In this document: piece after piece, positions 1-64,000 of the stretch
How the letters are laid out: every line of letters begins with the position of its first letter
How positions within the stretch are numbered: the stretch's first letter is position 1
Virus record (IMG/VR): IMGVR_UViG_3300013121_000022
Span: 1 to 64,000 of that record
Length of the DNA stretch: 64,000 bases
Origin: a virus
Taxonomy: Duplodnaviria; Caudoviricetes
Strand: one strand, 5' to 3'
Notes under the pieces: generated by a model
Told to the model about the DNA's origin: nothing
The model's database searches: none
The model's input: the letters and a program-made list of their open reading frames with translations, nothing else
Position numbers and translations under genes: made by a program

Positions 1-20
1 ACGTCTATCGTTCGGACAAA

Positions 21-287
21 ATGGATTGCACCAATGGCGGTTTGTCTTCACAGGCCGACAAGGGAGTTCTGGTCAACATCGACTGCCCGATCTTTGTTGC
101 TTCTGAATCCGCTCCCGCTTATAAGCTTGTGCGTCAAACAATTTTGGGCGTGGAAGTTATGCACCTTGAACCCGTTGAAGCTGCGCCTAGCGGGAAGCGT
201 TATATGTCTGGCGGAAACTTCGCCTATACGTCCGACTCGCGCTGGCCGAGCTTCTACCCACTCAGCATTCATGATCGGATTGAATAA
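21..287 (+). CDS. hypothetical phage protein (may start upstream of the window)
   Basis: Stop overlaps the next start (TAATG at 285-289); first of a tightly packed co-oriented run. Confidence 0.6.
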   Translation: MDCTNGGLSSQADKGVLVNIDCPIFVASESAPAYKLVRQTILGVEVMHLEPVEAAPSGKRYMSGGNFAYTSDSRWPSFYPLSIHDRIE

Positions 288-724
288 TGACATATCGAAT
301 CTCTTACAGACAAGTTGAACAACTGGCAGTCGAGCGCGACTTGGTTCTGATCCCATCCGGTGGCTGGTACGAGGTCTGGAACAAAGAACGCAATCAGAGG
401 CTTGAAAGCGGAACACTGCACGAGTGTCTGACATTCATTCGACTGTATGTTGCGCCCGAAAAAATCCTGACCGATCAACAAATCGACGCGGTATCTAAAT
501 TGCGGGTTGAACTCGATCTCGCCCTCAAACGTGAAAGCAATCTGCGCCGAGCAATCATCGCGGAGTGTCGGCAGTTTGTATTTCCCGACGAAGATCGTCA
601 TCAACTGTGGGAAGCATTGCGATCTAACGCCATAGATCGCGGAATTGATCCAGACAGTGACGCTTTCAAGGCCGAGTACAACCCATTGACTAATTCTGAA
701 AAAGAACCTACAATACCGCTATGA
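287..724 (+). CDS. hypothetical protein
   Basis: Start/stop coupling with both neighbours. Confidence 0.7.
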   Translation: MTYRISYRQVEQLAVERDLVLIPSGGWYEVWNKERNQRLESGTLHECLTFIRLYVAPEKILTDQQIDAVSKLRVELDLALKRESNLRRAIIAECRQFVFPDEDRHQLWEALRSNAIDRGIDPDSDAFKAEYNPLTNSEKEPTIPL

Positions 725-1125
725 AAAAACATCTACTCCTGAAACTGGCCGATCACTTAGAACGTGGTCAACTTGGACACAAGAACTTTGATTACAACGC
801 GATCAATCTAGTTGAACAGGGCATTCCGGCTGAACCCAATGGCTGTGGATCATCGGGATGTGCGCTTGGAGAAATGCCCATTGTTTTCCCCGACGACTGG
901 GAATTTGTCTCTATCGGATCGCACATTCATTCAGTCACGCGCAAAAAAGATGTAAACAGTGAATGGCTGGCGTTATCTGTGGCGCAATACTTTGAAATCA
1001 CTTGCAATCAAGTGGAATACTTGTTTTGTCCAGCGTCAACGATCAACCCATTGTTCGGCAACGCAACACGCCATCAGGTCGCGCAACATATTCGAGATTT
1101 CGTGGAGCGCAATGGACAGATTTGA
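721..1125 (+). CDS. hypothetical phage protein (CGSSGCALG motif)
   Basis: ATGA overlap; Cys motif of a kind seen in small phage proteins. Confidence 0.7.
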   Translation: MKKHLLLKLADHLERGQLGHKNFDYNAINLVEQGIPAEPNGCGSSGCALGEMPIVFPDDWEFVSIGSHIHSVTRKKDVNSEWLALSVAQYFEITCNQVEYLFCPASTINPLFGNATRHQVAQHIRDFVERNGQI

Positions 1126-1348
1126 TCTGCGCCGATCCTGTAGTGAGTGCGGCTCAACCGATTACGTGGGCTGGCGCAAAGCCAACACGTTGTATATTGA
1201 CGACTGGAAAAATTACGTCTGGTTGTGCCAACACTGTTTCGATAACTATTGTCACGACATTCAGGAATTGATGGACGATCTTGACTCAGACATACGAGCT
1301 GGAATTTCAGATGCCTTGCATTATTACTACTCTGGCCGGAGCGGTTAA
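1112..1348 (+). CDS. small zinc-ribbon protein (CSECG...CQHC)
   Basis: Start refined to ATG 1112 after GGAG; two CxxC pairs. Confidence 0.6.
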   Translation: MDRFDLRRSCSECGSTDYVGWRKANTLYIDDWKNYVWLCQHCFDNYCHDIQELMDDLDSDIRAGISDALHYYYSGRSG

Positions 1349-1375
1349 CTGGTCGCCGCCAAAAGGAAACACAAC

Positions 1376-1573
1376 ATGTATTTCGCCTATTTTTTTAACT
1401 ACGAAACCCTAGAAACTTTTGAGTCGCACGATCCGGCTGACAATAAGTATGGTCAAGGTTGGTGTCAGGTGAACGCGACTTGCTTTGATTTGATCTTGCA
1501 GGCCAAAACTCAGTCGACCAACGATCAAGCGGTTCGTCGGGTTTTCAATAATTACTATCGGACACACTCATGA
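1376..1573 (+). CDS. hypothetical protein
   Basis: AAGGA RBS, ATG; overlaps next start. Confidence 0.6.
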   Translation: MYFAYFFNYETLETFESHDPADNKYGQGWCQVNATCFDLILQAKTQSTNDQAVRRVFNNYYRTHS

Positions 1574-1764
1574 ACATTTTCTTACCACTTTCACTGGTCT
1601 GGTTCGCTTTAGGATTTGTGACTGGTTGTACTTTTTCGGTCATTGGAATGTTTTTGATCTTATACTTGATTTACCAAATCGGACACAATGCAAACACAGA
1701 CATCGAAAATACCAAAACCCAACAAACGCCAGAGAGTCTTGACGATCATCCTATCGAACGGTAA
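1570..1764 (+). CDS. small membrane protein
   Basis: Hydrophobic N-terminal half; ATGA overlap. Confidence 0.5.
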   Translation: MNIFLPLSLVWFALGFVTGCTFSVIGMFLILYLIYQIGHNANTDIENTKTQQTPESLDDHPIER

Positions 1765-1954
1765 AAACGTTAGAGTTCGGCGCTGTGTGGATGTCAGCAA
1801 GGCCGATATTCCCGCTGTGGCGCGTTTGAGCATCGAACAGATGATAAATATCCTTGAATCGGTAGAAATCGCGTCAGAAGGGCTACCAGAGGCAGGAACT
1901 GGCATTCCTGAACCGTCCGACAAGCCCAATCAGGCTAAATTTGTTGACTTTTGA
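1688..1954 (+). CDS. hypothetical protein
   Basis: ORF in co-oriented run; overlaps previous ORF. Confidence 0.5.
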   Translation: MQTQTSKIPKPNKRQRVLTIILSNGKNVRVRRCVDVSKADIPAVARLSIEQMINILESVEIASEGLPEAGTGIPEPSDKPNQAKFVDF

Positions 1955-1972
1955 TCTGATTTTGTCTATAAT
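1944..1972 (+). promoter_or_regulatory. sigma70-type promoter, probably leaderless
   Basis: TTGACT-17bp-TATAAT, with 6 nt before ATG 1979. Confidence 0.75.
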
Positions 1973-1978
1973 GGCATT

Positions 1979-2833
1979 ATGAATCCAATCAAAATCTCAA
2001 TCCCCGTTCCGAGCAAACAGGTAATCTTTTGTAATTACTTCAACGGCATTCCCGAAGCGCCGAACGCTCACAGGTCGATTGTCGGAGAGGAAGAAATCAA
2101 CAATTTCGCCGGACGAGTCAATTTGGCGATCTACCAAGCTGGACGTGGAGTTGCTTATGCCCAAACCGGAAATTGCTCACTCGCAATTTGGTTCAACGAC
2201 AACACCGGAGAAGGTCTAGTGGTTGACGCGTTGATCGATGAGGACTTTGACTACAATTACAAATCAAACGATCCCCGCCATTATGCAACGGACGGGTATC
2301 AGCTGTATCAGAAATTAGTGGCCGAAGGATTCGACAAAAAAGGCAATGTGTCATGCGAGATGTGGCGGATTGAAGCTGCCGACTCGCAAACCGAATACAC
2401 CCCTTGCGGCGACACTGTATTACTCCCCGTTGCCGCCAACAACATTAACTTTGAAATCTATGATCGTGGCGGCTCGTTTTTACGCTACCGAGACAGTCGC
2501 GCCTCAATCTCAGCCAATTGTTTTGGTACAGGGCGACAAAATTCATATGCCGAATGGTTTGTTTTTATCGGAATGGCGATCACTCAGTCAAGAACAGGCA
2601 CAACAGATCGAATAGATAATTTTGAAATACTCAGAAATTGTCTGCCCGATGCATATCCCCAAAGCTTTGTGTTTTACACCGGAGAGTTTTCGGATGTCCT
2701 TGATTGGTCTGGCGGAATTTATAACGCCCCGCGCCCCGAAACACATCCACTATTCCAAGAACTCAAACAAGCTCTATTTGACGTTTATCGCGTCAATATA
2801 CACACCACTCAAAATTTAGTCGTTCGACTTTAA
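1979..2833 (+). CDS. hypothetical protein
   Basis: 284 aa ORF behind a consensus promoter. Confidence 0.8.
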   Translation: MNPIKISIPVPSKQVIFCNYFNGIPEAPNAHRSIVGEEEINNFAGRVNLAIYQAGRGVAYAQTGNCSLAIWFNDNTGEGLVVDALIDEDFDYNYKSNDPRHYATDGYQLYQKLVAEGFDKKGNVSCEMWRIEAADSQTEYTPCGDTVLLPVAANNINFEIYDRGGSFLRYRDSRASISANCFGTGRQNSYAEWFVFIGMAITQSRTGTTDRIDNFEILRNCLPDAYPQSFVFYTGEFSDVLDWSGGIYNAPRPETHPLFQELKQALFDVYRVNIHTTQNLVVRL

Positions 2834-2859
2834 TATCATTTGATTGCCATGATTTGTGA

Positions 2860-3264
2860 ATGGAGAAAACCATGACCGCTTTTCTTGAAGTTTGTAATTG
2901 CAACGTCTCTTTGATTATCCTTATCTGCGGAGTCGTCGTTTACTTTGCAACCGGAATTGCAACCGCTGTTGGTTATTTGATCGACCTGCAAAATAGTTTG
3001 CCAATCACAAAAATGCATCAATATCAAAACGACATCAATACCAATGTAGCATGGTATGTGTTGTTTGGTGGCTGTATTGGAACGATACAAGCTATCGTCT
3101 GGTGTGCAAAAACACTGTTGGCTGTCATGTTGTGGTTGGTTTCTTTTATTCCAAGACTGATTGCCAATCGTATCGTATTGATCAAAACACGACACGACCC
3201 CGACATAGTTCGGCGGAAGGAAAACACAATCCATGCAAATGACGACACGACTACGCACTCTTAA
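2860..3264 (+). CDS. membrane protein
   Basis: Two hydrophobic segments. Confidence 0.6.
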   Translation: MEKTMTAFLEVCNCNVSLIILICGVVVYFATGIATAVGYLIDLQNSLPITKMHQYQNDINTNVAWYVLFGGCIGTIQAIVWCAKTLLAVMLWLVSFIPRLIANRIVLIKTRHDPDIVRRKENTIHANDDTTTHS

Positions 3265-3649
3265 AGAAACACAATACGATCTGCGCCGATCTTGTGCCGC
3301 AGATTCATCCCCGCCTGCATCAAACGAAAAAATTCAAACATGCCTGTCGTTAGCAAGCCTAGTGGTCGGCGCAAACATCGTTACCCATCAAGATTTATTG
3401 CGTTGGGCATTTGGAGATCGTGACGTTATCTCGGATGCTAATGCCGATGCATTCATAAAATGGTTGACTGTCAATGGCGGCTCTCGTTTGGATGAGGCCG
3501 CAAACCGGGTCGTTCAATTTACGCCTGCCTTTCAGCGTAGTTTGGACACATTAACCGATCCAGTATTAAAATCGTTTACTTTTAGAGAGAACGGTTTTCG
3601 TGAATTGGCAGAATGGTTTAGGGCTTATCAGGCTGAGGTTGAATCATGA
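3233..3649 (+). CDS. hypothetical protein
   Basis: AAGGA RBS; coupled to next ORF. Confidence 0.6.
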   Translation: MQMTTRLRTLKETQYDLRRSCAADSSPPASNEKIQTCLSLASLVVGANIVTHQDLLRWAFGDRDVISDANADAFIKWLTVNGGSRLDEAANRVVQFTPAFQRSLDTLTDPVLKSFTFRENGFRELAEWFRAYQAEVES

Positions 3650-3852
3650 CTTACGTTTGTCCTTACTGTTTACAAGAGGCGACTCAAACTCAAGATGAAA
3701 CCATCTATATCTGTATTCCGTGTAGACAGGCATTGACAATTTCAGATGATCACGAAACACTGGTTGATTATCAAAAATCGTCAAGTGTCATGTGTGTTTA
3801 CGAGTATAAGCGCCGACATCAAGGCAGTTGGTCGGACAGGGAACAAACATGA
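3646..3852 (+). CDS. small zinc-ribbon protein (CPYC...CIPC)
   Basis: GAGG RBS, ATGA overlaps, CxxC pairs. Confidence 0.6.
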   Translation: MTYVCPYCLQEATQTQDETIYICIPCRQALTISDDHETLVDYQKSSSVMCVYEYKRRHQGSWSDREQT

Positions 3853-4163
3853 CTGATTTACTACACAGCACTTGCCTGAGTTGTCATCAACCGATCTCGT
3901 GGATAGCGAGTATGGAATGGAAGCATGATGATCCATCCATACAGCACCCGGCGCGGCATTGGCCTTTCCGCAGAGAGTATGACGATCTGCGCCGATCCGT
4001 TTATCAGCAGACCAAAAATCAAGCCTTGACATTGTTACAAGGTTTGATAGAATATGAACAAAGTGCTCAGTTTGAAGGAATTGGAACGAATCACGCCGAA
4101 CGCATTGAACTCATTGAGTTTTGCATGACCGGAATTCGACAGATGAAACAAAGCGAACCATGA
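3849..4163 (+). CDS. hypothetical protein
   Basis: Start refined to ATGA overlap at 3849. Confidence 0.6.
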   Translation: MTDLLHSTCLSCHQPISWIASMEWKHDDPSIQHPARHWPFRREYDDLRRSVYQQTKNQALTLLQGLIEYEQSAQFEGIGTNHAERIELIEFCMTGIRQMKQSEP

Positions 4164-4414
4164 ATTATCCATCTCAAGATCGATCTCGCCCTAGACGCTG
4201 GTTATCCTGGCAATACAATCGGTTGGGACGCCGAATGTTTTGGATATGTCATTCATGGGCGAGTTACATTTTTTGGCATACACATTTACACGACAGTCGG
4301 AAAACAATCAGCAAATTTGACAAAGGTCTGCACGAATTGTTGTGGGCAATTATTTGTGGGCACAAAGTGTCTTACGCCTTTTATCTGGCATCGATTTATT
4401 GGAAATCAAAATGA
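4160..4414 (+). CDS. hypothetical protein
   Basis: ATGA overlaps at both ends. Confidence 0.5.
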   Translation: MNYPSQDRSRPRRWLSWQYNRLGRRMFWICHSWASYIFWHTHLHDSRKTISKFDKGLHELLWAIICGHKVSYAFYLASIYWKSK

Positions 4415-4755
4415 CAACCGACATTGATCGTTTGGCAAAAAACTCGTTGTATCTTGACAATATCAGTCGGCGCACTGCTACTCGAAAATTCTCAGAGGAA
4501 TACCGCCGACATCAAACGCCAAGAGTTACCCGTCGATTTGGTAATTGGCCGACAACTTTTATGCCGCCCGATTCTTTTGGTTCAAAAGAATTGATCAAAG
4601 ATATGAAACCCACTACCGACAAAAATCCATTCAATTGGGGATCGCGCCTGACTGGTTCAGATGTTATTGTTTGTGATAAGTGCGGCCAGTCGATTGAGCG
4701 CCGTTTGACTTGGAGTTCAACCCCAAAAGAAAAACGCCATGCCTGTTTACGTTGA
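4411..4755 (+). CDS. hypothetical protein with C-terminal CxxC
   Basis: ATGA overlap at 4411. Confidence 0.5.
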   Translation: MTTDIDRLAKNSLYLDNISRRTATRKFSEEYRRHQTPRVTRRFGNWPTTFMPPDSFGSKELIKDMKPTTDKNPFNWGSRLTGSDVIVCDKCGQSIERRLTWSSTPKEKRHACLR

Positions 4756-5026
4756 TAACCTCTATCAAGAATATCGCGGCATGACAATGTGTCACATGAT
4801 GGCGGACACACAGGCCGAACTTTTGGAAATGGCCGACTCTATCGGCTTGCAACACAAATGGATTCAATGTCCCAATACCATCCGCGAACATTTTGATGTA
4901 TCCCTAAGCAAACGACAAAAGGCTATTGAACTTGGAGCACAACCTATTACTAAACGGGAATTGGTGTCTCGAATGCTTCAAAAAGCCAAATCAGAAGATG
5001 ATCTTCCGTCTCCCAAACGCACATGA
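4739..5026 (+). CDS. DUF4031-family protein
   Basis: MPVYVD...MCHMMADT..EL..MA..IGL...WIQ...EHFDV...KR..AI..GA matches the family pattern. Confidence 0.8.
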   Translation: MPVYVDNLYQEYRGMTMCHMMADTQAELLEMADSIGLQHKWIQCPNTIREHFDVSLSKRQKAIELGAQPITKRELVSRMLQKAKSEDDLPSPKRT

Positions 5027-5292
5027 CTCAGTCTTATCAACTCCCTGATGGAACAACAACCCGAAGTTATACCAAGTTTTATCAAGCATGGAAAGAATTA
5101 GTTGCGCCCATTGAAAAAGCAACGGGTTACAAGCTCCAAAGTTTTGTTCCGATGGTTGTCATGTCCAAAGGCGGACGCGAAGTCGAACTTACGACTTCAT
5201 TCATTCGAGAAATCAACAAACACTTAGTATTTATCAAACACGAAAAAATAAAGGTGAAGCATGAAGGCAAAAGAATACGCCGCAAGGCTTAA
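5023..5292 (+). CDS. hypothetical protein
   Basis: ATGA overlap. Confidence 0.6.
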   Translation: MTQSYQLPDGTTTRSYTKFYQAWKELVAPIEKATGYKLQSFVPMVVMSKGGREVELTTSFIREINKHLVFIKHEKIKVKHEGKRIRRKA

Positions 5293-5578
5293 GGCAGTTC
5301 CTCAAGACCAGTATCACAATGAATTAGTCAACGTCCTCTGCGAACTAATTCAAGAGTCTGGACAAATAGCTATTCAGCGCAAGGTGAGCAACGACGAATC
5401 GGCCTGTGCGGTTTTAGAAGAACAAGATCGCAAGTGGCGAGCTATCGTCAACCGACTGAACGATCCAAACGTAAATCTCAACGGATTCGAGTTGGCCTTT
5501 CATAAGATGGTAAAGAAAGACGGGAAAGAGTCCCTGTACGAGTATTGGATGGATTACAGAAAGCGAGTCCGTGTATGA
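5261..5578 (+). CDS. hypothetical protein
   Basis: AAGGTG RBS; coupled to next ORF. Confidence 0.65.
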   Translation: MKAKEYAARLKAVPQDQYHNELVNVLCELIQESGQIAIQRKVSNDESACAVLEEQDRKWRAIVNRLNDPNVNLNGFELAFHKMVKKDGKESLYEYWMDYRKRVRV

Positions 5579-6054
5579 CCAATGAAGTAGAAGTTCATTC
5601 ATGGATTTTTCCAGACGGTTCGCATGGCCTAGAATGGATCGGTGAAAATTTTAGATTTTTGATTTCTATTAATGACGCCGATCCAAGTTTGTCTCGCTGG
5701 ACAGTTATTCTAGGACAAAACGAAATGTCGGGCGAATTGTCTCAGGAAATGATCAAAGCCTTACAGACAAAACAGACAGAGAGTCCGACACTGCCGCCCT
5801 TTTTCGGTTATGGTCTGAAACTGAATATCACCGATGCGCTGTATGATCCGAAAATGTCAGTCGATTGTCCAATTTGTCATCAGCCTTTGTCTCACCCCGT
5901 AACCACTTTGTCTTATACTCGTCCGAACGATAAATTGTATTATTACTGCCGAATGCATTCCGCCTGTTTTTCGTCCGAAGCAATGGATCAAGTTTATAAC
6001 ATGCTGATTGGAGTACAAAAATATACGCCTTATGAAAACAGTGATTCTGGTTGA
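5575..6054 (+). CDS. hypothetical protein with CPIC...CRMH
   Basis: ATGA overlap at 5575. Confidence 0.6.
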   Translation: MTNEVEVHSWIFPDGSHGLEWIGENFRFLISINDADPSLSRWTVILGQNEMSGELSQEMIKALQTKQTESPTLPPFFGYGLKLNITDALYDPKMSVDCPICHQPLSHPVTTLSYTRPNDKLYYYCRMHSACFSSEAMDQVYNMLIGVQKYTPYENSDSG

Positions 6055-6277
6055 CGTTCCAAACGAACGAAGCAATAACTACTATATAGAAATTCATGAT
6101 GCTGGTAAAAAGTCGGGACATTTAGTTCCAGTAAAGAGTTTGCAAAACTGGATACTTGCTCGACAACCTTGCATTTTTCAATTACATGACAGCATTGACA
6201 TCCGAACAATGGACACAAATATCCAAGAACTTTTACAACGCGATTTGGCCTATGGTCTTGGAGTGGGAAGCGTCTAA
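6032..6277 (+). CDS. hypothetical protein
   Basis: ORF in co-oriented run; start uncertain. Confidence 0.45.
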   Translation: MKTVILVDVPNERSNNYYIEIHDAGKKSGHLVPVKSLQNWILARQPCIFQLHDSIDIRTMDTNIQELLQRDLAYGLGVGSV

Positions 6278-6602
6278 TCGTCTGCCCGATCCGTTTCAAA
6301 CGCAGGTGTACTTTGACGATTTTCCTCCCCGCATTGTATTTAATGTCAAAGTCGTTGTGACGAATCAAGTTCGGGCTTTGGCCGAGACATCCGAAGGACA
6401 ATTTGCAAAAAATTTGACTGACAACGAATTGTCTCAGGCCGCAGAATGGGTTGCCAATTGTGCGGATTGTCTTGGTCAATATAGTCATCTCATCAAGGCC
6501 AAGCGCAAATACAAGACAGAGGGACACGTAGAGTACGAATTACGCCCAAAAGACTATCAGGCGTTTCTAGCGATCTGCGCCGATCTGATAGTAACCAAAT
6601 AA
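6156..6602 (+). CDS. hypothetical protein (start uncertain)
   Basis: 148 aa ORF overlapping the previous one. Confidence 0.55.
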   Translation: MLDNLAFFNYMTALTSEQWTQISKNFYNAIWPMVLEWEASNRLPDPFQTQVYFDDFPPRIVFNVKVVVTNQVRALAETSEGQFAKNLTDNELSQAAEWVANCADCLGQYSHLIKAKRKYKTEGHVEYELRPKDYQAFLAICADLIVTK

Positions 6603-6632
6603 TGATCATTTGTAAAACGAAAGTCGCCAACC

Positions 6633-6995
6633 ATGAGAACAATTTACATTGATTACGATGAAAGTAATTCAAACTATTCCACATCTTACAAGGGAGTAGT
6701 AGTGGAGTTTCGCGGACGCATAGATCGAAAAAAATCCAAGCGATTCTTTTGCGGTGATATAGAGTCCGATCTAAAACAAGCATTAGCCTTCAAGCGCACT
6801 GGCGATGCTGTGGTGTTTAGAAGTTCGGTAGATCATTTCTGTTTTGACTTTGAGGGATTTCATTGGGAGTACACACCCGAAATAGGTGAACACATTGTCC
6901 GAGACTTCAAGATCGATCCAATTCCTGCATTTCAGTCGTTGTGTAAAGCAATCTTGAACATCAAGCGAAAGAATTTATATGGGAACACGAATTAA
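6633..6995 (+). CDS. hypothetical protein
   Basis: 120 aa ORF in run. Confidence 0.65.
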   Translation: MRTIYIDYDESNSNYSTSYKGVVVEFRGRIDRKKSKRFFCGDIESDLKQALAFKRTGDAVVFRSSVDHFCFDFEGFHWEYTPEIGEHIVRDFKIDPIPAFQSLCKAILNIKRKNLYGNTN

Positions 6996-7539
6996 CTTCT
7001 ATGTACTGGCAGGCATTCATGATGCAAAAGTCAACACACAAGGTCGATATGTTGACAGTCGGTTTATTGAGCCAGACAATTATCGGGATGAGTCTTTTTG
7101 GAATCGACCCATAAAAGTTGATCGTCGTGCTCATCCGTTTATCAAGGCCGATCTCAAAAACAAAACGCTGTTCGATAAATTCTATAGCGGTGCTGGTACA
7201 GGATCGAATAGCAATTTGATCGGATACATTATTGACAAAGGCAATAATGGATCGTGGCTAATGTATGCTCTAGCCATTCATTTTGGTAAATCTCGATCTG
7301 GATATGCGATTATAAAAAACCGCCAATGGACTAAAAGTGATGCCTTGCGAACTTCATACTTTCCATTGGCTTATCAGGAACACATCGCTCAGGCCAGAAA
7401 AGAAAACAGACATATTCCATACTTCGACTACATTGAAACAGATGGCGAGTATCGTAATGCGGAATATGTTTTGCAATACGCCGGATGGAATATCAAAAGA
7501 CCAGAATTGAAACTTATGCTGGTATGGGATTGGTCATAA
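6979..7539 (+). CDS. hypothetical protein
   Basis: 186 aa ORF; TAATG coupling to next. Confidence 0.7.
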   Translation: MGTRINFYVLAGIHDAKVNTQGRYVDSRFIEPDNYRDESFWNRPIKVDRRAHPFIKADLKNKTLFDKFYSGAGTGSNSNLIGYIIDKGNNGSWLMYALAIHFGKSRSGYAIIKNRQWTKSDALRTSYFPLAYQEHIAQARKENRHIPYFDYIETDGEYRNAEYVLQYAGWNIKRPELKLMLVWDWS

Positions 7540-7739
7540 TGGGATTTCAACGCGGTAGATCAAAGCGAATCAAATACAAGGCATTGACACTCGGTATCAA
7601 TCCGTCTCTTGTTTGTAAACGCAAACAACATGGATCGATTACAGGCTATTGTGTCTACGATCAAGATAAAATAATCGCCTGTAACTCCAATGCTGAATAT
7701 GCTTGGTACATTGCATATTCAATCCTTCACGCAGATTGA
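7539..7739 (+). CDS. hypothetical protein
   Basis: Start refined to TAATG overlap. Confidence 0.5.
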   Translation: MGFQRGRSKRIKYKALTLGINPSLVCKRKQHGSITGYCVYDQDKIIACNSNAEYAWYIAYSILHAD

Positions 7740-7786
7740 CAGCACAAGGAGTATAATTTTTCACCAACAGGAGAATCTAATATGCT

Positions 7787-7993
7787 ATGATAGCACTTCG
7801 AGTTATGGGATTGGATGTTCCGCCAGAAGCTCAAGACACCGAATCGCAAGAACACGCCAGATGGTTAGAAAGTGTTTTTAATTTTCAGTTTTTTGGCACA
7901 CCAACCAAACATATCGCAATCACATGTGATGTATTTGAACCGGACGGAAGTCTAAGCCCTCACCCAACTAAATACATTGAGTACGAGATATAA
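7787..7993 (+). CDS. hypothetical protein
   Basis: AGGAG upstream; followed by a terminator. Confidence 0.5.
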   Translation: MIALRVMGLDVPPEAQDTESQEHARWLESVFNFQFFGTPTKHIAITCDVFEPDGSLSPHPTKYIEYEI

Positions 7994-8026
7994 TACAGGT
8001 GACGACAAATCACCTGTATTTTATTT
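7992..8026 (+). terminator. intrinsic terminator
   Basis: AATACAGGTGA-7nt-TCACCTGTATT followed by TTATTT. Confidence 0.75.
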
Positions 8027-8035
8027 AAGGATTTT

Positions 8036-9361
8036 ATGCATAACGTACTTCCCGCCCTACAATCTTTTTTAGTTCCGATCAATTCTTTAGTGGGAGCATT
8101 AGTCAATCCACGCACTCATTCAATCGAAAATCTAAAAGACATCAAATCAAGTCTGGAAACATTCGGACAAGATCAATTGATTGTTGTTCGCAAGGCCAAT
8201 AACGAAATCATCAAAGGTAATGGACGCTGGACGGGCATGAAGGAACTTGGCTGGACTGAATGCGCGGCTGTATTTGTGGATGACGACGAACTCAAGGCAA
8301 TGGCAAGAGGTATTGCCGACAATCGATCCAGTGAAACATCTGATTGGGACAACGAACTTTTACTTCGAGAATTAAAGCTTATCGAGCCAACTGATTTTGC
8401 AGACTCGACTGGTTTTAGTTTGGAAGAAATCAAAGCCCTTGCCGAATCGCTTGGACAATCTATAGATCAAAACGAAAAAGGCCGAGCGCCATTTGAGACT
8501 GCCGATGTAAGTGCACTTACCGAAAAATGGAATGTCAAAGTTGGAAAAACATGGAACATTGGTCAACATCGATTGATCTGCGCCGATCCAACCGATCCGC
8601 AGGCGGTAGCCAACGTCATGCGGGATGACAAAGCAAGCATGGTATTTGGTGATTTTCCAGACGATCATGACGCTGAATATATTCAAAGAGTTTTGGCGAA
8701 CATTATTCGTTACTCAATCGATAAATGGACTGGCTATTTATTATGCAACGATCAATATCTTCGTCGGGCAGCTAATGCTTATGCCTTGCGACTCGGACAT
8801 CCCATTGTTTGGATACGCAAGGAAAAAAAGAAAACAGGGGAAGGCTTTTATCAAAAAGGGCATGAATTTATTTACGTTCTAGGAAAAGGATACGGACTTA
8901 AGGAACGCTGGTTTGGATCGACATCCGAATCAGGAACTTGGAACATCAATTCAGTCAAAAGCAAGATAGATCAAATTCCGGTTGAACTCCCTGAACGAGC
9001 AATACGAAATTCAAGTCAAGAAGGCGAAACAGTTTTAGATTTATTTGGAGGCGTCGGCGCAACCATGATGGCCTCACATCTCAATAATCGTAAATGCATC
9101 TCGATTGAATTCGATCTGGCGCATTGCGCGATGATTCTTGAACGCATGAGTCAAATAGTTGAAATTACCGAAGCGGATTATGTGTCTTATCCAATACCAG
9201 ACGCACCGGAACTTTGGCAGACAATCTATTATAATTTAAGCGACTCGCAGGCGCGTATAGTCAATGAGGCTATTAAGCGAGTTTCGCAAACCCTAGACGG
9301 AAACAATCTTGACGCCAGAGCACTTGAACTAATCTGTGCTGACTATCTGGCCGGAAACTAA
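8036..9361 (+). CDS. ParB/Srx-like domain fused to a degenerate N6/N4 DNA methyltransferase
   Basis: NPRTH...SLETFG..Q.IVV...IIKGNGR...IADNR (ParB-like); W.IGQHRLIC.D and VLDLFGGVGAT (MTase); DPPY position reads DFPD. Confidence 0.8.
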   Translation: MHNVLPALQSFLVPINSLVGALVNPRTHSIENLKDIKSSLETFGQDQLIVVRKANNEIIKGNGRWTGMKELGWTECAAVFVDDDELKAMARGIADNRSSETSDWDNELLLRELKLIEPTDFADSTGFSLEEIKALAESLGQSIDQNEKGRAPFETADVSALTEKWNVKVGKTWNIGQHRLICADPTDPQAVANVMRDDKASMVFGDFPDDHDAEYIQRVLANIIRYSIDKWTGYLLCNDQYLRRAANAYALRLGHPIVWIRKEKKKTGEGFYQKGHEFIYVLGKGYGLKERWFGSTSESGTWNINSVKSKIDQIPVELPERAIRNSSQEGETVLDLFGGVGATMMASHLNNRKCISIEFDLAHCAMILERMSQIVEITEADYVSYPIPDAPELWQTIYYNLSDSQARIVNEAIKRVSQTLDGNNLDARALELICADYLAGN

Positions 9362-9362
9362 T

Positions 9363-12300
9363 ATGACATTCTACGATCCACTAACAAGCATTTTACGAAG
9401 CAAAATCAAAAAGCACTTACGCGGTACACAATTCGACCATGATCAATCTTCACATGGAGGCGGACAGATTGGACACGTATCAACGCCTGCCGTTTCCTCA
9501 GCGCCTGCCAGTGGCAAGGGGAATAAGCGATCTATTCCATATCCAGTCAAGCCAACAGTCTTGTCGAGTGTAACTCCGCAAGTAACACTAAGTGGTGTCG
9601 CAGCTAGTAACGTTCCGTTTTCTCCAGCTACACAACCATTGCCAGTCTTTACAGGCAAACCGGGATCGAAATCCAACGAAGCATTTGATTCACTGGCGAA
9701 AATTCAAAACGAAATTAATCAAGCAGTGGCGAACGGAACTCCGCCCAACATGACTAACATTCGTCAATTTACTCGTGAATTCAATAAAGCACGAATGAAC
9801 TTGACTACCTATTACACCGACAAGAAGCGACAGGCCAAGTGGTTGGCCGCAAACCCGGGACAGTCGCTTCCCAATCCGTTGTCGGTTGGTTGGGCAAATA
9901 TGCCGACAGAAGTTATTGGGCCACGTGAGCACTACTCAATGCTGTTAGATGATTTGCAGGCCGCAATAGGTCAAGGCAAACAGGTTTGGTTGGTCAGAGA
10001 ATTTGGAAATCAAGTTCCGCCAGTTATCCCCGGAATGGCAAATGCAGTAGGCACACCAGTCAACACAACTCCATTTGAACCCTGGAAATATGATGTTCCT
10101 CAGTTCATCAACACTTCACGCGCCACATCAATGAACGCGTACAATGCACTCGGAACAATGCAACACGAAATCAATAAAGCGGCGGCGAGTGGACAAGCTA
10201 TTGACGCGGCAATTTATAAGGACATGCGAACCGAAGCGGCAACCAATCTCAAAAACATGAAATGGATTGCTCAAAAGTTGACAACTCAAGAGGCGAACGG
10301 AACATCAAAAGTTAATCCAAACTGGAATGCCAAGATCGCCACAGACAGTTACAATCACTATAACAAAATTCTCAACATTCTCGATCAAGCGGCATTGTAT
10401 GATTCGTCTTCCGATTCATTTGGTGGGCCTCCACAACTTGTATGGGCAGTCTATGAATTTGGAGAGGGAATCGATCTGCCAAACATTCCGGGTCTTGATA
10501 TTGGGCAAACCCAACGTCCGCCAACTGGACTTTCGGTAACGTTTGCGGCTAATACGCCAACTCCCCCGCAATCTGCTCCAGCTACAGCATCGCCTCAGTC
10601 AACCATCGATCTTCGTAAGTGGGGAGGAATTAAGCCTCAGAAAGAAGTATTCTTGACTCCGGGCGTTGCCAATCCGCTAAACGGAAAATTCACTCCCGAT
10701 CCACGTGCCTATACAGAAGCGCAAGCAGCTCCCGATCTTGATCATTCGGCGGCATTTGATATGCACTATGAAGGGCCAACTGGTGAAATTGTCACGATGT
10801 ATCATGGCGTTTCCAGTGGGTTAACTTCTGCGTTAAAAAATGGAGTTCGCGCAGGCGATCCAGCTGGAAACAATGTGTCGGGATATGGTATCTATACAAC
10901 TAATTCAGTGAGTACAGCGCGGGGATATACCGGAACTGGATCGGATGGCGGAATGCTTGCGCTTGAAGTACACACAGGGCGCACTATTCATATCAACGAT
11001 TTGCGTCGAAATATTCTTCCAGCATGGAGAACACAAAATCCAAATCGAGCATCCAAAATGCACTCCAGCGAACAAGAGCGACAGGCCGCAATGGACGCGG
11101 GTTACTCTACGATTGCATGGAGCTATTCTGGAGGAAGTGAAACAACTTTAATTGTCCTTGATCCAGCACGAGCGCGAATACTTGGGGTTTATGATTCATC
11201 TTCTAATCCACAAACAGTCAAAGACTACACCGATCAAATACTCAATCAACCCGCTAGTTTTGTATCACCTAAATTACCGAAAAGTACATTAGCAACACCA
11301 CAAACTATTGGGTATCGTAAGAGTCCGTCTACAGCGCAAACATATGCACGAAACACTAATGTTGATGCCCCGCCCGGGATACCGCTAAGTGACAAAGCAT
11401 ATCAAGAACTACAAGAATTAGCTAAAGCGCGACAAAACAACCCAAGCTTGCAATCGGCATTCAAATCCAATATTGCGGCAGCTCGATCATTGATAAGCAA
11501 TCTTGTACCCATTCGTACCATGCCAGATACAGCTATTCTTGAAAATATGATTCGAGCAGGAGGGTTGTGGGCTAGAGATTCTATGCCAGCGGTTGCCAGT
11601 GCTTTACGCGCCTCTGGAGATAAGAATGCAATCTCTGCCGCCGATACATTAGACAAGGTTTACAACTCGCCATTATTTAATCCATCGGATGCTCAACTTG
11701 GATTGACTAAAGTTGCTCAATTAGCATATGGGCCACCCATGCGTAACGCCAGAATGTCAGGATATGGAAACATTACATTGGTCGGAAAAAAGGGCTTGCT
11801 TCAAAAGCCGGGCGTTAAAGGCAATACAACATCAGTGTCAGCTTATGGAGGCGGACAAGCAGGAGCAACTATCGATAAACAAGCTTTCGATGATCACGTA
11901 CACGACACCAATTCATTCAAAGAGGTTATGGCGCAACGACTTGCTATGGGCATGATTCAACCTTTCGTAAGTAGTAATGGAAAAATTGACGAACTCCATA
12001 CACCAAAAAGCGGAAAAATTCTATCGCCCGACGATTATATTAGTCAAGCACCAATGTTTACATCCGAAACTCCAGAAGTATACGTCCCGGGTGGAGTGGC
12101 TATGTCGGAATTTAGTCACCTGTTAATTGAAAAGGGTACGCAACACATGATTGATACTCCGGCCAAACCAGCAGTTCCAGAAAAAACAGCACCAACATTA
12201 ACACGTGATAATCAAGGAACTATCGAAACGATGGTTGCCGATAAATATGTTTCCTTTGAATCGCAAGCAACTATTACAGATCGTCAAGGTAACACCCGCG

Positions 12301-12674
12301 CCGGAAAATTGTGGGATGCAAATAACAATCGGCCAATGACTGATGCGGAAATTGAAAAGAATGCAACTGCCGAGTGGTGGAGTGGGCCAACTCGTAACCA
12401 GATGAAACAAATTAAAACTCCGATGAAAAAGATCAACGGTGTATGGGAATTTGTAACTCAACAAGCCGAATCCGCAAAACCTGCATCTAAAACGCCAACT
12501 GATGCCGTTGCGTATTTCACCAAATTGTTTAGTGACCTTAATATTGATATTCAAATTATTGAAACCGATCCTAATGCACCCAATATGCACTCAGCTTATG
12601 CATCACGATATGGCGGATATGGAAATACACCGTATGAAGATATTATGTACGCACGAGCAGGATTAAATAACTAA
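9363..12674 (+). CDS. tagged multidomain cargo protein with two ADP-ribosyltransferase-like domains
   Basis: Start refined to ATG 9363; tag KHLRGTQFDHDQSSHG at 9411; MYHG...GYGIYTT...ARGY...AGY...LIVLDP (PARP/ART-PolyVal-like); MIRAGGLWAR...YGNITLV...PEVYVPGGV (DarT/DUF3626-like, weaker). Confidence 0.6.
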   Translation: MTFYDPLTSILRSKIKKHLRGTQFDHDQSSHGGGQIGHVSTPAVSSAPASGKGNKRSIPYPVKPTVLSSVTPQVTLSGVAASNVPFSPATQPLPVFTGKPGSKSNEAFDSLAKIQNEINQAVANGTPPNMTNIRQFTREFNKARMNLTTYYTDKKRQAKWLAANPGQSLPNPLSVGWANMPTEVIGPREHYSMLLDDLQAAIGQGKQVWLVREFGNQVPPVIPGMANAVGTPVNTTPFEPWKYDVPQFINTSRATSMNAYNALGTMQHEINKAAASGQAIDAAIYKDMRTEAATNLKNMKWIAQKLTTQEANGTSKVNPNWNAKIATDSYNHYNKILNILDQAALYDSSSDSFGGPPQLVWAVYEFGEGIDLPNIPGLDIGQTQRPPTGLSVTFAANTPTPPQSAPATASPQSTIDLRKWGGIKPQKEVFLTPGVANPLNGKFTPDPRAYTEAQAAPDLDHSAAFDMHYEGPTGEIVTMYHGVSSGLTSALKNGVRAGDPAGNNVSGYGIYTTNSVSTARGYTGTGSDGGMLALEVHTGRTIHINDLRRNILPAWRTQNPNRASKMHSSEQERQAAMDAGYSTIAWSYSGGSETTLIVLDPARARILGVYDSSSNPQTVKDYTDQILNQPASFVSPKLPKSTLATPQTIGYRKSPSTAQTYARNTNVDAPPGIPLSDKAYQELQELAKARQNNPSLQSAFKSNIAAARSLISNLVPIRTMPDTAILENMIRAGGLWARDSMPAVASALRASGDKNAISAADTLDKVYNSPLFNPSDAQLGLTKVAQLAYGPPMRNARMSGYGNITLVGKKGLLQKPGVKGNTTSVSAYGGGQAGATIDKQAFDDHVHDTNSFKEVMAQRLAMGMIQPFVSSNGKIDELHTPKSGKILSPDDYISQAPMFTSETPEVYVPGGVAMSEFSHLLIEKGTQHMIDTPAKPAVPEKTAPTLTRDNQGTIETMVADKYVSFESQATITDRQGNTRAGKLWDANNNRPMTDAEIEKNATAEWWSGPTRNQMKQIKTPMKKINGVWEFVTQQAESAKPASKTPTDAVAYFTKLFSDLNIDIQIIETDPNAPNMHSAYASRYGGYGNTPYEDIMYARAGLNN

Positions 12675-14701
12675 TGTACAAACTCGCCACAATCACAGAT
12701 GGTAATAAAACCATACAGGTTCAAATTAATATTTGTAGCACTTGTCGATTTTTTATCGATCCGCCAATGATGCCGCCAAACACTGAACGTCGATGCGCCA
12801 GACCCGCGATTACTCAGGATGGATATATGCATTACATTGCGTATGGCGGATGTCCAGAGTGGCAAGCAGGTGTTCCAATTGGTCATGATTTACCCGAAAA
12901 ACCTATATGGTTAACCATGCTTGAACGAGCGGGACTATCCGATGGTCTTGGTGTACACGGTGTATCAGTCACAATTGACTCGAATCCGTCCAATGGCGAT
13001 CAAGATCACGACTCGCAATATGATTTGCCGAGCGAATATGCACAAGCAAATAAACCAAAAGGTAATCTATTCAAGGCCGTGAAAGATAAACTATTAAAAC
13101 ACGATCATAAAAACGGAGCTCCCCAATCTGTTCACGATCCAACAAAGGGAGTATCAAAATTTAAGATTGGTGAAGATGTAATTCACGCTGTGTATGGCAA
13201 GGCCAATATCGTAAACATTTTTCAGAATGGCCGAGCAATGATTCGCTATACTGCCAGCGATGGAAGCGATGATTACAAAGCGGTAGACGCCAGCGAGCTC
13301 AAGTCTCAATACCAAACACAATACACTAACACGCCTGCTATTCCAAAATTTCCGCCAAAACAAAACAATCTGTTTGGTCATTCGTGGGCGGCGCTAAATC
13401 CCGATCCAAATATGAACAAGCCAAGTAAACGGGACATTCCGGGAAAGAAACCTGACTCGATCACTCAAATCGGAAAGTCAAAAAATGTTTACAAGGTATC
13501 ATTGGAAGGAAAAGACTATATTTACAAGCCCCGCTATGAGGAAGATGACGTTAAGGGAGATCATTACGCCGATTCTAACTTGTGGCAACGCGAAATTGCG
13601 GCTTACGAAATAGATCGAGCACTTGGTTTAGGAATCGTTCCCAAAACAATCAAAGAATCTATTGCCGGAAAAGGGCCGGGTTCGCTTGCCGAAGTTGTCT
13701 CTGGCTTTACACCCGCTCAAACAGGTGACAACACGCTTATCGATAATGGAGAAAGTTTTGCGGTCTTGGATGCACTTACATTACAAAGCGGACGCGAATG
13801 GGGATGGGGTAAAGTTGGCACTCATGGATACGCTACCGGAAATGGTCAGTCGTTTCTGAGAGCTTCACAAGATGAAAAAGGGAGAGGTTCGCCCTTTCAA
13901 AAGAAATACGCCGGACAACCAATTCCCGACGCAATTTTGACTAAGCTCCGATCACTTACCAACGAGCAATTCAACGGATTCATTCCGGCCAGCGTCGATC
14001 CAAACATCAAAGAACAAGCAAACCTGAATTTCACCTACATGCGAGATACCGGACTGATTCCGCCTCCATTATCTGGCAAGTGGTGGTTAGACCCGGGAAA
14101 GAAATTGGATGCATATATCTCAACATTTAAGCAACCATTTGCCGATGCAATGCAAAAACTTAAATCGGTATTACCCAACGCCCAAGTAGACGGAAGACTT
14201 AAAACAGTCGACTCGCTTGTAAGAGATTCAAAACATCTGAAAGTCGATCCACTTAAATTAGGTGATGTTGCTGGTACGCGGGTTATTGTCGAAGACTTTG
14301 ATGCACAAAAAGATGCGGCCAAAAAAATCCGCTCAGCGTTCAATATTACGGTGGATCGATCTCTTGGATTAAAGGGTGCAGGATCACCAACAGAGATCGA
14401 TTACAAGGACAGCGCCGGATACAAAGCTATTCACATGATCGCCAGAGATGGAGATGGAACAAAACCAGTCGAAATTCAAATCAGAACCAAGCGACAAAAT
14501 GTATTGGGCGAATACATGCACGATGTCTTTATGTATCCTGAATTCGAGACGGATAAAGCATTTAATGATTATGTTCAATCAATGGGAGATCATTATTATC
14601 GACTTGATCAAGGATTACAATCGACTTCGCCTAAAGCCCCGCCAATTGCCAAGAAATACCCGAAAGGCGAATTGCCGGACGATCCACTTAATACAAAATG
14701 A
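12674..14701 (+). CDS. tagged cargo: Cys-rich N-term, degenerate HipA/PI3K-like kinase, RelA/SpoT small alarmone synthetase
   Basis: Variant tag KHDHKNGAPQSVHDP at 13097; YKP...REIAAYEIDRALGLGIVPKT; GRLKT..S...DVAGTRVI...GYKAIH...EIQIRT. Confidence 0.8.
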   Translation: MYKLATITDGNKTIQVQINICSTCRFFIDPPMMPPNTERRCARPAITQDGYMHYIAYGGCPEWQAGVPIGHDLPEKPIWLTMLERAGLSDGLGVHGVSVTIDSNPSNGDQDHDSQYDLPSEYAQANKPKGNLFKAVKDKLLKHDHKNGAPQSVHDPTKGVSKFKIGEDVIHAVYGKANIVNIFQNGRAMIRYTASDGSDDYKAVDASELKSQYQTQYTNTPAIPKFPPKQNNLFGHSWAALNPDPNMNKPSKRDIPGKKPDSITQIGKSKNVYKVSLEGKDYIYKPRYEEDDVKGDHYADSNLWQREIAAYEIDRALGLGIVPKTIKESIAGKGPGSLAEVVSGFTPAQTGDNTLIDNGESFAVLDALTLQSGREWGWGKVGTHGYATGNGQSFLRASQDEKGRGSPFQKKYAGQPIPDAILTKLRSLTNEQFNGFIPASVDPNIKEQANLNFTYMRDTGLIPPPLSGKWWLDPGKKLDAYISTFKQPFADAMQKLKSVLPNAQVDGRLKTVDSLVRDSKHLKVDPLKLGDVAGTRVIVEDFDAQKDAAKKIRSAFNITVDRSLGLKGAGSPTEIDYKDSAGYKAIHMIARDGDGTKPVEIQIRTKRQNVLGEYMHDVFMYPEFETDKAFNDYVQSMGDHYYRLDQGLQSTSPKAPPIAKKYPKGELPDDPLNTK

Positions 14702-15381
14702 TGCGATCTAAAGTATTGCTTGCTCTAAATAAACACAATCCCGGAGAACATGATCAACTTACTCACGGCAACCGATCTGCGCCTATGGGACGAAACATAG
14801 AATTCGGACGCGGAGTTGACGAAGAAAAAATATGGCTCAACCCCGAACCATACACAACTAGCGGCGAAGAATCGGATGCGGGATCATGGGGAACAAATCT
14901 TGGGTTTGAACCGCCCACATACTCAAGTAAACAATTGGAGTCTCTGGCGATTTATCAGGGCGCATACTATAGAGGAATAAATGCATCACTTCGCAACAAT
15001 ACGCCAACAACTTACAAGCCATTTATCGATGCGATAGACTCAATGATGCTTGCAACTTCTGAACCAATAACGGTGTACAGAGGATTGTTGCTACAGGATA
15101 AGGCACAGCGCGAAAATTTCAAAAAAGGAAAAAGATTTACGGATAGAGGATATTCGTCAACCAGCATTAACAAAAGAGTCGCTCAAAAGTTTGCTCCGCC
15201 CGAAAATCCACGTAGCTTGACTATGAAAATTCATGTTCCCAAAAAAGCAAAAGCACTGCCAGCGTTCCTTATCAAGAACGTCATGAATGAAGACGAAATT
15301 ATCTTGTCCCGAAACACCACTTACGAAGTCATCAGCGATATTGATGCTGACGGACAATTTGAGGTCAAGGTAGTATCATGA
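14698..15381 (+). CDS. tagged cargo: VIP2/C3-type (R-S-E) ADP-ribosyltransferase
   Basis: Tag KHNPGEHDQLTHG at 14731; YRGINASLR, VYRG, YSSTS, EDEIIL (ExE). Confidence 0.88.
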   Translation: MMRSKVLLALNKHNPGEHDQLTHGNRSAPMGRNIEFGRGVDEEKIWLNPEPYTTSGEESDAGSWGTNLGFEPPTYSSKQLESLAIYQGAYYRGINASLRNNTPTTYKPFIDAIDSMMLATSEPITVYRGLLLQDKAQRENFKKGKRFTDRGYSSTSINKRVAQKFAPPENPRSLTMKIHVPKKAKALPAFLIKNVMNEDEIILSRNTTYEVISDIDADGQFEVKVVS

Positions 15382-16226
15382 TTAACGATAGATTTGTAGT
15401 AAAGGCCGACGATCTGGAATTTGAAACAACCAAACATTTAGGGCCACACAATCACCCGAATGGTACACCCCAATCTGTACATGGCAATCATGGGGATTTG
15501 AAAATAATTGATTCTACAGAGGCCAAAAAACAGGTTGAGAATTTTATGAAAACCGTTCCGGCGGAAACCATGAAAGAAATCAATGCCGTTCGAGATCGAG
15601 TGCGCTTTGGAATGACAACTACTGCAACCCACAGAAATCCAGTCACACGCGAGTGGTATCCAGACCGATCTGCATTACATGAAAAAATAATCGAATCGTT
15701 TTTTGAGGGCAAACAACCAGTCGAAAATCCAGAAATGATTTTTTTGGGAGGTTTACCCGGAAGCGGAAAAACAAGCGCAATGCGCGGACGGATGGATAAT
15801 TACGTAGTTTTAGATGCTGATGAAGTTAAAAAACAATTGCCCGAATATGAGGGTTGGAACGCTCCATTGCTACACGGCGAATCGGCCATTCTCGCTCAAA
15901 TGGTTTTTGATAAAGCTATTCAAGGCGGATATAATATAGTCAATGATGGCACACTGCGAAACAAAGACCTTGCCCTAGATTTATTGACACAGGCAAAACA
16001 AGCAGGCTATTCGACAAAAATTGTATTCGTAGGTGCAACAATCAAAACCGCCCTATCCAGAATGCTTAAGCGATTCAAGGAAACATCGCGCTTTATCGAT
16101 CCGGCATTTTATGTTGCAGTCGCTGGTAATCCAGCGAAAACATTTCACACAATCAAGGACATGGCCGACGCATATGAAGTATGGGACAATAATGGCGACA
16201 AGCCTACACTCATGGAGTCGACATGA
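15378..16226 (+). CDS. tagged cargo: zeta toxin-family P-loop kinase
   Basis: Variant tag KHLGPHNHPNGTPQSVHG at 15432; GGLPGSGKTS, LDADEVKKQLPEY, HGES, NIVNDGT. Confidence 0.88.
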   Translation: MINDRFVVKADDLEFETTKHLGPHNHPNGTPQSVHGNHGDLKIIDSTEAKKQVENFMKTVPAETMKEINAVRDRVRFGMTTTATHRNPVTREWYPDRSALHEKIIESFFEGKQPVENPEMIFLGGLPGSGKTSAMRGRMDNYVVLDADEVKKQLPEYEGWNAPLLHGESAILAQMVFDKAIQGGYNIVNDGTLRNKDLALDLLTQAKQAGYSTKIVFVGATIKTALSRMLKRFKETSRFIDPAFYVAVAGNPAKTFHTIKDMADAYEVWDNNGDKPTLMEST

Positions 16227-16609
16227 CCTACGATCTAAGTTTTAATACTGAACCAGATGATATTCCCTTACAGGAAAACTATCTGCAAGCACTAAGGAGT
16301 CATAACATGACAACAAACATCAAAGATTCCTCTGTAGTCCGAAGGTTACAGAGCATCGAACCCAAGCAAGAAGATTTATCAAAAAGCGTTCTGCTTAACG
16401 AGAATGAAATGATTTTGAGAGGCGAACACGTGGAAGTGTCCGCCAAAGACAATCACGCTCAACACATTGCTTCACACCTATCCATCAAAGGCCAAGTTCT
16501 ATCGAAAACATTGCGCGGATCAATGTCCAGTGATATTTTAGAAGCACTTGAACATCACATTGAAATGCACAAAGCGGCAAAGCAAGGTCAAGACCCAAAA
16601 AAAGTGTAA
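16223..16609 (+). CDS. hypothetical protein; may extend by -1 frameshift to 16950
   Basis: GGAG RBS, ATGA overlap; ends at a slippery A-run plus hairpin. Confidence 0.7.
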   Translation: MTYDLSFNTEPDDIPLQENYLQALRSHNMTTNIKDSSVVRRLQSIEPKQEDLSKSVLLNENEMILRGEHVEVSAKDNHAQHIASHLSIKGQVLSKTLRGSMSSDILEALEHHIEMHKAAKQGQDPKKV

Positions 16610-16701
16610 CTCCCTTAGATAGTAAGGGAGAGTCAAACACCAAGATAAAGGGCAACAGCAACACAACGGGAGCGGTTACAGCTGCGCCAAGCGATGCTTT
16701 A

Positions 16702-16950
16702 TTGCAATCGATTTATGATAAATACGCCAGAGTATATTCCGGCAAACTAATTGCGGCAGCTATCAAATCGTGGAAAGAAGGCGACTTTGAATCGGCGGAA
16801 TACAATTTTCAAAAATCACGCGATGGTTTTCAACGCGCCAAAAATCCGACTGAATGGAATGCCCTAGAAGCATGGCGTATTGCGGCTGAAAAGAAAATCG
16901 CAGGACAAACTGGCGAAAACAAAAATGAATCTGAGAACGAACAAGGGTAG
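16702..16950 (+). CDS. hypothetical helical domain; possible frameshift extension of 16223-16609
   Basis: Frame is open back to 16564; only a TTG start without a clear RBS. Confidence 0.5.
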   Translation: MQSIYDKYARVYSGKLIAAAIKSWKEGDFESAEYNFQKSRDGFQRAKNPTEWNALEAWRIAAEKKIAGQTGENKNESENEQG

Positions 16951-18028
16951 TGATCTGCGCCGATCAATTGAATACGTCTTGCAAAAGCACTTACCCGGTA
17001 AACACGATCAAAGCACTCACGGCAGAAGATCGAATGCTTCTGCCGAATCGGATGGGGTTGGCGGAGGCGGATCGCCGCTGGACTTTGAAGATCATGTCAT
17101 TCGCATTGAAACTGGAAGACATATTGAAAAAGTTACTCTTAAAAACGGCGAAACACGCGACAAGGAAATAATTGATTTTGATTATCAGCACAGTGCGGGA
17201 TCGAAATTAGATTCCAAGACCCTGCAACGGATCAAATCAGTCAAAGTTCCGCCCGGTGTGACCAACGTTCAAATTAGTCTCGATCCAAACGCCATGCTTC
17301 AAGCGGTATGGCAAGACAGCAAAGGTCGTGATGTGTATTTGTACTCGAAAGAACACGCTCGACAAGCGGCGGCTGAGAAATTTGAACGACTCAAAGACTT
17401 CAACGATGCTTTGCCGCAAATTCGCAAAACAATCGAATCAACTCTTTACGACAAAAACGCCGATCCCGAAACAAGAGATGTGGCCGCAGTGTTGTACTTA
17501 ATTGATAAGACTGGATTTAGAGTCGGATCGGATACAGATACGAAAGCGGAAAAGCAGGCATATGGCGCGTCAACACTATTAGGAAAACACGTCAAGGTTG
17601 ATGGGGACTCGGTTATATTTGACTTTGTGGGTAAAAAAGGCGTTGACATTCACAAACGCATTACCGATCCGATTATTGCCGACATTATTTCAACACGCAA
17701 AACAAAGAACTGGAGTCAAAAACTATTTCAGGTGTCCGATGATCAAGTTAGGACATTTCTAAAGCAGTTTGGTGATTTCAAGGTAAAAGATTTCAGAACA
17801 TGGAACGGAACAAACAAAGCACTTGAAGAACTCGCCAAAGTCAAGCGTAAGCCAAAGTCAGAATCTGAATTCAAAAAAGTCCAGCGAAAGATTGCGGACG
17901 CAGTAGCCAAGCACTTGGGAAACACTGCGTCAGTTTGTTTATCGGCCTATATCGATCCGTCGATTTGGGGAAGAATTCGCAAAGAAGAATGGGGCGCATA
18001 TGTCCCGCCAAGTCTCAAGGGCGACTAA
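16925..18028 (+). CDS. tagged cargo: type IB DNA topoisomerase
   Basis: Tag KHLPGKHDQSTHG at 16985; QAVWQDSKGR..YLY, GFRVG, FVGKKG, KDFRTW, LGNTASVCLSAYIDP (catalytic R,K,R,N,Y); start uncertain. Confidence 0.92.
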   Translation: MNLRTNKGSDLRRSIEYVLQKHLPGKHDQSTHGRRSNASAESDGVGGGGSPLDFEDHVIRIETGRHIEKVTLKNGETRDKEIIDFDYQHSAGSKLDSKTLQRIKSVKVPPGVTNVQISLDPNAMLQAVWQDSKGRDVYLYSKEHARQAAAEKFERLKDFNDALPQIRKTIESTLYDKNADPETRDVAAVLYLIDKTGFRVGSDTDTKAEKQAYGASTLLGKHVKVDGDSVIFDFVGKKGVDIHKRITDPIIADIISTRKTKNWSQKLFQVSDDQVRTFLKQFGDFKVKDFRTWNGTNKALEELAKVKRKPKSESEFKKVQRKIADAVAKHLGNTASVCLSAYIDPSIWGRIRKEEWGAYVPPSLKGD

Positions 18029-18032
18029 TGCT

Positions 18033-18230
18033 ATGCCTCAAAGCGAAGATCAATTACACGAGATATATGATAGGGCATGGAGTCGTACAATGAAAAAAAG
18101 CATCCTCAAACAAGAAGTTGAAAAGTCAATCAAAGATCAAACTTTGATGGATGACTACTTAGAAACAACCATATACGATGAACCCGCAACGTGGAATGAT
18201 AAAAATTCTGGAGATGATCCTGACGAATGA
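18033..18230 (+). CDS. small hypothetical protein
   Basis: Fills the gap; ATGA overlap with the next gene. Confidence 0.55.
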   Translation: MPQSEDQLHEIYDRAWSRTMKKSILKQEVEKSIKDQTLMDDYLETTIYDEPATWNDKNSGDDPDE

Positions 18231-19303
18231 AAATCAGAGATCGGATTCAAACTTTAATCAAACATCTTCCGGGAACACACAATCAACTCGATCATGGCCG
18301 ACGAAAAAACCAACCCGCTGTCCCCGAAACGTCAAATGTTGATTCGGATAATCAGTCGACTCAAGCCCCCACTCGCGCAAGGACAAACAGAAATCCAACA
18401 CTGGCTCAGGGTGTAACAGAAGAACAAGTCGAACAAAAAATAAAAGAGTGGTACATGAATTTTATGATGGAGGGAAATGAGGCGATTGGCGCACCCCAAG
18501 ACTGGTATGATCGCATGAATGAAATTAATGACGCAGAAAATTCAGATGATCCTGACTACGATCAAATCGAATCGGATCGAGATGAATTATATTCCGAAGC
18601 ATACGATCACTTGATGAAGGCGGCGGCTGACAAGATGTTTGAATTAGTAAATGACCCCGATACTGATTTAAGAATTCGCATCTCTCCAAACAAGCTTCAA
18701 CAATTAGTTGAAGATGGAAAATACAAGACCCTGCACGATGTTGTTGCAGAGCTTGATCCCGACGAAGAAATACCTAGCGATATAAATGGCGGCTGGAAAG
18801 ACAACGGACTTCGGCGCACTGCCGAAGATGGTATGTTGGGAGAAGATTCTGAACCAGTTTATGGATACATTTATCATCCCGAACTTGGTAATTACATGGT
18901 TGATTCAAGTCATACTATTAAAGATAGTCTTGATTCGTATGGTACATTAGATTTGATTCTTAAAGAAGATGTTCGTCAACGATCTACCTTTACAGTTGGC
19001 GATTCTTTGGCAATCAATGCTGATGACAACCTAGAATTTGATCCTAGACTTATTCCGTCTCGACTAGATAATCCGAGCGGACTATCTTTTCCGTTCAAAA
19101 TAGACGACAAACATCAAACCCTTGATCCCGATGTTTTATTTCAAGCAAACAGCGTTGCAGAGTTACAGACATACGTTGAAGCACAGATATTAGGTGGAGT
19201 GAAGCTATCCGATATAAAATCAGTCCTTGTGCGCGATGACAATATATCTAATGAACTAACTCAGCAGCTAATCGATGCTGGTATTGAAGTGGAGTATGAA
19301 TGA
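18227..19303 (+). CDS. tagged cargo: DUF3626-like putative ADP-ribosyltransferase
   Basis: Tag KHLPGTHNQLDHG at 18260; L..LV.DG.YK...R..AE...PVYG...YG...LK..V..R.TFT.GDS...YVEAQI.GGV.L.DI. Confidence 0.7.
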   Translation: MKIRDRIQTLIKHLPGTHNQLDHGRRKNQPAVPETSNVDSDNQSTQAPTRARTNRNPTLAQGVTEEQVEQKIKEWYMNFMMEGNEAIGAPQDWYDRMNEINDAENSDDPDYDQIESDRDELYSEAYDHLMKAAADKMFELVNDPDTDLRIRISPNKLQQLVEDGKYKTLHDVVAELDPDEEIPSDINGGWKDNGLRRTAEDGMLGEDSEPVYGYIYHPELGNYMVDSSHTIKDSLDSYGTLDLILKEDVRQRSTFTVGDSLAINADDNLEFDPRLIPSRLDNPSGLSFPFKIDDKHQTLDPDVLFQANSVAELQTYVEAQILGGVKLSDIKSVLVRDDNISNELTQQLIDAGIEVEYE

Positions 19304-20409
19304 AAAAATTAATAGCAACAGCAGGCGACAGAAAATTATATGCACTCGGCAGACGTATGGGAGTTGTTGAAAGCAACGGCAAGACATCTCCGCCTCAGTT
19401 TATTCCATCCATACTACGATCTGATGACTGGACTATGATTCCTGATAAAGTTGAAAAGGCCGGAAACTCCGAATCGGTACGACGCGGCTGGTTGAAGCGT
19501 AAGGCGCTTGAATCGGCCAATCATCTCAGGAGTTTTCAGACTGGATTAGCCGGAATTCCAGATCGGTTCACTCGTGCCGCTTTGCGCCAAAAGCAACAGC
19601 AACACGCTAAAGTAATTTCAGATGTATCAAGAGAGCTATCCAACATGCAACACAAAAAACTACGAGACATTGTAACGGGCAACGTTCAAAAACATTTGCA
19701 AGGCCGACACGATCAAAAGGATCATGGCCGCAAGCAATTTAGCTTTGCCAGTGAAGTGCAATCAGTAATAAATTCTTTGCCAGTTCTGGATACAACTTTT
19801 CGAGACAGCAGAACCAGCGATGCTTATGTACAATGGAAAAAAGATATAGTCAATGCATCCATGAATGGTCGGTTGCCTGAATTAGCGGAAGCATGGTCAC
19901 AGGGTTGGTCAAACACAATTCGCGAAAAGTTGACTCCATCTACAGTTAAGACATTGGACGCACTTACCAATGATCAAAACAGTCGATCTAACACCATCGT
20001 TCCCGAATCTCAACTCTCAGATATTTTGAGCGAGATTACTACCGATGGCTATTATGAAGGAATGAACTCTGTTCGACTAGATCGTCCTGAACTTATTAGC
20101 GAGTTTTTGACTCCGGCAAATCAAGCAATGAGGGCTATTGATTCGTTTTTGACTTCACTTGGACACCCCGCTGGTGTATTGAACGGACTACAACTAGATG
20201 ATTTTAGAGGAATAGACAAAATACATCGTGGTGTATATGACTCTGCGGGATATGATCGAAACAAAGTCGAGTCGGCGGTTGTGTTTGACGACATTAATTT
20301 TTCGGATTTATCAGCCTCTATTGGCAATTATTTAATGATGTACTACCGAGACAATCCAGAAGACATTCCGGCCAATTTCCGAAACTCGATTGTGATTGCA
20401 GGCGATTAA
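19300..20409 (+). CDS. tagged cargo protein, unknown function (two tags)
   Basis: KAGNSESVRRGW at 19456 and KHLQGRHDQKDHG at 19690. Confidence 0.75.
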   Translation: MKKLIATAGDRKLYALGRRMGVVESNGKTSPPQFIPSILRSDDWTMIPDKVEKAGNSESVRRGWLKRKALESANHLRSFQTGLAGIPDRFTRAALRQKQQQHAKVISDVSRELSNMQHKKLRDIVTGNVQKHLQGRHDQKDHGRKQFSFASEVQSVINSLPVLDTTFRDSRTSDAYVQWKKDIVNASMNGRLPELAEAWSQGWSNTIREKLTPSTVKTLDALTNDQNSRSNTIVPESQLSDILSEITTDGYYEGMNSVRLDRPELISEFLTPANQAMRAIDSFLTSLGHPAGVLNGLQLDDFRGIDKIHRGVYDSAGYDRNKVESAVVFDDINFSDLSASIGNYLMMYYRDNPEDIPANFRNSIVIAGD

Positions 20410-20410
20410 T

Positions 20411-21550
20411 ATGTTGCGTGACATTGTGGTTGATGTTTTGGAAAAAGGCGGCAAGGGTTCGGGTTTTTTTGCTCCCCGTCATCAAGGCCGCATTGGTCAG
20501 ATTGGCGGATCAACATCAGAAAATGTTGCCGCTCAGTCGTCGGGACGAAGAATTTATACTGAACTTCTGACAATCGACAATGACAAACTCAACGATCCAA
20601 AGGAAGTTGCCAGAGCTAATCGCTGGACTAAAAAACATATCAACATACTATTGAGGTCGGGCAAACAGAATGTCACAGTCAAAAAGATTAATGGAAACAA
20701 TAAAACCATTTTTACGATTGAATATGACATGCCAGTTGTTCAGGTTGATCCTAAACCGGATGAGTCGGTGTCCGAGAACGTTGATTTATACACTCCGGTT
20801 TCAGTCAAGAAAAAAATAACCGTACCGTCAACTGCCAAAACTGAGGCAGGCAAAAAAATATATACCAACGCACGAGAAATTATCGATGCTATTGATTCGA
20901 TTCATAAAATGCCAAGCAATGCCCCTGTCGTAAACGTACATGTTTATGGTTTGAGATCGGGATTTGGTGAATACCGATATGGGACAGATGTTTCTACAAT
21001 TCGTGTATCTTCTAAGAGAACAGAGAATAATGAAGCAGAAGAAACTATCACACACGAAATGGGACACTGGCTAGATCATGCGTTAGGAAAAAGATTTACC
21101 AAATACAAGCAATCTCTTTTTACCGATGTTGCCTATAAGCCGGACTCTAATGCCGATCCAGCGATAAAAGACGCAATAGATGATTGGGTAAATGCCGTTA
21201 TGAATTCTCAGGCGGTAAACGAACTCGCTCAAACCAAACACAAAAAAACCTTAACAAAATTGATTCGCACTAAAAACGCCGATGGATCGTTGACGGTGGA
21301 AAGTAAGAGCATCAATGTTGACAGGAAAATCGTTAGATATTTCTTAAGCACCGCTGAATTGTTTGCCCGATCCTATTCTCAGTATATTGGAACTAAAACC
21401 GGACGAAAGGGAATTATGGATGCAATCAATAAAGTGAAACAAGGAAGCGATCAAACTTTTTATCCTCAACACTGGACTGACGATGATTTCAAGCCCATAT
21501 ACCATGCTATGGAAAACATTCTCAAAACAGCAGGACTACTAAATGAATAA
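20411..21550 (+). CDS. tagged cargo: zincin (HEMGH) / LPD1-like domain
   Basis: Start refined to ATG 20411; alternative tag KGGKGSGFFAPRHQGRIGQIGGS at 20444; HEMGHWLD; YFLSTAELFARSYSQY. Confidence 0.75.
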   Translation: MLRDIVVDVLEKGGKGSGFFAPRHQGRIGQIGGSTSENVAAQSSGRRIYTELLTIDNDKLNDPKEVARANRWTKKHINILLRSGKQNVTVKKINGNNKTIFTIEYDMPVVQVDPKPDESVSENVDLYTPVSVKKKITVPSTAKTEAGKKIYTNAREIIDAIDSIHKMPSNAPVVNVHVYGLRSGFGEYRYGTDVSTIRVSSKRTENNEAEETITHEMGHWLDHALGKRFTKYKQSLFTDVAYKPDSNADPAIKDAIDDWVNAVMNSQAVNELAQTKHKKTLTKLIRTKNADGSLTVESKSINVDRKIVRYFLSTAELFARSYSQYIGTKTGRKGIMDAINKVKQGSDQTFYPQHWTDDDFKPIYHAMENILKTAGLLNE

Positions 21551-22289
21551 CGACATAATTAATGATCGGGTTGTCAAAATAGTTGATGGACGCGAAATCG
21601 AAACCGATTCACCGTCCATCGAAGATGTTTATCGGTCTTTGCGATCTCACGGAAAACTTCGCAACAAAGTTGCCGCAGTCATAAAACATTTGTCAGGCAA
21701 ACACGATCAATCAAGTCACGGAAATCGAAACGGCAGTAACATTGTCACAAAAAAAATTGGCAATGCAACCATATCTTTGAATCAGGGCGATCTCACTAAA
21801 GTTCCGGTAGACGCCATTGTAAATGCCGCCAACGATCATTTACAACACGGTGGTGGACTTGCTCGTGCCATTGTAGTACGTGGCGGAGATTCGATTCAAG
21901 ACGAAAGCGATCAATGGATTCAAGAAAACGGCAACCCATCTTCAACTCGTCCGGCAATCACATCAGCGGGATCGTTGCCAGCAAAAATGATCATCCATGC
22001 TGTTGCGCCTAGATGGAACGAAAAACAAGAACCACAGATGTACGAACAACTCAAGTCGGCTTACAGATCGGCGCTAGATGTCGCACATCAAAAAAACCTA
22101 AAATCAATTTCGTTTCCATCATTGGGAACTGGAATATTTGGAGTTCCAATTTCAGTCGGAGCAAAAGCCTCAAGAGAGGCAGTAGAAGATTTTGTTCGTG
22201 ACAATCCAGATTCTTCGTTGAAAGATATTCGCTTTACAATCTTTGACGACAAAACTGTGTCGGTTTTTGAAAGTGAGTATTCTAAATAA
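21543..22289 (+). CDS. tagged cargo: macrodomain (MacroD/YmdB-like ADP-ribosylhydrolase)
   Basis: Tag KHLSGKHDQSSHG at 21684; GDLT...DAIVNAAN..L.HGGG.A.AI...IIHAV.P...SISFPSLGTGIFG. Confidence 0.92.
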   Translation: MNNDIINDRVVKIVDGREIETDSPSIEDVYRSLRSHGKLRNKVAAVIKHLSGKHDQSSHGNRNGSNIVTKKIGNATISLNQGDLTKVPVDAIVNAANDHLQHGGGLARAIVVRGGDSIQDESDQWIQENGNPSSTRPAITSAGSLPAKMIIHAVAPRWNEKQEPQMYEQLKSAYRSALDVAHQKNLKSISFPSLGTGIFGVPISVGAKASREAVEDFVRDNPDSSLKDIRFTIFDDKTVSVFESEYSK

Positions 22290-22291
22290 TT

Positions 22292-23989
22292 ATGACTAAA
22301 CCAACTCTTGACAATAATATGTTGTCGTACTATGATTACATCGCTAATCATGGTAATTCTGCATTACGTAGAAAGGTTGGTAAACATTACATGGGACAAC
22401 ACGATCAAAAAAAGCATGGCCGAAAAACAACTCATCTGTTGGATTTTCCGGTAAACGCCAATCTCAGGGCTATTGCTGATAAATTTGACGCGGCTGGATT
22501 TAAGATTTACGTAGCAGGCGGAGCGGTACGAGATTATATTGTCGGTAAGACTCCCAAAGACTTTGACCTAACAACCGATGCTACTCCCACTGAAACCAAG
22601 TTTCTATTTGGTACAAAACAAATCAAGCCAGACTTGGGCGGAGAGTCGCATGGTACAGTTCGCATTCAAGAGGGGCATGAGATTTTTGAAATCACCACAC
22701 ATCGCACAGACGTTGAAACGGACGGGCGTCATGCAGTCGTGGCGTTTTCGCGATCCTTGACTGACGACTTGGCACGTCGCGATCTAACCTGTAACGCAAT
22801 GGCCTTAGACCTGAAAGATAAAAGGCTGTACGGTACATCTCCAGACGGATCGGCAGAAGACAATATCTCCGACATTGAAGATGGAGTCGTTCGATTTGTC
22901 GGCAATGGATCGGATCGGATTCGCGAAGACGCTTTACGTGGCTTACGAGCTATTCGCTTTGCAATCAAACTGAACGCAAAGTTGCATCCTGATACAAAGG
23001 CGGCGATCACTCAGGCAGTTGACAACGGATTAATTCCCGGCAATTTATCCGCTGAACGAATCCGAGATGAAATGATTCGCACTTTTGGCATGGAACATGG
23101 CGCAAACGCTATCCGATGGTACAAGGAAACCGGATTGCTGTTCGCTATCTTTCCTGAATTGAAGGCGTCTGAAAATCAATCGCAAAACAAACATCACGGT
23201 GATGTCAAGGTATTGGAGCACATCTTTCGCACTACTGAAACAGTCGATGTTCCGAAAACGGACTTGAAGTTGTTTAACGGTATGGCAACATTGTTGTTTG
23301 GACACAGGGACGAAAGCGAAGTAACAGAATCTGAGCGTATTGATACTGCCAGAGGAATTTTGCGCTTGACTATGCTGATGCATGACATTGCCAAACCACA
23401 AACAGCGGCAGAAAAACCCAACGCACCGGGTGAATACTCGTTTTTGACGCATGAAATCAAAGGAGCAGAAATTGCAAATGCCATTGCCAGACGTTTACGA
23501 ATTCCAAACACATTCGTTGACTTGATTACAATGGGTGTAGCCGAGCACATGGCAGTTCCTCATCCCGATGCATCCGATAGTTCAATCCGCCGATGGGCAA
23601 GACGACTGTATGACGAAAACAAGGGATTAGCCGAAAGCGGAATGAATTTGGTTGATTGGATGATGGCAGTACGGGCAGCTGATTGGGGATCGTTAGGACG
23701 TGAGCACAGCATTCAAGATATGGGCTTTGACAAAATCCGCTCAGTATTAACCGCAGTTCCAGTAACAACTAAACCGCCAGTTAGGGGTGAACGTATCATG
23801 TCGCTGACGGGATTGAGTCCTAAAACAAATGGTAAAATGATCGGACAAATTGTAAGACACATCGGTGAATTTTTGGATACCATGCCAGATGCACCCGATC
23901 ATGTTATCGATCAAGAGATTATGTCCGCGTTTCATTCTCTAACCGATAACAAGCCATTAGGAAAACAAGTCAAAGATGCACTCCAATAA
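22292..23989 (+). CDS. tagged cargo: CCA-adding enzyme / poly(A) polymerase family nucleotidyltransferase with HD domain
   Basis: Tag KHYMGQHDQKKHG at 22382; GGAVRD...KDFDLTT, EITTHR, DLARRDLTCNAMA, EDALRGLRAIRF, HDIAKP. Confidence 0.92.
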   Translation: MTKPTLDNNMLSYYDYIANHGNSALRRKVGKHYMGQHDQKKHGRKTTHLLDFPVNANLRAIADKFDAAGFKIYVAGGAVRDYIVGKTPKDFDLTTDATPTETKFLFGTKQIKPDLGGESHGTVRIQEGHEIFEITTHRTDVETDGRHAVVAFSRSLTDDLARRDLTCNAMALDLKDKRLYGTSPDGSAEDNISDIEDGVVRFVGNGSDRIREDALRGLRAIRFAIKLNAKLHPDTKAAITQAVDNGLIPGNLSAERIRDEMIRTFGMEHGANAIRWYKETGLLFAIFPELKASENQSQNKHHGDVKVLEHIFRTTETVDVPKTDLKLFNGMATLLFGHRDESEVTESERIDTARGILRLTMLMHDIAKPQTAAEKPNAPGEYSFLTHEIKGAEIANAIARRLRIPNTFVDLITMGVAEHMAVPHPDASDSSIRRWARRLYDENKGLAESGMNLVDWMMAVRAADWGSLGREHSIQDMGFDKIRSVLTAVPVTTKPPVRGERIMSLTGLSPKTNGKMIGQIVRHIGEFLDTMPDAPDHVIDQEIMSAFHSLTDNKPLGKQVKDALQ

Positions 23990-25031
23990 CACGTTTTCCG
24001 GCAAGGCATTCAAACACCTTGCCGGAAAACATGACCAATCTACACATGGGCGCAGAAATTTACATTCGACTGTTTATGCCGCACTGGAAGGATTGAAAGA
24101 GGGTGTTGCATACGTCGATCCCGATCCTAGTCCAGAGATCGCCAATCTAATCAATCGCATGAAAGAGATCAAAAACTCTGTAGGCGAAACTCTCCGAAGT
24201 CAAGAACAAGAATTGGCGAACATGGAACGCGACTTAAACAGTGTTCTCGAAAAGATGAACGACAACTCTAGGCAGTTCGGTAAAGTTTATAACGCATTAA
24301 AAAAACTAGACAGCACATCGGATGCATATATACAAAAGAACGCGGAACTAAATGAGATTGAAAAACAAATCGATCAACTCACGGATACTCGTGATGAACT
24401 CCTGATGGCGTTAGCCAACAAAAAACATGTAGCCAAAAATGCCCAAGCGGTTATTAATGCTGAAATCAGAAAACAACTGTTTCAACACGAGAATCCATTA
24501 AAGGTTGCGCCACGATCAAACTGGACTTCTTTTGGCGTGAAAGGTGGAGCGCAAGATGTGATACAGGAATTCTCTAAAATGCTGAATGGCAATAACGTTG
24601 ATCGAGACGAAGTGCTTTTAGACTTTTCAGACACCGGACGATCTTCATTTATCGATTTGAAAAACATGATTCGTCTAGCCGATCAAGACATGACTGCCGG
24701 AGGCGTAATTGCTCATGAATTTGGACACTGGTATGAAAACTCATCAAAAGGTGTTCAAGAGAAAGCGGTAAAATTTTTAGATAAGCGCCGAACTTCAAAA
24801 AAACTAGCACCGATAAAATTTTTTATTCCCGGAAGCACATACGACGCAAGTGAAGTTGGTTACGCAGATCATTTTATTCATCCCTATACTGGAAAGATGT
24901 ACTCAGACGGAGCAACCGAAATTGTATCCACTGGTTTCGAGTATATGTGGAACGATCCCATTGATTTTGCTGAACGCGATCAAGATCATTTTGAGTTCAT
25001 TGTCGATATTATGAAGAACGGAGGCGGATAA
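23976..25031 (+). CDS. tagged cargo: coiled coil plus zincin-like domain
   Basis: Tag KHLAGKHDQSTHG at 24012; HEFGHWYE; PYTGKMY...TEIVSTGFE. Confidence 0.75.
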   Translation: MHSNNTFSGKAFKHLAGKHDQSTHGRRNLHSTVYAALEGLKEGVAYVDPDPSPEIANLINRMKEIKNSVGETLRSQEQELANMERDLNSVLEKMNDNSRQFGKVYNALKKLDSTSDAYIQKNAELNEIEKQIDQLTDTRDELLMALANKKHVAKNAQAVINAEIRKQLFQHENPLKVAPRSNWTSFGVKGGAQDVIQEFSKMLNGNNVDRDEVLLDFSDTGRSSFIDLKNMIRLADQDMTAGGVIAHEFGHWYENSSKGVQEKAVKFLDKRRTSKKLAPIKFFIPGSTYDASEVGYADHFIHPYTGKMYSDGATEIVSTGFEYMWNDPIDFAERDQDHFEFIVDIMKNGGG

Positions 25032-26147
25032 ATGACTGTTGTTGTTTCGATTATGGGATCAACGGCTACGCTCAGTAATTACGTTTGGACATCAACGGAC
25101 AAATTGGTAGCCAACACACTGAATGCTTATGTGCCAGTTGGCGGATTCGCAACGCATATTCCCGATCCAGATTACGAACTCGCACAGGCTATGATAACAA
25201 AATTTGGTGGAAAGATTATTTCCAACACTCCCCCCGTTTGGATACCAGACTATCACCCACGAACTAGCCTGCTTGACAAAGTGCTGAAACATCTTCCGGG
25301 ACAGCACAACCAACTGGATCATGGTAGAAAACAGAACTCGACTGATTTGCGATCTGACGAATCGGCAGAGTGGATGTTAGAGTATCACGACTCAGCGACC
25401 CCAATATCAGAAATGTCGATGAATAGCGTGTACATTCTTGAGTTCGCTAATGGCCGCAAGTCAATCGGAAAAACAATACAGCCAAACAGACAATACGGAA
25501 TAGACGCTGACCATGTAAGACAAGAAGCAATCAATGAAGTAACAGTGGCGTCACTTGCAAAAATACTGAATGTCAACGTTCCTCCAACGGTAGCAGTCAA
25601 AGATTCGGGATCAAGCTACACTATTAAGCAGGAGTTTGTCGATGGAAAAAATGGCGGCGAACTCTATTCGCTGAAAAAGGTGTATCAACGACTTCAAGAA
25701 CATCCCGATCATTTATTCCGAGCGGCGATACTGGACTTCATTACCGGACAAACAGATCGGCACGTTGGCAATGTAATGTTTACTAAAACCAGCTTTGCGT
25801 TAGTGGATAATGGCAACACCACACAACCTAGTAACATGACCAACCTAAAACTATGCGTTGGTCAAGCTAGTACAGAAGATCGATCTTTGATGGTGTCAGC
25901 ATACAACAAAATCTTTGATGCTAATTCTGCTCCAACTAAAGAACAATTCAATATTTTGAACTCTGTAATCAAGGCAAAGCAGTTTCCAAAACCAATTCGA
26001 GCACGAGCGGAATTCCTTAAGCGTCTTTGGACAGAAACTAACAGCACACAGATTCCGCCAATGACCAAAGAATCAGACTGGATCAATACCGAATCCAAAC
26101 TATGGAATTCGGTGGTCGCTCAGTACAATAATGAGGACGACAAATGA
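25032..26147 (+). CDS. tagged cargo: HipA/PI3-PI4-kinase-like protein
   Basis: Tag KHLPGQHNQLDHG at 25287; EV..A.LA..L...VPPT, DFITGQTDRHVGNVM, LVDNG. Confidence 0.82.
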   Translation: MTVVVSIMGSTATLSNYVWTSTDKLVANTLNAYVPVGGFATHIPDPDYELAQAMITKFGGKIISNTPPVWIPDYHPRTSLLDKVLKHLPGQHNQLDHGRKQNSTDLRSDESAEWMLEYHDSATPISEMSMNSVYILEFANGRKSIGKTIQPNRQYGIDADHVRQEAINEVTVASLAKILNVNVPPTVAVKDSGSSYTIKQEFVDGKNGGELYSLKKVYQRLQEHPDHLFRAAILDFITGQTDRHVGNVMFTKTSFALVDNGNTTQPSNMTNLKLCVGQASTEDRSLMVSAYNKIFDANSAPTKEQFNILNSVIKAKQFPKPIRARAEFLKRLWTETNSTQIPPMTKESDWINTESKLWNSVVAQYNNEDDK

Positions 26148-26776
26148 TTAACATTGTTAGCAATCAATCGATCATAGCCACTTACGACAACGATATGGGC
26201 TGGTCGGGAAATCCGAATCAGGTTCAGGTTCTAATAGAAACATTTGGTAAGCAAACCGAAGATCAATATCTTCGGACGATATGTGGATCGTACTTGTTTG
26301 CCCAAAAATCAAAACAAACACTAATGCAGACGATCAAGCACCTAATCGGTCAGCACGACCAAAAAACACACGGTGGACTCAAAGGGACTTTGCTTAGTAT
26401 TCGTGAAAACATTGTCCAGAAGGCTCAGGAAGTCTTGGACGACTGGAAACCGAACGAAGATGGCTTTGACGAGTTATTCGGCTCAGGCGGGGCGTGTGAC
26501 GAGATTGCAAGGGTAATGAGTGACGTTATCACGGAACAAATACCAGACGCCGAGATATTTGATGGTGGTCAGGACGGTGATGATCACGCCTTTATCTATG
26601 TCAAACAAAACAATAAGGCTTTTGCGGTTGATATTCCGCCGGGCGTCTATGAAACAGGTGGGGGATACAATTGGAAAAAGAAAGAGGGAGTCAAGCTCGA
26701 ACCGGACGATGTAGTTATATATGAAATTGACGCCTCTGTACTTGAATCGGAATTTGACGATCACGATTACGATTGA
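26144..26776 (+). CDS. tagged cargo: possible papain/transglutaminase-fold enzyme
   Basis: Tag KHLIGQHDQKTHG at 26336; GGAC.EIA...DHAF...VDI suggests a Cys-His-Asp triad. Confidence 0.55.
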   Translation: MINIVSNQSIIATYDNDMGWSGNPNQVQVLIETFGKQTEDQYLRTICGSYLFAQKSKQTLMQTIKHLIGQHDQKTHGGLKGTLLSIRENIVQKAQEVLDDWKPNEDGFDELFGSGGACDEIARVMSDVITEQIPDAEIFDGGQDGDDHAFIYVKQNNKAFAVDIPPGVYETGGGYNWKKKEGVKLEPDDVVIYEIDASVLESEFDDHDYD

Positions 26777-26803
26777 TCGGCGCAGATCGGATATAATTTA
26801 GGT

Positions 26804-27475
26804 ATGATGGACAGAAAAATAGACTACAAACAACTTGGAATTGATTTTGACTATCTCAAAGGACTTCCGTTAGGTGGTGGAGGTCGAGAGTGGCCTGCTC
26901 CCTGGGCGGTTGCCGCCAAGATATTATTCGTCAATGGATTTTCGGCCAGAGACATTGAAGACATTCTTCAAGGGCCAAAACGAATAACAATCTATTCATG
27001 GATCGATAAATACAAGTGGCAAGAAGAACGCGACAAGTACATGCAAGAGTTGGCCGAAAAAGCGTTAGTAGCCAGTCAAGAAACGCAAGTAGAGGTCAAC
27101 CAGCGACACTTAAAATCGCTTATTGCTATGCAGAATGCCGCAATCCTGCCAATCCTCAATAGGCAAGTTCAACCCAAGTCATTGGAAGGTACAATGACAG
27201 CGGCAATTTCGGCCATGCGAATGGAGCGTGACATTCTTGGACTCGCAGGTGGAACACCGGAAACAACCATTCTACAAGACAATCGTGTTCAAACGGTTTT
27301 GACATCATTGGACGGAATTCCGACAGATAAGTTGGAAGAATTTTTCGCCCTTCAACAAAAGAAAATGGAGTTAGACGGAGAGATCGCCAATCTAACTACT
27401 GAAAATAAAACGGACGATCATTTTGCAGGAGATGAAGAACATGACTCAATCATTGAAGCGACAGTTGCTGAGTAA
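26804..27475 (+). CDS. putative terminase small subunit (HTH)
   Basis: A...F..G.S...I...L......TIYSW...Y.W HTH followed by helical region; upstream of TerL; TATAAT at 26792. Confidence 0.55.
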   Translation: MMDRKIDYKQLGIDFDYLKGLPLGGGGREWPAPWAVAAKILFVNGFSARDIEDILQGPKRITIYSWIDKYKWQEERDKYMQELAEKALVASQETQVEVNQRHLKSLIAMQNAAILPILNRQVQPKSLEGTMTAAISAMRMERDILGLAGGTPETTILQDNRVQTVLTSLDGIPTDKLEEFFALQQKKMELDGEIANLTTENKTDDHFAGDEEHDSIIEATVAE

Positions 27476-28235
27476 ATTAGACAACGTTGCAACCAAAATG
27501 CCGCGTTGCCCAAAATGCAACAAGCGCATGAAAGATAAACACGGTGGGGGTTATAAGTGTCCCGCGTGTAAGCACGAAGTTGAGGCCGAAGAATCAGTCG
27601 AAAAAAGTTTTGTGCCTGATACCTTTCCCCAAATAGAATCTGTGTCAAAAAAAAAGCTAAGTAAGCAGGTTGCCGAAAAACTTGAAAAACACCCGGGACA
27701 TCCCGATCAATCTGTTCATGGGAGTTGGGCAAGAAACGCTGATACTCGCGGAAACATACTAGAGCGTAAGGGAAAAATTTCAGGTAAAGGACGCAAGACC
27801 GTCGAAGTAGGCGCAAGCGCACAGTTCAAAGCAAAAAAACTCAAGATGCGTCCGAGCACCTTGAAACAGATTCAAAATGGATGGAAAAGCAGGCTTGACG
27901 ATGTAGCTTTTTCGCGAGAAGACCTACAGGGACAGACACCCTATATTCCCGTAGCCGAATCCAGATTTCCCAAAGGATCGGTTGGAGCAAAAATCAATCA
28001 ATTGATTGGTAATCAAGTTGGTCGGGCGGATGCTTATTATCGACACGCCATGACCCTGAATCCACTGACGCATAACACTGAACGACAGTCGTTATTGTAT
28101 CGCGCTGAAAAATTTTTGGAATTCTCAAACAAAGTCTTAGGGCCAGCACTACAACGAGAACTCAAGAAGCTTGATCCTGTAGTAGTCACTAAGCAAAAAA
28201 TTCTTTCCACTTTACGGGGATACTCACATGCTTAA
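27441..28235 (+). CDS. tagged protein with N-terminal zinc ribbon
   Basis: CPKC...CPAC; variant tag KHPGHPDQSVHG at 27687. Confidence 0.7.
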   Translation: MTQSLKRQLLSKLDNVATKMPRCPKCNKRMKDKHGGGYKCPACKHEVEAEESVEKSFVPDTFPQIESVSKKKLSKQVAEKLEKHPGHPDQSVHGSWARNADTRGNILERKGKISGKGRKTVEVGASAQFKAKKLKMRPSTLKQIQNGWKSRLDDVAFSREDLQGQTPYIPVAESRFPKGSVGAKINQLIGNQVGRADAYYRHAMTLNPLTHNTERQSLLYRAEKFLEFSNKVLGPALQRELKKLDPVVVTKQKILSTLRGYSHA

Positions 28236-29016
28236 TAACCTATCTCAAAAACAGCGCCAAAAACTCGAACAGATAGACTCGGTACAAAAGCATTCCTTTC
28301 CGTTCGATCATCCAGACGACCTACATAGAATTTTAGAACAGTCAGTCGAATACGCCGAAACACCCATGCCCGAATCCACTGTGGAATTATGGGATCAACT
28401 TGACGACTGGATTGATGGACTTGTCGATCAAGAGTCGGACGAAGATCGCAGCTTTGAAGAAGTTGACGAACTGGATAAAGGCGATAGTCCCGGACATCCA
28501 TTTAGAGGAAATCAATACGTTGACGGTGAAGGTGGCTCGTCGCTATCTGAGGAAGAAAAAGCCAGCATTAAACAACACATAGCCGATCACGGATTCCCAA
28601 GCAAAAAAACCTTGATTCATGATTTGGACGCATATCGCGAACGGGCAATTCGTCGCAAGCAAGAATTAGATGACATCACGGAAAAGTTGAACAACGAAAC
28701 AAACAAGAAAAAACTTATGTTGTTGAGAGGCGCACACACCACTGCTACCAAAGATTATGAAAGTGCTATTAATTTAGTCGAACGAACAAAATATAAACTC
28801 GAACTGGCAGAAAACGATCCAGATACGCTAAATGCAAGTCAGCAATACAAACAGGCATTGGATGACTTTTCGAGAGCGGCGGAGAAATGGCAGGCCGCAA
28901 AGACTGATTTCCGATCACGCAAAATTGGTGACGCTGAATATTTCAAAGCCAGAGACGAATTTAAGTTGGCCGAACAAGCAATGAATCAAGCGGAGAAAAA
29001 AGAACAGAATCGATGA
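28228..29016 (+). CDS. tagged helical cargo protein
   Basis: Alternative tag KGDSPGHPFRGNQY at 28477; coiled-coil C-terminus. Confidence 0.7.
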   Translation: MLNNLSQKQRQKLEQIDSVQKHSFPFDHPDDLHRILEQSVEYAETPMPESTVELWDQLDDWIDGLVDQESDEDRSFEEVDELDKGDSPGHPFRGNQYVDGEGGSSLSEEEKASIKQHIADHGFPSKKTLIHDLDAYRERAIRRKQELDDITEKLNNETNKKKLMLLRGAHTTATKDYESAINLVERTKYKLELAENDPDTLNASQQYKQALDDFSRAAEKWQAAKTDFRSRKIGDAEYFKARDEFKLAEQAMNQAEKKEQNR

Positions 29017-32000
29017 AAAAAACCATTTGGCAGGATCATCGTTATTCAATCCAAGAAGAAGATGTGAATGACGACAAAACTGTATATTATTTGTCTGGCA
29101 AAGGCATCGAAACAACTCCTGTATTGTTTGTGCATGGCACAGTATGGGGATCGTATTCAGGTCGCCTGTCCGACATGGCCGATCAACTATCCCGCAAGGG
29201 GTATATGTCGTTAAGTCCAAATACAAAATCACTTGCCAAACAAATTATCACACTTGCACCAAAGGGCATTGGTCTGTCAAAGAAATTCAACCCCGATCAA
29301 CCAAGAGATGAAAACGGGCAGTGGACAGATACCAACATTTCTAAGCATAAACCCTCAACCAAGATTACTCAATCGCCAGAATTCAAAAGATGGTTCGGAA
29401 ATTCTCGCGCAATAAATCATGATGGAACACCCCAAATTCTATATCATTCCACTACTAAAGATTTTGATGAATTTGCTTCCGGCCAAGAAACAGTCAATGG
29501 CGGATCGTTTGGAAACTGGACAGTAAAGCGATCTGGTATATTTTTTGCGGAATCACCTGTCGATTCCCAAGCATATACAAGTGATGGCAAAAGACAGAAA
29601 CAAAACGCAAGAACTATTCCAGTATTCTTGAAAGAGGTCAACCCACTTGATCTGGTATCCGATGGACTAACATTTGATATTGTTAATTCATTAGTTTCAA
29701 CTGGCTATGTCACCGAGAAGTTTCTATACAGCAAAGACTTCAATTGGGAATTATTTGATGATGAAGATGGAATCGCATTTACCAACGCAGTAAAGGCGGC
29801 TGGATATGACTCAGTTAGATTTTGGGACAACAACCCCGATACAGGCAAATCATTTGTTACTCATGTCGTGTTTGATCCAACTCAGATTAAGTCTGCTATC
29901 GGAAATTCTGGCGAATTCAATCCTGACAACCCAAAGATAACCAAACATCTTCCGGGAGAACACGATCAACTTACTCACGGACGCCAAACATCTGGCGAAG
30001 TACAATCAAACAGCGATCAACCAAAACAAACAACGCCAATCAAACAACCACGCACCAGAGAGGATGTTATTCGATCCAAAGAGTTCAAGAAATGGTTCGG
30101 AGATTCAAAGGTTGTCGATGAAAATGGCGATCCGTTGGTGGTGTATCACGGAACAACTCACACATTCGATCAATTCGATCTCAACAAAGCGCCCATTGAA
30201 AATGCCGTTGGACGCGGATTTTATTTTTCGTCTGACTCATATGACGCCGGAAACAATTATGCAACTCCGCTAGGGCCAGACATCACTGAACGAATCGCAA
30301 ATTACGCCGATCAACTTAAAGATTCCGAAGACGAAGACGGAAATCCTATCGACCATGATCGGGCAATGGAACTTGCTAGAGAGAAATTTGTTGGCGATCA
30401 TGAAGGGGCGGTTTTACCCGTCTACTTAAAAATCGAAAATCCAGTCTATTTGAACAAAAATTCTCGCGCCTACGACAAAAATACTCGATTTGAAATTATT
30501 GAGAATTTCGATGAAGATGGAAACGAAACAGACGATCCCGAAGGCAACGGAATCCAGTTACTGGAGTCTATTGATAATGCGTGCGCCAACTATAACTTAG
30601 ATTCTGATATTGTCAAAGAGAAGTTATATGAAGGTCTTATAGATGGATCGTTGACTGCTTATGACGTTATGAAAACGATTGGAGATACATTCTCTGATGT
30701 TTATGACGAAAACACAGGAGAATATGCTGGAGGTCAGTTGATTAGCGACATATTTCAAGGCATGGGATATGATGGCATTATATTTGAAAATGCAAATCAA
30801 TTCTTTCCAAAAATGGGCATTGAATACGAAGCTGATCACTATGTTGTATTTGATCCGACGCAAGTCAAATCGGCTATTGGCAATTCTGGAGAATTCAGTC
30901 CTGATAATCCAAAGATCAACAAAAGTCTCAGGAAGTCGGTTGAGAATGTTTTCAAGCACTTACCGGGTCAACACGATCAATCTACTCACGGCAGGAAACA
31001 TTCACTAGATTCTTCTGGTACAAGTTCAAACTCGTCAAATGTTAGAATCCCAAACGATGACGAGGCCAAGAAAATTTCAGACCTTATGTGGCATATTCGT
31101 CAAAGCGGATTTGACGGAGTCTATGTCAATGATCGAAAAGTGACACCAGAGCAGGCCATTGAAAGTCTGTCAGAGGTTGTCGATCAACTTGATACGATCA
31201 AAAAAGTGTTTCCAACTCTTGATTTGTTCAATCTATCAATCAGATTCAATCTCCAAGATGCTTATGACGGAACTAATGCATTTTACTCGCCGGAAGATCG
31301 GGTAATAGAAATTCACGAAGGCAATGGCGAAGGGTTTGCACACGAATTGTTTCACGCTATCGATCATGGATTTAGTAAGTCTATAGCTCGTAATCACCCA
31401 AGCCGTTTAGCCTCAGAAATTACAGACATATATGCTGTCGAGTTATTGAATGACACTCCGCAGGCAATGGCGATTCACAAAGCCTTTAAGGATTTCTTTG
31501 GCGCAGTAAAAAATACAAAAACGTTTACGGACGACTGGAGTGATATTGCCAATCTCATAGATGAGGATAAAAGAAGAAACGCTCATCCAGATCGTGTAGC
31601 AAACTTTATTAGATACTACAAATCACCAGTAGAGTTTTCGGCGCGATTTTTTGAACAATACATGCAGAAAGAACACGGACTCAAGCAGGTTGGGTATTCA
31701 CGATCTACTCATTACATGCGCGACGCAGACTATCAAGCAGTCAAACCGTATTTTGAGAGTGTACTAGAGTCTTTTGGTCTAATGACCAAGACATCTAAGC
31801 ATTATCCCGGTCTTCACAACCAACAAGATCACGCTCCAAACGAAAAGGTCGCCAGAGAACACCAAGATTCGCACAAGTTTCTCGATTCCTTGAAACAGGC
31901 CAATTTACAGCCGGACGATGTACGCACAATCAGTAAAAAGAAAACCAAGATGAGGCTTGAACTCATTTATCATGACGAAACTAGGGCAAAGCAGGCATTC

Positions 32001-33290
32001 GATAAATCTAAAGCAATGGGATTTGATACATCCACCAGCATTTATCGCTTGCCACTAAACGCCGACATGACAAAATTCAAGCATGGATTTTTGGTGACAG
32101 CGCCCGATTACTATACTCCAAGAGGGCCAAGCTCCAACAACGAAGTTCGCCAAGTGTTCGGCAAGCATCTTCCGGGACAACATGACCAGAGAGATCATGC
32201 ACCTGCCCATCTATCCGACTCTGAGCATCAACGCTATGCCCGAAGTCGAGTTAAACGAGAATCGCTGGTGGCTAATGGACTCAAGGGTTATCGAGCACTA
32301 ATTCAGTTGGTCGGCGGAGATCGCGCCAGTGAATTAGTCGCGTCTTATCGTCGCTATCGTCCAAGCAGATCGGCGCAGATCGTTTCTCGCTGGTTATTAG
32401 ACCTGCATATCCCCCACGAGATGGAAGTAAAGCTTGCCCCTGAAATCTATGTTGACATCATGTTTGGGAACAAGATTATTGAACTACGTGGAAAGAATCA
32501 TGCCAATCGATCAAAAGAATATGCCGCACAGCGCAAAGAAATTCAAAAGCGCAAAGCGGATATTGCTCAAAATCGCGGCATGTCTATATTGTATTTAACT
32601 GATACAGAAATTCAAACTGGCAAAGCACTCGATAAATTGAAAGTGTTTGTGAACGAGCCTGCTCAAAAGCATCTGGCCGGAATGCATAATCAACAGGATC
32701 ATGGACGCAAGAAACGCGAGTACGCCTTGACTGAAATCACTAAACAAGATGATAGTACGTGGTCAAAATCAGCAAATCAACTTTCAAAGCCCAATCATCC
32801 GCGTTTTGATGACATCTTGAAATCAGCAATCTATATATATTCAGCCCTTGAAGATCAACAAAAATCAAAAGGCACATACAAGGTTGTTGGTCTGCGAGAC
32901 AATTCCAATGTACTACAAGCGTTTTTTGGAGTAGATACATTAGACGCAGGCAAACTAAATAAGCTGAAAGACTATGGCATGTCTAATTCAGACGCAGATC
33001 AAATCAAAGATGCGTTGTACCTTGATTCCTTGTCGGTAGCTCCCTGGCATTTTGGAGATGACGGTGTTTCTGGTTGGGGAATTGAGATTATGAGATCGGC
33101 CATTAATTATGCCAAAAACAATCACAAGAATGGTATATTTCTAGTATCTGCCGATTCGGGATCGGACTCTTTTTACAATCTAATTGACATGAAGAAAATA
33201 TCAACACTCAACAATAAGCAGGGCTATTTTTGGAATACGCAAGACATGGAGGCGTTTTTGAATGAGTATCAACTTAGACAAAGCAAGTAA
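29013..33290 (+). CDS. tagged polyvalent polyprotein: 2x ART-PolyVal, zincin/LPD1, unknown module, PD-(D/E)xK nuclease-like, GNAT-like
   Basis: F..WFG.S.....G.P...YH.T twice, each ending VVFDPTQ.KSAIGNSGEF; HELFH...YY..PVEF.AR.FEQY; VDI......IELRG..H; LYLDSLSVAPW; six tags at domain borders. Confidence 0.85.
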   Translation: MKKTIWQDHRYSIQEEDVNDDKTVYYLSGKGIETTPVLFVHGTVWGSYSGRLSDMADQLSRKGYMSLSPNTKSLAKQIITLAPKGIGLSKKFNPDQPRDENGQWTDTNISKHKPSTKITQSPEFKRWFGNSRAINHDGTPQILYHSTTKDFDEFASGQETVNGGSFGNWTVKRSGIFFAESPVDSQAYTSDGKRQKQNARTIPVFLKEVNPLDLVSDGLTFDIVNSLVSTGYVTEKFLYSKDFNWELFDDEDGIAFTNAVKAAGYDSVRFWDNNPDTGKSFVTHVVFDPTQIKSAIGNSGEFNPDNPKITKHLPGEHDQLTHGRQTSGEVQSNSDQPKQTTPIKQPRTREDVIRSKEFKKWFGDSKVVDENGDPLVVYHGTTHTFDQFDLNKAPIENAVGRGFYFSSDSYDAGNNYATPLGPDITERIANYADQLKDSEDEDGNPIDHDRAMELAREKFVGDHEGAVLPVYLKIENPVYLNKNSRAYDKNTRFEIIENFDEDGNETDDPEGNGIQLLESIDNACANYNLDSDIVKEKLYEGLIDGSLTAYDVMKTIGDTFSDVYDENTGEYAGGQLISDIFQGMGYDGIIFENANQFFPKMGIEYEADHYVVFDPTQVKSAIGNSGEFSPDNPKINKSLRKSVENVFKHLPGQHDQSTHGRKHSLDSSGTSSNSSNVRIPNDDEAKKISDLMWHIRQSGFDGVYVNDRKVTPEQAIESLSEVVDQLDTIKKVFPTLDLFNLSIRFNLQDAYDGTNAFYSPEDRVIEIHEGNGEGFAHELFHAIDHGFSKSIARNHPSRLASEITDIYAVELLNDTPQAMAIHKAFKDFFGAVKNTKTFTDDWSDIANLIDEDKRRNAHPDRVANFIRYYKSPVEFSARFFEQYMQKEHGLKQVGYSRSTHYMRDADYQAVKPYFESVLESFGLMTKTSKHYPGLHNQQDHAPNEKVAREHQDSHKFLDSLKQANLQPDDVRTISKKKTKMRLELIYHDETRAKQAFDKSKAMGFDTSTSIYRLPLNADMTKFKHGFLVTAPDYYTPRGPSSNNEVRQVFGKHLPGQHDQRDHAPAHLSDSEHQRYARSRVKRESLVANGLKGYRALIQLVGGDRASELVASYRRYRPSRSAQIVSRWLLDLHIPHEMEVKLAPEIYVDIMFGNKIIELRGKNHANRSKEYAAQRKEIQKRKADIAQNRGMSILYLTDTEIQTGKALDKLKVFVNEPAQKHLAGMHNQQDHGRKKREYALTEITKQDDSTWSKSANQLSKPNHPRFDDILKSAIYIYSALEDQQKSKGTYKVVGLRDNSNVLQAFFGVDTLDAGKLNKLKDYGMSNSDADQIKDALYLDSLSVAPWHFGDDGVSGWGIEIMRSAINYAKNNHKNGIFLVSADSGSDSFYNLIDMKKISTLNNKQGYFWNTQDMEAFLNEYQLRQSK

Positions 33291-35829
33291 AATAAATCCA
33301 TTCGCCGGACACAAGTCAAGTAAGTTACGATCATCGATAACTCGCGCAATCAAACACTTGCCTGGCGAACACGATCAACTTACTCACGGTCATGGAGATG
33401 GTGTTAATAACTCTCAATCGCCTCAGCCTAACACAAGTTCAGTCGCACCAAAGCCCAAATCTTTGGGATCGCAATTGCAGGGACTTTCCATTCAGGAACG
33501 CAAGGCAATGTGGCAGGCCATGTCACAAGAACAACAAGACGAACTTGTTAACGCAAAAGAATACATCAAAAACACAATCGCAACTCGCCTGAAATTCGCT
33601 GGTAGGCGTCCCACCGAAGGCGAACCAGTCAAAGCGGTCAATCAACGATTGAAGCAGATTGGGGATTTTATTACTCCTGATGCTGGTAAGCAAATTCAAA
33701 AACACATGAAAGCACTTGACGGGTTTTTGAAGGCAAGTAAAGTGGACGACGATTCAATTCGAGAAATTTTACTAGAATCAGTCGATGCCCTTGCGGTTCA
33801 GGAAAACGAGAGCTTGTCTCGATCATTGGGAGATCACGGTGTTCGTCACTTGCTAGGCGATGTCGATGCCGCACTCAGTATTCTTGAAACAGTTCCGGGG
33901 TTTGATTCTCCACAAACCAAAGCGGTAGTAACATTGGCAGGTGTCTTTCACGATTCGGGATACCTAACCGAACCAAGTCACTTCTTTTTGGATTCCGAAC
34001 ATCCACACCATTCTACTCAACACTATGAGGCCAATATTAGTCCAATGATCAAGGACGCACTCGGAGATGCCGCTGATGCCTTGTTAAAGAAAACCATTGA
34101 AACACACTATAGCAATGAACTGGATTGGGAAAACGATCCGGTGGCAAGTGCATTTCGTGTGGCTGATAACGTGGCCTTATTTCATAAGGAAAAACTACCC
34201 GGCCTTATTCATCACGTACCAGAAAACAAGCAGGTAATTTTTGACTTTGCCGATAAAAAAATTGACGTACCCGAAGCAATCAAGCGGATGAAGGCAAACA
34301 TTAAGTCCAGTTCCTTATCCGACTCAGTCAAGGCAGTGCTATCTCATGCCGCCGACGAATTCTCGCCCGTCCTTGTCAAAAATACATTGGGTATGTTGGC
34401 CGGAGAAATAAAAGGCTTTGACTGGCAAGACAATTCTCTGGTCGTAAAGGTAAAGCGCGACCAAGAAAATCTCAAGATGCATCAAGTATTTGATCTTGGG
34501 CAAAAGAACTTCACCAAGTTTGCGGAAGCATTTGGAGTTGATCCAAAGAAATTTGAGACTGAAAACAAATTTGAATTCATCGATCCACAAACAAGCAAGC
34601 TGGATATGCTGGTATTGGTAGAGGGAAAACTTGAAAAAGAATTGTTTGCCAGAATTATGAAAAGTATGAATTCATACTTACGCAAGCATCATGCCGGAGA
34701 GCACGATCAACTTACTCATGGAAACTGGTCGGATGCCACATGGAAGTCGCTCGAATCCGAATCGCAGGACAAAATTATCAATACCATGAAACACGCAAAG
34801 CCTGTAAAAGTTTTTGGTAGCAATCTTGCCAATGTATATACGTTAGACTTGAATGGCGACAGGCGTGTTGTTGAATGGGACGGTGAAGATGACTTGTATC
34901 CAGCAGTGTCGCCAATTGACGACTTTGTGTATTCCAGTTCCGGCGAACGCATGATAAATAAGATCGTCTCTAAACTTTCTGAACAATTTTCATCTGACTT
35001 CAATCAACACCCACAAACACTGTATCATGCAACTGACAGTAAAAACGTTGCATCAATAACGTCGCAAGGGCTAAAACCGTCTGACAAGACCAGAGGCATT
35101 ACAAATCGTCATGTGCATAACGCGATTTTTACAACACTCAATGAGAATTCAGCACTGTCAGGATCATATGGAGATTCGGTATTCAAGATTGACACACAGG
35201 CTATGAAACGTGACGGAATCGATCTGTCAGTCGAAAAAGAACCAGAAGCATTTCGTCAAGAAGCAACTCAAATTTTAGCCAATGCCATTGGGATTGAAGA
35301 TTTTGAGAGCAATGAATCTTTCGATAACGCTGACGACCCTGAAACGGTAATTGCCTACAATTCAATTCCGCCAAAATATCTAACGCTGGTAACTCAAAAG
35401 TCACAAGGCGATAACGCCATACTATATCATGGCACAGGCGCAGATGTAGTTGAACGCATCAAAAAGGAAGGGTTACTTCCTCCATCTCTAACTGGCAACG
35501 CAGTGGCAATGGCACATTCAATTGAAAGTGAGGAAGACGCAGATCGATACGCGTCGGTGTACTTGACTGGCAATAAAAAAAAGACATTGGCCTACGCTTT
35601 ACAATCAGCAAAGTTTCATAATGCATCTCAGGCCGCAATCATAGAGGTTGAATTGCCAGAATCGGAATCGACTATAATCGATGAATACGATTCGGAGTCG
35701 GTGAGACTTCCAGAGGTAAAGCCAGAATGGATCAAAAATATTTCGTTGTTATCTGTCGGTGATTTGGAGAGAATGACAAAAAGCGCAAGAGATAGAGAGA
35801 CTCTATACGCTGTTGTTGTAATAAAATAA
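33262..35829 (+). CDS. tagged polyprotein: HD phosphohydrolase plus two ART-fold (Tpt1/DUF952-like) domains
   Basis: Tags at 33352 and 34684; DHGVRH...FHDSGY...H...VAD; LYHAT...I...GL.P and LYHGT...IKKEGL.P...VYLT...PEWI. Confidence 0.75.
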   Translation: MSINLDKASKINPFAGHKSSKLRSSITRAIKHLPGEHDQLTHGHGDGVNNSQSPQPNTSSVAPKPKSLGSQLQGLSIQERKAMWQAMSQEQQDELVNAKEYIKNTIATRLKFAGRRPTEGEPVKAVNQRLKQIGDFITPDAGKQIQKHMKALDGFLKASKVDDDSIREILLESVDALAVQENESLSRSLGDHGVRHLLGDVDAALSILETVPGFDSPQTKAVVTLAGVFHDSGYLTEPSHFFLDSEHPHHSTQHYEANISPMIKDALGDAADALLKKTIETHYSNELDWENDPVASAFRVADNVALFHKEKLPGLIHHVPENKQVIFDFADKKIDVPEAIKRMKANIKSSSLSDSVKAVLSHAADEFSPVLVKNTLGMLAGEIKGFDWQDNSLVVKVKRDQENLKMHQVFDLGQKNFTKFAEAFGVDPKKFETENKFEFIDPQTSKLDMLVLVEGKLEKELFARIMKSMNSYLRKHHAGEHDQLTHGNWSDATWKSLESESQDKIINTMKHAKPVKVFGSNLANVYTLDLNGDRRVVEWDGEDDLYPAVSPIDDFVYSSSGERMINKIVSKLSEQFSSDFNQHPQTLYHATDSKNVASITSQGLKPSDKTRGITNRHVHNAIFTTLNENSALSGSYGDSVFKIDTQAMKRDGIDLSVEKEPEAFRQEATQILANAIGIEDFESNESFDNADDPETVIAYNSIPPKYLTLVTQKSQGDNAILYHGTGADVVERIKKEGLLPPSLTGNAVAMAHSIESEEDADRYASVYLTGNKKKTLAYALQSAKFHNASQAAIIEVELPESESTIIDEYDSESVRLPEVKPEWIKNISLLSVGDLERMTKSARDRETLYAVVVIK

Positions 35830-37313
35830 TGGCCTCCAGCCTAGAAGAAAAAGCACTATACGTCAAAGCACTTTACAAACAAGGTCTAAAGTTTCCGGCA
35901 TGGAGTGTGGAACGCACTAAGTTTCATACTGAATCGTTTTGGTTATTTTCAAATTGGTTTAGACCACAATCCGAACCATATCAACCATTTCATAAAGAGT
36001 GGATGGAAATTGCTTGTGGTCAACAATTCTTTGGAGTTCTCGCACCCCGCGATCATTCAAAGTCAACAACCTTTGGATCGAACTACCCGATCTGGAGATT
36101 GTTTATGCAACCCGAATCGACTATTATGCTGGTCGCTTCTGCCGCCTCAGTTGCTGAATTACAAATGCGACGTATCAAAGAGTGCATCGAAACTGACGAC
36201 TTGCTAAAAAAGTATTTTGGAAATTTATATCCCACCAATCCAATCAAATGGACAAACACAGAAATTATCGTGGAGCGACCCGCTGGTATCGCCCATCCCT
36301 CAGTCGTAGCTCTAGGTGTTGGGGCAGCTATCCTGTCTCGTCGTGCTAAATTCGTAATAGCCGATGATATTGTGCGAGATGACGAAGTTGGAGATGAACA
36401 GCGCGAACGACTGGCGGCATGGGTTAATGGAGTTTTGCTTGGAGTTCTTGAACCTGATGATCAAGTGGGCTTTATTGGCACAAAGAAACACGAGTGGGAT
36501 TTTTACGGGCAATTAGAACAAAATCGAAAATACTTTTATCGGCGCTATGACGCGATTCAAAAAGAAAATCCAGATGGATCATGGGAAACATTGTGGCCGA
36601 GTAAATGGCCGGACAAAGCCCTAAAAGATCGTCTGGAATTACTTGGATCGCATGAATTTAATCGCAACTACCGCAACATCGCAATGGGTGACAACGAATC
36701 ACCTTTTCCGCTCAAGTGGCTTGAAAAATGCAAGCAATGGGACTTAGATTTGCATTGGGAGTATCCTTATCAAGACATCAAAAAGGTGATTTCCATAGAC
36801 TTGTCAATGAACAGTCAAACTAAAGGATCATCGGGATCGTACTTTGTTGCATTGGTCTTGGGATTGCTCCCTGATAACCGCTATATTGTGCTCAACATGA
36901 TTAGAAGCAAGACATTTAACTTTCCGCAACAGGTTGAGGAAGTGTCGCATCTTATTGAAAAATTCCCGCCCGATGCCGTGATTGTTGAAACTAATGCCTA
37001 TCAACGCGCCATGTATGATACTTTGGTGTTAAAATATCCACATATCAACATCGAATCGCACGTTACTGGTCGGAATAAAAATTCACCCGATGAAGGCATT
37101 CCAATTTTACAGCCAATCATTGAATCTGCTCGTCTTCTGTTTCCATATGCAAATCCAACTGCCAGAGCAATTAGCGATGTCATTATCGAGGAATTGAATC
37201 GACTGTTAGTTGCAAGGTACACTGATACAGTTATGGCGCTGTGGTTTGGAGTCAAGTGGTTGGCGCAATACGTGAAAACCACCAAGTACAGAACCAGAGC
37301 TGCTATTCTTTAG
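35829..37313 (+). CDS. terL: terminase large subunit
   Basis: APRDHSKS Walker A, VIADD Walker B, IGT coupling motif, ISIDLS...VETNAYQ...DTVMA nuclease. Confidence 0.93.
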   Translation: MASSLEEKALYVKALYKQGLKFPAWSVERTKFHTESFWLFSNWFRPQSEPYQPFHKEWMEIACGQQFFGVLAPRDHSKSTTFGSNYPIWRLFMQPESTIMLVASAASVAELQMRRIKECIETDDLLKKYFGNLYPTNPIKWTNTEIIVERPAGIAHPSVVALGVGAAILSRRAKFVIADDIVRDDEVGDEQRERLAAWVNGVLLGVLEPDDQVGFIGTKKHEWDFYGQLEQNRKYFYRRYDAIQKENPDGSWETLWPSKWPDKALKDRLELLGSHEFNRNYRNIAMGDNESPFPLKWLEKCKQWDLDLHWEYPYQDIKKVISIDLSMNSQTKGSSGSYFVALVLGLLPDNRYIVLNMIRSKTFNFPQQVEEVSHLIEKFPPDAVIVETNAYQRAMYDTLVLKYPHINIESHVTGRNKNSPDEGIPILQPIIESARLLFPYANPTARAISDVIIEELNRLLVARYTDTVMALWFGVKWLAQYVKTTKYRTRAAIL

Positions 37314-37322
37314 GAACACTGA

Positions 37323-39062
37323 ATGAGAAAATCAAAAACACCGACAAAGCCGCTAATCCCTAAAACAGACATCAAAGTTATTCCAGTCGAAAAGGGAATG
37401 AAAGACGATGGAACACCATTTGTTAAAGCCGTTGTGTTGAAGGGTGCAAAAAAATCACGCGTCAAGCGAGACATTTCCAAGTCGGCCTACAAAGACAATA
37501 AAATAGTTGAACCGTATCTTAAGCCAGCAGTGTTAGACGAGTTTTTGGTTGCCTCTCCAACTCATGCAATCTCAGTACACAAAAAAGCCAGACTAGTCGC
37601 CGGACTCGGCATTAAGATCATTACCCGATTTAACGCTGGAGAGGCTAGGGTAAAAATGCGAAAATGGGAAAATGCCGATCCCGAACAACAAAAAAAGCTC
37701 GATAAAAAAGAGTACGATGAAGCTAAAAAGAATTTGGCGGCATTCAAGCTCGAAAAAGAAAGATTACAAAACTGGCTGGACAGCGCAACAGACGAATCGA
37801 TCTTATTGGATATTATTGAAAACTTTTGGGCGGACTATGAGGCATTTGGTAACGGCAACTTAGAAATTCGCCGCGACGATAATGATGAAGTTGCCAAAAT
37901 CGGACACATCCCCTCACTTCGACTGAAAGTAGTTCAGGGCGGAGAGAAGTTCGCTTACTTCGCCACACCCAATCAAATCAATCCAGAATATTTCAAGCGA
38001 TTTGGCGATCCCCGACACCTAAACGCCAAAACTGGTGAATGGCGAGAGTGGAAAGGATCGATTGACGATGACGATTTTGACGCAGGCAAAGATTGGGGAG
38101 ATGACGAAGCGAATGAGGTATTGCGCTATCTGTGCTACAACTCTCGCGACATGAATTACGGCATTCCTGTTTGGTATTCAGCTTTGGCCGATATGATCGG
38201 CGCAATCGAATCGCGTGACTTCATGCTCAAGTTCTTCACCGAAAAAGCTGTGCCCATGTATGCGGTTCTACTGGAAGGCGGATCGTGGTCGGATGAAACC
38301 ATTGCCACTATTCAAAATTTCTTTCGTCGTGAACTTAACGGAAACTATCACGCGACACTCGCCCTAGAAGTTCCAGAGAATGGCAAGATTACGTTTGAGC
38401 AAATCAGCCAAGAGCCGCGCTGGTGGCCTTTCATTCTAAAATATCGTGACACTGTGCGAGATATTATTGTCTCGGTACACGGCCTTACTCCGTCCCTTGT
38501 GGGCGTCATTGAAACGGCGCACTTGGGAGGCGGAGATGGATCGGCGCAAATGGAAATGGTCAAAACCGCCGAAATCAAGCCGCGTCAAGAAAAACTTGAA
38601 TGGCTGATGAATCAAAAATTGATCAAGGATGGCATGGGATTGTCGCATGTCATGATCAAGTTTGATGAGATTGATGTCAAAGACGAATCTGCAACCGTTC
38701 AATCAGTTAATACACTTTACTCAAGTCCGCAAAGACCTGCTATTACGACCAATGAAGCAAGAGAAATGTTACGCCTTGCGCCCGTTGATGCAGAATGGGC
38801 GGACGAGCTATTGTTGCAAGACCCGCAATTCGGGTTGTTGCCTATCAGTCAAATTTCAGAGGCAGTTCGCAATCAAGCAAAGTCGGCGCAGATCGCTGGA
38901 CAGGCACAGGGCATTGAGTCTCAAACACAAAACGTTGATGGCCTGCCAGCATCGAAACCAACAGGACAACCAGAACAAGTCCCTGATTTCAACAGTATCT
39001 TTTCTGGATTACAAAAATCAAAAATCAATTTGAGGAAAGAGGTTCGAGATGCTATTAAATAG
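37323..39062 (+). CDS. portal protein (PBSX/XkdE-like)
   Basis: Follows TerL; DYEAFGNG.LEI.R, YGIP.W, FF...A.P, T.NEAREML.L.P. Confidence 0.9.
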   Translation: MRKSKTPTKPLIPKTDIKVIPVEKGMKDDGTPFVKAVVLKGAKKSRVKRDISKSAYKDNKIVEPYLKPAVLDEFLVASPTHAISVHKKARLVAGLGIKIITRFNAGEARVKMRKWENADPEQQKKLDKKEYDEAKKNLAAFKLEKERLQNWLDSATDESILLDIIENFWADYEAFGNGNLEIRRDDNDEVAKIGHIPSLRLKVVQGGEKFAYFATPNQINPEYFKRFGDPRHLNAKTGEWREWKGSIDDDDFDAGKDWGDDEANEVLRYLCYNSRDMNYGIPVWYSALADMIGAIESRDFMLKFFTEKAVPMYAVLLEGGSWSDETIATIQNFFRRELNGNYHATLALEVPENGKITFEQISQEPRWWPFILKYRDTVRDIIVSVHGLTPSLVGVIETAHLGGGDGSAQMEMVKTAEIKPRQEKLEWLMNQKLIKDGMGLSHVMIKFDEIDVKDESATVQSVNTLYSSPQRPAITTNEAREMLRLAPVDAEWADELLLQDPQFGLLPISQISEAVRNQAKSAQIAGQAQGIESQTQNVDGLPASKPTGQPEQVPDFNSIFSGLQKSKINLRKEVRDAIK

Positions 39063-39360
39063 TTCAGGTGTTATTCGTCCAGAAGGAATTCCGTTTGGAC
39101 ACGCCTACAGAATTCAACCAGAGATTATCAGGCATGGCATACCCGAAGGCAACATATTAAGATGTTGGCAATGCGGATCAATCATTGGAGAAAAACAGTC
39201 GGGAACTTTTTTGGTGTCATCCAATAAAGTTGAGATTGGCGGGATACCACTGAGCCTGTCGGTCTGGCGCAGATGTCGTGGTGGAAAATCACATCCTAAT
39301 TGTCGAGCAGTCAACAAACTTCCAACAGAATGGGTTGTTACCGACAAACTTCTACAATAA
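39049..39360 (+). CDS. zinc-ribbon protein, Com-like
   Basis: RCWQCG...RC......C.AVN. Confidence 0.5.
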   Translation: MLLNSSGVIRPEGIPFGHAYRIQPEIIRHGIPEGNILRCWQCGSIIGEKQSGTFLVSSNKVEIGGIPLSLSVWRRCRGGKSHPNCRAVNKLPTEWVVTDKLLQ

Positions 39361-39361
39361 A

Positions 39362-39389
39362 AAAATCACCGTCTCAGGACGGTGATTTT
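39362..39389. terminator. bidirectional intrinsic terminator
   Basis: AAAATCACCGTC-TCAG-GACGGTGATTTT between convergent genes. Confidence 0.85.
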
Positions 39390-39393
39390 CGTT

Positions 39394-39873
39394 TTACTTG
39401 TTTCCAAACAGATGCTTGCGCCAAAATTGAATGCGCCCAACCCGCATCATGGATGCATACAAATTCCGATCCATAGAAATGATGTCGGTTGTTTTTAAGT
39501 TGTCTGGAACTAGATCGATCTTCCGGCTTGAAAAAATTTCCTTGAGCCGATTGGTCAGCCGTTCGACTTTTTTGGATCGGCGCAGATCGGCGTAATCGTT
39601 GTACGACACGCCATGCTTGCTTAAAATGTACCGAATACTGCCAGATGATACATTGGAAATTCGCACAGCATCAGTCAGGGTTTCGCCACTCTTGATGAGA
39701 TTAATGATACCCCGCTCATTTTCGGACGAGAGCGCCGAGATAATCGGGTTTGTTTTTCGCGTACCAGCAATTTGTCCAATGCGTTGGCGCGACAATCCCA
39801 TTGATCGGGCGATCTCTGCATCAGAACTACCCGCAATACGCATTGATTCGATTTTTTCTTTTACCTTATCCAT
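39394..39873 (-). CDS. HTH DNA-binding protein
   Basis: G.S.AEIARSMGLSRQRIGQI. Confidence 0.75.
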   Translation of the reverse strand: MDKVKEKIESMRIAGSSDAEIARSMGLSRQRIGQIAGTRKTNPIISALSSENERGIINLIKSGETLTDAVRISNVSSGSIRYILSKHGVSYNDYADLRRSKKVERLTNRLKEIFSSRKIDLVPDNLKTTDIISMDRNLYASMMRVGRIQFWRKHLFGNK

Positions 39874-39906
39874 ATTTCACCTTAAATGATAAATCCCATA
39901 ACGGGC

Positions 39907-40341
39907 TTATTTTTTCTTATCAACAACAATGAATATTTTTTTGGCCTCTGGATGAGACTCCAGCGTGATCATCTTGCTGGTCTTTGCCGACAAACGTATC
40001 AGCCGTTGGGCGTCGTCAATTGATTCGCAGACATAGCCAACCATGTTTTGTAATTCCAGCGAGTGCAAGATAGCTGCAATGGAATGATAACAAACTGTCT
40101 TTCCGTTTCCCTGACAATCTTGTAATGTGTTATCGACATCTCGCATCATCAAGTGACATGCACACTGAACAATGCTATTGGCCTTGCGTGTAATGGTCAC
40201 GAAATACTGATTGCCACTTGTACCGGGGATGACAAACGACAGTGGTCTGCCGCTTGGATCATGGGCAACCACTCCCGCAAAGATTGAGGCCGCATACGCC
40301 TTAGAGTGTCTTGTTTTTGCCAGTTCTCTCAATGAATTCAT
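39907..40341 (-). CDS. SWIM-type zinc finger protein
   Basis: Y.V.I...CAC...CYHSIA. Confidence 0.65.
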   Translation of the reverse strand: MNSLRELAKTRHSKAYAASIFAGVVAHDPSGRPLSFVIPGTSGNQYFVTITRKANSIVQCACHLMMRDVDNTLQDCQGNGKTVCYHSIAAILHSLELQNMVGYVCESIDDAQRLIRLSAKTSKMITLESHPEAKKIFIVVDKKK

Positions 40342-40362
40342 ATCAATTCCTTTCTAAAAGCA

Positions 40363-40390
40363 ATTGTACCTATTACCAGTAAGATGTCAA
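40363..40390 (-). promoter_or_regulatory. sigma70-type promoter overlapping an inverted repeat
   Basis: Minus strand TTGACA-16bp-TACAAT upstream of 40341. Confidence 0.65.
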
Positions 40391-40416
40391 GCTCGTTTAA
40401 CATCTTACTGGTAATA
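40371..40416. repeat. perfect 17-bp inverted repeat with 12-nt spacer
   Basis: TATTACCAGTAAGATGT...ACATCTTACTGGTAATA. Confidence 0.9.
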
Positions 40417-40418
40417 TA

Positions 40419-42095
40419 CTATTCCTCATCTGCTACAAAAATCAACTCGTGTTTTGCTCTAGTGTAGGCTACGTACACAATGTTCATTTCTTGAACAACT
40501 TCCCAATCCTTTTGATTCTTGCGAACCAACGGCAGTTGTTGAGGTTTCAAAATCCACACTCGATTTGCCTCAAGACCTTTGGCCTTGTGCACAGTCGAAA
40601 GCACGACAGCTGCAACGTCATCCGAAAACAGTTTATCAATTTCCAAGTAAATGTCTTTCGTGGACTGGCATTCAGCCAAGATTAGCCGGAGGGTTTCAAC
40701 TCGATCATTCAATGCTTCAATTTGTGAAACAGAGGCGTTGCGTTTGTTCAGTCGAGCAAGTTCTTTCACCTGATATGCATCGATTTTGGCAAACATCGTA
40801 TCGAACGTATCAGCAAAAACTTTCTTGGCAAAGCCCTTAAGCCCACCAGCAATGTCACGCCCATAAACCACTGCCTTGATTCCAGCCTTCAATAAAGCAT
40901 AGCAATTTGGAATAAGCGGAGCGTTTGTTCGGCACAAAACCATATCACCCGCTTTGATCTCTGCTTGAAAATCTTCTTGAGTAGCATGGCGAACTACGCC
41001 TTCACCAGCATTGTCATTATACTGAATGTGAGGCACAATGGTCTTTGCCAATTCAACAATCGCTTTGTCGCAACGATAGCAAACCGACAACGGCAAAACT
41101 TGGGCATTCAACAATTCGATGAGTTTAGGCATTGCCTGAGTATCAGCACCCCGAAACCCATAAATAGATTGAAAAGGATCACCTACCGCCACAATGCGGC
41201 CTGCCGGACAAGCGTTCAAAATCATCCACGCCTGAGATTCGTTCAAGTCCTGAGTTTCATCAACGCACAGAAAATCAACCGGATCGATCTGGAGTTTCAA
41301 AATATACGGCAACCAAATCATATCGTCATAATCAATTTCCTTGATGTCCGTTCGACTCTTGGCTAAGATGAGTTTCAGGGCATCTAAATACGCATCGACA
41401 TCGCCATTCAAAGCAATATTGAAATGATCAGCCATGTCAAGAACTTCATTCTTGTTGTTAGGATTGACGCACAGGTTTTTCGCTTTACTGACCAAGTGCA
41501 ACAGAGTTTGCCGACGAATAGCCGACGTTTCATCGTCTTTGTCTGTCACACGAAAAGCCGACAAAGCCTGAGTGTTATCAATCATATCGGCAACCTTGAA
41601 TTCATTTACCTTAACTCTGCCGAACTGCTTGGTGATGACAGACAAACCAAACGAGTGCAACGTACACACCCGAATCCAATTGGGTAAACGTGCTTCCAGT
41701 TCCTGCTTAATTCTTTTATTGAAGGCAACCATTACAACGGAGGGATTGCTGATGTTGTTTTTGTTTGCCCATTTAATAATTGAACCGATCATGCCTTCTA
41801 GGGTTGAAGTTTTTCCAGAACCCGCAACAGCGTCGATTACAATATGACCACGACCATTTTCAACCGCATCAAAAATTGCGGCCTGAAAAACTGAGGGGGT
41901 ATATTTCAAAGCGGGAGCGGTAAGATTTTGAATCGCATTCTGAAAGGCATCACCAACCGATTGAACTTCAACGTTCTGGCAATCAACATGAACCCAATTG
42001 CCCTTGCGATTGGTAATCATCGCACCCTGAGCAATGGGTTGCCCACACTCTTTGCATTTTGCTCCGCCGAACTTGGAAGGGAAGATTTTTGCCAT
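40419..42095 (-). CDS. UvrD/Rep-like SF1 helicase with N-terminal Zn finger
   Basis: AVAGSGKT, VDETQD, VGDPFQSIYGFRGAD, STVHKAKGLE, YVAYTRAK. Confidence 0.93.
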   Translation of the reverse strand: MAKIFPSKFGGAKCKECGQPIAQGAMITNRKGNWVHVDCQNVEVQSVGDAFQNAIQNLTAPALKYTPSVFQAAIFDAVENGRGHIVIDAVAGSGKTSTLEGMIGSIIKWANKNNISNPSVVMVAFNKRIKQELEARLPNWIRVCTLHSFGLSVITKQFGRVKVNEFKVADMIDNTQALSAFRVTDKDDETSAIRRQTLLHLVSKAKNLCVNPNNKNEVLDMADHFNIALNGDVDAYLDALKLILAKSRTDIKEIDYDDMIWLPYILKLQIDPVDFLCVDETQDLNESQAWMILNACPAGRIVAVGDPFQSIYGFRGADTQAMPKLIELLNAQVLPLSVCYRCDKAIVELAKTIVPHIQYNDNAGEGVVRHATQEDFQAEIKAGDMVLCRTNAPLIPNCYALLKAGIKAVVYGRDIAGGLKGFAKKVFADTFDTMFAKIDAYQVKELARLNKRNASVSQIEALNDRVETLRLILAECQSTKDIYLEIDKLFSDDVAAVVLSTVHKAKGLEANRVWILKPQQLPLVRKNQKDWEVVQEMNIVYVAYTRAKHELIFVADEE

Positions 42096-42118
42096 GTTTT
42101 TTCTCTCTTTCGAGAGTC

Positions 42119-42147
42119 ATTTTAGCATGTCGGAAGTGAAAAGTCAA
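42119..42147 (-). promoter_or_regulatory. sigma70-type promoter for the helicase
   Basis: Minus strand TTGACT-17bp-TAAAAT with extended -10 TG. Confidence 0.8.
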
Positions 42148-42188
42148 GTGTCATTTCAGTTCTCGTATCTTAGTGGTATAATCGCCCC

Positions 42189-42930
42189 ATGCATCTTAGA
42201 AAAAGCGTTCAGCGCATCGTCAAACACTATGGCCCGGGCGACCATAAATCTGGCTCGCCTCAATTGGTTCATAACCCGCATCATTCGAGTGAATCGGACG
42301 ACATTGTTTCTACAGGCGAATCGGTTGGGTATCCAGATATACACGTATCATTCAAAAAGTCCAATCCAAGCGAATTCAAAAAAGCCATACAGTCAACTGA
42401 AAATCGCAGCTCATTTTTAGGTGGATACTCGGAAGACGACTATAAAAAGATGTCGGTGTATCTATCAACTGATGGAAAGACGGGATTTGCAATCAAGCCT
42501 GATGGCGATCTTGTCTCAGTGTTCAACAATGGCGGAGTGAAGGGAGCTGGAAAAGTTGCAATCAAAACTGCTTTGAAGCAGGGCGCAAAAAAACTCGACT
42601 GCTTTGATGGATTTCTACCTAATTTCTATGCCAGCTTTGGTTTCAAAGAAAGTGAGCGCATGAAATGGGACGACCAGTACGCTCCAAAAGATTGGGACTA
42701 TAAGAACTATAACAGACGTTGTTTTTATGGTTGTTGGAGATGAACAAGTGAACAAACAATTGAACAATAAACTAAAACTAAAAATTGAATCAAGATACGG
42801 AAAAGGGTATCTCGATAAATACAGAAAAATGTTCCTAGATCAATTGAATTACATCGAATCTCTTGGTGTTCCAGATAAAATGACTGAACAAGAACTAAAA
42901 GAACTAAGAGAATTCCTTGAAAGCGAATAA
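42189..42930 (+). CDS. tagged GNAT-like cargo gene, apparently frameshifted near 42715 (ORFs 42189-42743 and 42727-42930)
   Basis: Variant tag KHYGPGDHKSGSPQLVH at 42222; GFAI..DGDLVSVF...G.G...A...G..KLDCFD..L..FY..FGF; expected DVVFM continues in another frame. Confidence 0.65.
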
Positions 42931-42934
42931 CCAA

Positions 42935-42964
42935 AAAGGCCGCACAATAACTCGTGCGGCCTTT
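42935..42964. terminator. bidirectional intrinsic terminator
   Basis: AAAGGCCGCAC-8nt-GTGCGGCCTTT between convergent genes. Confidence 0.8.
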
Positions 42965-42966
42965 GT

Positions 42967-43239
42967 TTATAACTCAAACTGATCAAGAACGTTTTGTAAA
43001 CTCTGCTTTTTCTCATTGACTTTCTGGATAAACAACGGAACTTGTTTATCCAGAAAGTTAGACGGATCATTCTTGAGGACAAAATCAATATCGTATCCTA
43101 AAAGATGAAACTTGAGTTGATATTGATTCAAGATTTGATACATCGATTGAGGATCGATGCCTTCAATCATGGCGAGAAATTGACATTGACTCGCCAGATC
43201 AACAAATTGTTGAATACCTTGAAAAATGTCTCTATTCAT
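42967..43239 (-). CDS. hypothetical protein
   Basis: Directly downstream of rtcB, same strand. Confidence 0.6.
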   Translation of the reverse strand: MNRDIFQGIQQFVDLASQCQFLAMIEGIDPQSMYQILNQYQLKFHLLGYDIDFVLKNDPSNFLDKQVPLFIQKVNEKKQSLQNVLDQFEL

Positions 43240-43244
43240 TGTCT

Positions 43245-44432
43245 TTAGTCCTTATATGGATCAAATTCATCATTTCCGGCCATGCACACGATCAACGGGC
43301 GCAACACATTCGTTACCCGAATAGTGTCAGCATGTTGTTGAATTACATTGTACAAACGCTTGTAGCAATGAGGCGATTCATCAACATCGCCGCCCCGACG
43401 AATAACCCCCAATGAATTTACCCATTCATCCATCATTGACTGAGTAACCAATCCCTCTGACTTGCGTTGACCTGTCTTGCGATCAACCTTACCTTTAGCC
43501 TGAGTACGACTCATTACTCGGCCAGCACCATGCATTGTGGAATAAAATCCGGCAGCTGATTGGCTAGATTCCACTCCCTCTAAAATCACTGAGTGTTCCG
43601 CCATTGTCGCACCGACAAAGCCTGCCTGATTTGGAAATGCCGGAGTAGCACCCTTACGAACTACGATCAATTCTTCTCCGCCATGAATTTCCTTCCAAGC
43701 AAAGTTGTGGTTGTTATGAATTGATCGTTCAATCTGTCCGCCGATCAAGTCAGTAACCGCCTGACAAACCCAATCGCGTCCGGCATAAGCATATAATCCG
43801 GCTAATTGCATAGCATCCCAATAGTCCTGACCGATTTGAGACTCAAGAGTAAAAACGACTGGTTCAGCATCAATCGAATCAATGGCATTAGCCGCCTTCA
43901 AAAAATACGTGGCTAACTTGTGTCCAAGTCCGCGTGATCCAAAGTGAACTCCAACCCAAATCGAATTGTCCGAGTCATCTACAAATACATCAACGTAGTG
44001 ATTGCCAGACCCGACTGTGCCAAGTTGAGATTGAGCCAAGTGCTTCAATAACTTAAAGGGTTCATCGTTCCAGATCGACAGGTCAAACAGCGGACTATCA
44101 ACCGAAACGTTGTTTGGGCGTCCAACACCAAACGATACAATCCGACGAATTTCATCGGCCAGCGTTTCCAGCGAAACTGATTCGAGCAATTCTGATAAAG
44201 TGACATTCAGGCGCACCGCTTTGTTTCCACATCCGATGTCGTAACCAACTCCCGTTGGGCTAACGGCATTTCGATAAGCAATAACTCCGCCGATTGGAAC
44301 ACCGTAACCTTGATGAGCATCACCCATCAACGCCGTTCCGACAACGCGTTCATGCTGACCTGCTTTGTCGATTTGGCGCAAAGCACCTTCCTCAACTCCA
44401 TATGGATTGTACAAAATTCTAAGTTTTGACAT
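43245..44432 (-). CDS. rtcB: RtcB RNA ligase
   Basis: DAHQGYGVPIG, VGYDIGCG, LGTVGSGNHY, HFGSRG, HNNHN, HGAGR, DESP..YK; start refined to 44432 (promoter lies within the longer ORF call). Confidence 0.95.
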   Translation of the reverse strand: MSKLRILYNPYGVEEGALRQIDKAGQHERVVGTALMGDAHQGYGVPIGGVIAYRNAVSPTGVGYDIGCGNKAVRLNVTLSELLESVSLETLADEIRRIVSFGVGRPNNVSVDSPLFDLSIWNDEPFKLLKHLAQSQLGTVGSGNHYVDVFVDDSDNSIWVGVHFGSRGLGHKLATYFLKAANAIDSIDAEPVVFTLESQIGQDYWDAMQLAGLYAYAGRDWVCQAVTDLIGGQIERSIHNNHNFAWKEIHGGEELIVVRKGATPAFPNQAGFVGATMAEHSVILEGVESSQSAAGFYSTMHGAGRVMSRTQAKGKVDRKTGQRKSEGLVTQSMMDEWVNSLGVIRRGGDVDESPHCYKRLYNVIQQHADTIRVTNVLRPLIVCMAGNDEFDPYKD

Positions 44433-44454
44433 TGTTGTCTCTCTTTCTGGATGG

Positions 44455-44483
44455 ATTTTAGTACATATACCAAAATATGTCAA
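44455..44483 (-). promoter_or_regulatory. sigma70-type promoter for rtcB
   Basis: Minus strand TTGACA-17bp-TAAAAT. Confidence 0.8.
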
Positions 44484-44998
44484 GAATTATTCTTAGACTT
44501 GCTTCGGTAGAAGTAAAAGCAAAACGGAGGATTTTCCAACATCTCGGCAACCAGTGTTTCCGCTTGCTCGCCATATTGTCTTTTGATGGCCTGCTTGAGA
44601 GACTCGTTTGATCGTGGTTGCAGACGATCATCCAGTTTGATTACATCTACTCCGCAAATATCCACTGGCAGATTGAACTTGAACAATGCATAAAAATCTT
44701 TAGCGTAATGCTGATACCACGTTGGGAACATTTTCGATTCCGGCAAACCGCTTGCCTTCCCAAAGTAATCGATCATGCGACTGATCTCAGATTCGATATA
44801 CTCTAAGTTTTCAATAACATAATCGGGCAGACCACACAACATACCCGATTCGATGTTATGAAGTAGTTTTCGCTTGTCTTGGGCAAAGGTGTACTTGGAG
44901 TTTGGAACAATAAATTTTTTGCCGGATGCCTCTCGTGTTTCTACCTTGCCATTCGGATAGATTGAAAGCGTCTTGAATTTCACGTTAGTCCTCATCAC
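44480..44998 (-). CDS. hypothetical protein
   Basis: 172 aa ORF overlapping the ligase 3' end. Confidence 0.65.
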   Translation of the reverse strand: MMRTNVKFKTLSIYPNGKVETREASGKKFIVPNSKYTFAQDKRKLLHNIESGMLCGLPDYVIENLEYIESEISRMIDYFGKASGLPESKMFPTWYQHYAKDFYALFKFNLPVDICGVDVIKLDDRLQPRSNESLKQAIKRQYGEQAETLVAEMLENPPFCFYFYRSKSKNNS

Positions 44999-46148
44999 TC
45001 TGTGAGTTCGGTTTGTAAATCAACTGATTCAATAAACATTCTTTCGGATACTTGTCCGTTCGTCCGCCACGCCAGCGCGGTTGAAACAGATTATTAGTTT
45101 CGGGATTGGCATACAAATAACGCACCTGACCAACCGATCCAATGGGCGGCATTTCGTATTTGACTGAGATCGATGTGTTGCCCACAAAAACAAGTTTGCC
45201 CGTAGAGTCATTCAGCCACATACTGACACTACGCTTGCCCGAACGACTTTCGCCAACGATGACATCGGCCTCTTTTACAAACTTGTACTTGAACTGATCG
45301 CCGCCTGAATTTGGCTTGCCAGCAGTATAAGGCGCATCGATTCGTTTGAATACAACCCCTTCCTCTGCGGAATACATCAATCCATTGTCGTCATACACAA
45401 CCCGACTGGCATTCTCGAATGCATTCAATTTTTCTTGCGTCGAGAAATACGCGTGAACATAATCGACATTCTTGTAGTTCTTGTGAAACAACCGAATAAG
45501 GGCATCGTATCGTTGTCCGAATCCATAAGATCGTAAATCAATATCACCGTACTTAAGCAAATCGAATACGTAATAAAATGCACTGACATCTTCACCGTCA
45601 ACTAACAAATGACTGGTCAACCCGAATGTTGCCAGATGATTTAGATCGGCCTGTATTTCTCTGGCGCATTCCGTTAGCAGACCTTTCTTGTTGATCCCAA
45701 AAGTTCCATGACTCGCATCATAATCAATCAGTAAGCGCCGACCATCCTTTTTGAATTGCATCGCATACTCAGGATTGCGACACAAGTCTAAGGCTTGTTC
45801 GTATTCAATTTCATTCAAGAGCTGCGGATAAGTCTGAGGCGGAACGATCCCGATAATTTTTCCGGCACTGTCAGCGATTGGAGTTGACTGAGGGGCGTAT
45901 CCAGAAATCGCCATTGGCAGATAACCCTCTTTGCGTTTCTCGGTTTCTTTAGCGTCGTAAAGTTTTATCGCCTGATCATACGGAACATTTATTGCCACGT
46001 CCCGTCGAGTTAAAGTCCCACCGTGTCGGCCATTGCGAGTTACAACGTTCCATTTTCCGGCAACAGCAGACTTCTCAAGAACGATCTCGAAGTCTTTATT
46101 CGATGTACCCGACTCAAAATGAAGCATAATACTTTTTGGTTCGTTCAT
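44985..46148 (-). CDS. WGR-domain ATP-dependent DNA ligase
   Basis: GTSNK.F...W.V..RNGR.G...K.KEGY (WGR-like); KKDGRR, VDGE, VFDLL, EGVVFK, YTAG, KYKF. Confidence 0.88.
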   Translation of the reverse strand: MNEPKSIMLHFESGTSNKDFEIVLEKSAVAGKWNVVTRNGRHGGTLTRRDVAINVPYDQAIKLYDAKETEKRKEGYLPMAISGYAPQSTPIADSAGKIIGIVPPQTYPQLLNEIEYEQALDLCRNPEYAMQFKKDGRRLLIDYDASHGTFGINKKGLLTECAREIQADLNHLATFGLTSHLLVDGEDVSAFYYVFDLLKYGDIDLRSYGFGQRYDALIRLFHKNYKNVDYVHAYFSTQEKLNAFENASRVVYDDNGLMYSAEEGVVFKRIDAPYTAGKPNSGGDQFKYKFVKEADVIVGESRSGKRSVSMWLNDSTGKLVFVGNTSISVKYEMPPIGSVGQVRYLYANPETNNLFQPRWRGGRTDKYPKECLLNQLIYKPNSQSDED

Positions 46149-46186
46149 TGTTAATTTATCTCTCTCGGATGAAATCGCTAATCTGT

Positions 46187-46546
46187 TTATTCGGCATCAA
46201 AATCAAGCTTACCCCGCCGAATCAAATCATCCCATTCGGGAATATCCAATTGATTGGCAACAGCATCAATCTGCATGATGGGAATGTGACGTTCAATCAG
46301 AAAGACAAAATTTTTCAACTCTTGCAATGTCACATGTCCGCCTCCATCAATTCGATCTGCTACTTTGGCAAGGGGCGGGATAATACTCATTTTTCCAAAC
46401 AGATAGGGATTGATGACACCAAGATTGACATAGGCATCGATGTCTGTATCACCCACTGCTTCACTTTCAATGCTTTTTGTCTTTTGGGCACATGTCAAAA
46501 GATTCCGAATCAAGGTATCGGCCTGTGATTGAGTAAGTGTTGTCAT
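46187..46546 (-). CDS. hypothetical protein
   Basis: AAGGGA RBS; in operon. Confidence 0.6.
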   Translation of the reverse strand: MTTLTQSQADTLIRNLLTCAQKTKSIESEAVGDTDIDAYVNLGVINPYLFGKMSIIPPLAKVADRIDGGGHVTLQELKNFVFLIERHIPIMQIDAVANQLDIPEWDDLIRRGKLDFDAE

Positions 46547-46547
46547 T

Positions 46548-46860
46548 TTATCCCTTCAGAATCGCCAGAGCTGTGGTGTATCGATAAACTTGGGACGGGC
46601 GCAGTGTTGCACGATGATCTAAATAATCAGTGAGATCGGCAATCTTGATCGGCGCAGACTCAGTTGGCTTTAGAGATCGAATGTAATCAAAATATCGAAC
46701 ATCTTCATTACGAGTCACGATTTGAACTAAAGCCAAGACCCGTTCTCCAAACTTATCACGAATAAGATGAGGCACGATATTATTTGAAAGATCGTCCTCA
46801 ATTGTGTCGTGCAAAATGGCGTGCGGCAAAAATTTTTGATCTCTCTAAAATGTTATCCAT
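46548..46860 (-). pseudogene. internally deleted SpoT/Mesh1-like HD hydrolase
   Basis: ATG 46860 gives MDNILERSKIFAA; another frame gives AILHDTIED...FGERV..LV..VT...IKIAD; the segment with the first His motif is missing. Confidence 0.65.
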
Positions 46861-46866
46861 GCCAGT

Positions 46867-46895
46867 ATTGTAATACCGTTTGAAGTAAACGTCAA
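46867..46895 (-). promoter_or_regulatory. sigma70-type promoter, probably leaderless
   Basis: Minus strand TTGACG-17bp-TACAAT, 6 nt before ATG 46860. Confidence 0.75.
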
Positions 46896-46929
46896 TACCA
46901 TTATTCTAGGTAGTGTCCCTTGATTTCAT

Positions 46930-46958
46930 TTGACAGAATATTACATACCTATTAAACT
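46930..46958 (+). promoter_or_regulatory. sigma70-type promoter for the head operon
   Basis: TTGACA-17bp-TAAACT. Confidence 0.7.
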
Positions 46959-46989
46959 GAACTCAATAAAAATACAGCCGGACATTCAC

Positions 46990-47023
46990 GCCGCAAATTC
47001 TCTTAGAGAGTTTGCGGCTTTTT
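46990..47023 (+). terminator. terminator-like hairpin in the head operon leader
   Basis: GCCGCAAATTCTC-TTA-GAGAGTTTGCGGC-TTTTT, 12 nt before ATG 47036. Confidence 0.7.
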
Positions 47024-47035
47024 CGTTAATGGACT

Positions 47036-48010
47036 ATGACATCAAAACAAGAATTGATTAAAAACATAACCGCACAAATTGCAAGCCTGCTCGACAAAGG
47101 ACTTGAGACATCAAATCTTAGTCAAGGTGGCATGTTGAATTCGGCACAACTTGTTTTGCCAAAGTCGGTTGATGAATTGCCCGACTCAGCAAAAGAAGAA
47201 TTTATTTCAGTGTACAAATCAACAGACGGTGGGGAAGAAACAAAACTCTCCACTGCATGGAAGGCAGTCAAGCGCAAGTGGAAAAAAGTTGAACCCGAAG
47301 ATTCGGAAGACGAAGAATCTGCCGATCACGAACAGGGTGAAACTCCCGACGAAGAAAAAACCGAAGACGAGAATGGCAAGAAAAAGAAAAAGCCGTTCTG
47401 GATGAAAAAAGATGTCTTAGGGCCAATCGTTGGCGATGTTGATCAGTTGCGTCGTCAGTTGATTACAGATGGCTACCCCGAAGCGGCAGAAGAAGTTCAG
47501 ATGGTTGCTGACTCTGGATGGACAATGCCTCTCGCTTTAGACTCAATCCCTCATGGATACAGGGAAACAATTTCGGAGCGATATTTTCATGCTCGCAAGG
47601 ACTTGACTGAAAACGCCGACGAAGCGTTTGAAGTTCAAGTTGCTTTCAAGGCATTGCTTGATGAGCGCAAGATTACTTATGGGGTTGTGTATCCAGCCAA
47701 TGAGGTTGATTTGCAGAAAGAATGGGCGACGGAAAATGTAATTGAAAACGCCGCGCATAATTTCATGGCAAATTACCGACAGCACGACACCTTCCACAAC
47801 GAACGTGCTGGAGCAGGCGTACCCGTTGAATCGTTTATCGCGCCATGCGATATAACCGAATTTCACGGCAAGCGTCTAACTCCCGATCAAGTTATCAAGA
47901 AAGGTTCGTGGATCATGGCAACGAAGTGGAACGATGATACTTGGAACTTGGTCAAGAGCGGAAAGATTAAAGGTTACAGTATCGGCGGATTCAAACGAGT
48001 TCGGAGATAA
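47036..48010 (+). CDS. prohead protease (XkdF/S78-like) with N-terminal capsid-arm-like peptide and ChaB-like domain
   Basis: ITYGVVYP...D...E......IENAAHNFM...H...VESFI...GSWIM...W..VKSG.IKGYSIGG; LP..A...F..VY......TAW.AVK.KWKK (ChaB). Confidence 0.88.
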   Translation: MTSKQELIKNITAQIASLLDKGLETSNLSQGGMLNSAQLVLPKSVDELPDSAKEEFISVYKSTDGGEETKLSTAWKAVKRKWKKVEPEDSEDEESADHEQGETPDEEKTEDENGKKKKKPFWMKKDVLGPIVGDVDQLRRQLITDGYPEAAEEVQMVADSGWTMPLALDSIPHGYRETISERYFHARKDLTENADEAFEVQVAFKALLDERKITYGVVYPANEVDLQKEWATENVIENAAHNFMANYRQHDTFHNERAGAGVPVESFIAPCDITEFHGKRLTPDQVIKKGSWIMATKWNDDTWNLVKSGKIKGYSIGGFKRVRR

Positions 48011-48012
48011 AT

Positions 48013-48921
48013 ATGACGAACAAATTAACTAAAGACGATCCAGAAGCGAAAGAGCTTACACACTTAGATGTTCAATTTGTAAGTGCAGTTGGTAATCCAG
48101 CTACTGGAAAGGACTTCTTACTTTACAAGTCGAAAGACAAAGAGGCACACAACATGAGTGATAAACTTACAGCCGATCAAGGCGTCTTTAAGGAATTTGG
48201 ACGCAAGCTTGCTCAGGCATTTGGCGTTGAAACCGTTGACGAAAGTTTGGCGGAAGCAACTCAGCATCTTGCTGAAATTGCAGCTAAGGCCAGCGGACGC
48301 GCACCAGCTGATGATGCAGGCAATGGTCGTAATCCAAACTATCCCAACCCACCCTATGCGAAATCTCAGGGTATTCCAAATTCAAATGGCGCAACCGCGT
48401 CAGTTGGTAGTTCCGCTCCGGGAACAACTATGAAGCAACAGGCTGAAATTGTACAGGGCAACCCAGCTTTCAATTCCAGCATGAGCGATGTAGTTTCGGG
48501 ACAACCAGTTACAAAAGACGCAATTCAGGAATTTTTGAATCGTGTCGAGAAATCAGCAATCAACCCAAGCGCACTGGAAACAGCTCGTGAAGCTTTGGAA
48601 GCGGCATTCAATCCTGCGCCGGAGGAAACACACATGACATCCGAAGAAGTTAAAGAACTTGTCCTCAAAGCACTCGATCCAATCATCGAGCAAGTTGAGG
48701 AACATGATGAAACAATTACAACCCTTAAGAGCTCGACTGATTGGGAAGCGAAATACAACGAGCTGTTGTATCGCGTCGATGCACTTGAAGCTACCTTCAA
48801 GAATGCAGATGGCACACGCAAAGTTGCAAAAAGTCGTGTTCCGCCTGTCACCGAACCCGTAGCGAAGTCCAGCGGTGTTTGGGCAGGTTCGCCGTTTGAC
48901 ATCTCGGAAGATTTGCTGTAA
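48013..48921 (+). CDS. capsid scaffolding protein carrying a protease-like N-terminal strand
   Basis: Between protease and capsid; ELTHLDVQFVSAVGNPA..K.FLLYKS; coiled coil; many K-S/K-A sites. Confidence 0.7.
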   Translation: MTNKLTKDDPEAKELTHLDVQFVSAVGNPATGKDFLLYKSKDKEAHNMSDKLTADQGVFKEFGRKLAQAFGVETVDESLAEATQHLAEIAAKASGRAPADDAGNGRNPNYPNPPYAKSQGIPNSNGATASVGSSAPGTTMKQQAEIVQGNPAFNSSMSDVVSGQPVTKDAIQEFLNRVEKSAINPSALETAREALEAAFNPAPEETHMTSEEVKELVLKALDPIIEQVEEHDETITTLKSSTDWEAKYNELLYRVDALEATFKNADGTRKVAKSRVPPVTEPVAKSSGVWAGSPFDISEDLL

Positions 48922-48954
48922 TTGCTCACCAACAAAGGATAAGGTAACTATACA

Positions 48955-49932
48955 ATGGCTATGACACCAGAAGAAATTCAGAAACTTGCAGAAGAAATGA
49001 CCCTTCGCAAGTCTTTGCAAACAAGCAACTTGGTTAATGGTGGTTTATTGAATCCGGCGCAAGCTGATGCATTTATCACCTATATGTTCGAGTTGACTGT
49101 GTTGACCAAGCTCCGCTTGATCCGCATGACAACTCCAAAGCAGGACATCGACAAGATCGGTGTTGGTACACGTTTGCTCCGCAAGGCAAGCGAAATGACC
49201 ACTGTTTCCGACTCCACAACGTTTACGTTGGGTAAGGTTCAGTTGGTTACTCAGAAATTGGTATTGCCCTGGGATATTTCCCGCGATACCTACAAATCAA
49301 ACATCGAACGCTCAGGCGTTGCTGATACGGTTCAGCGATTGATGGCTATTCAGGCCGGAAACGATGTTGAAGATTTAGCTATCAACGGTGATACCGCGTC
49401 CGGCGATTCATTGCTATCGGCTAACGATGGTTGGTTGAAGTTGGCAAAGGCATCCGCCGATACCGTTCAGATCATGGCATCTGGTTCTGGTATTTCAAAG
49501 GCGTTGTTCAGTCGAATGATCAAGGGCTTGCCCAACAAGTTCAAGACTCGTCGTTCAGAATTGCGCTTCTATGCCGCACCGAACATCGTTCAGGATTACG
49601 TCGATCAATTGTCAGATCGCGAGACACAATTGGGCGATAGCTTGATCCAAGAAGGCGCTCGTGCAATGGTCTTTGGTATTCCGTTGATCGAAGTTCCATT
49701 GATCCCAACCGATACCGCTGGTACATACGTTGGAGCAACCGGAAACCACTCCGATGTTATCTTGACCTTCCCTGAAAACTTCGTAACTGGAGTTTTGGAA
49801 GACATCGTAGTGTTCCACTGGTTCAATGCTCGTAAAGACGCGCATGAATTTACCATGTACGTTGAAACAGATTACCAGTGGGAAAACTTGCAGGCAGTTG
49901 TTCTACTGCGAGATACCAAAGTATTAAGCTAA
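48955..49932 (+). CDS. major capsid protein (HK97 fold, XkdG-like)
   Basis: GGLLNPAQAD.F, IDKIGVG.R.LR, NIE, D.E.LAINGD, DGWLK, Y..QL..RET.LGD; strong RBS; followed by terminator. Confidence 0.93.
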   Translation: MAMTPEEIQKLAEEMTLRKSLQTSNLVNGGLLNPAQADAFITYMFELTVLTKLRLIRMTTPKQDIDKIGVGTRLLRKASEMTTVSDSTTFTLGKVQLVTQKLVLPWDISRDTYKSNIERSGVADTVQRLMAIQAGNDVEDLAINGDTASGDSLLSANDGWLKLAKASADTVQIMASGSGISKALFSRMIKGLPNKFKTRRSELRFYAAPNIVQDYVDQLSDRETQLGDSLIQEGARAMVFGIPLIEVPLIPTDTAGTYVGATGNHSDVILTFPENFVTGVLEDIVVFHWFNARKDAHEFTMYVETDYQWENLQAVVLLRDTKVLS

Positions 49933-49958
49933 CCATTAATACCTGATACTACAAGCCG

Positions 49959-49996
49959 ACAGGCGACGATCTAAACAGTCGTCGCCTGTTTTGTTT
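49959..49996 (+). terminator. intrinsic terminator after the capsid gene
   Basis: ACAGGCGACGA-9nt-TCGTCGCCTGT-TTTGTTT. Confidence 0.8.
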
Positions 49997-50032
49997 CCCC
50001 GTATAAAGAGCGCCAGATAAACGAGATTTATC

Positions 50033-51121
50033 ATGCCCATTCGCCAGCGTATTAGATCGATCCTTGTCAAACATTTAGCTGGACAACACGATCAATTAAC
50101 TCATGACCCAACTCCCGATTGGGATGCTCAGGATTCCAAGTTTGAATACGAAGTGGTTTCACACACCAGTGCAGTCAATAAAGACTTGCTAGATTGGCGC
50201 GATCAAATTGGTAAAGTAATGAGCAAATTTAATCAGCGGTATGACTTTGAAAGATTTTTTGGATTCCGTCCAAATCGAGACGACCTTGATCAACTGGATG
50301 AATCGGCCACTATTCAGTACAACGCAGTGACTTTTCTATTAAATCGATCCGGTGGATCGTTGCAAGACGACTTTCAAACAGAAAAAACCATTGTTGAGTC
50401 TCGGCTACAGCAAGCACAAGATGCGTTAGACAACGCAACTTTCAAGACTGATGAATATCGCAAGATTTGGAAAAAAGCAGATCAAGAATATGAAGATTAT
50501 GATGGGGACGATGAATACACCATTAATGTACTCAGTCGTCGAGTGAGCGATGCCAAGTATAATTTTGAAGAATATGAAGACTACCAAAAAAGCTACGAGA
50601 ACGATCTTGAGGAAGTGCAGAATGAACTCGACAACCTTGAAACATCTTGGGAGGATGGTACATATGCAAAGGATCATGACAGCGCCTACAATGAAGCTGT
50701 GGCATCAACTTATCGAGATTCGAGTGGTATACTACAAGCGTTTGCAGTATTTTCTGGAAAACCCGAACCCAATGGCGAGTGGTATATGGAATTTATGTCT
50801 GTAGCTCCCTGGAACAATCCTAATGCCAGTCGCATTCGAGACGAGGAAACAGGTAAGCGAGTAAACATTGATCGTCAAATCGAAAATCTTTTTGGTCACA
50901 AAAAAGACGCAACTGCTTCATTGAAATTGGCTTTGAAAATATGCAAAGATGCGGTAAAATCAAATTCAACTCTCAGGTTTCAGCCAGCCACAGATCAAGT
51001 TCAAAAGCTGTATGAATTCGTGGGCGCAAAAGTTGTCGGGCGTGAGGAAAACATGCCAGTGATGACATGGGACGTTAATTCTATGAAGAAATTCATAGAG
51101 AACTACAAAGGGAATTCCTAA
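50033..51121 (+). CDS. tagged cargo: acidic coiled coil plus GNAT-like domain
   Basis: Tag KHLAGQHDQLTHD at 50069; RDSSGILQAF...YMEFMSVAPWN...LYE..G resembles the last domain of 29013-33290. Confidence 0.7.
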   Translation: MPIRQRIRSILVKHLAGQHDQLTHDPTPDWDAQDSKFEYEVVSHTSAVNKDLLDWRDQIGKVMSKFNQRYDFERFFGFRPNRDDLDQLDESATIQYNAVTFLLNRSGGSLQDDFQTEKTIVESRLQQAQDALDNATFKTDEYRKIWKKADQEYEDYDGDDEYTINVLSRRVSDAKYNFEEYEDYQKSYENDLEEVQNELDNLETSWEDGTYAKDHDSAYNEAVASTYRDSSGILQAFAVFSGKPEPNGEWYMEFMSVAPWNNPNASRIRDEETGKRVNIDRQIENLFGHKKDATASLKLALKICKDAVKSNSTLRFQPATDQVQKLYEFVGAKVVGREENMPVMTWDVNSMKKFIENYKGNS

Positions 51122-51747
51122 TGAAAAAACCAGATGATTTAGAATGGGACTTTACAGTTGTCAAGCCCAAGAAAAAAACAAATCTTAAAAAAGCAGTCGC
51201 TCAAGCACTTGAAGTCAACAAGCATTTGCCGGGACAGCACGATCAATCAAGTCATGCTGGTAATCGAGCTAAAGCAAAAATGTTTGATCGGACGCAGTTT
51301 TCAAACCATGATGAAAATTCTTTTAAGCAAGTAGCCAAAAAAAACCAAGAGAAGTTTGCCAAACTTTCATCAGTAGAAAAAGGCAGTCTCATTAGACAGT
51401 GGGCGAATAACAACCCGCATCAATTGTTCAAAACGTTAGCTGCTTTTTTGGATAACAACAATCAGTCCACTCTATCGGGAATCGTGGATAAAATGGCGAG
51501 TCATTATCCCGACATACATGATACAGTTGGAAACACCGCAAACGGCATGTTTCATATCGCCGGACGTGACGCCTTAGAACTGGATACATACCACAGAACA
51601 CTCGATCCTGACGTTGAGCGAGAGGGTATTGTACAACTCATAAGCCGAACAGGAAGCAACCCAAGCGATGTGTTTAGATCGGCATTTGGTCAAGCACAAC
51701 TCACCGTTCAGGATCGAAATTGGCTTGATAAAAAGTTGTCATGGTAA
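51121..51747 (+). CDS. tagged cargo protein, unknown function
   Basis: Tag KHLPGQHDQSSHAG at 51220. Confidence 0.75.
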   Translation: MKKPDDLEWDFTVVKPKKKTNLKKAVAQALEVNKHLPGQHDQSSHAGNRAKAKMFDRTQFSNHDENSFKQVAKKNQEKFAKLSSVEKGSLIRQWANNNPHQLFKTLAAFLDNNNQSTLSGIVDKMASHYPDIHDTVGNTANGMFHIAGRDALELDTYHRTLDPDVEREGIVQLISRTGSNPSDVFRSAFGQAQLTVQDRNWLDKKLSW

Positions 51748-51853
51748 AACAAAGTCACAACTCAAGAAACAAGTCGAAGAAATTTTACAAAAAGCAGGAA
51801 CGTCAGCCGGAGTAAAAGACTTGGATCAAGAATCCAAGTATCAGGAGTATTAG
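51741..51853 (+). pseudogene. decayed tagged-gene remnant
   Basis: SQLKKQVEEILQK-AGTSAGVK is out of frame with ATG 51741; closely resembles the leader of the next gene. Confidence 0.45.
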
Positions 51854-51856
51854 ATT

Positions 51857-52384
51857 ATGGGAAAACATACACCCGAATTTGAAAGGTGTGTAGAATCGGT
51901 CATGGAGTCTGGCAAAGACAAGTCCAGCGCATTCGCTATTTGTACCGCTTCTTTCAAAAAGGCAGGGAAACCAATTTTGAAATCACCACTCAAAAAGCAA
52001 GTTGAAGAAGTTTTGCAGAAACACCCAGGACACCCCGATCAAAAAGTACATGGTCATAAAGGTCGCGGTACATCTCAGAACGAATCGGCAAGTGCAACCA
52101 AACCATCGTCTAATAGCCCCAAGATCATTGAGTGGGAAAAATCGAAAGCAACAATCTCCAAACGAAATGATGGTGGTCACGACGTTGAATACAAGGGCCT
52201 GAAGGTTGAAATCAAACCTCATTCATTGGGCGGATTCATGGCGCACTTTAGACCCCCGCCAATTGGCGGCAAAAAATCGAATGAAATAACTTCAATGAGA
52301 CTCAACGGGCAAGACAATTTATTGCAATGGGCAAAAAGCACTCTTATTGAGTTCAGTCGAAACAATTTGTACGATAAAGACTAA
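51857..52384 (+). CDS. tagged protein with N-terminal RCV...AFAIC module
   Basis: FERCVESV...SAFAICTAS; variant tag KHPGHPDQKVHG at 52019. Confidence 0.75.
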   Translation: MGKHTPEFERCVESVMESGKDKSSAFAICTASFKKAGKPILKSPLKKQVEEVLQKHPGHPDQKVHGHKGRGTSQNESASATKPSSNSPKIIEWEKSKATISKRNDGGHDVEYKGLKVEIKPHSLGGFMAHFRPPPIGGKKSNEITSMRLNGQDNLLQWAKSTLIEFSRNNLYDKD

Positions 52385-52415
52385 TACGCATCACTTAGCA
52401 GAAAGGCTAAACAAC

Positions 52416-53417
52416 ATGTTTTCAGTAGTCATCCCCGTTGGGGGAGGCAGGATGAAAAACCTGCAAAACGTTTTACATAGTTTGACCCTGCAAACATTCA
52501 AGGATTTTGAGGTAATAGTTGTCAATGACGGATCGAGCGACGATATTTTGTCGGTGTGCAATCTCTTTCCAACCCTAGATGTTGACTATGTGTATGGAAA
52601 AAAATTCGAGATCGGTAAGGATATTCCGCCACGCAATAAAGGGGCACGACTCGCTCGTTATCCATTCTTGATTTTTCTGGACTCTGACGTAATCTTGGAC
52701 AAGCAGGCAATGGAGTTTTACGCCGAAGACTTTGACAAAAACCCGATTGGAATTGTGGCCGGACTATACGACTGGTTGTTCCCCTGTCGCATTGGCCCTG
52801 ACGAAATCGAACGAGGTCTTGATTCGATCTATCACATTGACGGTGATCACTTGGTGATGGACATCAAAATGCAAGACTGGCCGAAAGGTCATCAAACTCA
52901 TAATGCCTGTCGAGATATGCGGCGACCCATGTTTATGGAAACAAACCCGTCAGTGGTATATACTGGCCCAGGCAACATGAATGTTTATCTTGGAATGTTT
53001 TCCGGAAACTTGGGATTTGCGGCCAAGACATTTTGGGGCGCGGGTGGATATTGGGATTCGCTTACTCCGGGCATTGTGGACGATGGCGCATTTGGATTGA
53101 CTAATTGGGTATTAAGCGCCAAGCGTGATGATACCGGACGATTACTGACAGATGAAAACGGCGAACCAATTCCCGATCCAATGTTTGGCGTTAGATTGGA
53201 TAAGCGCATTCGCGGAGCGCATCAATACCATGATCGCAACGTGCAATTCGTGCAAGTCACATCCACGCGAGAAGTAGATTTAATCAATCGCAGATTTCGA
53301 CTGGAAAAATACGCGGATGGTGGAATTCCGATTATTCCAAAACCAGTTTATGAACTAACTCGTGAAGCTCAGGTTTCATGGGGAGTAGATAAGTGGGAAA
53401 AAAGATGGGACAAGTAA
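52416..53417 (+). CDS. glycosyltransferase family 2
   Basis: FSVVIP, L.SL..QT...FEVIVVNDGS, RNKGA..A....LIFLDSD; start refined to ATG 52416. Confidence 0.88.
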   Translation: MFSVVIPVGGGRMKNLQNVLHSLTLQTFKDFEVIVVNDGSSDDILSVCNLFPTLDVDYVYGKKFEIGKDIPPRNKGARLARYPFLIFLDSDVILDKQAMEFYAEDFDKNPIGIVAGLYDWLFPCRIGPDEIERGLDSIYHIDGDHLVMDIKMQDWPKGHQTHNACRDMRRPMFMETNPSVVYTGPGNMNVYLGMFSGNLGFAAKTFWGAGGYWDSLTPGIVDDGAFGLTNWVLSAKRDDTGRLLTDENGEPIPDPMFGVRLDKRIRGAHQYHDRNVQFVQVTSTREVDLINRRFRLEKYADGGIPIIPKPVYELTREAQVSWGVDKWEKRWDK

Positions 53418-53593
53418 GAACATTTTGTTACAACTGCAAACAATGGGGAGATGTTGAGGCCAATGCACCGGACGAAGTATATTGTCAATGGTGTTTGGCT
53501 ACATCCGCTGTCGTTGTTTATCCATTGTACAAATGGCATTCCGAAATGATTCCAAGAATGTCATTTTGGGGCATTCTGAAATTCAGGTGGTAA
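53393..53593 (+). CDS. small zinc-ribbon protein
   Basis: CYNC...CQWC. Confidence 0.5.
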   Translation: MGKKMGQVRTFCYNCKQWGDVEANAPDEVYCQWCLATSAVVVYPLYKWHSEMIPRMSFWGILKFRW

Positions 53594-53649
53594 GTGATAA
53601 CCTGATAAAATAATGGAACACGTAGGTTTATAAATACAGGAGATTCAAT

Positions 53650-53976
53650 ATGCCCGGACAAGTTAATACATTTGCAAAGTTAGCCCTTGCAATCGACAAA
53701 GGTACAAAAGGTGGAAACCTGACTGATAAAGAAATCGCAGACGCTTTGCGTGATATTGCGGCCTTTATCGGGGTTACTGGAGTGGGACAACAGACCAGTA
53801 ACGTGGTTCTGGACACAGCTACCGCACCCACAGATGCCCTTGTGCAAGCTTCGTTAGGCGGATTGGAAGTTTATGACGGACAAGAAGTTTATGTTCGCAA
53901 TTCTTCAAACAACGCCCAACTGAAAAAGTGGCGTCGTCACGCTGGATCGTGGTTAGCGGTTGTCGCCGCTCCATAA
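53650..53976 (+). CDS. hypothetical protein, possibly structural
   Basis: AGGAG RBS; followed by a terminator. Confidence 0.65.
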   Translation: MPGQVNTFAKLALAIDKGTKGGNLTDKEIADALRDIAAFIGVTGVGQQTSNVVLDTATAPTDALVQASLGGLEVYDGQEVYVRNSSNNAQLKKWRRHAGSWLAVVAAP

Positions 53977-53991
53977 CATTTGGCCTCTATC

Positions 53992-54018
53992 AAAAGGGGG
54001 AGATTGACTCCCCCTTTT
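53992..54018 (+). terminator. intrinsic terminator
   Basis: AAAAGGGGGAG-loop-CTCCCCCTTTT. Confidence 0.75.
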
Positions 54019-54026
54019 CAATTCCT

Positions 54027-54479
54027 ATGGATTGGTCTGTCTTTATTGAACGCGTCGGAGTGCCGATAGCAATTCTATTTGCTATTGGAATGTTCATATA
54101 CTTCAAGGCATGGCCTTTCTTAACTCAACAAATCATATCGTTCAACAAAGAACGAACAGACGAACGTAAAAATCAAATCAAAGAACGCGAAGATTTTATC
54201 AGCGCTCTGCATCAAATTACCCATGAACGTTCAGTTGAAAATACTCGCATTCAAGAATTCTTGAGTCTGGTAGAGCGAGAACGAGAAGGCAACACCAAAA
54301 TATCTCAATCAGTCGAAAACTTGGCAATACACATTCGAGAAATGGACGAATCAAAACGTATTCGCGATGAAAAAATTGCAGAGATATTGACCGACCTAAC
54401 GGTTAGTGTCAGGCAGCTTAGCGAACAAATTTCGGCACAAACAAAAACTAAAAGGAAAACAAGGAATGCTGATAAGTGA
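54027..54479 (+). CDS. single-TM plus coiled-coil protein (holin-like candidate)
   Basis: IERVGVPIAILFAIGMFIY then coiled coil; start refined to ATG 54027. Confidence 0.5.
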   Translation: MDWSVFIERVGVPIAILFAIGMFIYFKAWPFLTQQIISFNKERTDERKNQIKEREDFISALHQITHERSVENTRIQEFLSLVEREREGNTKISQSVENLAIHIREMDESKRIRDEKIAEILTDLTVSVRQLSEQISAQTKTKRKTRNADK

Positions 54480-54924
54480 ATTAGTAATAATTCAATGGAT
54501 TAGAGAAAGTCGAGCAATGATAGGAATTGCTCATGGGTTGATTGGGTTTTTGATCGCGCTTAGATTAGCAACATGGGACAAAAGCGAAAACACTAACAGA
54601 AGCAAATACTTAATTTTATTATTAGTGGGTATTGGACTGTCGGGTGTAATAGAAGGCATATCGTTGATCATCGGACAATCCTTAGATCGTCAAACGCTTG
54701 GCGTTATTCCTCAAGTCTTTTTGCTTGTGTCAGGATTGTTCGACCTAATCCCAACGATGATTTACACCCTTTATATTTTTGGAATTGTAAATGGAGTTGC
54801 ACCATATTCAAACAAGATCATGGAAGAACGAATTTACGAATTCCTGCATAAAGAAATAGAAAAAGTAGTCGATCAAAGGATCGAAGAAAGAACAGCTAAA
54901 CAAGATGAAACTCGATCTGTGTAG
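54466..54924 (+). CDS. multi-pass membrane protein
   Basis: Three hydrophobic segments. Confidence 0.6.
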   Translation: MLISELVIIQWIRESRAMIGIAHGLIGFLIALRLATWDKSENTNRSKYLILLLVGIGLSGVIEGISLIIGQSLDRQTLGVIPQVFLLVSGLFDLIPTMIYTLYIFGIVNGVAPYSNKIMEERIYEFLHKEIEKVVDQRIEERTAKQDETRSV

Positions 54925-55477
54925 CGGAACTGCCGCACCACAACGCAAACGCGAGGGTTACACAACAATTGATGCCAGACCTTTTGATGGGGTTGATTTC
55001 GTGTGCGAACTCGGATCAGCCCCATTGCCTTTTGCGGATAATTCATTTACGGAAATTCGAGCACATGACGCTTTGGAGCACATTCGGGATGGATTTTTTG
55101 AGCTCATGGATGAATGTTGGCGAGTAATGCAACCGAAAGGCATATTCGATATTCATGTACCGCGCTTTCCGTCTCCAGCAGCTATCATGCATCCTGAACA
55201 TTGCCAGTATTTTGTGGGCGAACAAGATGCCATTCCGTTTGCCAAAGCCTTAGCACCACTTATCAATCGTGAGATAGATCGACTATTTTGTATTCATAGT
55301 TGGGCGTTTTTTCTTCCATCTGCCGATGGGATCGATCCGCATGGATACCTCAAGGGGTTCTGGCATCTTGTCAGTCAACGAGAAATCGACAGTCACATTC
55401 AAGTAAAGCTAACCCCCAATAAACCCAACGGTTTATTTCCATACAAACATATCATTCGCAAAGACACGATTCTTTAA
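54905..55477 (+). CDS. class I SAM-dependent methyltransferase
   Basis: KLDLCSG...ID...LPF.DNS...I.A...LEH...E..RV..P.G...I.VP. Confidence 0.82.
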   Translation: MKLDLCSGTAAPQRKREGYTTIDARPFDGVDFVCELGSAPLPFADNSFTEIRAHDALEHIRDGFFELMDECWRVMQPKGIFDIHVPRFPSPAAIMHPEHCQYFVGEQDAIPFAKALAPLINREIDRLFCIHSWAFFLPSADGIDPHGYLKGFWHLVSQREIDSHIQVKLTPNKPNGLFPYKHIIRKDTIL

Positions 55478-55538
55478 TATTCACAATCTTGAAGTAATGT
55501 GTTAAAGTCGATAATCCTAATCAAAAAAAGAGACAATT

Positions 55539-56363
55539 ATGAATTCACTTCCTCCATTGGTTGTTGTAATTGGCGATACCCACTATGGTTCGGCGGTAGC
55601 AAGTTGTACTCCCACTTATGAATTAAGACCCGGACACGTTGTAAACTGTAATGCCCTTAACGCTTGGTTGTATTCACGTTGGTGTAGCTTTTGGGAGTCC
55701 ACAGTTATGCCGCAGATCGTGGATCGGCAAGGTAAAAAACTCAGACAATTATTTGTCTTTCACAATGGCGACATCATCGATGGGATTCATCATGGCGGGA
55801 ATGAACTCATCGTTCGCTCCCTGAGCGGTCAGAAGAAAATCGCACTCGCTCATCTTACTCCAATAAAACAATACGCAGACTGGATTGGAATGACCAAAGG
55901 AACGGAAGCTCATGACACCGACGAACATGAGGCCGCGACTGGTATTGCCGACTCGCTAAACGTTGACGAATACGATCAGCGACTACGTGTATGGGTGGGC
56001 GACATTCTTATTGATGTTGCACATCATGGGCGATCCAAATCAAGTCCCTGGACATCCTCAGCCGCCAATCTGGTATCTAAAGTTGTAATGGATTGTGCGC
56101 TTTATGATGAGGAAATTCCTCACTACATCTTTCGCGGACATCGCCATGTGGTAGACGATTCGGGCTTGCAATTTGACAGGGTTCGTGCTATTATCTGTCC
56201 TGCATGGCAGCTATCCAATAACTTTGCATGGAAGGTTGCCACAGAAACAAGACCTGATATTGGAGGAGTCATAATTGATGGCAAAAAAACCTGTGAAATT
56301 GTTCGGTATGTCGCAAAACGAAATCCGCCAACAAGACCAAGTATCCGAGAAAAATCTTCTTGA
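55539..56363 (+). CDS. calcineurin-like metallophosphoesterase
   Basis: GDTHYG, NGDIIDG, GTEAH, AHH, RGHRH. Confidence 0.82.
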   Translation: MNSLPPLVVVIGDTHYGSAVASCTPTYELRPGHVVNCNALNAWLYSRWCSFWESTVMPQIVDRQGKKLRQLFVFHNGDIIDGIHHGGNELIVRSLSGQKKIALAHLTPIKQYADWIGMTKGTEAHDTDEHEAATGIADSLNVDEYDQRLRVWVGDILIDVAHHGRSKSSPWTSSAANLVSKVVMDCALYDEEIPHYIFRGHRHVVDDSGLQFDRVRAIICPAWQLSNNFAWKVATETRPDIGGVIIDGKKTCEIVRYVAKRNPPTRPSIREKSS

Positions 56364-56613
56364 CGAGCTAGTGTCAATTTTTAGGCCAGAGCGCCAAACA
56401 AAAGACGATGTGACAATCAACGAATTAGCGTCTAAAACCGGACGATCAAAAGATTTTCTGAGACGAGAACTAGATAAATTGGTTGACGCCGAACAACTAA
56501 CGTCTTTTGAGGGTATAGCCAACACAGGGCGAACAACCACTATTTACAGGCGAATCAAGGGGAAAAAAGTCGACTTTTCCGTTTTGCAAGCACCACCCAA
56601 GAAAAAGAAATAA
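56308..56613 (+). CDS. winged-HTH-like protein
   Basis: TINELASKTGRS...LRR.L..LV. Confidence 0.55.
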   Translation: MSQNEIRQQDQVSEKNLLDELVSIFRPERQTKDDVTINELASKTGRSKDFLRRELDKLVDAEQLTSFEGIANTGRTTTIYRRIKGKKVDFSVLQAPPKKKK

Positions 56614-56615
56614 CA

Positions 56616-56933
56616 ATGCCCCTACAAACCCCTACAACCGTTGATCCACGCGATGGACGTTATTATGTGTCTGTAGTCGATGGAAAGCGCTTTACACTGC
56701 TTCTAGGGCCATTCCAGAGGCATCAGGACGCACTAAACAGAGTAGACGAATGTTATCAGCTGGCCTGTAAACTCAATTCGTGGGCGCATTTCTATGCATA
56801 CGGAACTGTTAGAATGGATGACAATTTCACTCTGGCAGGCAAATTCAATGACCTTTTGAAGTACAAGCCGCCTGACTATACAATCGGATCGGCACAGATC
56901 AAAAACAACAAAAAAGCCTCTCGCAAAAAGTGA
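56616..56933 (+). CDS. hypothetical protein
   Basis: YYVSV.DG....LLLGPF..H..AL; last gene before the terminator. Confidence 0.65.
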   Translation: MPLQTPTTVDPRDGRYYVSVVDGKRFTLLLGPFQRHQDALNRVDECYQLACKLNSWAHFYAYGTVRMDDNFTLAGKFNDLLKYKPPDYTIGSAQIKNNKKASRKK

Positions 56934-56945
56934 GAGGCTTTTTTT
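56911..56945. terminator. bidirectional intrinsic terminator
   Basis: AAAAAGCCTCTCGC-loop-GTGAGAGGCTTTTTTT between convergent blocks. Confidence 0.8.
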
Positions 56946-56961
56946 ATTCGTGTATTTCACG

Positions 56962-57717
56962 TTACTCGACTTTTGGTGAAATTCCTTGATTCATACCAGT
57001 GTCAATAAACATTCGGATACTGGTAAATAAATCGTTAGGATTGGTCAAATCTCCTGAATCGTCCATCAAATCCATGAGCCAGAACTGCAATGGCTTGACG
57101 ATCAAAGCGGTTCGACTGAACTTCACGCGGGGAGCGGCAAGTTCATACAACTCTCTCTCGAAAACATCAAAATTGGGAATCTCAAAATCTGGATCGCGCT
57201 GTTTCATGTGTGCATGATTAGCCGAGCAAGACATCATTTGCCCTTCTGGTTGCCCGTTTTCGTTCATCTTCACTCTTGCGGCCTGACCAAAACCACGACA
57301 AATTAATGGACGAGAATCATAAACGGTACACAGGTTGTTATCGCCCAATAAAGGACAGACATGATCAACTTTTCCGATTGCTTCTGTTACTTTACCGATT
57401 GTGTCTCGATCTAAACGCTCACGATCATCAACCGAATCAAATAATTCAGGACTAGCTGCTCGAATAGCATTCACTTGATCTTTAGCTTTTTTGGCTAACG
57501 ATCTTCTGTCGGCAGGTGTCCAGTCTTGAATGCGACTCCAGATCAATTCCATTTCAATCCAAGTCAACATTGCTTGCAACGAATGCCGACAACAATCAGC
57601 GTTTCCATCGCAACATCCCTTTTGGTTACACAAAAACCAGTCAGGGGCTTGTAATCGCTGGTCGACTTGGGCAAAAAAATCACGCGATTCTTCAATCGTC
57701 GGCAAAAAACTATTCAT
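56962..57717 (-). CDS. YkgJ-family (CxxCxxCC) cysteine cluster protein
   Basis: C.KGC.....CC, CPLL....C.VY..RPLICR.FG. Confidence 0.85.
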   Translation of the reverse strand: MNSFLPTIEESRDFFAQVDQRLQAPDWFLCNQKGCCDGNADCCRHSLQAMLTWIEMELIWSRIQDWTPADRRSLAKKAKDQVNAIRAASPELFDSVDDRERLDRDTIGKVTEAIGKVDHVCPLLGDNNLCTVYDSRPLICRGFGQAARVKMNENGQPEGQMMSCSANHAHMKQRDPDFEIPNFDVFERELYELAAPRVKFSRTALIVKPLQFWLMDLMDDSGDLTNPNDLFTSIRMFIDTGMNQGISPKVE

Positions 57718-58120
57718 CTTTCAACCATCCTTTTTCTTTGGCTATACCAAGATAATATACCCACAGCCTATCGGTGTATATATATCCATGATACTTCATC
57801 ATTAGCGGCAACCAAAACTCAGGCTTACAGTCATAATCCATGTGATGCGCCCGACACGTCCCAACCAAATTACGCGGGTTATGCAAAATGTTGAAATTGC
57901 TTTCTCCGGGAAGTCTTGAGCGCGGGATCACATGATTGTAATCGTCAATACGACCTGTTCCCATGCCGCCATTTAGCAACGGAATGCCTTCTAAACAGGC
58001 AATACACCTACCCAAAATTCTGAACGACGAATCCCTGTGCTGAGAATCTTGAATAGCCGCCGAAAGAATACTGTTTTCGCGCAAGCGACGTTCTTTTTTG
58101 GGTTTAGATGTTTTGATCAT
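57710..58120 (-). CDS. HNH endonuclease
   Basis: CIAC...NHVIPRS...NLVGTCRAHH. Confidence 0.7.
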   Translation of the reverse strand: MIKTSKPKKERRLRENSILSAAIQDSQHRDSSFRILGRCIACLEGIPLLNGGMGTGRIDDYNHVIPRSRLPGESNFNILHNPRNLVGTCRAHHMDYDCKPEFWLPLMMKYHGYIYTDRLWVYYLGIAKEKGWLKDE

Positions 58121-58311
58121 TGAACTTGATCGGGAATATGTTTCACAACTTCAACATTGATAGGCAGCTCGTCATCTTCTGAACCGCCGAACATGATCTT
58201 GTCATTGACTAATGTGTTGCCGTTGTTTAAGTTGTCAATGTCTTGTTGAGTTAAAACAACCTTGAGAGTTGCGGCATTGCCATTCTGAGGGTAAACTTTT
58301 ACAATATCCAT
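58117..58311 (-). CDS. hypothetical protein
   Basis: ATGA overlap with the HNH gene. Confidence 0.5.
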   Translation of the reverse strand: MDIVKVYPQNGNAATLKVVLTQQDIDNLNNGNTLVNDKIMFGGSEDDELPINVEVVKHIPDQVQ

Positions 58312-58377
58312 GATCGTCTTTCTAAAAAGTGGGTTACACCATTGCGATGTAACCCACTTGATTTCATTTGAAGCAGA

Positions 58378-58998
58378 TTACAAGATGACTGATTTGCCAG
58401 ACATTTCAGCCAGAGTCTCGATACGAGACTTCACTACTTTGGCCTCATCCGGTGACAATTCAGAAACCTTACGACTCTCTCCATCCGGCAATTTCAGCGC
58501 CTTACGCACCAACTCAGCTGCTTTGACCGGAACTTCTTCTTCGGGCACATCCGAGAACAACGTCCTGATTGCGGTACGAATCAATTCCGCTTCCTCTGCG
58601 CTGATCAATTGCTTGGGAGCGGGGCGAATGTCGTTGATCATCCACATTGGATCACCAGCATTCTTGCTTTTCGCGCCTTTGACTCCATGTTTTGATTCGA
58701 TTTCGACTAAGCAGTCGACAGGTTCAATCTCGTCATCGAAAGTAACGCCTTCTGGAAGTTCGGCCAATCCGCGACAAGCGGCAATCAACTTCGCAATCAA
58801 ATGCTTGGTTGGGATACCGCCGCTTTTAGGAACTGACAACCATGCGTTCCACTGAGATTTATCGGACATCAAACGCAGAGTTAATCCCAATTGTGTTCCA
58901 TATTGGGTGTCCTTGCGAGTTGACGCCAAAACCTTGACCAAATGCCAACCTTCCGGCAAGAGTGGATATACGTTTGCGGTGCTTTGTGTTTGAGCCAT
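58378..58998 (-). CDS. hypothetical protein, possibly ssDNA-binding (DUF669-like)
   Basis: AAGGA RBS; PLLPEG.H.V.V start. Confidence 0.45.
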   Translation of the reverse strand: MAQTQSTANVYPLLPEGWHLVKVLASTRKDTQYGTQLGLTLRLMSDKSQWNAWLSVPKSGGIPTKHLIAKLIAACRGLAELPEGVTFDDEIEPVDCLVEIESKHGVKGAKSKNAGDPMWMINDIRPAPKQLISAEEAELIRTAIRTLFSDVPEEEVPVKAAELVRKALKLPDGESRKVSELSPDEAKVVKSRIETLAEMSGKSVIL

Positions 58999-59089
58999 TG
59001 TTTATTTTCCTTTTTCAAGAGTAATGTGATGTTTAGTAATAAGATGCAATAAGATTTTGTTCAAGTTTCATTCAATAATTTTATTCCTT

Positions 59090-59902
59090 TCAACGAGAAG
59101 CGTGAAGCATATCGACTAGCATATTGATATGCCTTTTATCTTTTGTAACTACCCGACCCAACTTTACGGGCTTATCATTTACCCATGCTGTCACGCTATC
59201 AGCATCAATGGTTGCACTATCCCATTTATCGTGAAAGATCATAACCAAAGCCCTAGCAACTAGGGGAGTAATTTCATCAAATACCACAACGGGATTTCCC
59301 TTTGAATCAAAAATGGTCTTTCTTCTTGAATCAAAAGTGTACTCTGATTGAATTGTAGACTGTCGATTCTTGTTGTGATCTCGCCAATGGGTATTTTGAA
59401 TTTCAGTAATCTGAGATCGCAAGCGTCCCAATTCTTTCGCCCGACTAGGATCACTTGGAGGCGGAAGAAGTGCTACCGCATTTTCTAAAACTGGCATAGC
59501 AGGTGAAGATGTAACAGATCGCGGCAATTCCGAAAACAAATCAATTTCAGGAACAAGCAATTGTAAATCCACCAACCGAACCAGTCGATTGCGCGTTGCA
59601 TTTCCCACAACCTCACGACCCCATAAGGCCGATGCAATTTCAGGATCACGAATCATTTCGTAAAAATCAGTATAACCCAAACATCGAACTCGTTCGTCAT
59701 CCTGAGAAAACCAAATCAAAATTTCGCGCTGTTTCATGGACAGCGCTTCTTTTTGTTCGCCCATGTTGATCAAGTCGCGCTGTTTACTGGACGCCTCATT
59801 AATCATGGCAGTTGAAAACGTTGTTACCAAAGTTGTTTGGATCATAGAGAGAGTATCCTTGTGGGTGAGTGGCATTTTACGACACTCGCTAAATTTTGTC
59901 AC
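59090..59902 (-). CDS. hypothetical protein
   Basis: 270 aa ORF; LGY..F.E motif. Confidence 0.65.
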   Translation of the reverse strand: MTKFSECRKMPLTHKDTLSMIQTTLVTTFSTAMINEASSKQRDLINMGEQKEALSMKQREILIWFSQDDERVRCLGYTDFYEMIRDPEIASALWGREVVGNATRNRLVRLVDLQLLVPEIDLFSELPRSVTSSPAMPVLENAVALLPPPSDPSRAKELGRLRSQITEIQNTHWRDHNKNRQSTIQSEYTFDSRRKTIFDSKGNPVVVFDEITPLVARALVMIFHDKWDSATIDADSVTAWVNDKPVKLGRVVTKDKRHINMLVDMLHASR

Positions 59903-59904
59903 TA

Positions 59905-60690
59905 TTAAACTTTTTGAACTTCAAGCCGGATACGTTCTGTCGCAATATCGCAGTACGCTTGGTTGAAATCAATTCCAAGAGCCTGCCGATTATTTTTCAA
60001 CGCCATGACAACGGTTGTGCCTGAACCACAAAATGGATCGAACACAAAATCACCCTCTGCGCTAAAGCACATGATAATGTCTTCGGCCAGTTTATCTGGA
60101 AATGTTGCGGGATGACCAGATTTCACCTTATTGCGTTCGCTGTTTGAAGTAGCATAATGCCAAATCGTCCCGCGACACTTGGTGGGATTGACTGTTTTGG
60201 GTTCAATTTTAGAAAGCGATCCATCGCTATGGCGATCTGTGCCAGAATATGTCTTGCCTGCATGTTTGCTTGGGATCATTATATGACTCTTGTTGAAGAT
60301 TCGTGGTCGTTTTCCCTTAAAGAATATGAAAATAAATTCGTGATCAACTCGAAATCGTTTAGACCACCATGCACCCGGATTACCATCACGAGCGTAGATA
60401 CAGGTTTCAAACATCTTCCAACCAAGATCGACCCAATCCACTGCCAAGCGCATAGATGTCATGGACTTGGCAAAGTCTTTCGTTTGATCACCAATAATCA
60501 CTACGCAGACTCCACCTTCTTTTGTACGACTGAGCAATCGAGTGCCAAATGTTTTGAAATCCATCGGCGGAAGATCGCTGACACCATACGTTCGCAAGTC
60601 GTCGTATTGTGGACTAAAAATTGTAAGATCGATTGAATTTTCAGGTAACGATTGCAGGGCAACTTGACAATCTGCTTTTAGGATGTTCAT
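59905..60690 (-). CDS. N4-cytosine/N6-adenine DNA methyltransferase (beta class)
   Basis: IDL..FSPQY (SPPY-like), HE.IF.F.K, HPATFP..LA...I, DPFCGSGTT. Confidence 0.9.
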   Translation of the reverse strand: MNILKADCQVALQSLPENSIDLTIFSPQYDDLRTYGVSDLPPMDFKTFGTRLLSRTKEGGVCVVIIGDQTKDFAKSMTSMRLAVDWVDLGWKMFETCIYARDGNPGAWWSKRFRVDHEFIFIFFKGKRPRIFNKSHIMIPSKHAGKTYSGTDRHSDGSLSKIEPKTVNPTKCRGTIWHYATSNSERNKVKSGHPATFPDKLAEDIIMCFSAEGDFVFDPFCGSGTTVVMALKNNRQALGIDFNQAYCDIATERIRLEVQKV

Positions 60691-60703
60691 GGATATGGAA
60701 TCA

Positions 60704-60741
60704 AAACGGCGAATCGATCTGTGCAGATCGATTCGCCGTTT
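60704..60741. repeat. perfect palindrome/hairpin upstream of the methyltransferase
   Basis: AAACGGCGAATCGATCT-GTGC-AGATCGATTCGCCGTTT. Confidence 0.9.
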
Positions 60742-60759
60742 GGGATATGAGATTATTAA

Positions 60760-61047
60760 TTAAGGATGTGGCAGTGTGCGCTGAAACAATCGCGCCTCAT
60801 TTCCACCAACTTCTGCGCCAAAAATCACGGCGTAGTCATTGACGTGAGGCATAGCCGCCAAAATCAATCCGCGAATAGCTTCGTGCGAAATTTCAAGATT
60901 TGGACTCGACTTGCGAGCTTGCAGAGTCACGTGATGGGCAGTGTATGGCAGATTGTGTTTTTCGATGTCGGCAACTGCTTGGACAAATGTGGTTAATAGT
61001 TCAGCGAGTGTTGGTTTTGTGCGTTCAACTTCGGTAGGCTGTGTCAT
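60760..61047 (-). CDS. hypothetical protein
   Basis: AAGGA RBS; in operon. Confidence 0.6.
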   Translation of the reverse strand: MTQPTEVERTKPTLAELLTTFVQAVADIEKHNLPYTAHHVTLQARKSSPNLEISHEAIRGLILAAMPHVNDYAVIFGAEVGGNEARLFQRTLPHP

Positions 61048-61061
61048 ATTTCATGTTCCTT

Positions 61062-62315
61062 TCAAGAACGAGTAATTTCCGCTATGTAGCGGAGAGTGAT
61101 TTGACTTTCATTATAAACGATAAACTCATTGTAGGCAAGAGAATATCCGGCCTCACCTTGAACTGAATGATAACCAGCGGGAGCACGTTGCAACGAAGAA
61201 TCGCTATGCTGGAGCTTTTTGATATTTCCTAATTTGACTTCACAGACAAACAGATAGTGTGGATTGCGTTTTGCGTTTCTGTGAAACGTGTATTGTGCTG
61301 ACTTAGTGGATTTGTCGGCGGTATAAATACCATTGCCAAACATCGCGCCAGACAAAGGAACATTCTGAGGACGTAACAGCAATCCACGACTGATAATACC
61401 TACCGAATTAGCATTACCAGACCCATGAAACAACTCGACAGGGTTATGAACGTCGCAACGATCATAGCGAGTGTTCAGGAATGGATTATTGATCTCGAAC
61501 ACGTTCCCTACCTTCAAATGGAAATGACGACCCTCTGATCCAATAATAAAATCGCGAATGCGCTTGGTCGTTTTTGAATCGGCCAACGTAATTTCTGCGC
61601 CCAATGCATCTTGTTGCTTGGTTTGGCCTTGATTGCCAAATCCGGCCTTAGCCTTGACTGCGTCTTCAATGCTTTGAAGGAAGTCGTACTCATCTTCAAG
61701 TTTTTGGGTTGAATTAACAGCCACATCTAAGGCGTCGTGAATGTGACGCGGAATCTGTAAATGACCTGAACCTGTTTGATGGGGAATTAGAGAGTAATAG
61801 CGCGACGAAGATCGAATGATCTCTTTTCTGTTGTTGGTCTTGATTGACTTTGACAGAGTCAATAGATGATCTCGTGCTTCGGCAATTCGATCTGGATGAA
61901 TATCGGTGAACTCACCCAACAAGACCTGCCGAATTGAATTATCAGCCTCATCAAAAATGTGATCCAAGAACATCGACACCGGATCGTTTGCTTTAGACTT
62001 GGAAATTACAACGGGAGTGGCCAAATTTGCGCGGGGAACTTTCGTGTATTTCCGAGACTTAGATCGGATATATGACTGGAATGCCTTTTCAGAAGTTGGA
62101 TACGTCCAATCAACAGCGGCGGATTTTGCCTCCACCGATCCAGTCTTTCCAAACTGAACTTTCTGAATCAGCGTTCCATTAGCGTCTCGCCACAGCTCTG
62201 CAAGAATTTCTTTGTTTGTTCCAAATGTACCTGCTTCAAGATCGCATTGAATCATGTATTCCGAATCGATGACTTTACTGTTATCAAGATTGTAAGCCTT
62301 CAAGTTTTTAGTCAT
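61062..62315 (-). CDS. PARP-family ADP-ribosyltransferase with WGR-like and regulatory domains
   Basis: S.RYYSLIPH (regulatory); LFHGS...N..GI...GL, G.MFG.GIY.AD...KSAQY, YNEFIVY...Q...RY (H-Y-E). Confidence 0.9.
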   Translation of the reverse strand: MTKNLKAYNLDNSKVIDSEYMIQCDLEAGTFGTNKEILAELWRDANGTLIQKVQFGKTGSVEAKSAAVDWTYPTSEKAFQSYIRSKSRKYTKVPRANLATPVVISKSKANDPVSMFLDHIFDEADNSIRQVLLGEFTDIHPDRIAEARDHLLTLSKSIKTNNRKEIIRSSSRYYSLIPHQTGSGHLQIPRHIHDALDVAVNSTQKLEDEYDFLQSIEDAVKAKAGFGNQGQTKQQDALGAEITLADSKTTKRIRDFIIGSEGRHFHLKVGNVFEINNPFLNTRYDRCDVHNPVELFHGSGNANSVGIISRGLLLRPQNVPLSGAMFGNGIYTADKSTKSAQYTFHRNAKRNPHYLFVCEVKLGNIKKLQHSDSSLQRAPAGYHSVQGEAGYSLAYNEFIVYNESQITLRYIAEITRS

Positions 62316-62350
62316 GTCAATCTCCTATTCAAGTTTCAGGTAATTATATG

Positions 62351-62827
62351 TCAAAATGGATGGGCGTCAAGGTAGTTTTCAGGCGGAAACAAATCTCGTT
62401 CTCTTTCAAGAGTATAGACATTCCAACTCTCAGGAATCATTCTGACGATTCGCGTCCAATCTCCGCCTGCCAAACCACAGCCGATGCGGGGAATATGCAC
62501 ACTTGCACCAGCGTTTAGGGCAAATCTTTGGGTATGCCCTATGCACAGTTTTAGTGCCTCATAGTCCAATGGATGTTTAACTCCAAGTGTTTGAGCGCAC
62601 ATATTCACAACGCACCCAACCCGATAATCAATCGATACACCGACAATCTGAATCAGGCCGCGTATATGTTCGTGTAGTCCAAGATATGCCTGCCTGCTGG
62701 CCGGAAACTTTTTTGCAAGCGGAACAACAAAACCAGCACCCCATGCGTGTTTGTCGTTTACGATATGGGCAATCACAAATCGATCTGTTCCTACCGGATC
62801 AAGTGCTGAACCAATGTAGTGCTTCAT
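62351..62827 (-). CDS. macrodomain protein (Poa1p/TARG/DarG-like)
   Basis: IAHIVND...WGAGF...L...FP, VVNMCAQ, PRIGCGLAGGDW. Confidence 0.88.
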   Translation of the reverse strand: MKHYIGSALDPVGTDRFVIAHIVNDKHAWGAGFVVPLAKKFPASRQAYLGLHEHIRGLIQIVGVSIDYRVGCVVNMCAQTLGVKHPLDYEALKLCIGHTQRFALNAGASVHIPRIGCGLAGGDWTRIVRMIPESWNVYTLERERDLFPPENYLDAHPF

Positions 62828-63180
62828 ATTTTTTCTCCAATAATCTCAAGATCGCTAATTGCATACCATGCCGACTCGCCGGACTGATTGAGAAGTTCTA
62901 CATAAGTATGAGAATCTTCAAGGCCAATAACTCGATATACCTGTACGCGTGAGTAATTAGTTTTGATTACCACTTTTTTACTGGAAATCGTTGACGGGTG
63001 CGACAACCATCCACAAAGCCTATCGTACTTTCGTTCTCTTTGATGGTCGCGAAGTTTGGTTTGCGCTTTGAGCGCAAAAGACAAGCGATCAATTTTGTAG
63101 TTATCAGTCATTGAATAAACTCCTATTTGCTTTACGAATGGGCTTGAATGCTTTTTGCTTCTTGCCAACATGACATCCAT
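62824..63180 (-). CDS. hypothetical protein (start may be internal)
   Basis: ATGA overlap with the macrodomain gene. Confidence 0.5.
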   Translation of the reverse strand: MDVMLARSKKHSSPFVKQIGVYSMTDNYKIDRLSFALKAQTKLRDHQRERKYDRLCGWLSHPSTISSKKVVIKTNYSRVQVYRVIGLEDSHTYVELLNQSGESAWYAISDLEIIGEKI

Positions 63181-63334
63181 GTGGGCAAGTTAACGAGAAA
63201 CTGTATCCATGTTGATACCAATATTGCGAACATGGATACAGTCGTTTATAGCGCAAGGCCAGAATATCGGCCTGAGCGCGATCATAGCCTCTTGCCCGAT
63301 AATGCAAAAAAGCTTCTCCGCCTGTTATAGCCAT
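63104..63334 (-). CDS. hypothetical protein
   Basis: Overlaps the ThiF 3' end. Confidence 0.35.
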   Translation of the reverse strand: MAITGGEAFLHYRARGYDRAQADILALRYKRLYPCSQYWYQHGYSFSLTCPHGCHVGKKQKAFKPIRKANRSLFND

Positions 63335-63906
63335 CGGATACCTATTTTCGTTGTTACCGCATTCATTTTCTTGCCAGTAAAGATGTATTCACGAGCGGCA
63401 ACCAGTGCGGCGGCAACAGTCATATCAATTATCGGAACTCCGAGTTGATTGGTGCAAATAGCCTCCCCTTCAACGTCTTCGCCCATTGCATATCCATCAT
63501 TCCAAAGAACAGCTCCAGTTCCAAGACCAACACCAACATGCAAAACCTCTGGATAGGTGGCCGCAACGATTTTTCGACTGGCAAAGTTATCGAAACAATC
63601 AATCGAGAATTCACCTACTTGCCAATCGTCGTTCCAACCGGAATCGACGGGCATAAAAAATTCTTCTACACGGCGACGATATTTCAAATACGTCAACTGT
63701 GAAAATGCCTTGACCTTTGGCATACCAATTTGATTTGATTGATAAGCGCTTGTGCCAGTCAAAACATTTTCGCTGGACACCCTATCACTGTCAATTACCC
63801 TTATCGTTAAGTCTTCAATGTATCCAAGACCTAATCCGATTTTACTTCCCAATGCACCTACTCCAAAAATTGTAATTGCGTTGTTCATTTGAAAATTCTC
63901 TTCCAT
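63325..63906 (-). CDS. ThiF/E1-like adenylyltransferase
   Basis: IFGVGALGS, VIDSDRV...N, IG.PKV, DCFDNF.SR. Confidence 0.85.
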   Translation of the reverse strand: MEENFQMNNAITIFGVGALGSKIGLGLGYIEDLTIRVIDSDRVSSENVLTGTSAYQSNQIGMPKVKAFSQLTYLKYRRRVEEFFMPVDSGWNDDWQVGEFSIDCFDNFASRKIVAATYPEVLHVGVGLGTGAVLWNDGYAMGEDVEGEAICTNQLGVPIIDMTVAAALVAAREYIFTGKKMNAVTTKIGIRWL

Positions 63907-64000
63907 TCAGGATGTCTTTCTAGTTCAAGATTCGCTTGCCCGATTTCACTGGCAATAAAGTGTTGAACCGCCAAACATTCATCGTTTCCACAGTATAAAA

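Follow-up and report, generated by a model that had tools for sequence, protein, structure and literature searches.

A His-rich peptide on candidate head-cargo modules of an uncultured phage, and the residue before it as a putative prohead-protease cut position

In the 64,000-nucleotide stretch of phage DNA analyzed here (the window), a short peptide of the form K-H-L-P-G-x-H-D-Q-x-x-H-G recurs 23 times, in some places degenerate, always on the + strand and always between 9.4 and 52.4 kb. The initial annotation had described an invariant Lys ahead of this tag, and a Lys indeed stands immediately before the first His in all 23 copies. Comparison across phages supports the view that the residue at this position acts like P1 in a head-protease site common to cargo, capsid, protease and scaffold. 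We slightly favor the reading that the whole element is a header, cut between Lys and His by the phage's own prohead protease.

A regular-expression scan recovered 20 canonical tags, to which three degenerate copies (H codons at 9414, 15435 and 42225) were added, and every copy lies inside a long open reading frame (ORF). The complete genome of 172.5 kb was scanned, and no copy was found in the 120 kb outside the 9.4-52.4 kb region. The tagged ORFs lie scattered among the genes for terminase, portal, protease, scaffold and capsid (Table 1), and the 23 tagged modules among these head genes have in common a short signal on otherwise unrelated candidate cargo. Because P2 and the variable positions of the tag differ between the copies of this phage, the copies are not recent duplicates. 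Our searches returned no publication on the tag, no family model for it and no cultured tag-bearing phage with virion proteomics; the present phage is itself uncultured.

Table 1. Tag-bearing and head-gene features of the window (positions of the window; cut sites and gene functions are predictions)
Feature	Position	Strand	Family match
Leader and degenerate His tag, near N-terminus of 1112-aa ORF 9336-12674	9378..9449	+	
Leader helix, K and tag, ADP-ribosyltransferase (exoenzyme type) ORF 14698-15381	14698..14769	+	
Degenerate tag without helix, zeta-toxin-like kinase ORF 15378-16226	15399..15470	+	
Leader helix, K and tag, topoisomerase IB ORF 16880-18028	16952..17023	+	
12-residue leader helix, K and tag, extreme N-terminus of ORF 18227-19303	18227..18298	+	
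Internal leader-like helix, K and tag (residue ~131), ORF 19300-20409	19657..19728	+	
Leader helix to K, then Gly/Arg-rich peptide replacing His tag, ORF 20396-21550 (minor-head/DNA-pilot-like)	20411..20500	+	
Leader helix, K and tag, Macro-domain ORF 21543-22289	21651..21722	+	
Leader, K and tag, CCA/poly(A) polymerase-HD ORF 22292-23989	22349..22420	+	
K and tag, no clear helix, ORF 23976-25031	23979..24050	+	
Leader, K and tag at residue ~86, ORF 25032-26147	25254..25325	+	
Leader, K and tag at residue ~68, ORF 26144-26776	26303..26374	+	
Leader helix, K and short variant (K-H-P-G-H-P-D-Q-x-V-H-G), ORF 27423-28235	27654..27725	+	
1425-aa polyprotein, five internal K and tag copies (H codons 29946, 30957, 31800, 32166, 32670)	29013..33290	+	
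855-aa two-module protein, K and tag at H codons 33355, 34687	33262..35829	+	
12-residue leader helix, K and degenerate tag, N-terminus of ORF 42189-42743	42189..42260	+	
Prohead protease, XkdF type; Peptidase_S78_2 at aa 209-319	47036..48010	+	PF14550 E = 9e-28, 97 bits; phrog_3017
Scaffolding protein, six K-S sites (K39, K117, K180, K239, K273, K285)	48013..48921	+	
Major capsid protein, XkdG/HK97 type; predicted cut after K19 (49009-49011)	48955..49932	+	phrog_1623 E = 2e-88
13-residue leader helix, K and tag, N-terminus of ORF 50033-51121	50036..50107	+	
Leader helix, K and tag at residue ~48, ORF 51121-51747	51187..51258	+	
Leader helix, K and short tag variant, ORF 51857-52384 (ChaB-like N-terminus)	51986..52057	+	

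The evidence on the role of the Lys comes mainly from other phages. A profile search with the tag matched 773 representative protein clusters, and the architecture of 150 representative proteins holding 468 tags, up to 10 in one protein, was surveyed. Within a genome the residue before the His is the same from tag to tag, whereas lineages differ in it: it is K in most, only E in some, only F/L/Y/M in others and only A in others again. Among 139 multi-tag proteins, 52 non-K residues were confined to 12 proteins, and K and non-K residues were mixed in 3 of the 139; shuffling led us to expect 43 such proteins, and none of 2000 shuffles gave fewer than 35. Different genes on the same contig also agree in P1 (seven with E in L062, five with A in L122, four with L in L123), and IMG/VR loci selected by an E-His or F-His tag contained no K-His tags. 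The protease changes together with P1: an XkdF-type protease was found in 15 of 51 K loci vs 1 of 37 F loci, and a protease of the L064 type in none of the 51 K loci vs 18 of the 37 F loci (Fisher p = 8.6e-9, from counts that ignore shared ancestry).

In three lineages P1 also tracks the predicted maturation junction of the capsid, which is hydrophobic-x-K here, L-x-E in the E lineage and V-F or A-L in the F lineage. Capsid fusions of the E lineage have a site with E before S or A directly ahead of the capsid domain, preceded as L-x-E in two of three; in F-lineage capsids V-F or (V/A)-(L/I) ends at the predicted junction of delta domain and mature protein, P1 being only broadly hydrophobic there. 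The idea that the Lys is a head-protease cut site is thus supported, since P1 varies by lineage and tracks both protease clade and capsid junction; cutting itself is what we infer. On the other side, lineages could inherit P1, protease clade and capsid type together by shared ancestry.

These comparisons also bear on two other accounts of the tag. According to the first, the leader and the whole His tag would be removed as a propeptide by a cut downstream of the tag, the Lys being merely part of a binding motif. This is how T4 capsid-targeting sequences behave, as short N-terminal peptides that are lost after loading, and the Gly/Ser-rich linkers that follow many tags would be accessible to a protease. 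However, the sequence downstream of the tag is of several unrelated types and contains no conserved residue pair, and the position before the His is the only one to vary in concert, in step with protease clade and capsid junction; we regard such a propeptide as quite unlikely. According to the second, the His/Asp/Gln peptide would hydrolyze the bond before its own first His without the head protease. The invariant His at P1' and the His/Asp cluster suit this chemistry, and metal-assisted hydrolysis next to His is known, but a self-cleaving peptide would have no need of a P1 matched to protease clade or capsid junction, and we judge it highly improbable.

The head genes of this phage point to the same kind of site. 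The S78-family prohead protease gene adjoins the scaffold and capsid genes, and the capsid K19-S20, protease K21-G22 and scaffold K-S sites listed by the initial annotation are all present. The K19 column was invariant in 25 diverse capsid homologues of 33-89% identity and likewise in all 22 close relatives, although K19 could have a structural role in the N-arm. The scaffold contains 6 K-S dipeptides vs 1.8 expected, with a hydrophobic or aromatic P3 in 5 of the 6; its two C-terminal K-S sites are conserved in relatives, and in one relative (L060) the scaffold itself bears a variant of the tag. In the protease an N-terminal helix ends at K21 (47096-47098) and is followed by a stretch resembling a capsid N-arm. 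In the relative L058 the protease ORF opens with M-G-L-T-T-T-N-L right after an in-frame stop, at the residue that matches the one after K21, and this leaderless start adds to the case for the Lys as a cut site. At the level of sequence, a hydrophobic-x-K consensus is common to the tags, capsid, protease and scaffold of this phage.

The layout of the tagged proteins fits the earlier proposal that the His peptide is retained after a cut at the Lys: at least 76 residues follow every one of the 468 tags, and the median spacing between tags is 249 residues. Retention would leave each module with the peptide at its new N-terminus. If the modules do get separated, it makes sense that a header stands before each module of a polyprotein. 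Alternatively, the tag might not be cut at all and might act as a binding or metal-coordinating element by which modules attach to a receptor peculiar to the lineage (scaffold, capsid interior, portal or DNA), with the preceding residue co-evolving with that receptor. The tag has three His and one Asp, whose His/Asp/His spacing resembles a small metal site as far as sequence can tell; the peptide is constant across protease clades; and in encapsulins a short peptide binds an HK97-fold shell without cleavage. Nevertheless, one tag would suffice to load a polyprotein, yet each module has its own; the match between P1 and the capsid junction in three lineages would be unexpected for a pure docking motif; and the L058 protease start would mark the K-G bond as a real boundary. 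Docking without cleavage therefore strikes us as unlikely.

The leader upstream of the Lys was examined separately. A short amphipathic helix precedes about 14-16 of the 23 copies, and the leaders reached a helical hydrophobic moment of 1.38, where the full set of K-anchored 11-mers in the genome gave 0.90 (Mann-Whitney p = 2e-5). The leader pattern given in the initial annotation matched 9 of 23 leaders vs 19 of 2366 background sites, and P3 was hydrophobic in 17 of 23 leaders vs 27% in the background; the pattern exceeds chance. All ten leader strings quoted there occur in the sequence, and one of them, that of ORF 20396-21550, ends in K as described but does not lead into the His tag. Relatives also carry alternative tags like the peptide found in this ORF, and in the close relatives L058 and L061, whose capsids are 65-70% identical, other peptides replace the His tag, which counts against the header reading.

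From this helix the initial annotation had derived a bipartite signal, in which the helix would be an independent scaffold-binding loading signal cut off at the Lys and the His peptide a second, retained one. The significantly high helical moment and the i, i+4, i+7/8 hydrophobic pattern agree with it, as do the capsid and protease N-termini, both likewise built as a helix and then a Lys, and the five paralogues of a 327-kb phage (L048) with 15-residue helical leaders ahead of K-H. The proposal does not hold in general, however: six or seven tags of this phage have no helix (the N-terminal ones of the zeta-toxin ORF and ORF 23976, and four internal ones, polyprotein copies 1, 3, 4 and 5), leaders in other phages can be only 3-5 residues long, and upstream conservation there ends at P3. 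Nor does any evidence connect the leader to the scaffold. We consider this two-signal scheme improbable, and on present sequence comparisons the helix is a local elaboration and not a universal second signal.

Directly visible in the sequences are the tags, their invariant Lys, the periodicity of the leaders, and a P1 that shifts in concert by lineage and matches protease clade and capsid junction. Our preferred reading, which goes beyond these to cleavage of a header at the Lys-His bond and packaging of the modules, can be put as follows. The His peptide would be the header before every protein module carried in the phage head, among them ADP-ribosyltransferases, a zeta-type kinase, topoisomerase IB, a Macro domain, a CCA/poly(A) polymerase and a Tpt1-like enzyme. 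The residue before its first His would be the P1 of a prohead-protease site whose consensus here is hydrophobic-x-Lys before the His, and the cutting enzyme would be the XkdF-type S78_2 protease of Table 1. The same enzyme may trim the capsid after K19, its own N-terminus after K21 and the scaffold at hydrophobic-x-K before S. With the cut made, the short leaders would be lost and the 1425-aa and 855-aa polyproteins would come apart into individual modules, each starting with the His peptide. The amphipathic leader would mainly provide the stretch ahead of the cut, with hydrophobic residues at P3, P7 and P10; as a counterpoint, leaders of 3-5 residues give a protease little upstream sequence to hold. 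The retained peptide might serve in loading, anchoring or ejection, possibly by binding metal. A tag that stays constant while P1 and protease clade change probably has a reader other than the S1 pocket. A wider proposal, which we put forward tentatively and think rather doubtful, is that the peptide is a cargo header for many phages, used with several sequence-unrelated protease clades, each phage matching only P1 (K, E, F/L or A), and that the exposed N-terminal His peptide is a metal- or DNA-binding handle that holds the module in the head and leads its exit through the tail.

Among tailed phages, only the T4-like and phiKZ-like ones have had their choice of head-packed, injected proteins worked out at the molecular level. 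Here one short peptide stands on hundreds of candidate cargo modules of uncultured phages, with sequence-level evidence on both the position of the predicted cut and the candidate cutting enzyme. If the preferred reading is true, sequence alone would reveal which anti-defence proteins a phage injects, cargo tags would disclose the specificity of prohead proteases that are still uncharacterised, and foreign proteins could be loaded into phage capsids with a portable tag. On the wider proposal, this tag and a matched P1 residue would suffice to load any protein into many phage heads.

Several known systems resemble the one proposed. The cargo-loading peptides of encapsulins, usually C-terminal and unlinked to cleavage, bind the shell protein directly; the likeness is a short conserved peptide that brings unrelated enzymes to an HK97-fold shell, which is a prediction here. 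The Dar system of phage P1 (DarA, DarB, Hdf, DdrA, DdrB and Ulx) is likewise a set of anti-defence proteins packaged in the head, some of them proteolytically processed, as predicted from sequence here; it differs in that loading is hierarchical, via DarA and Hdf, and we know of no common sequence tag described on its proteins.

Closer in content are the polyvalent proteins of phages and conjugative elements (Iyer et al. 2017, PMC5512222), which, like the proteins here, are encoded among head genes and predicted to be injected. The two sets agree in their domains (ART-PolyVal, LPD1, zeta kinase, RelA/SpoT, Macro), and disparate effector domains share a polypeptide in the 1425-aa ORF, with ART-PolyVal and a weak LPD1, and in the 855-aa ORF, whose second module is Tpt1/KptA-like; the difference is that most modules here are separate genes, each with its own header. 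In that study zincin-like metallopeptidase domains are the suggested processing enzymes, and the His peptide is absent from its text. A Pfam scan of roughly 35 window proteins gave no match to a metallopeptidase family.

The analogy with HK97 drawn by the initial annotation is apt in that the protease is of the S78_2/XkdF type. Homologues of the capsid carry PF05065 and bear the name HK97 family. The HK97 protease (S78) cleaves its capsid at Lys103-Ser104. Both phages have a protease of the S78 family and a capsid of the HK97 type, and the predicted cut here again falls after a Lys, with Ser-Leu as the first residues of the N-arm. A weak, sub-threshold TIGR01554 match, which places K19 roughly at HK97 residue ~105, suggests that K19 is positionally equivalent to Lys103. 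In contrast to HK97, this phage has no delta domain, just a 19-residue leader, and its scaffold is separate; we know of no tagged cargo set in HK97.

In T4, the gp21 protease cuts head and internal proteins after L/I-x-E, and the capsid-targeting sequence on IPI-III and Alt is processed by it; the propeptides of phiKZ and SPN3US are cut by gp175 and gp245. As would be the case here, T4 has diverse injected proteins with a common short N-terminal signal, a single head protease that cuts cargo and head proteins at one consensus, and an ADP-ribosyltransferase among the cargo. The protease here is a Peptidase_S78_2 enzyme (XkdF type, 97 bits) with Lys at P1, whereas that of T4 is of the S77 gp21 type with Glu. 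Unlike in T4, the conserved element lies on the far side of the predicted cut, where the cargo would keep it; the tag occurs in phages of several protease clades, P1 differing with the clade, and it punctuates polyproteins up to ten times.

The window covers the first 64 kb of a genome that is complete at 172.5 kb and has direct terminal repeats. Regex scanning in the six frames found 20 canonical copies of the His peptide, or tag (K-H-L-P-G-x-H-D-Q-x-x-H-G), and three degenerate ones, all on the + strand, within long ORFs and spanning 9.4 to 52.4 kb; it found none in the other 120 kb of the genome. The initial annotation had proposed a bipartite signal, in which a removable amphipathic helix that may bind scaffold ends in an invariant Lys cut by the head protease, leaving the His peptide in place. 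Its observations held up. The Lys precedes the first His in 23/23 copies, all ten of the leader strings that it quoted (the leader being the residues before this Lys) are in the sequence, and its leader pattern exceeds chance, with matches in 9/23 leaders versus 19/2366 background sites. Capsid K19-S, protease K21-G and six scaffold K-S sites were likewise present as described; 1.8 such scaffold sites were expected, and five of the six have a hydrophobic or aromatic P3 (P1 being the residue just before the predicted cut, that is, before the first His of a tag). Hydrophobic residues occupy leader positions -2, -6 and -9/-10 counted from the Lys, and the helical moment of the leaders is 1.38 versus 0.90 for background (p = 2e-5); the helix is absent before 6 or 7 tag copies in this phage. 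One of the ten quoted leaders, in the ORF starting at 20396, ends in Lys but has another peptide, rich in Gly/Arg, where the tag would stand. A module-end motif, A-I/T-G-N-x-G-x-F-x-P-D-x-P-x-I, is repeated in the window, directly precedes some tags of the 1425-aa polyprotein and recurs in an unrelated viral contig. The window capsid is ~40% identical to those of Streptomyces BK-cluster phages. Searches of PDB sequences with the protease and with the capsid N-terminus were uninformative.

Features of the window and of other contigs (coordinates are those of the window unless a contig is named)
Feature	Coordinates	Remarks
Tagged 1112-aa ORF	9336-12674	
RelA/SpoT-domain protein, 675 aa	12674-14701	no tag of its own; start codon overlaps stop of the 1112-aa ORF
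Lys-ended leader, then other Pro/Gly/Arg/His-rich peptide	20396-20500	
1425-aa ORF (polyprotein)	29013-33290	five tag copies
Module-end motif	29880-29945; 30880-30930	
855-aa ORF	33262-35829	two tag copies
Large terminase	35829-37313	head module
Portal	37323-39062	head module
Prohead protease, XkdF-type	47036-48010	head module; Peptidase_S78_2, E = 9e-28, domain aa 209-319
Protease N-terminus, with capsid N-arm motif	47036-47170	
Protease stop to scaffold start	48008-48130	2-nt spacer
Scaffold	48013-48921	head module
Major capsid protein, XkdG/HK97-type	48955-49932	head module; phrog_1623, E = 2e-88
Capsid N-terminus, with N-arm motif	48955-49070	
Module-end motif, L032	near 2620-2680	unrelated viral contig
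Lys-ended leaders, then other peptides, L058	3306-4223; 5629-6144; 12601-13242; 14772-15545	
Scaffold homologue, L060	2-1162	capsid 77% identical; extra ChaB-like N-terminal part
Cargo protein, L062	5960-7270	E lineage; two header types

With a degenerate DNA pattern, 51 loci of IMG/VR were found to hold the strict motif, and the further tag copies within them, picked without selecting for Lys, had Lys before His in 51/51. We then built a tag profile from the window's 18 best copies and searched 1.84 billion representative proteins; 773 matched at E <= 0.001, the richest of them holding 10 copies. In the best 150 of these 773 (468 tags), at least 76 residues follow every tag, the median tag-to-tag spacing is 249 residues, and first tags often lie 5-25 residues from the N-terminus. 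The tag thus stands at the front of modules and never at their end. The shortest leaders elsewhere consist of three residues and the Lys; P3 is hydrophobic in 68%, chiefly Val, and upstream of P3 there is no conservation. The helix is therefore particular to this and a handful of other phages, among them a 327-kb phage with five paralogues that carry an amphipathic leader helix, and it lies outside the general signal. The tag matches no Pfam, PHROG or NCBIfam model, and searching the literature by exact string and by keyword turned up no published description. Among cultured phages, tags are absent from the head regions of Streptomyces phage Coruscant, Myxococcus phage Mx1 and Tunturiibacter phage Tunturi_5. 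A dependence of the tag on MuF was rejected, as the complete genome has zero Phage_Mu_F matches.

The residue before His is uniform by lineage. Among the same best 150, Lys stands before every tag in 137 proteins, and the remaining 13 are almost uniform for some other residue: P1 is Phe throughout in four (save for a single Leu among ten tags in one of them), mixed Phe/Leu or all Leu in two, Ala in two, and Glu in one, where P3 is Leu, Phe or Val. Lys is mixed with another P1 in 3/139 multi-tag proteins, versus a mean of 43 and a minimum of 35 on shuffling (2000 trials). Scans of IMG/VR gave 16 loci with Glu-His tags (E lineage) and 37 with Phe-His tags (F lineage), whose additional tags always belong to the same residue class, with zero Lys. 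The uniformity extends across genes, as in L062 (Glu at all seven tags, in two genes), L122 (Ala at all five, in four genes) and L123 (Leu at all four, in two genes). Recent duplication could leave such a pattern as a relic; P2 and the variable tag positions, however, vary freely among copies, which argues that P1 is kept uniform by selection. The residue before His thus appears to behave as the P1 of a protease site.

We typed the proteases by a local phmmer search over all 51 K (Lys-His) and 37 F loci. An XkdF-type protease like that of the window was present in 15/51 K loci and 1/37 F loci, and an S78-related protease like that of the F-lineage contig L064 in 0/51 and 18/37, respectively (Fisher's exact p = 8.6e-9, without phylogenetic correction). 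P1 therefore seems to track protease type. In a few K contigs the enzyme is an HK97-type S78 protease rather than the XkdF type. Exclusive association of the tag with XkdF-type proteases was rejected, since five large tag-bearing contigs lack PF14550 matches, and two have S78 matches. On E-lineage contigs neither S77 nor S78 matches were found, and their protease part is without relatives in Pfam or the PDB. The sole cultured-phage match of an F-lineage polyprotein is Micromonospora phage pMLP1.

P1 also agrees with the predicted capsid maturation junction. K19 of the window capsid falls in an invariant column of an alignment with 25 homologues (33-89% identity), being Lys in 22/22 close relatives, and XkdG-type capsids of other K-lineage contigs have hydrophobic-x-K at the equivalent place. 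In three protease-scaffold-capsid fusions of the E lineage, the capsid domain has a conserved start, immediately preceded by Glu and then Ser/Ala (L-x-E in L062 and L080, A-L-E in L070). In the F lineage, V-F, V-L, A-I or A-L stands before the conserved mature start (8 capsids, delta-domain end). Thus, in three lineages the same residue class is found before the cargo tag and at the putative maturation site. What is new here is this lineage-concerted P1 and its agreement with protease clade and capsid junction. PhiCh1 protein E is reportedly processed; a mapped mature N-terminal residue for the homologous XkdG-type capsids of PhiCh1 (gpE), phiH (HP32) and ChaoS9 is absent from open papers and records.

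On balance, we lean toward a prohead protease that cuts hydrophobic-x-K|His and would also process capsid, scaffold and its own chain after Lys. Such a cut would take off the short leaders and separate the polyproteins into modules, each keeping the His peptide at its new N-terminus. Of the initial proposal, the cut after Lys by the head protease is consistent with the behavior of P1; the removable scaffold-binding helix, given the short leaders and conservation ending at P3, is unsupported as a general mechanism. The cut-site hypothesis is open to a direct and inexpensive experimental test.

The protease N-terminus is itself a helix that ends at K21 and leads into a copy of the capsid N-arm. 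Helix and Lys are kept in L056 (77% capsid identity). In L058, a 70% relative, the protease ORF starts with Met-Gly three codons after an in-frame stop, exactly at the residue after K21 of the window protease, which indicates that the leader is a separable piece with its boundary at K|G. The N-arm motif, x-L-x-T-S-N-L-x-x-G-G-x-L-N-x-A-Q, is kept in relatives, and a separate 119-aa ORF of the relative L061 begins with a similar stretch; the copy in the protease may be a way of building the enzyme into the procapsid. The two C-terminal K|S sites of the scaffold, immediately upstream of a conserved G-V-W-x-x-S-P-F-D tail, are kept in relatives, and the scaffold of the relative L060 itself bears a tag variant (K-H-G-D-H-N-Q-K-R-H-G, placed before the scaffold domain). 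A conserved D-V-x-F-V-S-x-V-x-x-P-A-T-G-x-x-F segment opens the scaffold and is shared by L056, L058 and L061; in other phages a single protein comprises protease and scaffold (phrog_3017). The segment could pair as a strand with the protease domain, or may be a trace of once-fused ORFs.

Protease clade and P1 type vary while the His peptide stays the same, and the S1 pocket therefore cannot account for it. Complex prediction for the protease domain with leader and tag scored 0.01 (mark, 0.32), a result that speaks neither in favor of binding nor against it. With three His and one Asp, the tag might possibly bind metal. In the close relatives L058 and L061, other short peptides follow similar leaders, which points to a reader of the His peptide that is fast-evolving or self-contained. 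The alternative headers (for example, the types Y-P-A-P-H-K-G-R-x-G-x-R-G-G-S and N-x-x-Q-P-R-x-P-x-G) replace the tag in relatives with 65-70% identical capsids, and several interchangeable cargo headers seem to exist. The His tag and another header type can share one protein, since an E-lineage cargo protein of L062 has the tag and a Q-P-R-D-P-K-G-R-W motif.

About 20 effector-like enzyme genes surround the head genes, among them an exoenzyme-type ADP-ribosyltransferase, a zeta-toxin-like kinase, topoisomerase IB, a Macro domain, a CCA/poly(A) polymerase with an HD domain, an ART-PolyVal with weak LPD1 matches and a Tpt1/KptA-like module. This repertoire equals that of the polyvalent proteins (Iyer et al. 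2017, PMC5512222), to whose theme the window system belongs. Processing of these by zincin-type enzymes was proposed, in a text that does not contain the His peptide (PMC5512222). Among the window proteins scanned for families, there was no metallopeptidase.

The window system appears to work like capsid targeting and processing in T4 and phiKZ and like HK97 maturation. In HK97, an S78 enzyme cuts at Lys103-Ser104, a precedent that agrees with the predicted cut after Lys by an S78-type enzyme here. Protease type and P1 place the system outside the T4 family. Unlike in T4, phiKZ and HK97, the conserved element here lies after the predicted cut and recurs inside polyproteins.

Follow-up and report, generated by a model that had tools for sequence, protein, structure and literature searches.

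To our knowledge, the proteins that are carried into a cell with phage DNA have been established in just a few model phages; for uncultured phages they are otherwise guesswork. In phage T4, a short N-terminal peptide, the capsid-targeting sequence, is found on IPI–III and Alt and is removed by the gp21 prohead protease. Cargo bearing this sequence includes enzymes, among them an ADP-ribosyltransferase, and is packed in the head and injected; the address and the cut site are one. Herpesvirus assemblin and HK97-type protease–scaffold precursors have release and maturation sites that separate the protease from the downstream part. The cargo-loading peptides of encapsulins, short and conserved, send diverse enzymes inside a shell of HK97 fold.

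Polyvalent proteins carry many effector domains per chain (ART-PolyVal, zincin/LPD, GNAT, kinases) and are encoded beside portal and terminase genes. Their packaging is predicted, as is processing by MPTase or assemblin-like peptidases, and a junction motif is not described in the part of the source available to us (Iyer, Burroughs, Anand, de Souza and Aravind 2017, PMC5512222). In the giant phages phiKZ, 201phi2-1 and SPN3US, a single prohead protease cleaves many proteins of the head interior at a common motif, S/A/G-x-E, some of them at several sites (see, for example, PMC10052503). MuF polymorphic toxins of temperate phages combine a head-internal carrier domain with variable toxin modules; a term search of the available text found no mention of a conserved motif, linker or cleavage (Jamet et al. 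2017, PMC5576092).

Here we analyzed a 64,000-nt stretch (the window) of a 172.5-kb uncultured phage genome, and in particular a predicted 1,425-aa polyprotein, P0001 (Table 1). P0001 resembles polyvalent proteins in having at least two unrelated effector domains, the ART-PolyVal signature, and terminase and portal neighbours. It differs in that each junction carries a defined 13-residue peptide. At five junctions this is the tag, with consensus K-H-[LY]-[PA]-G-x-H-[DN]-Q-x-x-H-[GA]; at the remaining one it belongs to a second boundary family, motif B ([YF]NP[DN]QPRDxxG[RKQ][WF]). None of the 120 best-scoring ART-PolyVal relatives carries the tag, which means that proteins of this kind can function untagged. 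A search of 185,579 prokaryote genomes gave no match to the strict tag, and so it is missing from the conjugative elements and prophages that this set contains. This sets the tag apart from both polyvalent relatives and MuF toxins and points to phage specificity.

Compared with T4, where sites follow L/I-x-E, the tag (KHLPGxHDQxxHG) lacks this pattern and shows no sequence likeness, and the protease is of XkdF/S78_2 type, not gp21 type (S77). Moreover, the tag is also repeated inside long chains, for which we infer loading and cutting. The giant-phage sites have three residues and occur also in capsid and scaffold proteins, whereas the tag has 13 and is absent from the capsid and scaffold-like proteins. 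The likeness to assemblin is that a protease from one and the same superfamily is fused ahead of a defined site, as in the protease–tag–module proteins described below, and in a nearby XkdF protease combined with a junction motif repeated in linkers; yet the site sequences are unrelated, and self-release at the tag is only presumed. Encapsulin peptides mostly sit at the C-terminus, share no sequence with the tag and are not cut, whereas the tag always precedes a module. Of 64 tagged proteins from other phages, 12 have a MuF domain, but P0001 itself has none, and no match was found in P0004 either. The nearest known counterparts are capsid-cargo signals and polyvalent proteins. A literature search for motif strings found no description of it.

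Layout of the polyprotein

The ORF encoding P0001 is open throughout and lies beside head genes. Its product comprises two ART-PolyVal domains, a zincin-like module and three more modules. The first-pass annotation had read it as a chain punctuated at every domain boundary. The five His-rich tags are indeed there, each opening with a Lys codon at the first position tabulated, and so is the boundary at 29283, where Lys precedes a motif B sequence.

Table 1. Coordinates of the polyprotein, its modules and boundary motifs, and neighbouring genes in the window
Feature	Position	Strand	Remarks
P0001, 1,425-aa polyvalent cargo protein (predicted)	29013..33290	+	start overlaps stop of upstream ORF
N-terminal segment, aa 1–90	29013..29282	+	no family match
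Motif B boundary, FNPDQPRDENGQW, residues 92–104	29286..29324	+	Lys before motif at 29283
ART-PolyVal module 1, aa 123–309	29379..29939	+	ends in GNSGEFNPDNPKI
Tag 1, KHLPGEHDQLTHG, aa 311–323	29943..29981	+	coil, pLDDT<50
ART-PolyVal module 2, aa 357–635	30081..30917	+	AlphaFold2 core aa 344–634, pLDDT>90
Tag 2, KHLPGQHDQSTHG, aa 648–660	30954..30992	+	short helix aa 639–648 before tag; coil, pLDDT<50
Zincin-like module, aa 661–928	30993..31796	+	HELFH at 31341 (aa 777)
Tag 3, KHYPGLHNQQDHA, aa 929–941	31797..31835	+	coil, pLDDT<50
Module without assigned family, aa 942–1050	31836..32162	+	
Tag 4, KHLPGQHDQRDHA, aa 1051–1063	32163..32201	+	starts hydrophobic-poor stretch
Module labelled PD-(D/E)xK-like by first-pass annotation	32202..32666	+	label unconfirmed
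Tag 5, KHLAGMHNQQDHG, aa 1219–1231	32667..32705	+	starts hydrophobic-poor stretch
C-terminal module labelled GNAT-like by first-pass annotation	32706..33287	+	label unconfirmed; GNAT hint non-significant
Next cargo protein (predicted), 855 aa	33262..35829	+	tags 33352–33390, 34684–34722
Terminase large subunit	35829..37313	+	directly downstream of cargo ORFs
Portal protein	37323..39062	+	
Prohead protease, XkdF type, candidate cutter	47036..48010	+	Peptidase_S78_2 at aa 209–319
Scaffold-like protein, untagged	48013..48921	+	collinear with C-terminal half of protease–scaffold family phrog_3017
Major capsid protein, untagged	48955..49932	+	~40% identity to Streptomyces phage Coruscant capsid protein

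The module labels fared unevenly. Both ART-PolyVal assignments (PF18760) stand, with a Pfam E-value of 3.9e-40 over two stretches (138 bits against a cut-off of 31.2), and the ART-PolyVal unit was also found as an internal repeat of P0001. In the AlphaFold2 model, the core of the second ART module is predicted to adopt a PARP-like ADP-ribosyltransferase fold, resembling the catalytic domains of Tankyrase and PARP (Z 7.7–8.6). Its closest solved structure (9k3a_B, Z 10.3) is a domain of a capsid-internal ejection protein of cyanophage A4, which counts in favour of P0001 being cargo. For aa 661–928, the HELFH sequence and weak matches to LPD1 (20.8 bits against a cut-off of 27) and DUF6782 make a zincin identity plausible. 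This module has homologues in other tagged polyproteins and an untagged paralogue at 20396–21550. The PD-(D/E)xK label (aa 1051–1218) found no match in Pfam, PHROGs or PDB sequences, and the GNAT label (aa 1219–1425) none in Pfam or PHROGs at E≤1; the best PDB sequence hint for the latter module is GNAT, at a non-significant E of 0.68. These two labels are thus without significant support. The C-terminal module has one paralogue elsewhere in the genome (86459–86962). PDB sequence searches with the zincin, 'PD-(D/E)xK' and 'GNAT' modules and with the HD-pattern profile of the next ORF returned nothing significant, and no shorter stand-alone homologues of P0001 aa 640–1425 were found.

The next ORF had been described as similarly tagged, with HD and ART-fold modules. 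Both of its tags are present, and its order is an HD-pattern module followed by two Tpt1/KptA/PARP-like units, for which an ART fold is supported. The 'HD' name derives solely from an invariant H..HD..H..H..D pattern across 13 homologues.

We compared the domain limits with the tag positions using AlphaFold2. The tags at 311, 648 and 929 fall in unstructured linkers between, and outside, the folded parts. Each boundary motif lies at the head of a stretch that ranks among the most hydrophilic in P0001, and of the 8 hydrophobic-poorest stretches, 6 start at the six boundary motifs. Tags follow immediately after the end of the ART repeat. We also modelled a natural protease–linker–tag chain (the L060 ORF, alignment A5). 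Its protease domain was predicted with moderate confidence, and the rest of the chain with its tag had pLDDT<50 and showed no docking, an uninformative outcome. A complex prediction combining a 33-aa tag alignment (A2) with an alignment of the XkdF protease domain (A4) gave 0.01 (mark 0.32), a value that bears neither way on binding.

Recurrence and spread of the tag

The strict tag (H..G.H[DN]Q..H) has 18 matches in the genome, plus variants, and 0 in each of 20 shuffled genomes, so its recurrence is not due to chance. Tags and variants are confined to the + strand within about 9–52 kb (strict matches, 9.4–51.3 kb) and mark ~20 proteins, among which are ADP-ribosyltransferases, a RelA/SpoT-like enzyme, a CCA-adding/poly(A)-polymerase-like enzyme and a kinase-like module. 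In single-module proteins, the tag lies 12–36 aa from the N-terminus. Tag copies have a mean nucleotide identity of 67%, and synonymous codons vary freely, which indicates that it is the protein sequence of the repeat that is conserved; for the same reason we rejected a repeat or recombination signal acting on the DNA. Across 115 aligned copies and 378 further ones from unrelated phages, six positions never change, while flanks and codons vary freely.

A tag profile matched 1,398 protein clusters from uncultured phages at E≤1e-3. At E≤1e-10 there were 314 clusters, mostly with several tags and with up to 10 per protein. Median tag spacing is 252 aa, and the last tag always lies at least about 150 aa before the C-terminus. 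All tagged phages are uncultured. Among cultured phages, there was no match for the two ORFs (megablast) or for the HD-pattern module (tblastn). Searching 50,697 cultured-phage records by tblastn with tag peptides of 20–25 aa gave nothing usable; such short queries are at the limit of significance, so this null result does not establish absence. In Streptomyces phage Coruscant, the closest capsid relative, the head region is free of tags.

When tagged proteins are compared, blocks of homology break off at tags: only 278 of 2,983 HSPs run at least 40 aa across a tag, versus 1,105 under random placement. The modules also move with the tag upstream of them; for example, the HD-pattern module was found in more than 10 polyproteins of other phages with a tag 21–48 aa upstream. 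Together with the location of tags in unstructured linkers, these comparisons support one of the two alternatives offered by the first-pass annotation, namely fusion of tagged cassettes, the other being cleavage into individually tagged enzymes. Tags are also joined to head proteins. Portal–tag–module proteins are present in G018, G019 and G020, and in three others (G029, L060 and P0252) a tag lies 19–38 aa downstream of an XkdF protease domain. Zincin-like families (ATLF, SprT, M90, MPTase-PolyVal) are found in a minority of tagged proteins.

Head genes beside the tagged genes

The tagged genes are consecutive ORFs that abut the genes for terminase, portal, XkdF-type protease, scaffold-like protein and capsid protein, and they strictly adjoin head genes in 10 genomes. 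The XkdF protease, whose presumed catalytic Ser lies in GYSIGG, is the only head protease identified in the window. We consider a programmed frameshift joining its gene to 48013 improbable, since no slippery site is present and a GGAG ribosome-binding site belongs to 48013 itself. Since the scaffold-like and capsid proteins are untagged, the tag is not the general site of the prohead protease.

Eight genomes that we took as complete (CheckV estimate 90% or more) carry tags. An S78 or S78_2 prohead protease is present in seven of the eight, often directly downstream of the tagged genes; in the remaining one, G018, no S78-type protease was detectable. PF14550 alone does not track the tag, being present in 13 of 34 tagged records, and adding PF04586 covers 4 of the 5 complete tagged genomes that lack PF14550. 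Tagged phages have proteases of two Pfam families. Their capsid proteins show no detectable relationship, and that of the window was found in 2 of the 34 tagged records.

The 13 nearly invariant residues, including three His, one Asp/Asn and one Gln, far exceed what known prohead-protease sites need. Near-invariance across unrelated capsids and two protease families hints at another partner or a metal ion.

Possible roles of the tag

We give a probability of about one half to the reading that the tag marks where cargo loaded into the capsid is recognised and cut by the prohead protease. P0001 would be polyvalent cargo: several effector enzymes strung together in one chain, which would enter the capsid and reach the host along with the DNA. 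In the leader of each module, the peptide K-H-L-P-G-x-H-D-Q-x-x-H-G is often preceded by a short amphipathic helix and is followed by a flexible linker that is hydrophilic or rich in Gly; this leader would be recognised inside the prohead by the head-assembly machinery. The XkdF/S78-type serine protease (ORF 47036) would then cut at or beside the leader, resolving polyproteins and portal-, MuF- or protease-linked fusions into separate enzymes of ~120–340 aa. In single-module proteins, the N-terminal tag would be address and cut site in one, like the T4 capsid-targeting sequence. Cleavage fits the observation that tags are never near the C-terminus. It is also favoured by the effector content, which matches that of polyvalent proteins, for which proteolytic processing is predicted. 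Retention of tags in portal and protease fusions, where a targeting signal is redundant, lends cleavage indirect support. Several observations weigh against this reading: the scaffold-like and capsid proteins, on which a prohead protease usually acts, are untagged; the invariant residues are more numerous than such a protease needs; G018 has tags but no detectable S78-type protease; and the best-scoring ART-PolyVal relatives do without the tag. The cleavage and cassette-fusion readings are compatible and not mutually exclusive.

A broader proposal, which we advance tentatively, is that the 13-residue peptide, possibly with motif B, is an undescribed portable 'load-and-release' signal common to many unrelated uncultured phages. 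On this view, any tag-headed protein would enter the prohead and be released by cutting inside it, perhaps with recognition that depends on a metal; we lean somewhat towards doubt. If a conserved header of cargo modules does exist, cargo would become a sequence-readable trait in uncultured phages, straight from metagenomes. Leaving aside the T4 and phiKZ lineages, no cargo code of tailed-phage capsids would have been defined by sequence before the tag, which would also supply the cut sites predicted but never defined for polyvalent proteins.

Could the tag act by docking only? It might load proteins into the capsid or retain them there by binding scaffold, portal, capsid interior or DNA, perhaps with a metal ion shared in the binding, and never be cut; several copies per chain would then reflect cassette history and avidity. 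The invariance of 13 residues, three of them His and others Asp/Asn and Gln, suggests a site that binds a partner or a metal rather than one cut by a protease, the position near the N-terminus of single-module proteins is address-like, and the scaffold-like and capsid proteins are untagged. Yet modules fused to portal, MuF or protease keep tags although an address is superfluous there, tags always precede a module and are never near the C-terminus, and a portal in which each subunit bore over 1,000 aa of cargo left uncut would be sterically odd. We consider docking alone unlikely. That modules and tags move as one would be expected also if the tag were a functionless linker, left over and copied with duplicated cassettes, but six positions stay invariant in 115 + 378 copies while codons and flanks vary. 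This comes close to refuting such a relic, which is hardly credible.

Cutting by another enzyme is rather improbable. The candidates are the zincin-type metallopeptidase modules of polyvalent proteins (aa 661–928 and the paralogue at 20396–21550) or a host protease, acting either ahead of packaging or once the proteins have been ejected into the host. Polyvalent proteins have been proposed to undergo autoproteolysis through their MPTase domains (Iyer et al. 2017, PMC5512222, available part), P0001 has an HExxH module, and some tagged proteins contain zincin-like families. But these families are in only a minority of tagged proteins, the best-scoring ART-PolyVal relatives lack the tag, and S78-type proteases accompany it in nearly all complete genomes and are sometimes fused directly upstream of it. 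More improbable still is a role on the host side, in which the tag would be a small metal-binding or regulatory element that acts once the proteins have been delivered, be it in activation, in localisation or by binding a conserved host factor, and is unrelated to capsid assembly. Against it, tagged genes strictly adjoin head genes, tags are joined to the portal and prohead protease themselves, and the strict tag is absent from the prokaryote set, including conjugative elements, which also deliver polyvalent proteins. In its favour, the invariant positions are rich in His/Asp/Gln, and the tag is conserved across phages with unrelated capsid proteins. All-against-all BLAST of 10 (near-)complete tagged genomes likewise found no shared partner family beyond the tagged proteins, that is, none common to all genomes at this level. 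One long protein family, besides the tagged proteins, recurs in nine of the ten.

Boundary motifs and modules of P0001

The predicted cargo polyprotein P0001 is encoded in the window, which is the first 64 kb of the 172.5-kb genome of an uncultured phage with direct terminal repeats. The first-pass annotation described P0001 as a 1,425-aa ORF with a tag heading each module, and the next ORF as similarly tagged. Both descriptions held: the P0001 ORF is open, its five His-rich Lys codons were located together with FNPDQPRDENGQW at the first boundary, and the next ORF carries two tags of its own (see table). The strict tag, K-H-[LY]-[PA]-G-x-H-[DN]-Q-x-x-H-[GA], occurs 18 times in the whole genome, variants being additional; all copies, variants included, fall within 9.4–52 kb and are read from the + strand. 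Shuffled genomes contained none (0 strict tags in 20 of 20). Mean nucleotide identity among tag copies is 67%, and codons at invariant positions vary freely, which indicates selection on the peptide rather than a DNA repeat. Variant tags (Lys codons at window positions 27687, 52019, 13097, 15432, 42222 and 9411) preserve the His/Asp/Gln pattern with spacing displaced by one to several residues. They include KHPGHPDQ[SK]VHG, found in ORFs 27423 and 51857 and, in another tagged phage (G029), directly after the protease domain, as well as KH...PQSVH forms and KHLRGTQFDHDQSSHG.

Features of the window, with coordinates
Feature	Position in window	Strand	Details
RelA/SpoT-like domain	12674		tagged block
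Exoenzyme-type ADP-ribosyltransferase	14698		tagged block
P-loop kinase-like module	15378		tagged block
CCA-adding/poly(A)-polymerase head + HD domain	22292		tagged block
TiaS-type zinc ribbon	27423		tagged block
P0001	29013–33290	+	open ORF, 1,425 aa
Motif B copy FNPDQPRDENGQW	29286–29324		P0001 residues 92–104
His-rich tags in P0001	Lys codons 29943, 30954, 31797, 32163, 32667		start residues 311, 648, 929, 1051, 1219
Next ORF	33262–35829		855 aa, overlaps P0001; His-rich tags at residues 31 and 475
Terminase large subunit	start 35829	+	
Portal	start 37323	+	
XkdF-type prohead serine protease	47036		Peptidase_S78_2, E 8.9e-28
Scaffold-like protein	48013		
Major capsid protein	48955		

The placement of tags at domain boundaries was borne out by the ends of the ART repeats, AlphaFold2, hydrophobicity and comparison across phages. 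Pfam recognized two ART-PolyVal domains in P0001 (E 3.9e-40). Internal repeat comparison showed that both terminate in GNSGEF(N/S)PDNPKI, with the tag following immediately for ART1 and after 12 residues for ART2. In an AlphaFold2 run on residues 280–960 (30-row alignment), the ART2 core (aa 344–634) had pLDDT >90, and the tags at 311–323, 648–660 and 929–941 were all in coil below pLDDT 50; the tag at 648 is immediately preceded by a short helix. Of the eight P0001 stretches in which 25-aa windows contain at most 12% hydrophobic residues, six start at the six boundary motifs.

The module names proposed earlier fared unevenly. Both ART assignments stood, by Pfam and by fold; the zincin label, for a module with HELFH and weak LPD1 and DUF6782 matches, is plausible; PD-(D/E)xK and GNAT gained no confirmation. 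Structure comparison of the predicted model related the ART fold to PARP/tankyrase (Z about 8). The best structural match to ART2 was chain B of the cyanophage A4 pre-ejectosome (9k3a, residues 1418–1601, Z 10.3, 171 aligned; PMC12002296). A text search of that paper did not find ‘ADP-ribosyl’.

At its first boundary, P0001 fully matches a second motif (motif B), [YF]-N-P-[DN]-Q-P-R-D-x-x-G-[RKQ]-[WF], after which comes a Gly-rich run. Motif B occurs in more than 119 IMG/VR stretches (among them loci L147–L226) and is no less widespread than the His-rich tag; we found no paper on it. Among the matches listed, ORFs carry several copies at a median spacing of 210 aa, and 0 of 108 ORFs combine motif B with the His-rich tag. 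P0001 and another tagged protein, P0234, are exceptions, with both motif types in one chain. The ART-PolyVal tails at 29901–29939 and 30879–30917 (GNSGEF-N/S-PDNPKI) resemble motif B in its first half (FNPDQP) and, judged by this resemblance, might be degenerate relatives of it.

Spread of the tag and recurrence of modules

In IMG/VR contigs, the back-translated strict pattern matches 51 stretches, whose source genomes range in size from 4 to 327 kb; the residue preceding the first His is always Lys (118 of 118 copies scored). A profile with 33 columns, built from 115 copies and run against 1.84 billion protein representatives, matched 1,398 proteins at E≤1e-3; at E≤1e-10 the number was 314, and at E≤1e-30 it was 26. 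The highest-scoring protein, 3,023 aa long, contains 10 tags; P0001 ranks ninth. Across the best 149 proteins, median tag spacing is 252 aa (5–95% range 135–606), the first tag is frequently 15–45 residues from the N-terminus, and at least about 150 aa always lie beyond the last tag. Flanks in this set are hydrophobic at –2 and enriched in Gly, Ser and Ala downstream. The best-scoring tagged proteins that we looked up were all metagenomic, and searchable literature yielded no description of the His-rich motif. The strict pattern had no match in 185,579 prokaryote species (one genome each), so the tag is not seen in that set's conjugative elements or prophages; a relaxed pattern found genuine copies there on a few MAG contigs only. 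A 327-kb phage (G032, locus L055) encodes a tandem array of five paralogues, each about 340 aa long and with the tag KHM[PV]GRHDQ..HGNRF at residues 21–36, reminiscent of the families of paralogous inner-head proteins in jumbo phages.

Comparison of tagged proteins by BLAST supported the earlier suggestion that tagged cassettes have been fused: homology stops at tags, and modules recur with their upstream tag. Only 278 of 2,983 HSPs of ≥80 aa span a tag with ≥40 aligned residues on each side, versus 1,105 when the same HSPs are placed at random, and HSP ends and starts accumulate at tags. More than 10 other polyproteins contain, at varying positions, the HD-pattern module that the next ORF encodes, every time with a tag 21–48 aa upstream and often with another 8–45 aa downstream; the zincin module recurs in the same way. 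Multi-tag proteins contain several ART families, GNAT, topoisomerase IB, DUF3626, ATLF, SprT, InPase, PBECR4, MuF and ddrB-ParB, the same module content as polyvalent proteins. Yet the tag is missing from all 120 of the best-scoring ART-PolyVal relatives of P0001, and the tagged chains thus form a distinct sub-class.

Possible processing and alternative roles of the tag

The best explanation of the His-rich tag is a putative processing site, to which we give a probability of about one half. In nine other complete or near-complete phages, tagged ORFs are contiguous (one to four per genome) and adjoin the head genes where these were located. An XkdF protease lies immediately downstream of tagged ORFs in three phages (G007, G024, G033), and a prohead protease of the S78 or S78_2 type is encoded in 7 of the 8 tagged genomes taken as complete (CheckV estimate ≥90%). 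That another protease does the cutting, for example the zincin module or a host enzyme, seems improbable beside these. Polyvalent proteins have been predicted to be cut by MPTase or assemblin-like peptidases (Iyer et al., PMC5512222); the accessible part of that paper gives no cut site for them.

Several tags divide known prohead residents (portal, protease) from cargo. One phage (G018) encodes a portal-tag-module-tag-module-tag-module protein of 1,689 aa and another (G019) a portal fusion of 1,208 aa; in a third (G020), a degenerate tag joins the portal to a module 47% identical to the window's stand-alone tagged ORF 16880. A tag also follows the protease domain by 19–38 aa in phage G029, locus L060 and tagged protein P0252. 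In such fusions an address signal alone would be redundant and a release site makes sense, making docking without cutting rather unlikely. Counting against processing, the tag is lacking in this phage's scaffold-like and capsid proteins, and its 13-residue invariance, with three His as well as Asp/Asn and Gln, is unusual for a protease site. This invariance is common to phages with two protease families and with capsid proteins of no detectable relatedness, which leaves room for docking, or for a host-side or metal-binding role that we regard as very improbable. At the BLAST level, no partner family common to all tagged genomes was identified.

Genomic neighbourhood

From 9.3 kb to 35.8 kb, consecutive + strand ORFs, the majority tagged, lead directly into the terminase large subunit gene; three additional tagged ORFs lie downstream of the protease, scaffold-like and capsid genes. 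The RelA/SpoT-like enzyme, the CCA-adding/poly(A)-polymerase-plus-HD enzyme, the exoenzyme-type ADP-ribosyltransferase and the P-loop kinase-like module of the block all belong to proteins with a tag. If packaged, the products listed for the tagged block (9336–28235) would amount to a large set of enzymes directed at nucleotides and RNA. Within the otherwise tagged block, positions 20396–21550 encode a 384-aa protein that has no tag and is a paralogue of the P0001 zincin module. Between portal and protease, the head module is divided by a – strand insert (39394–46546) with helicase, RtcB-type RNA ligase and ATP-dependent DNA-ligase-like genes. In the region 47036–48921, the protease ORF terminates 7 aa past GYSIGG, and the ORF after it, 48013, has its own GGAG site and the N-terminus LDVQFVSAVGNPATG. 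This resembles both SDVHVDT, the strand after GYSIGG in homologous proteases, and SGVDHPAHLHEGW, with which scaffold-like ORFs in G007, G024 and G033 open; from these similarities, the pair may be a protease/scaffold split sharing one strand.
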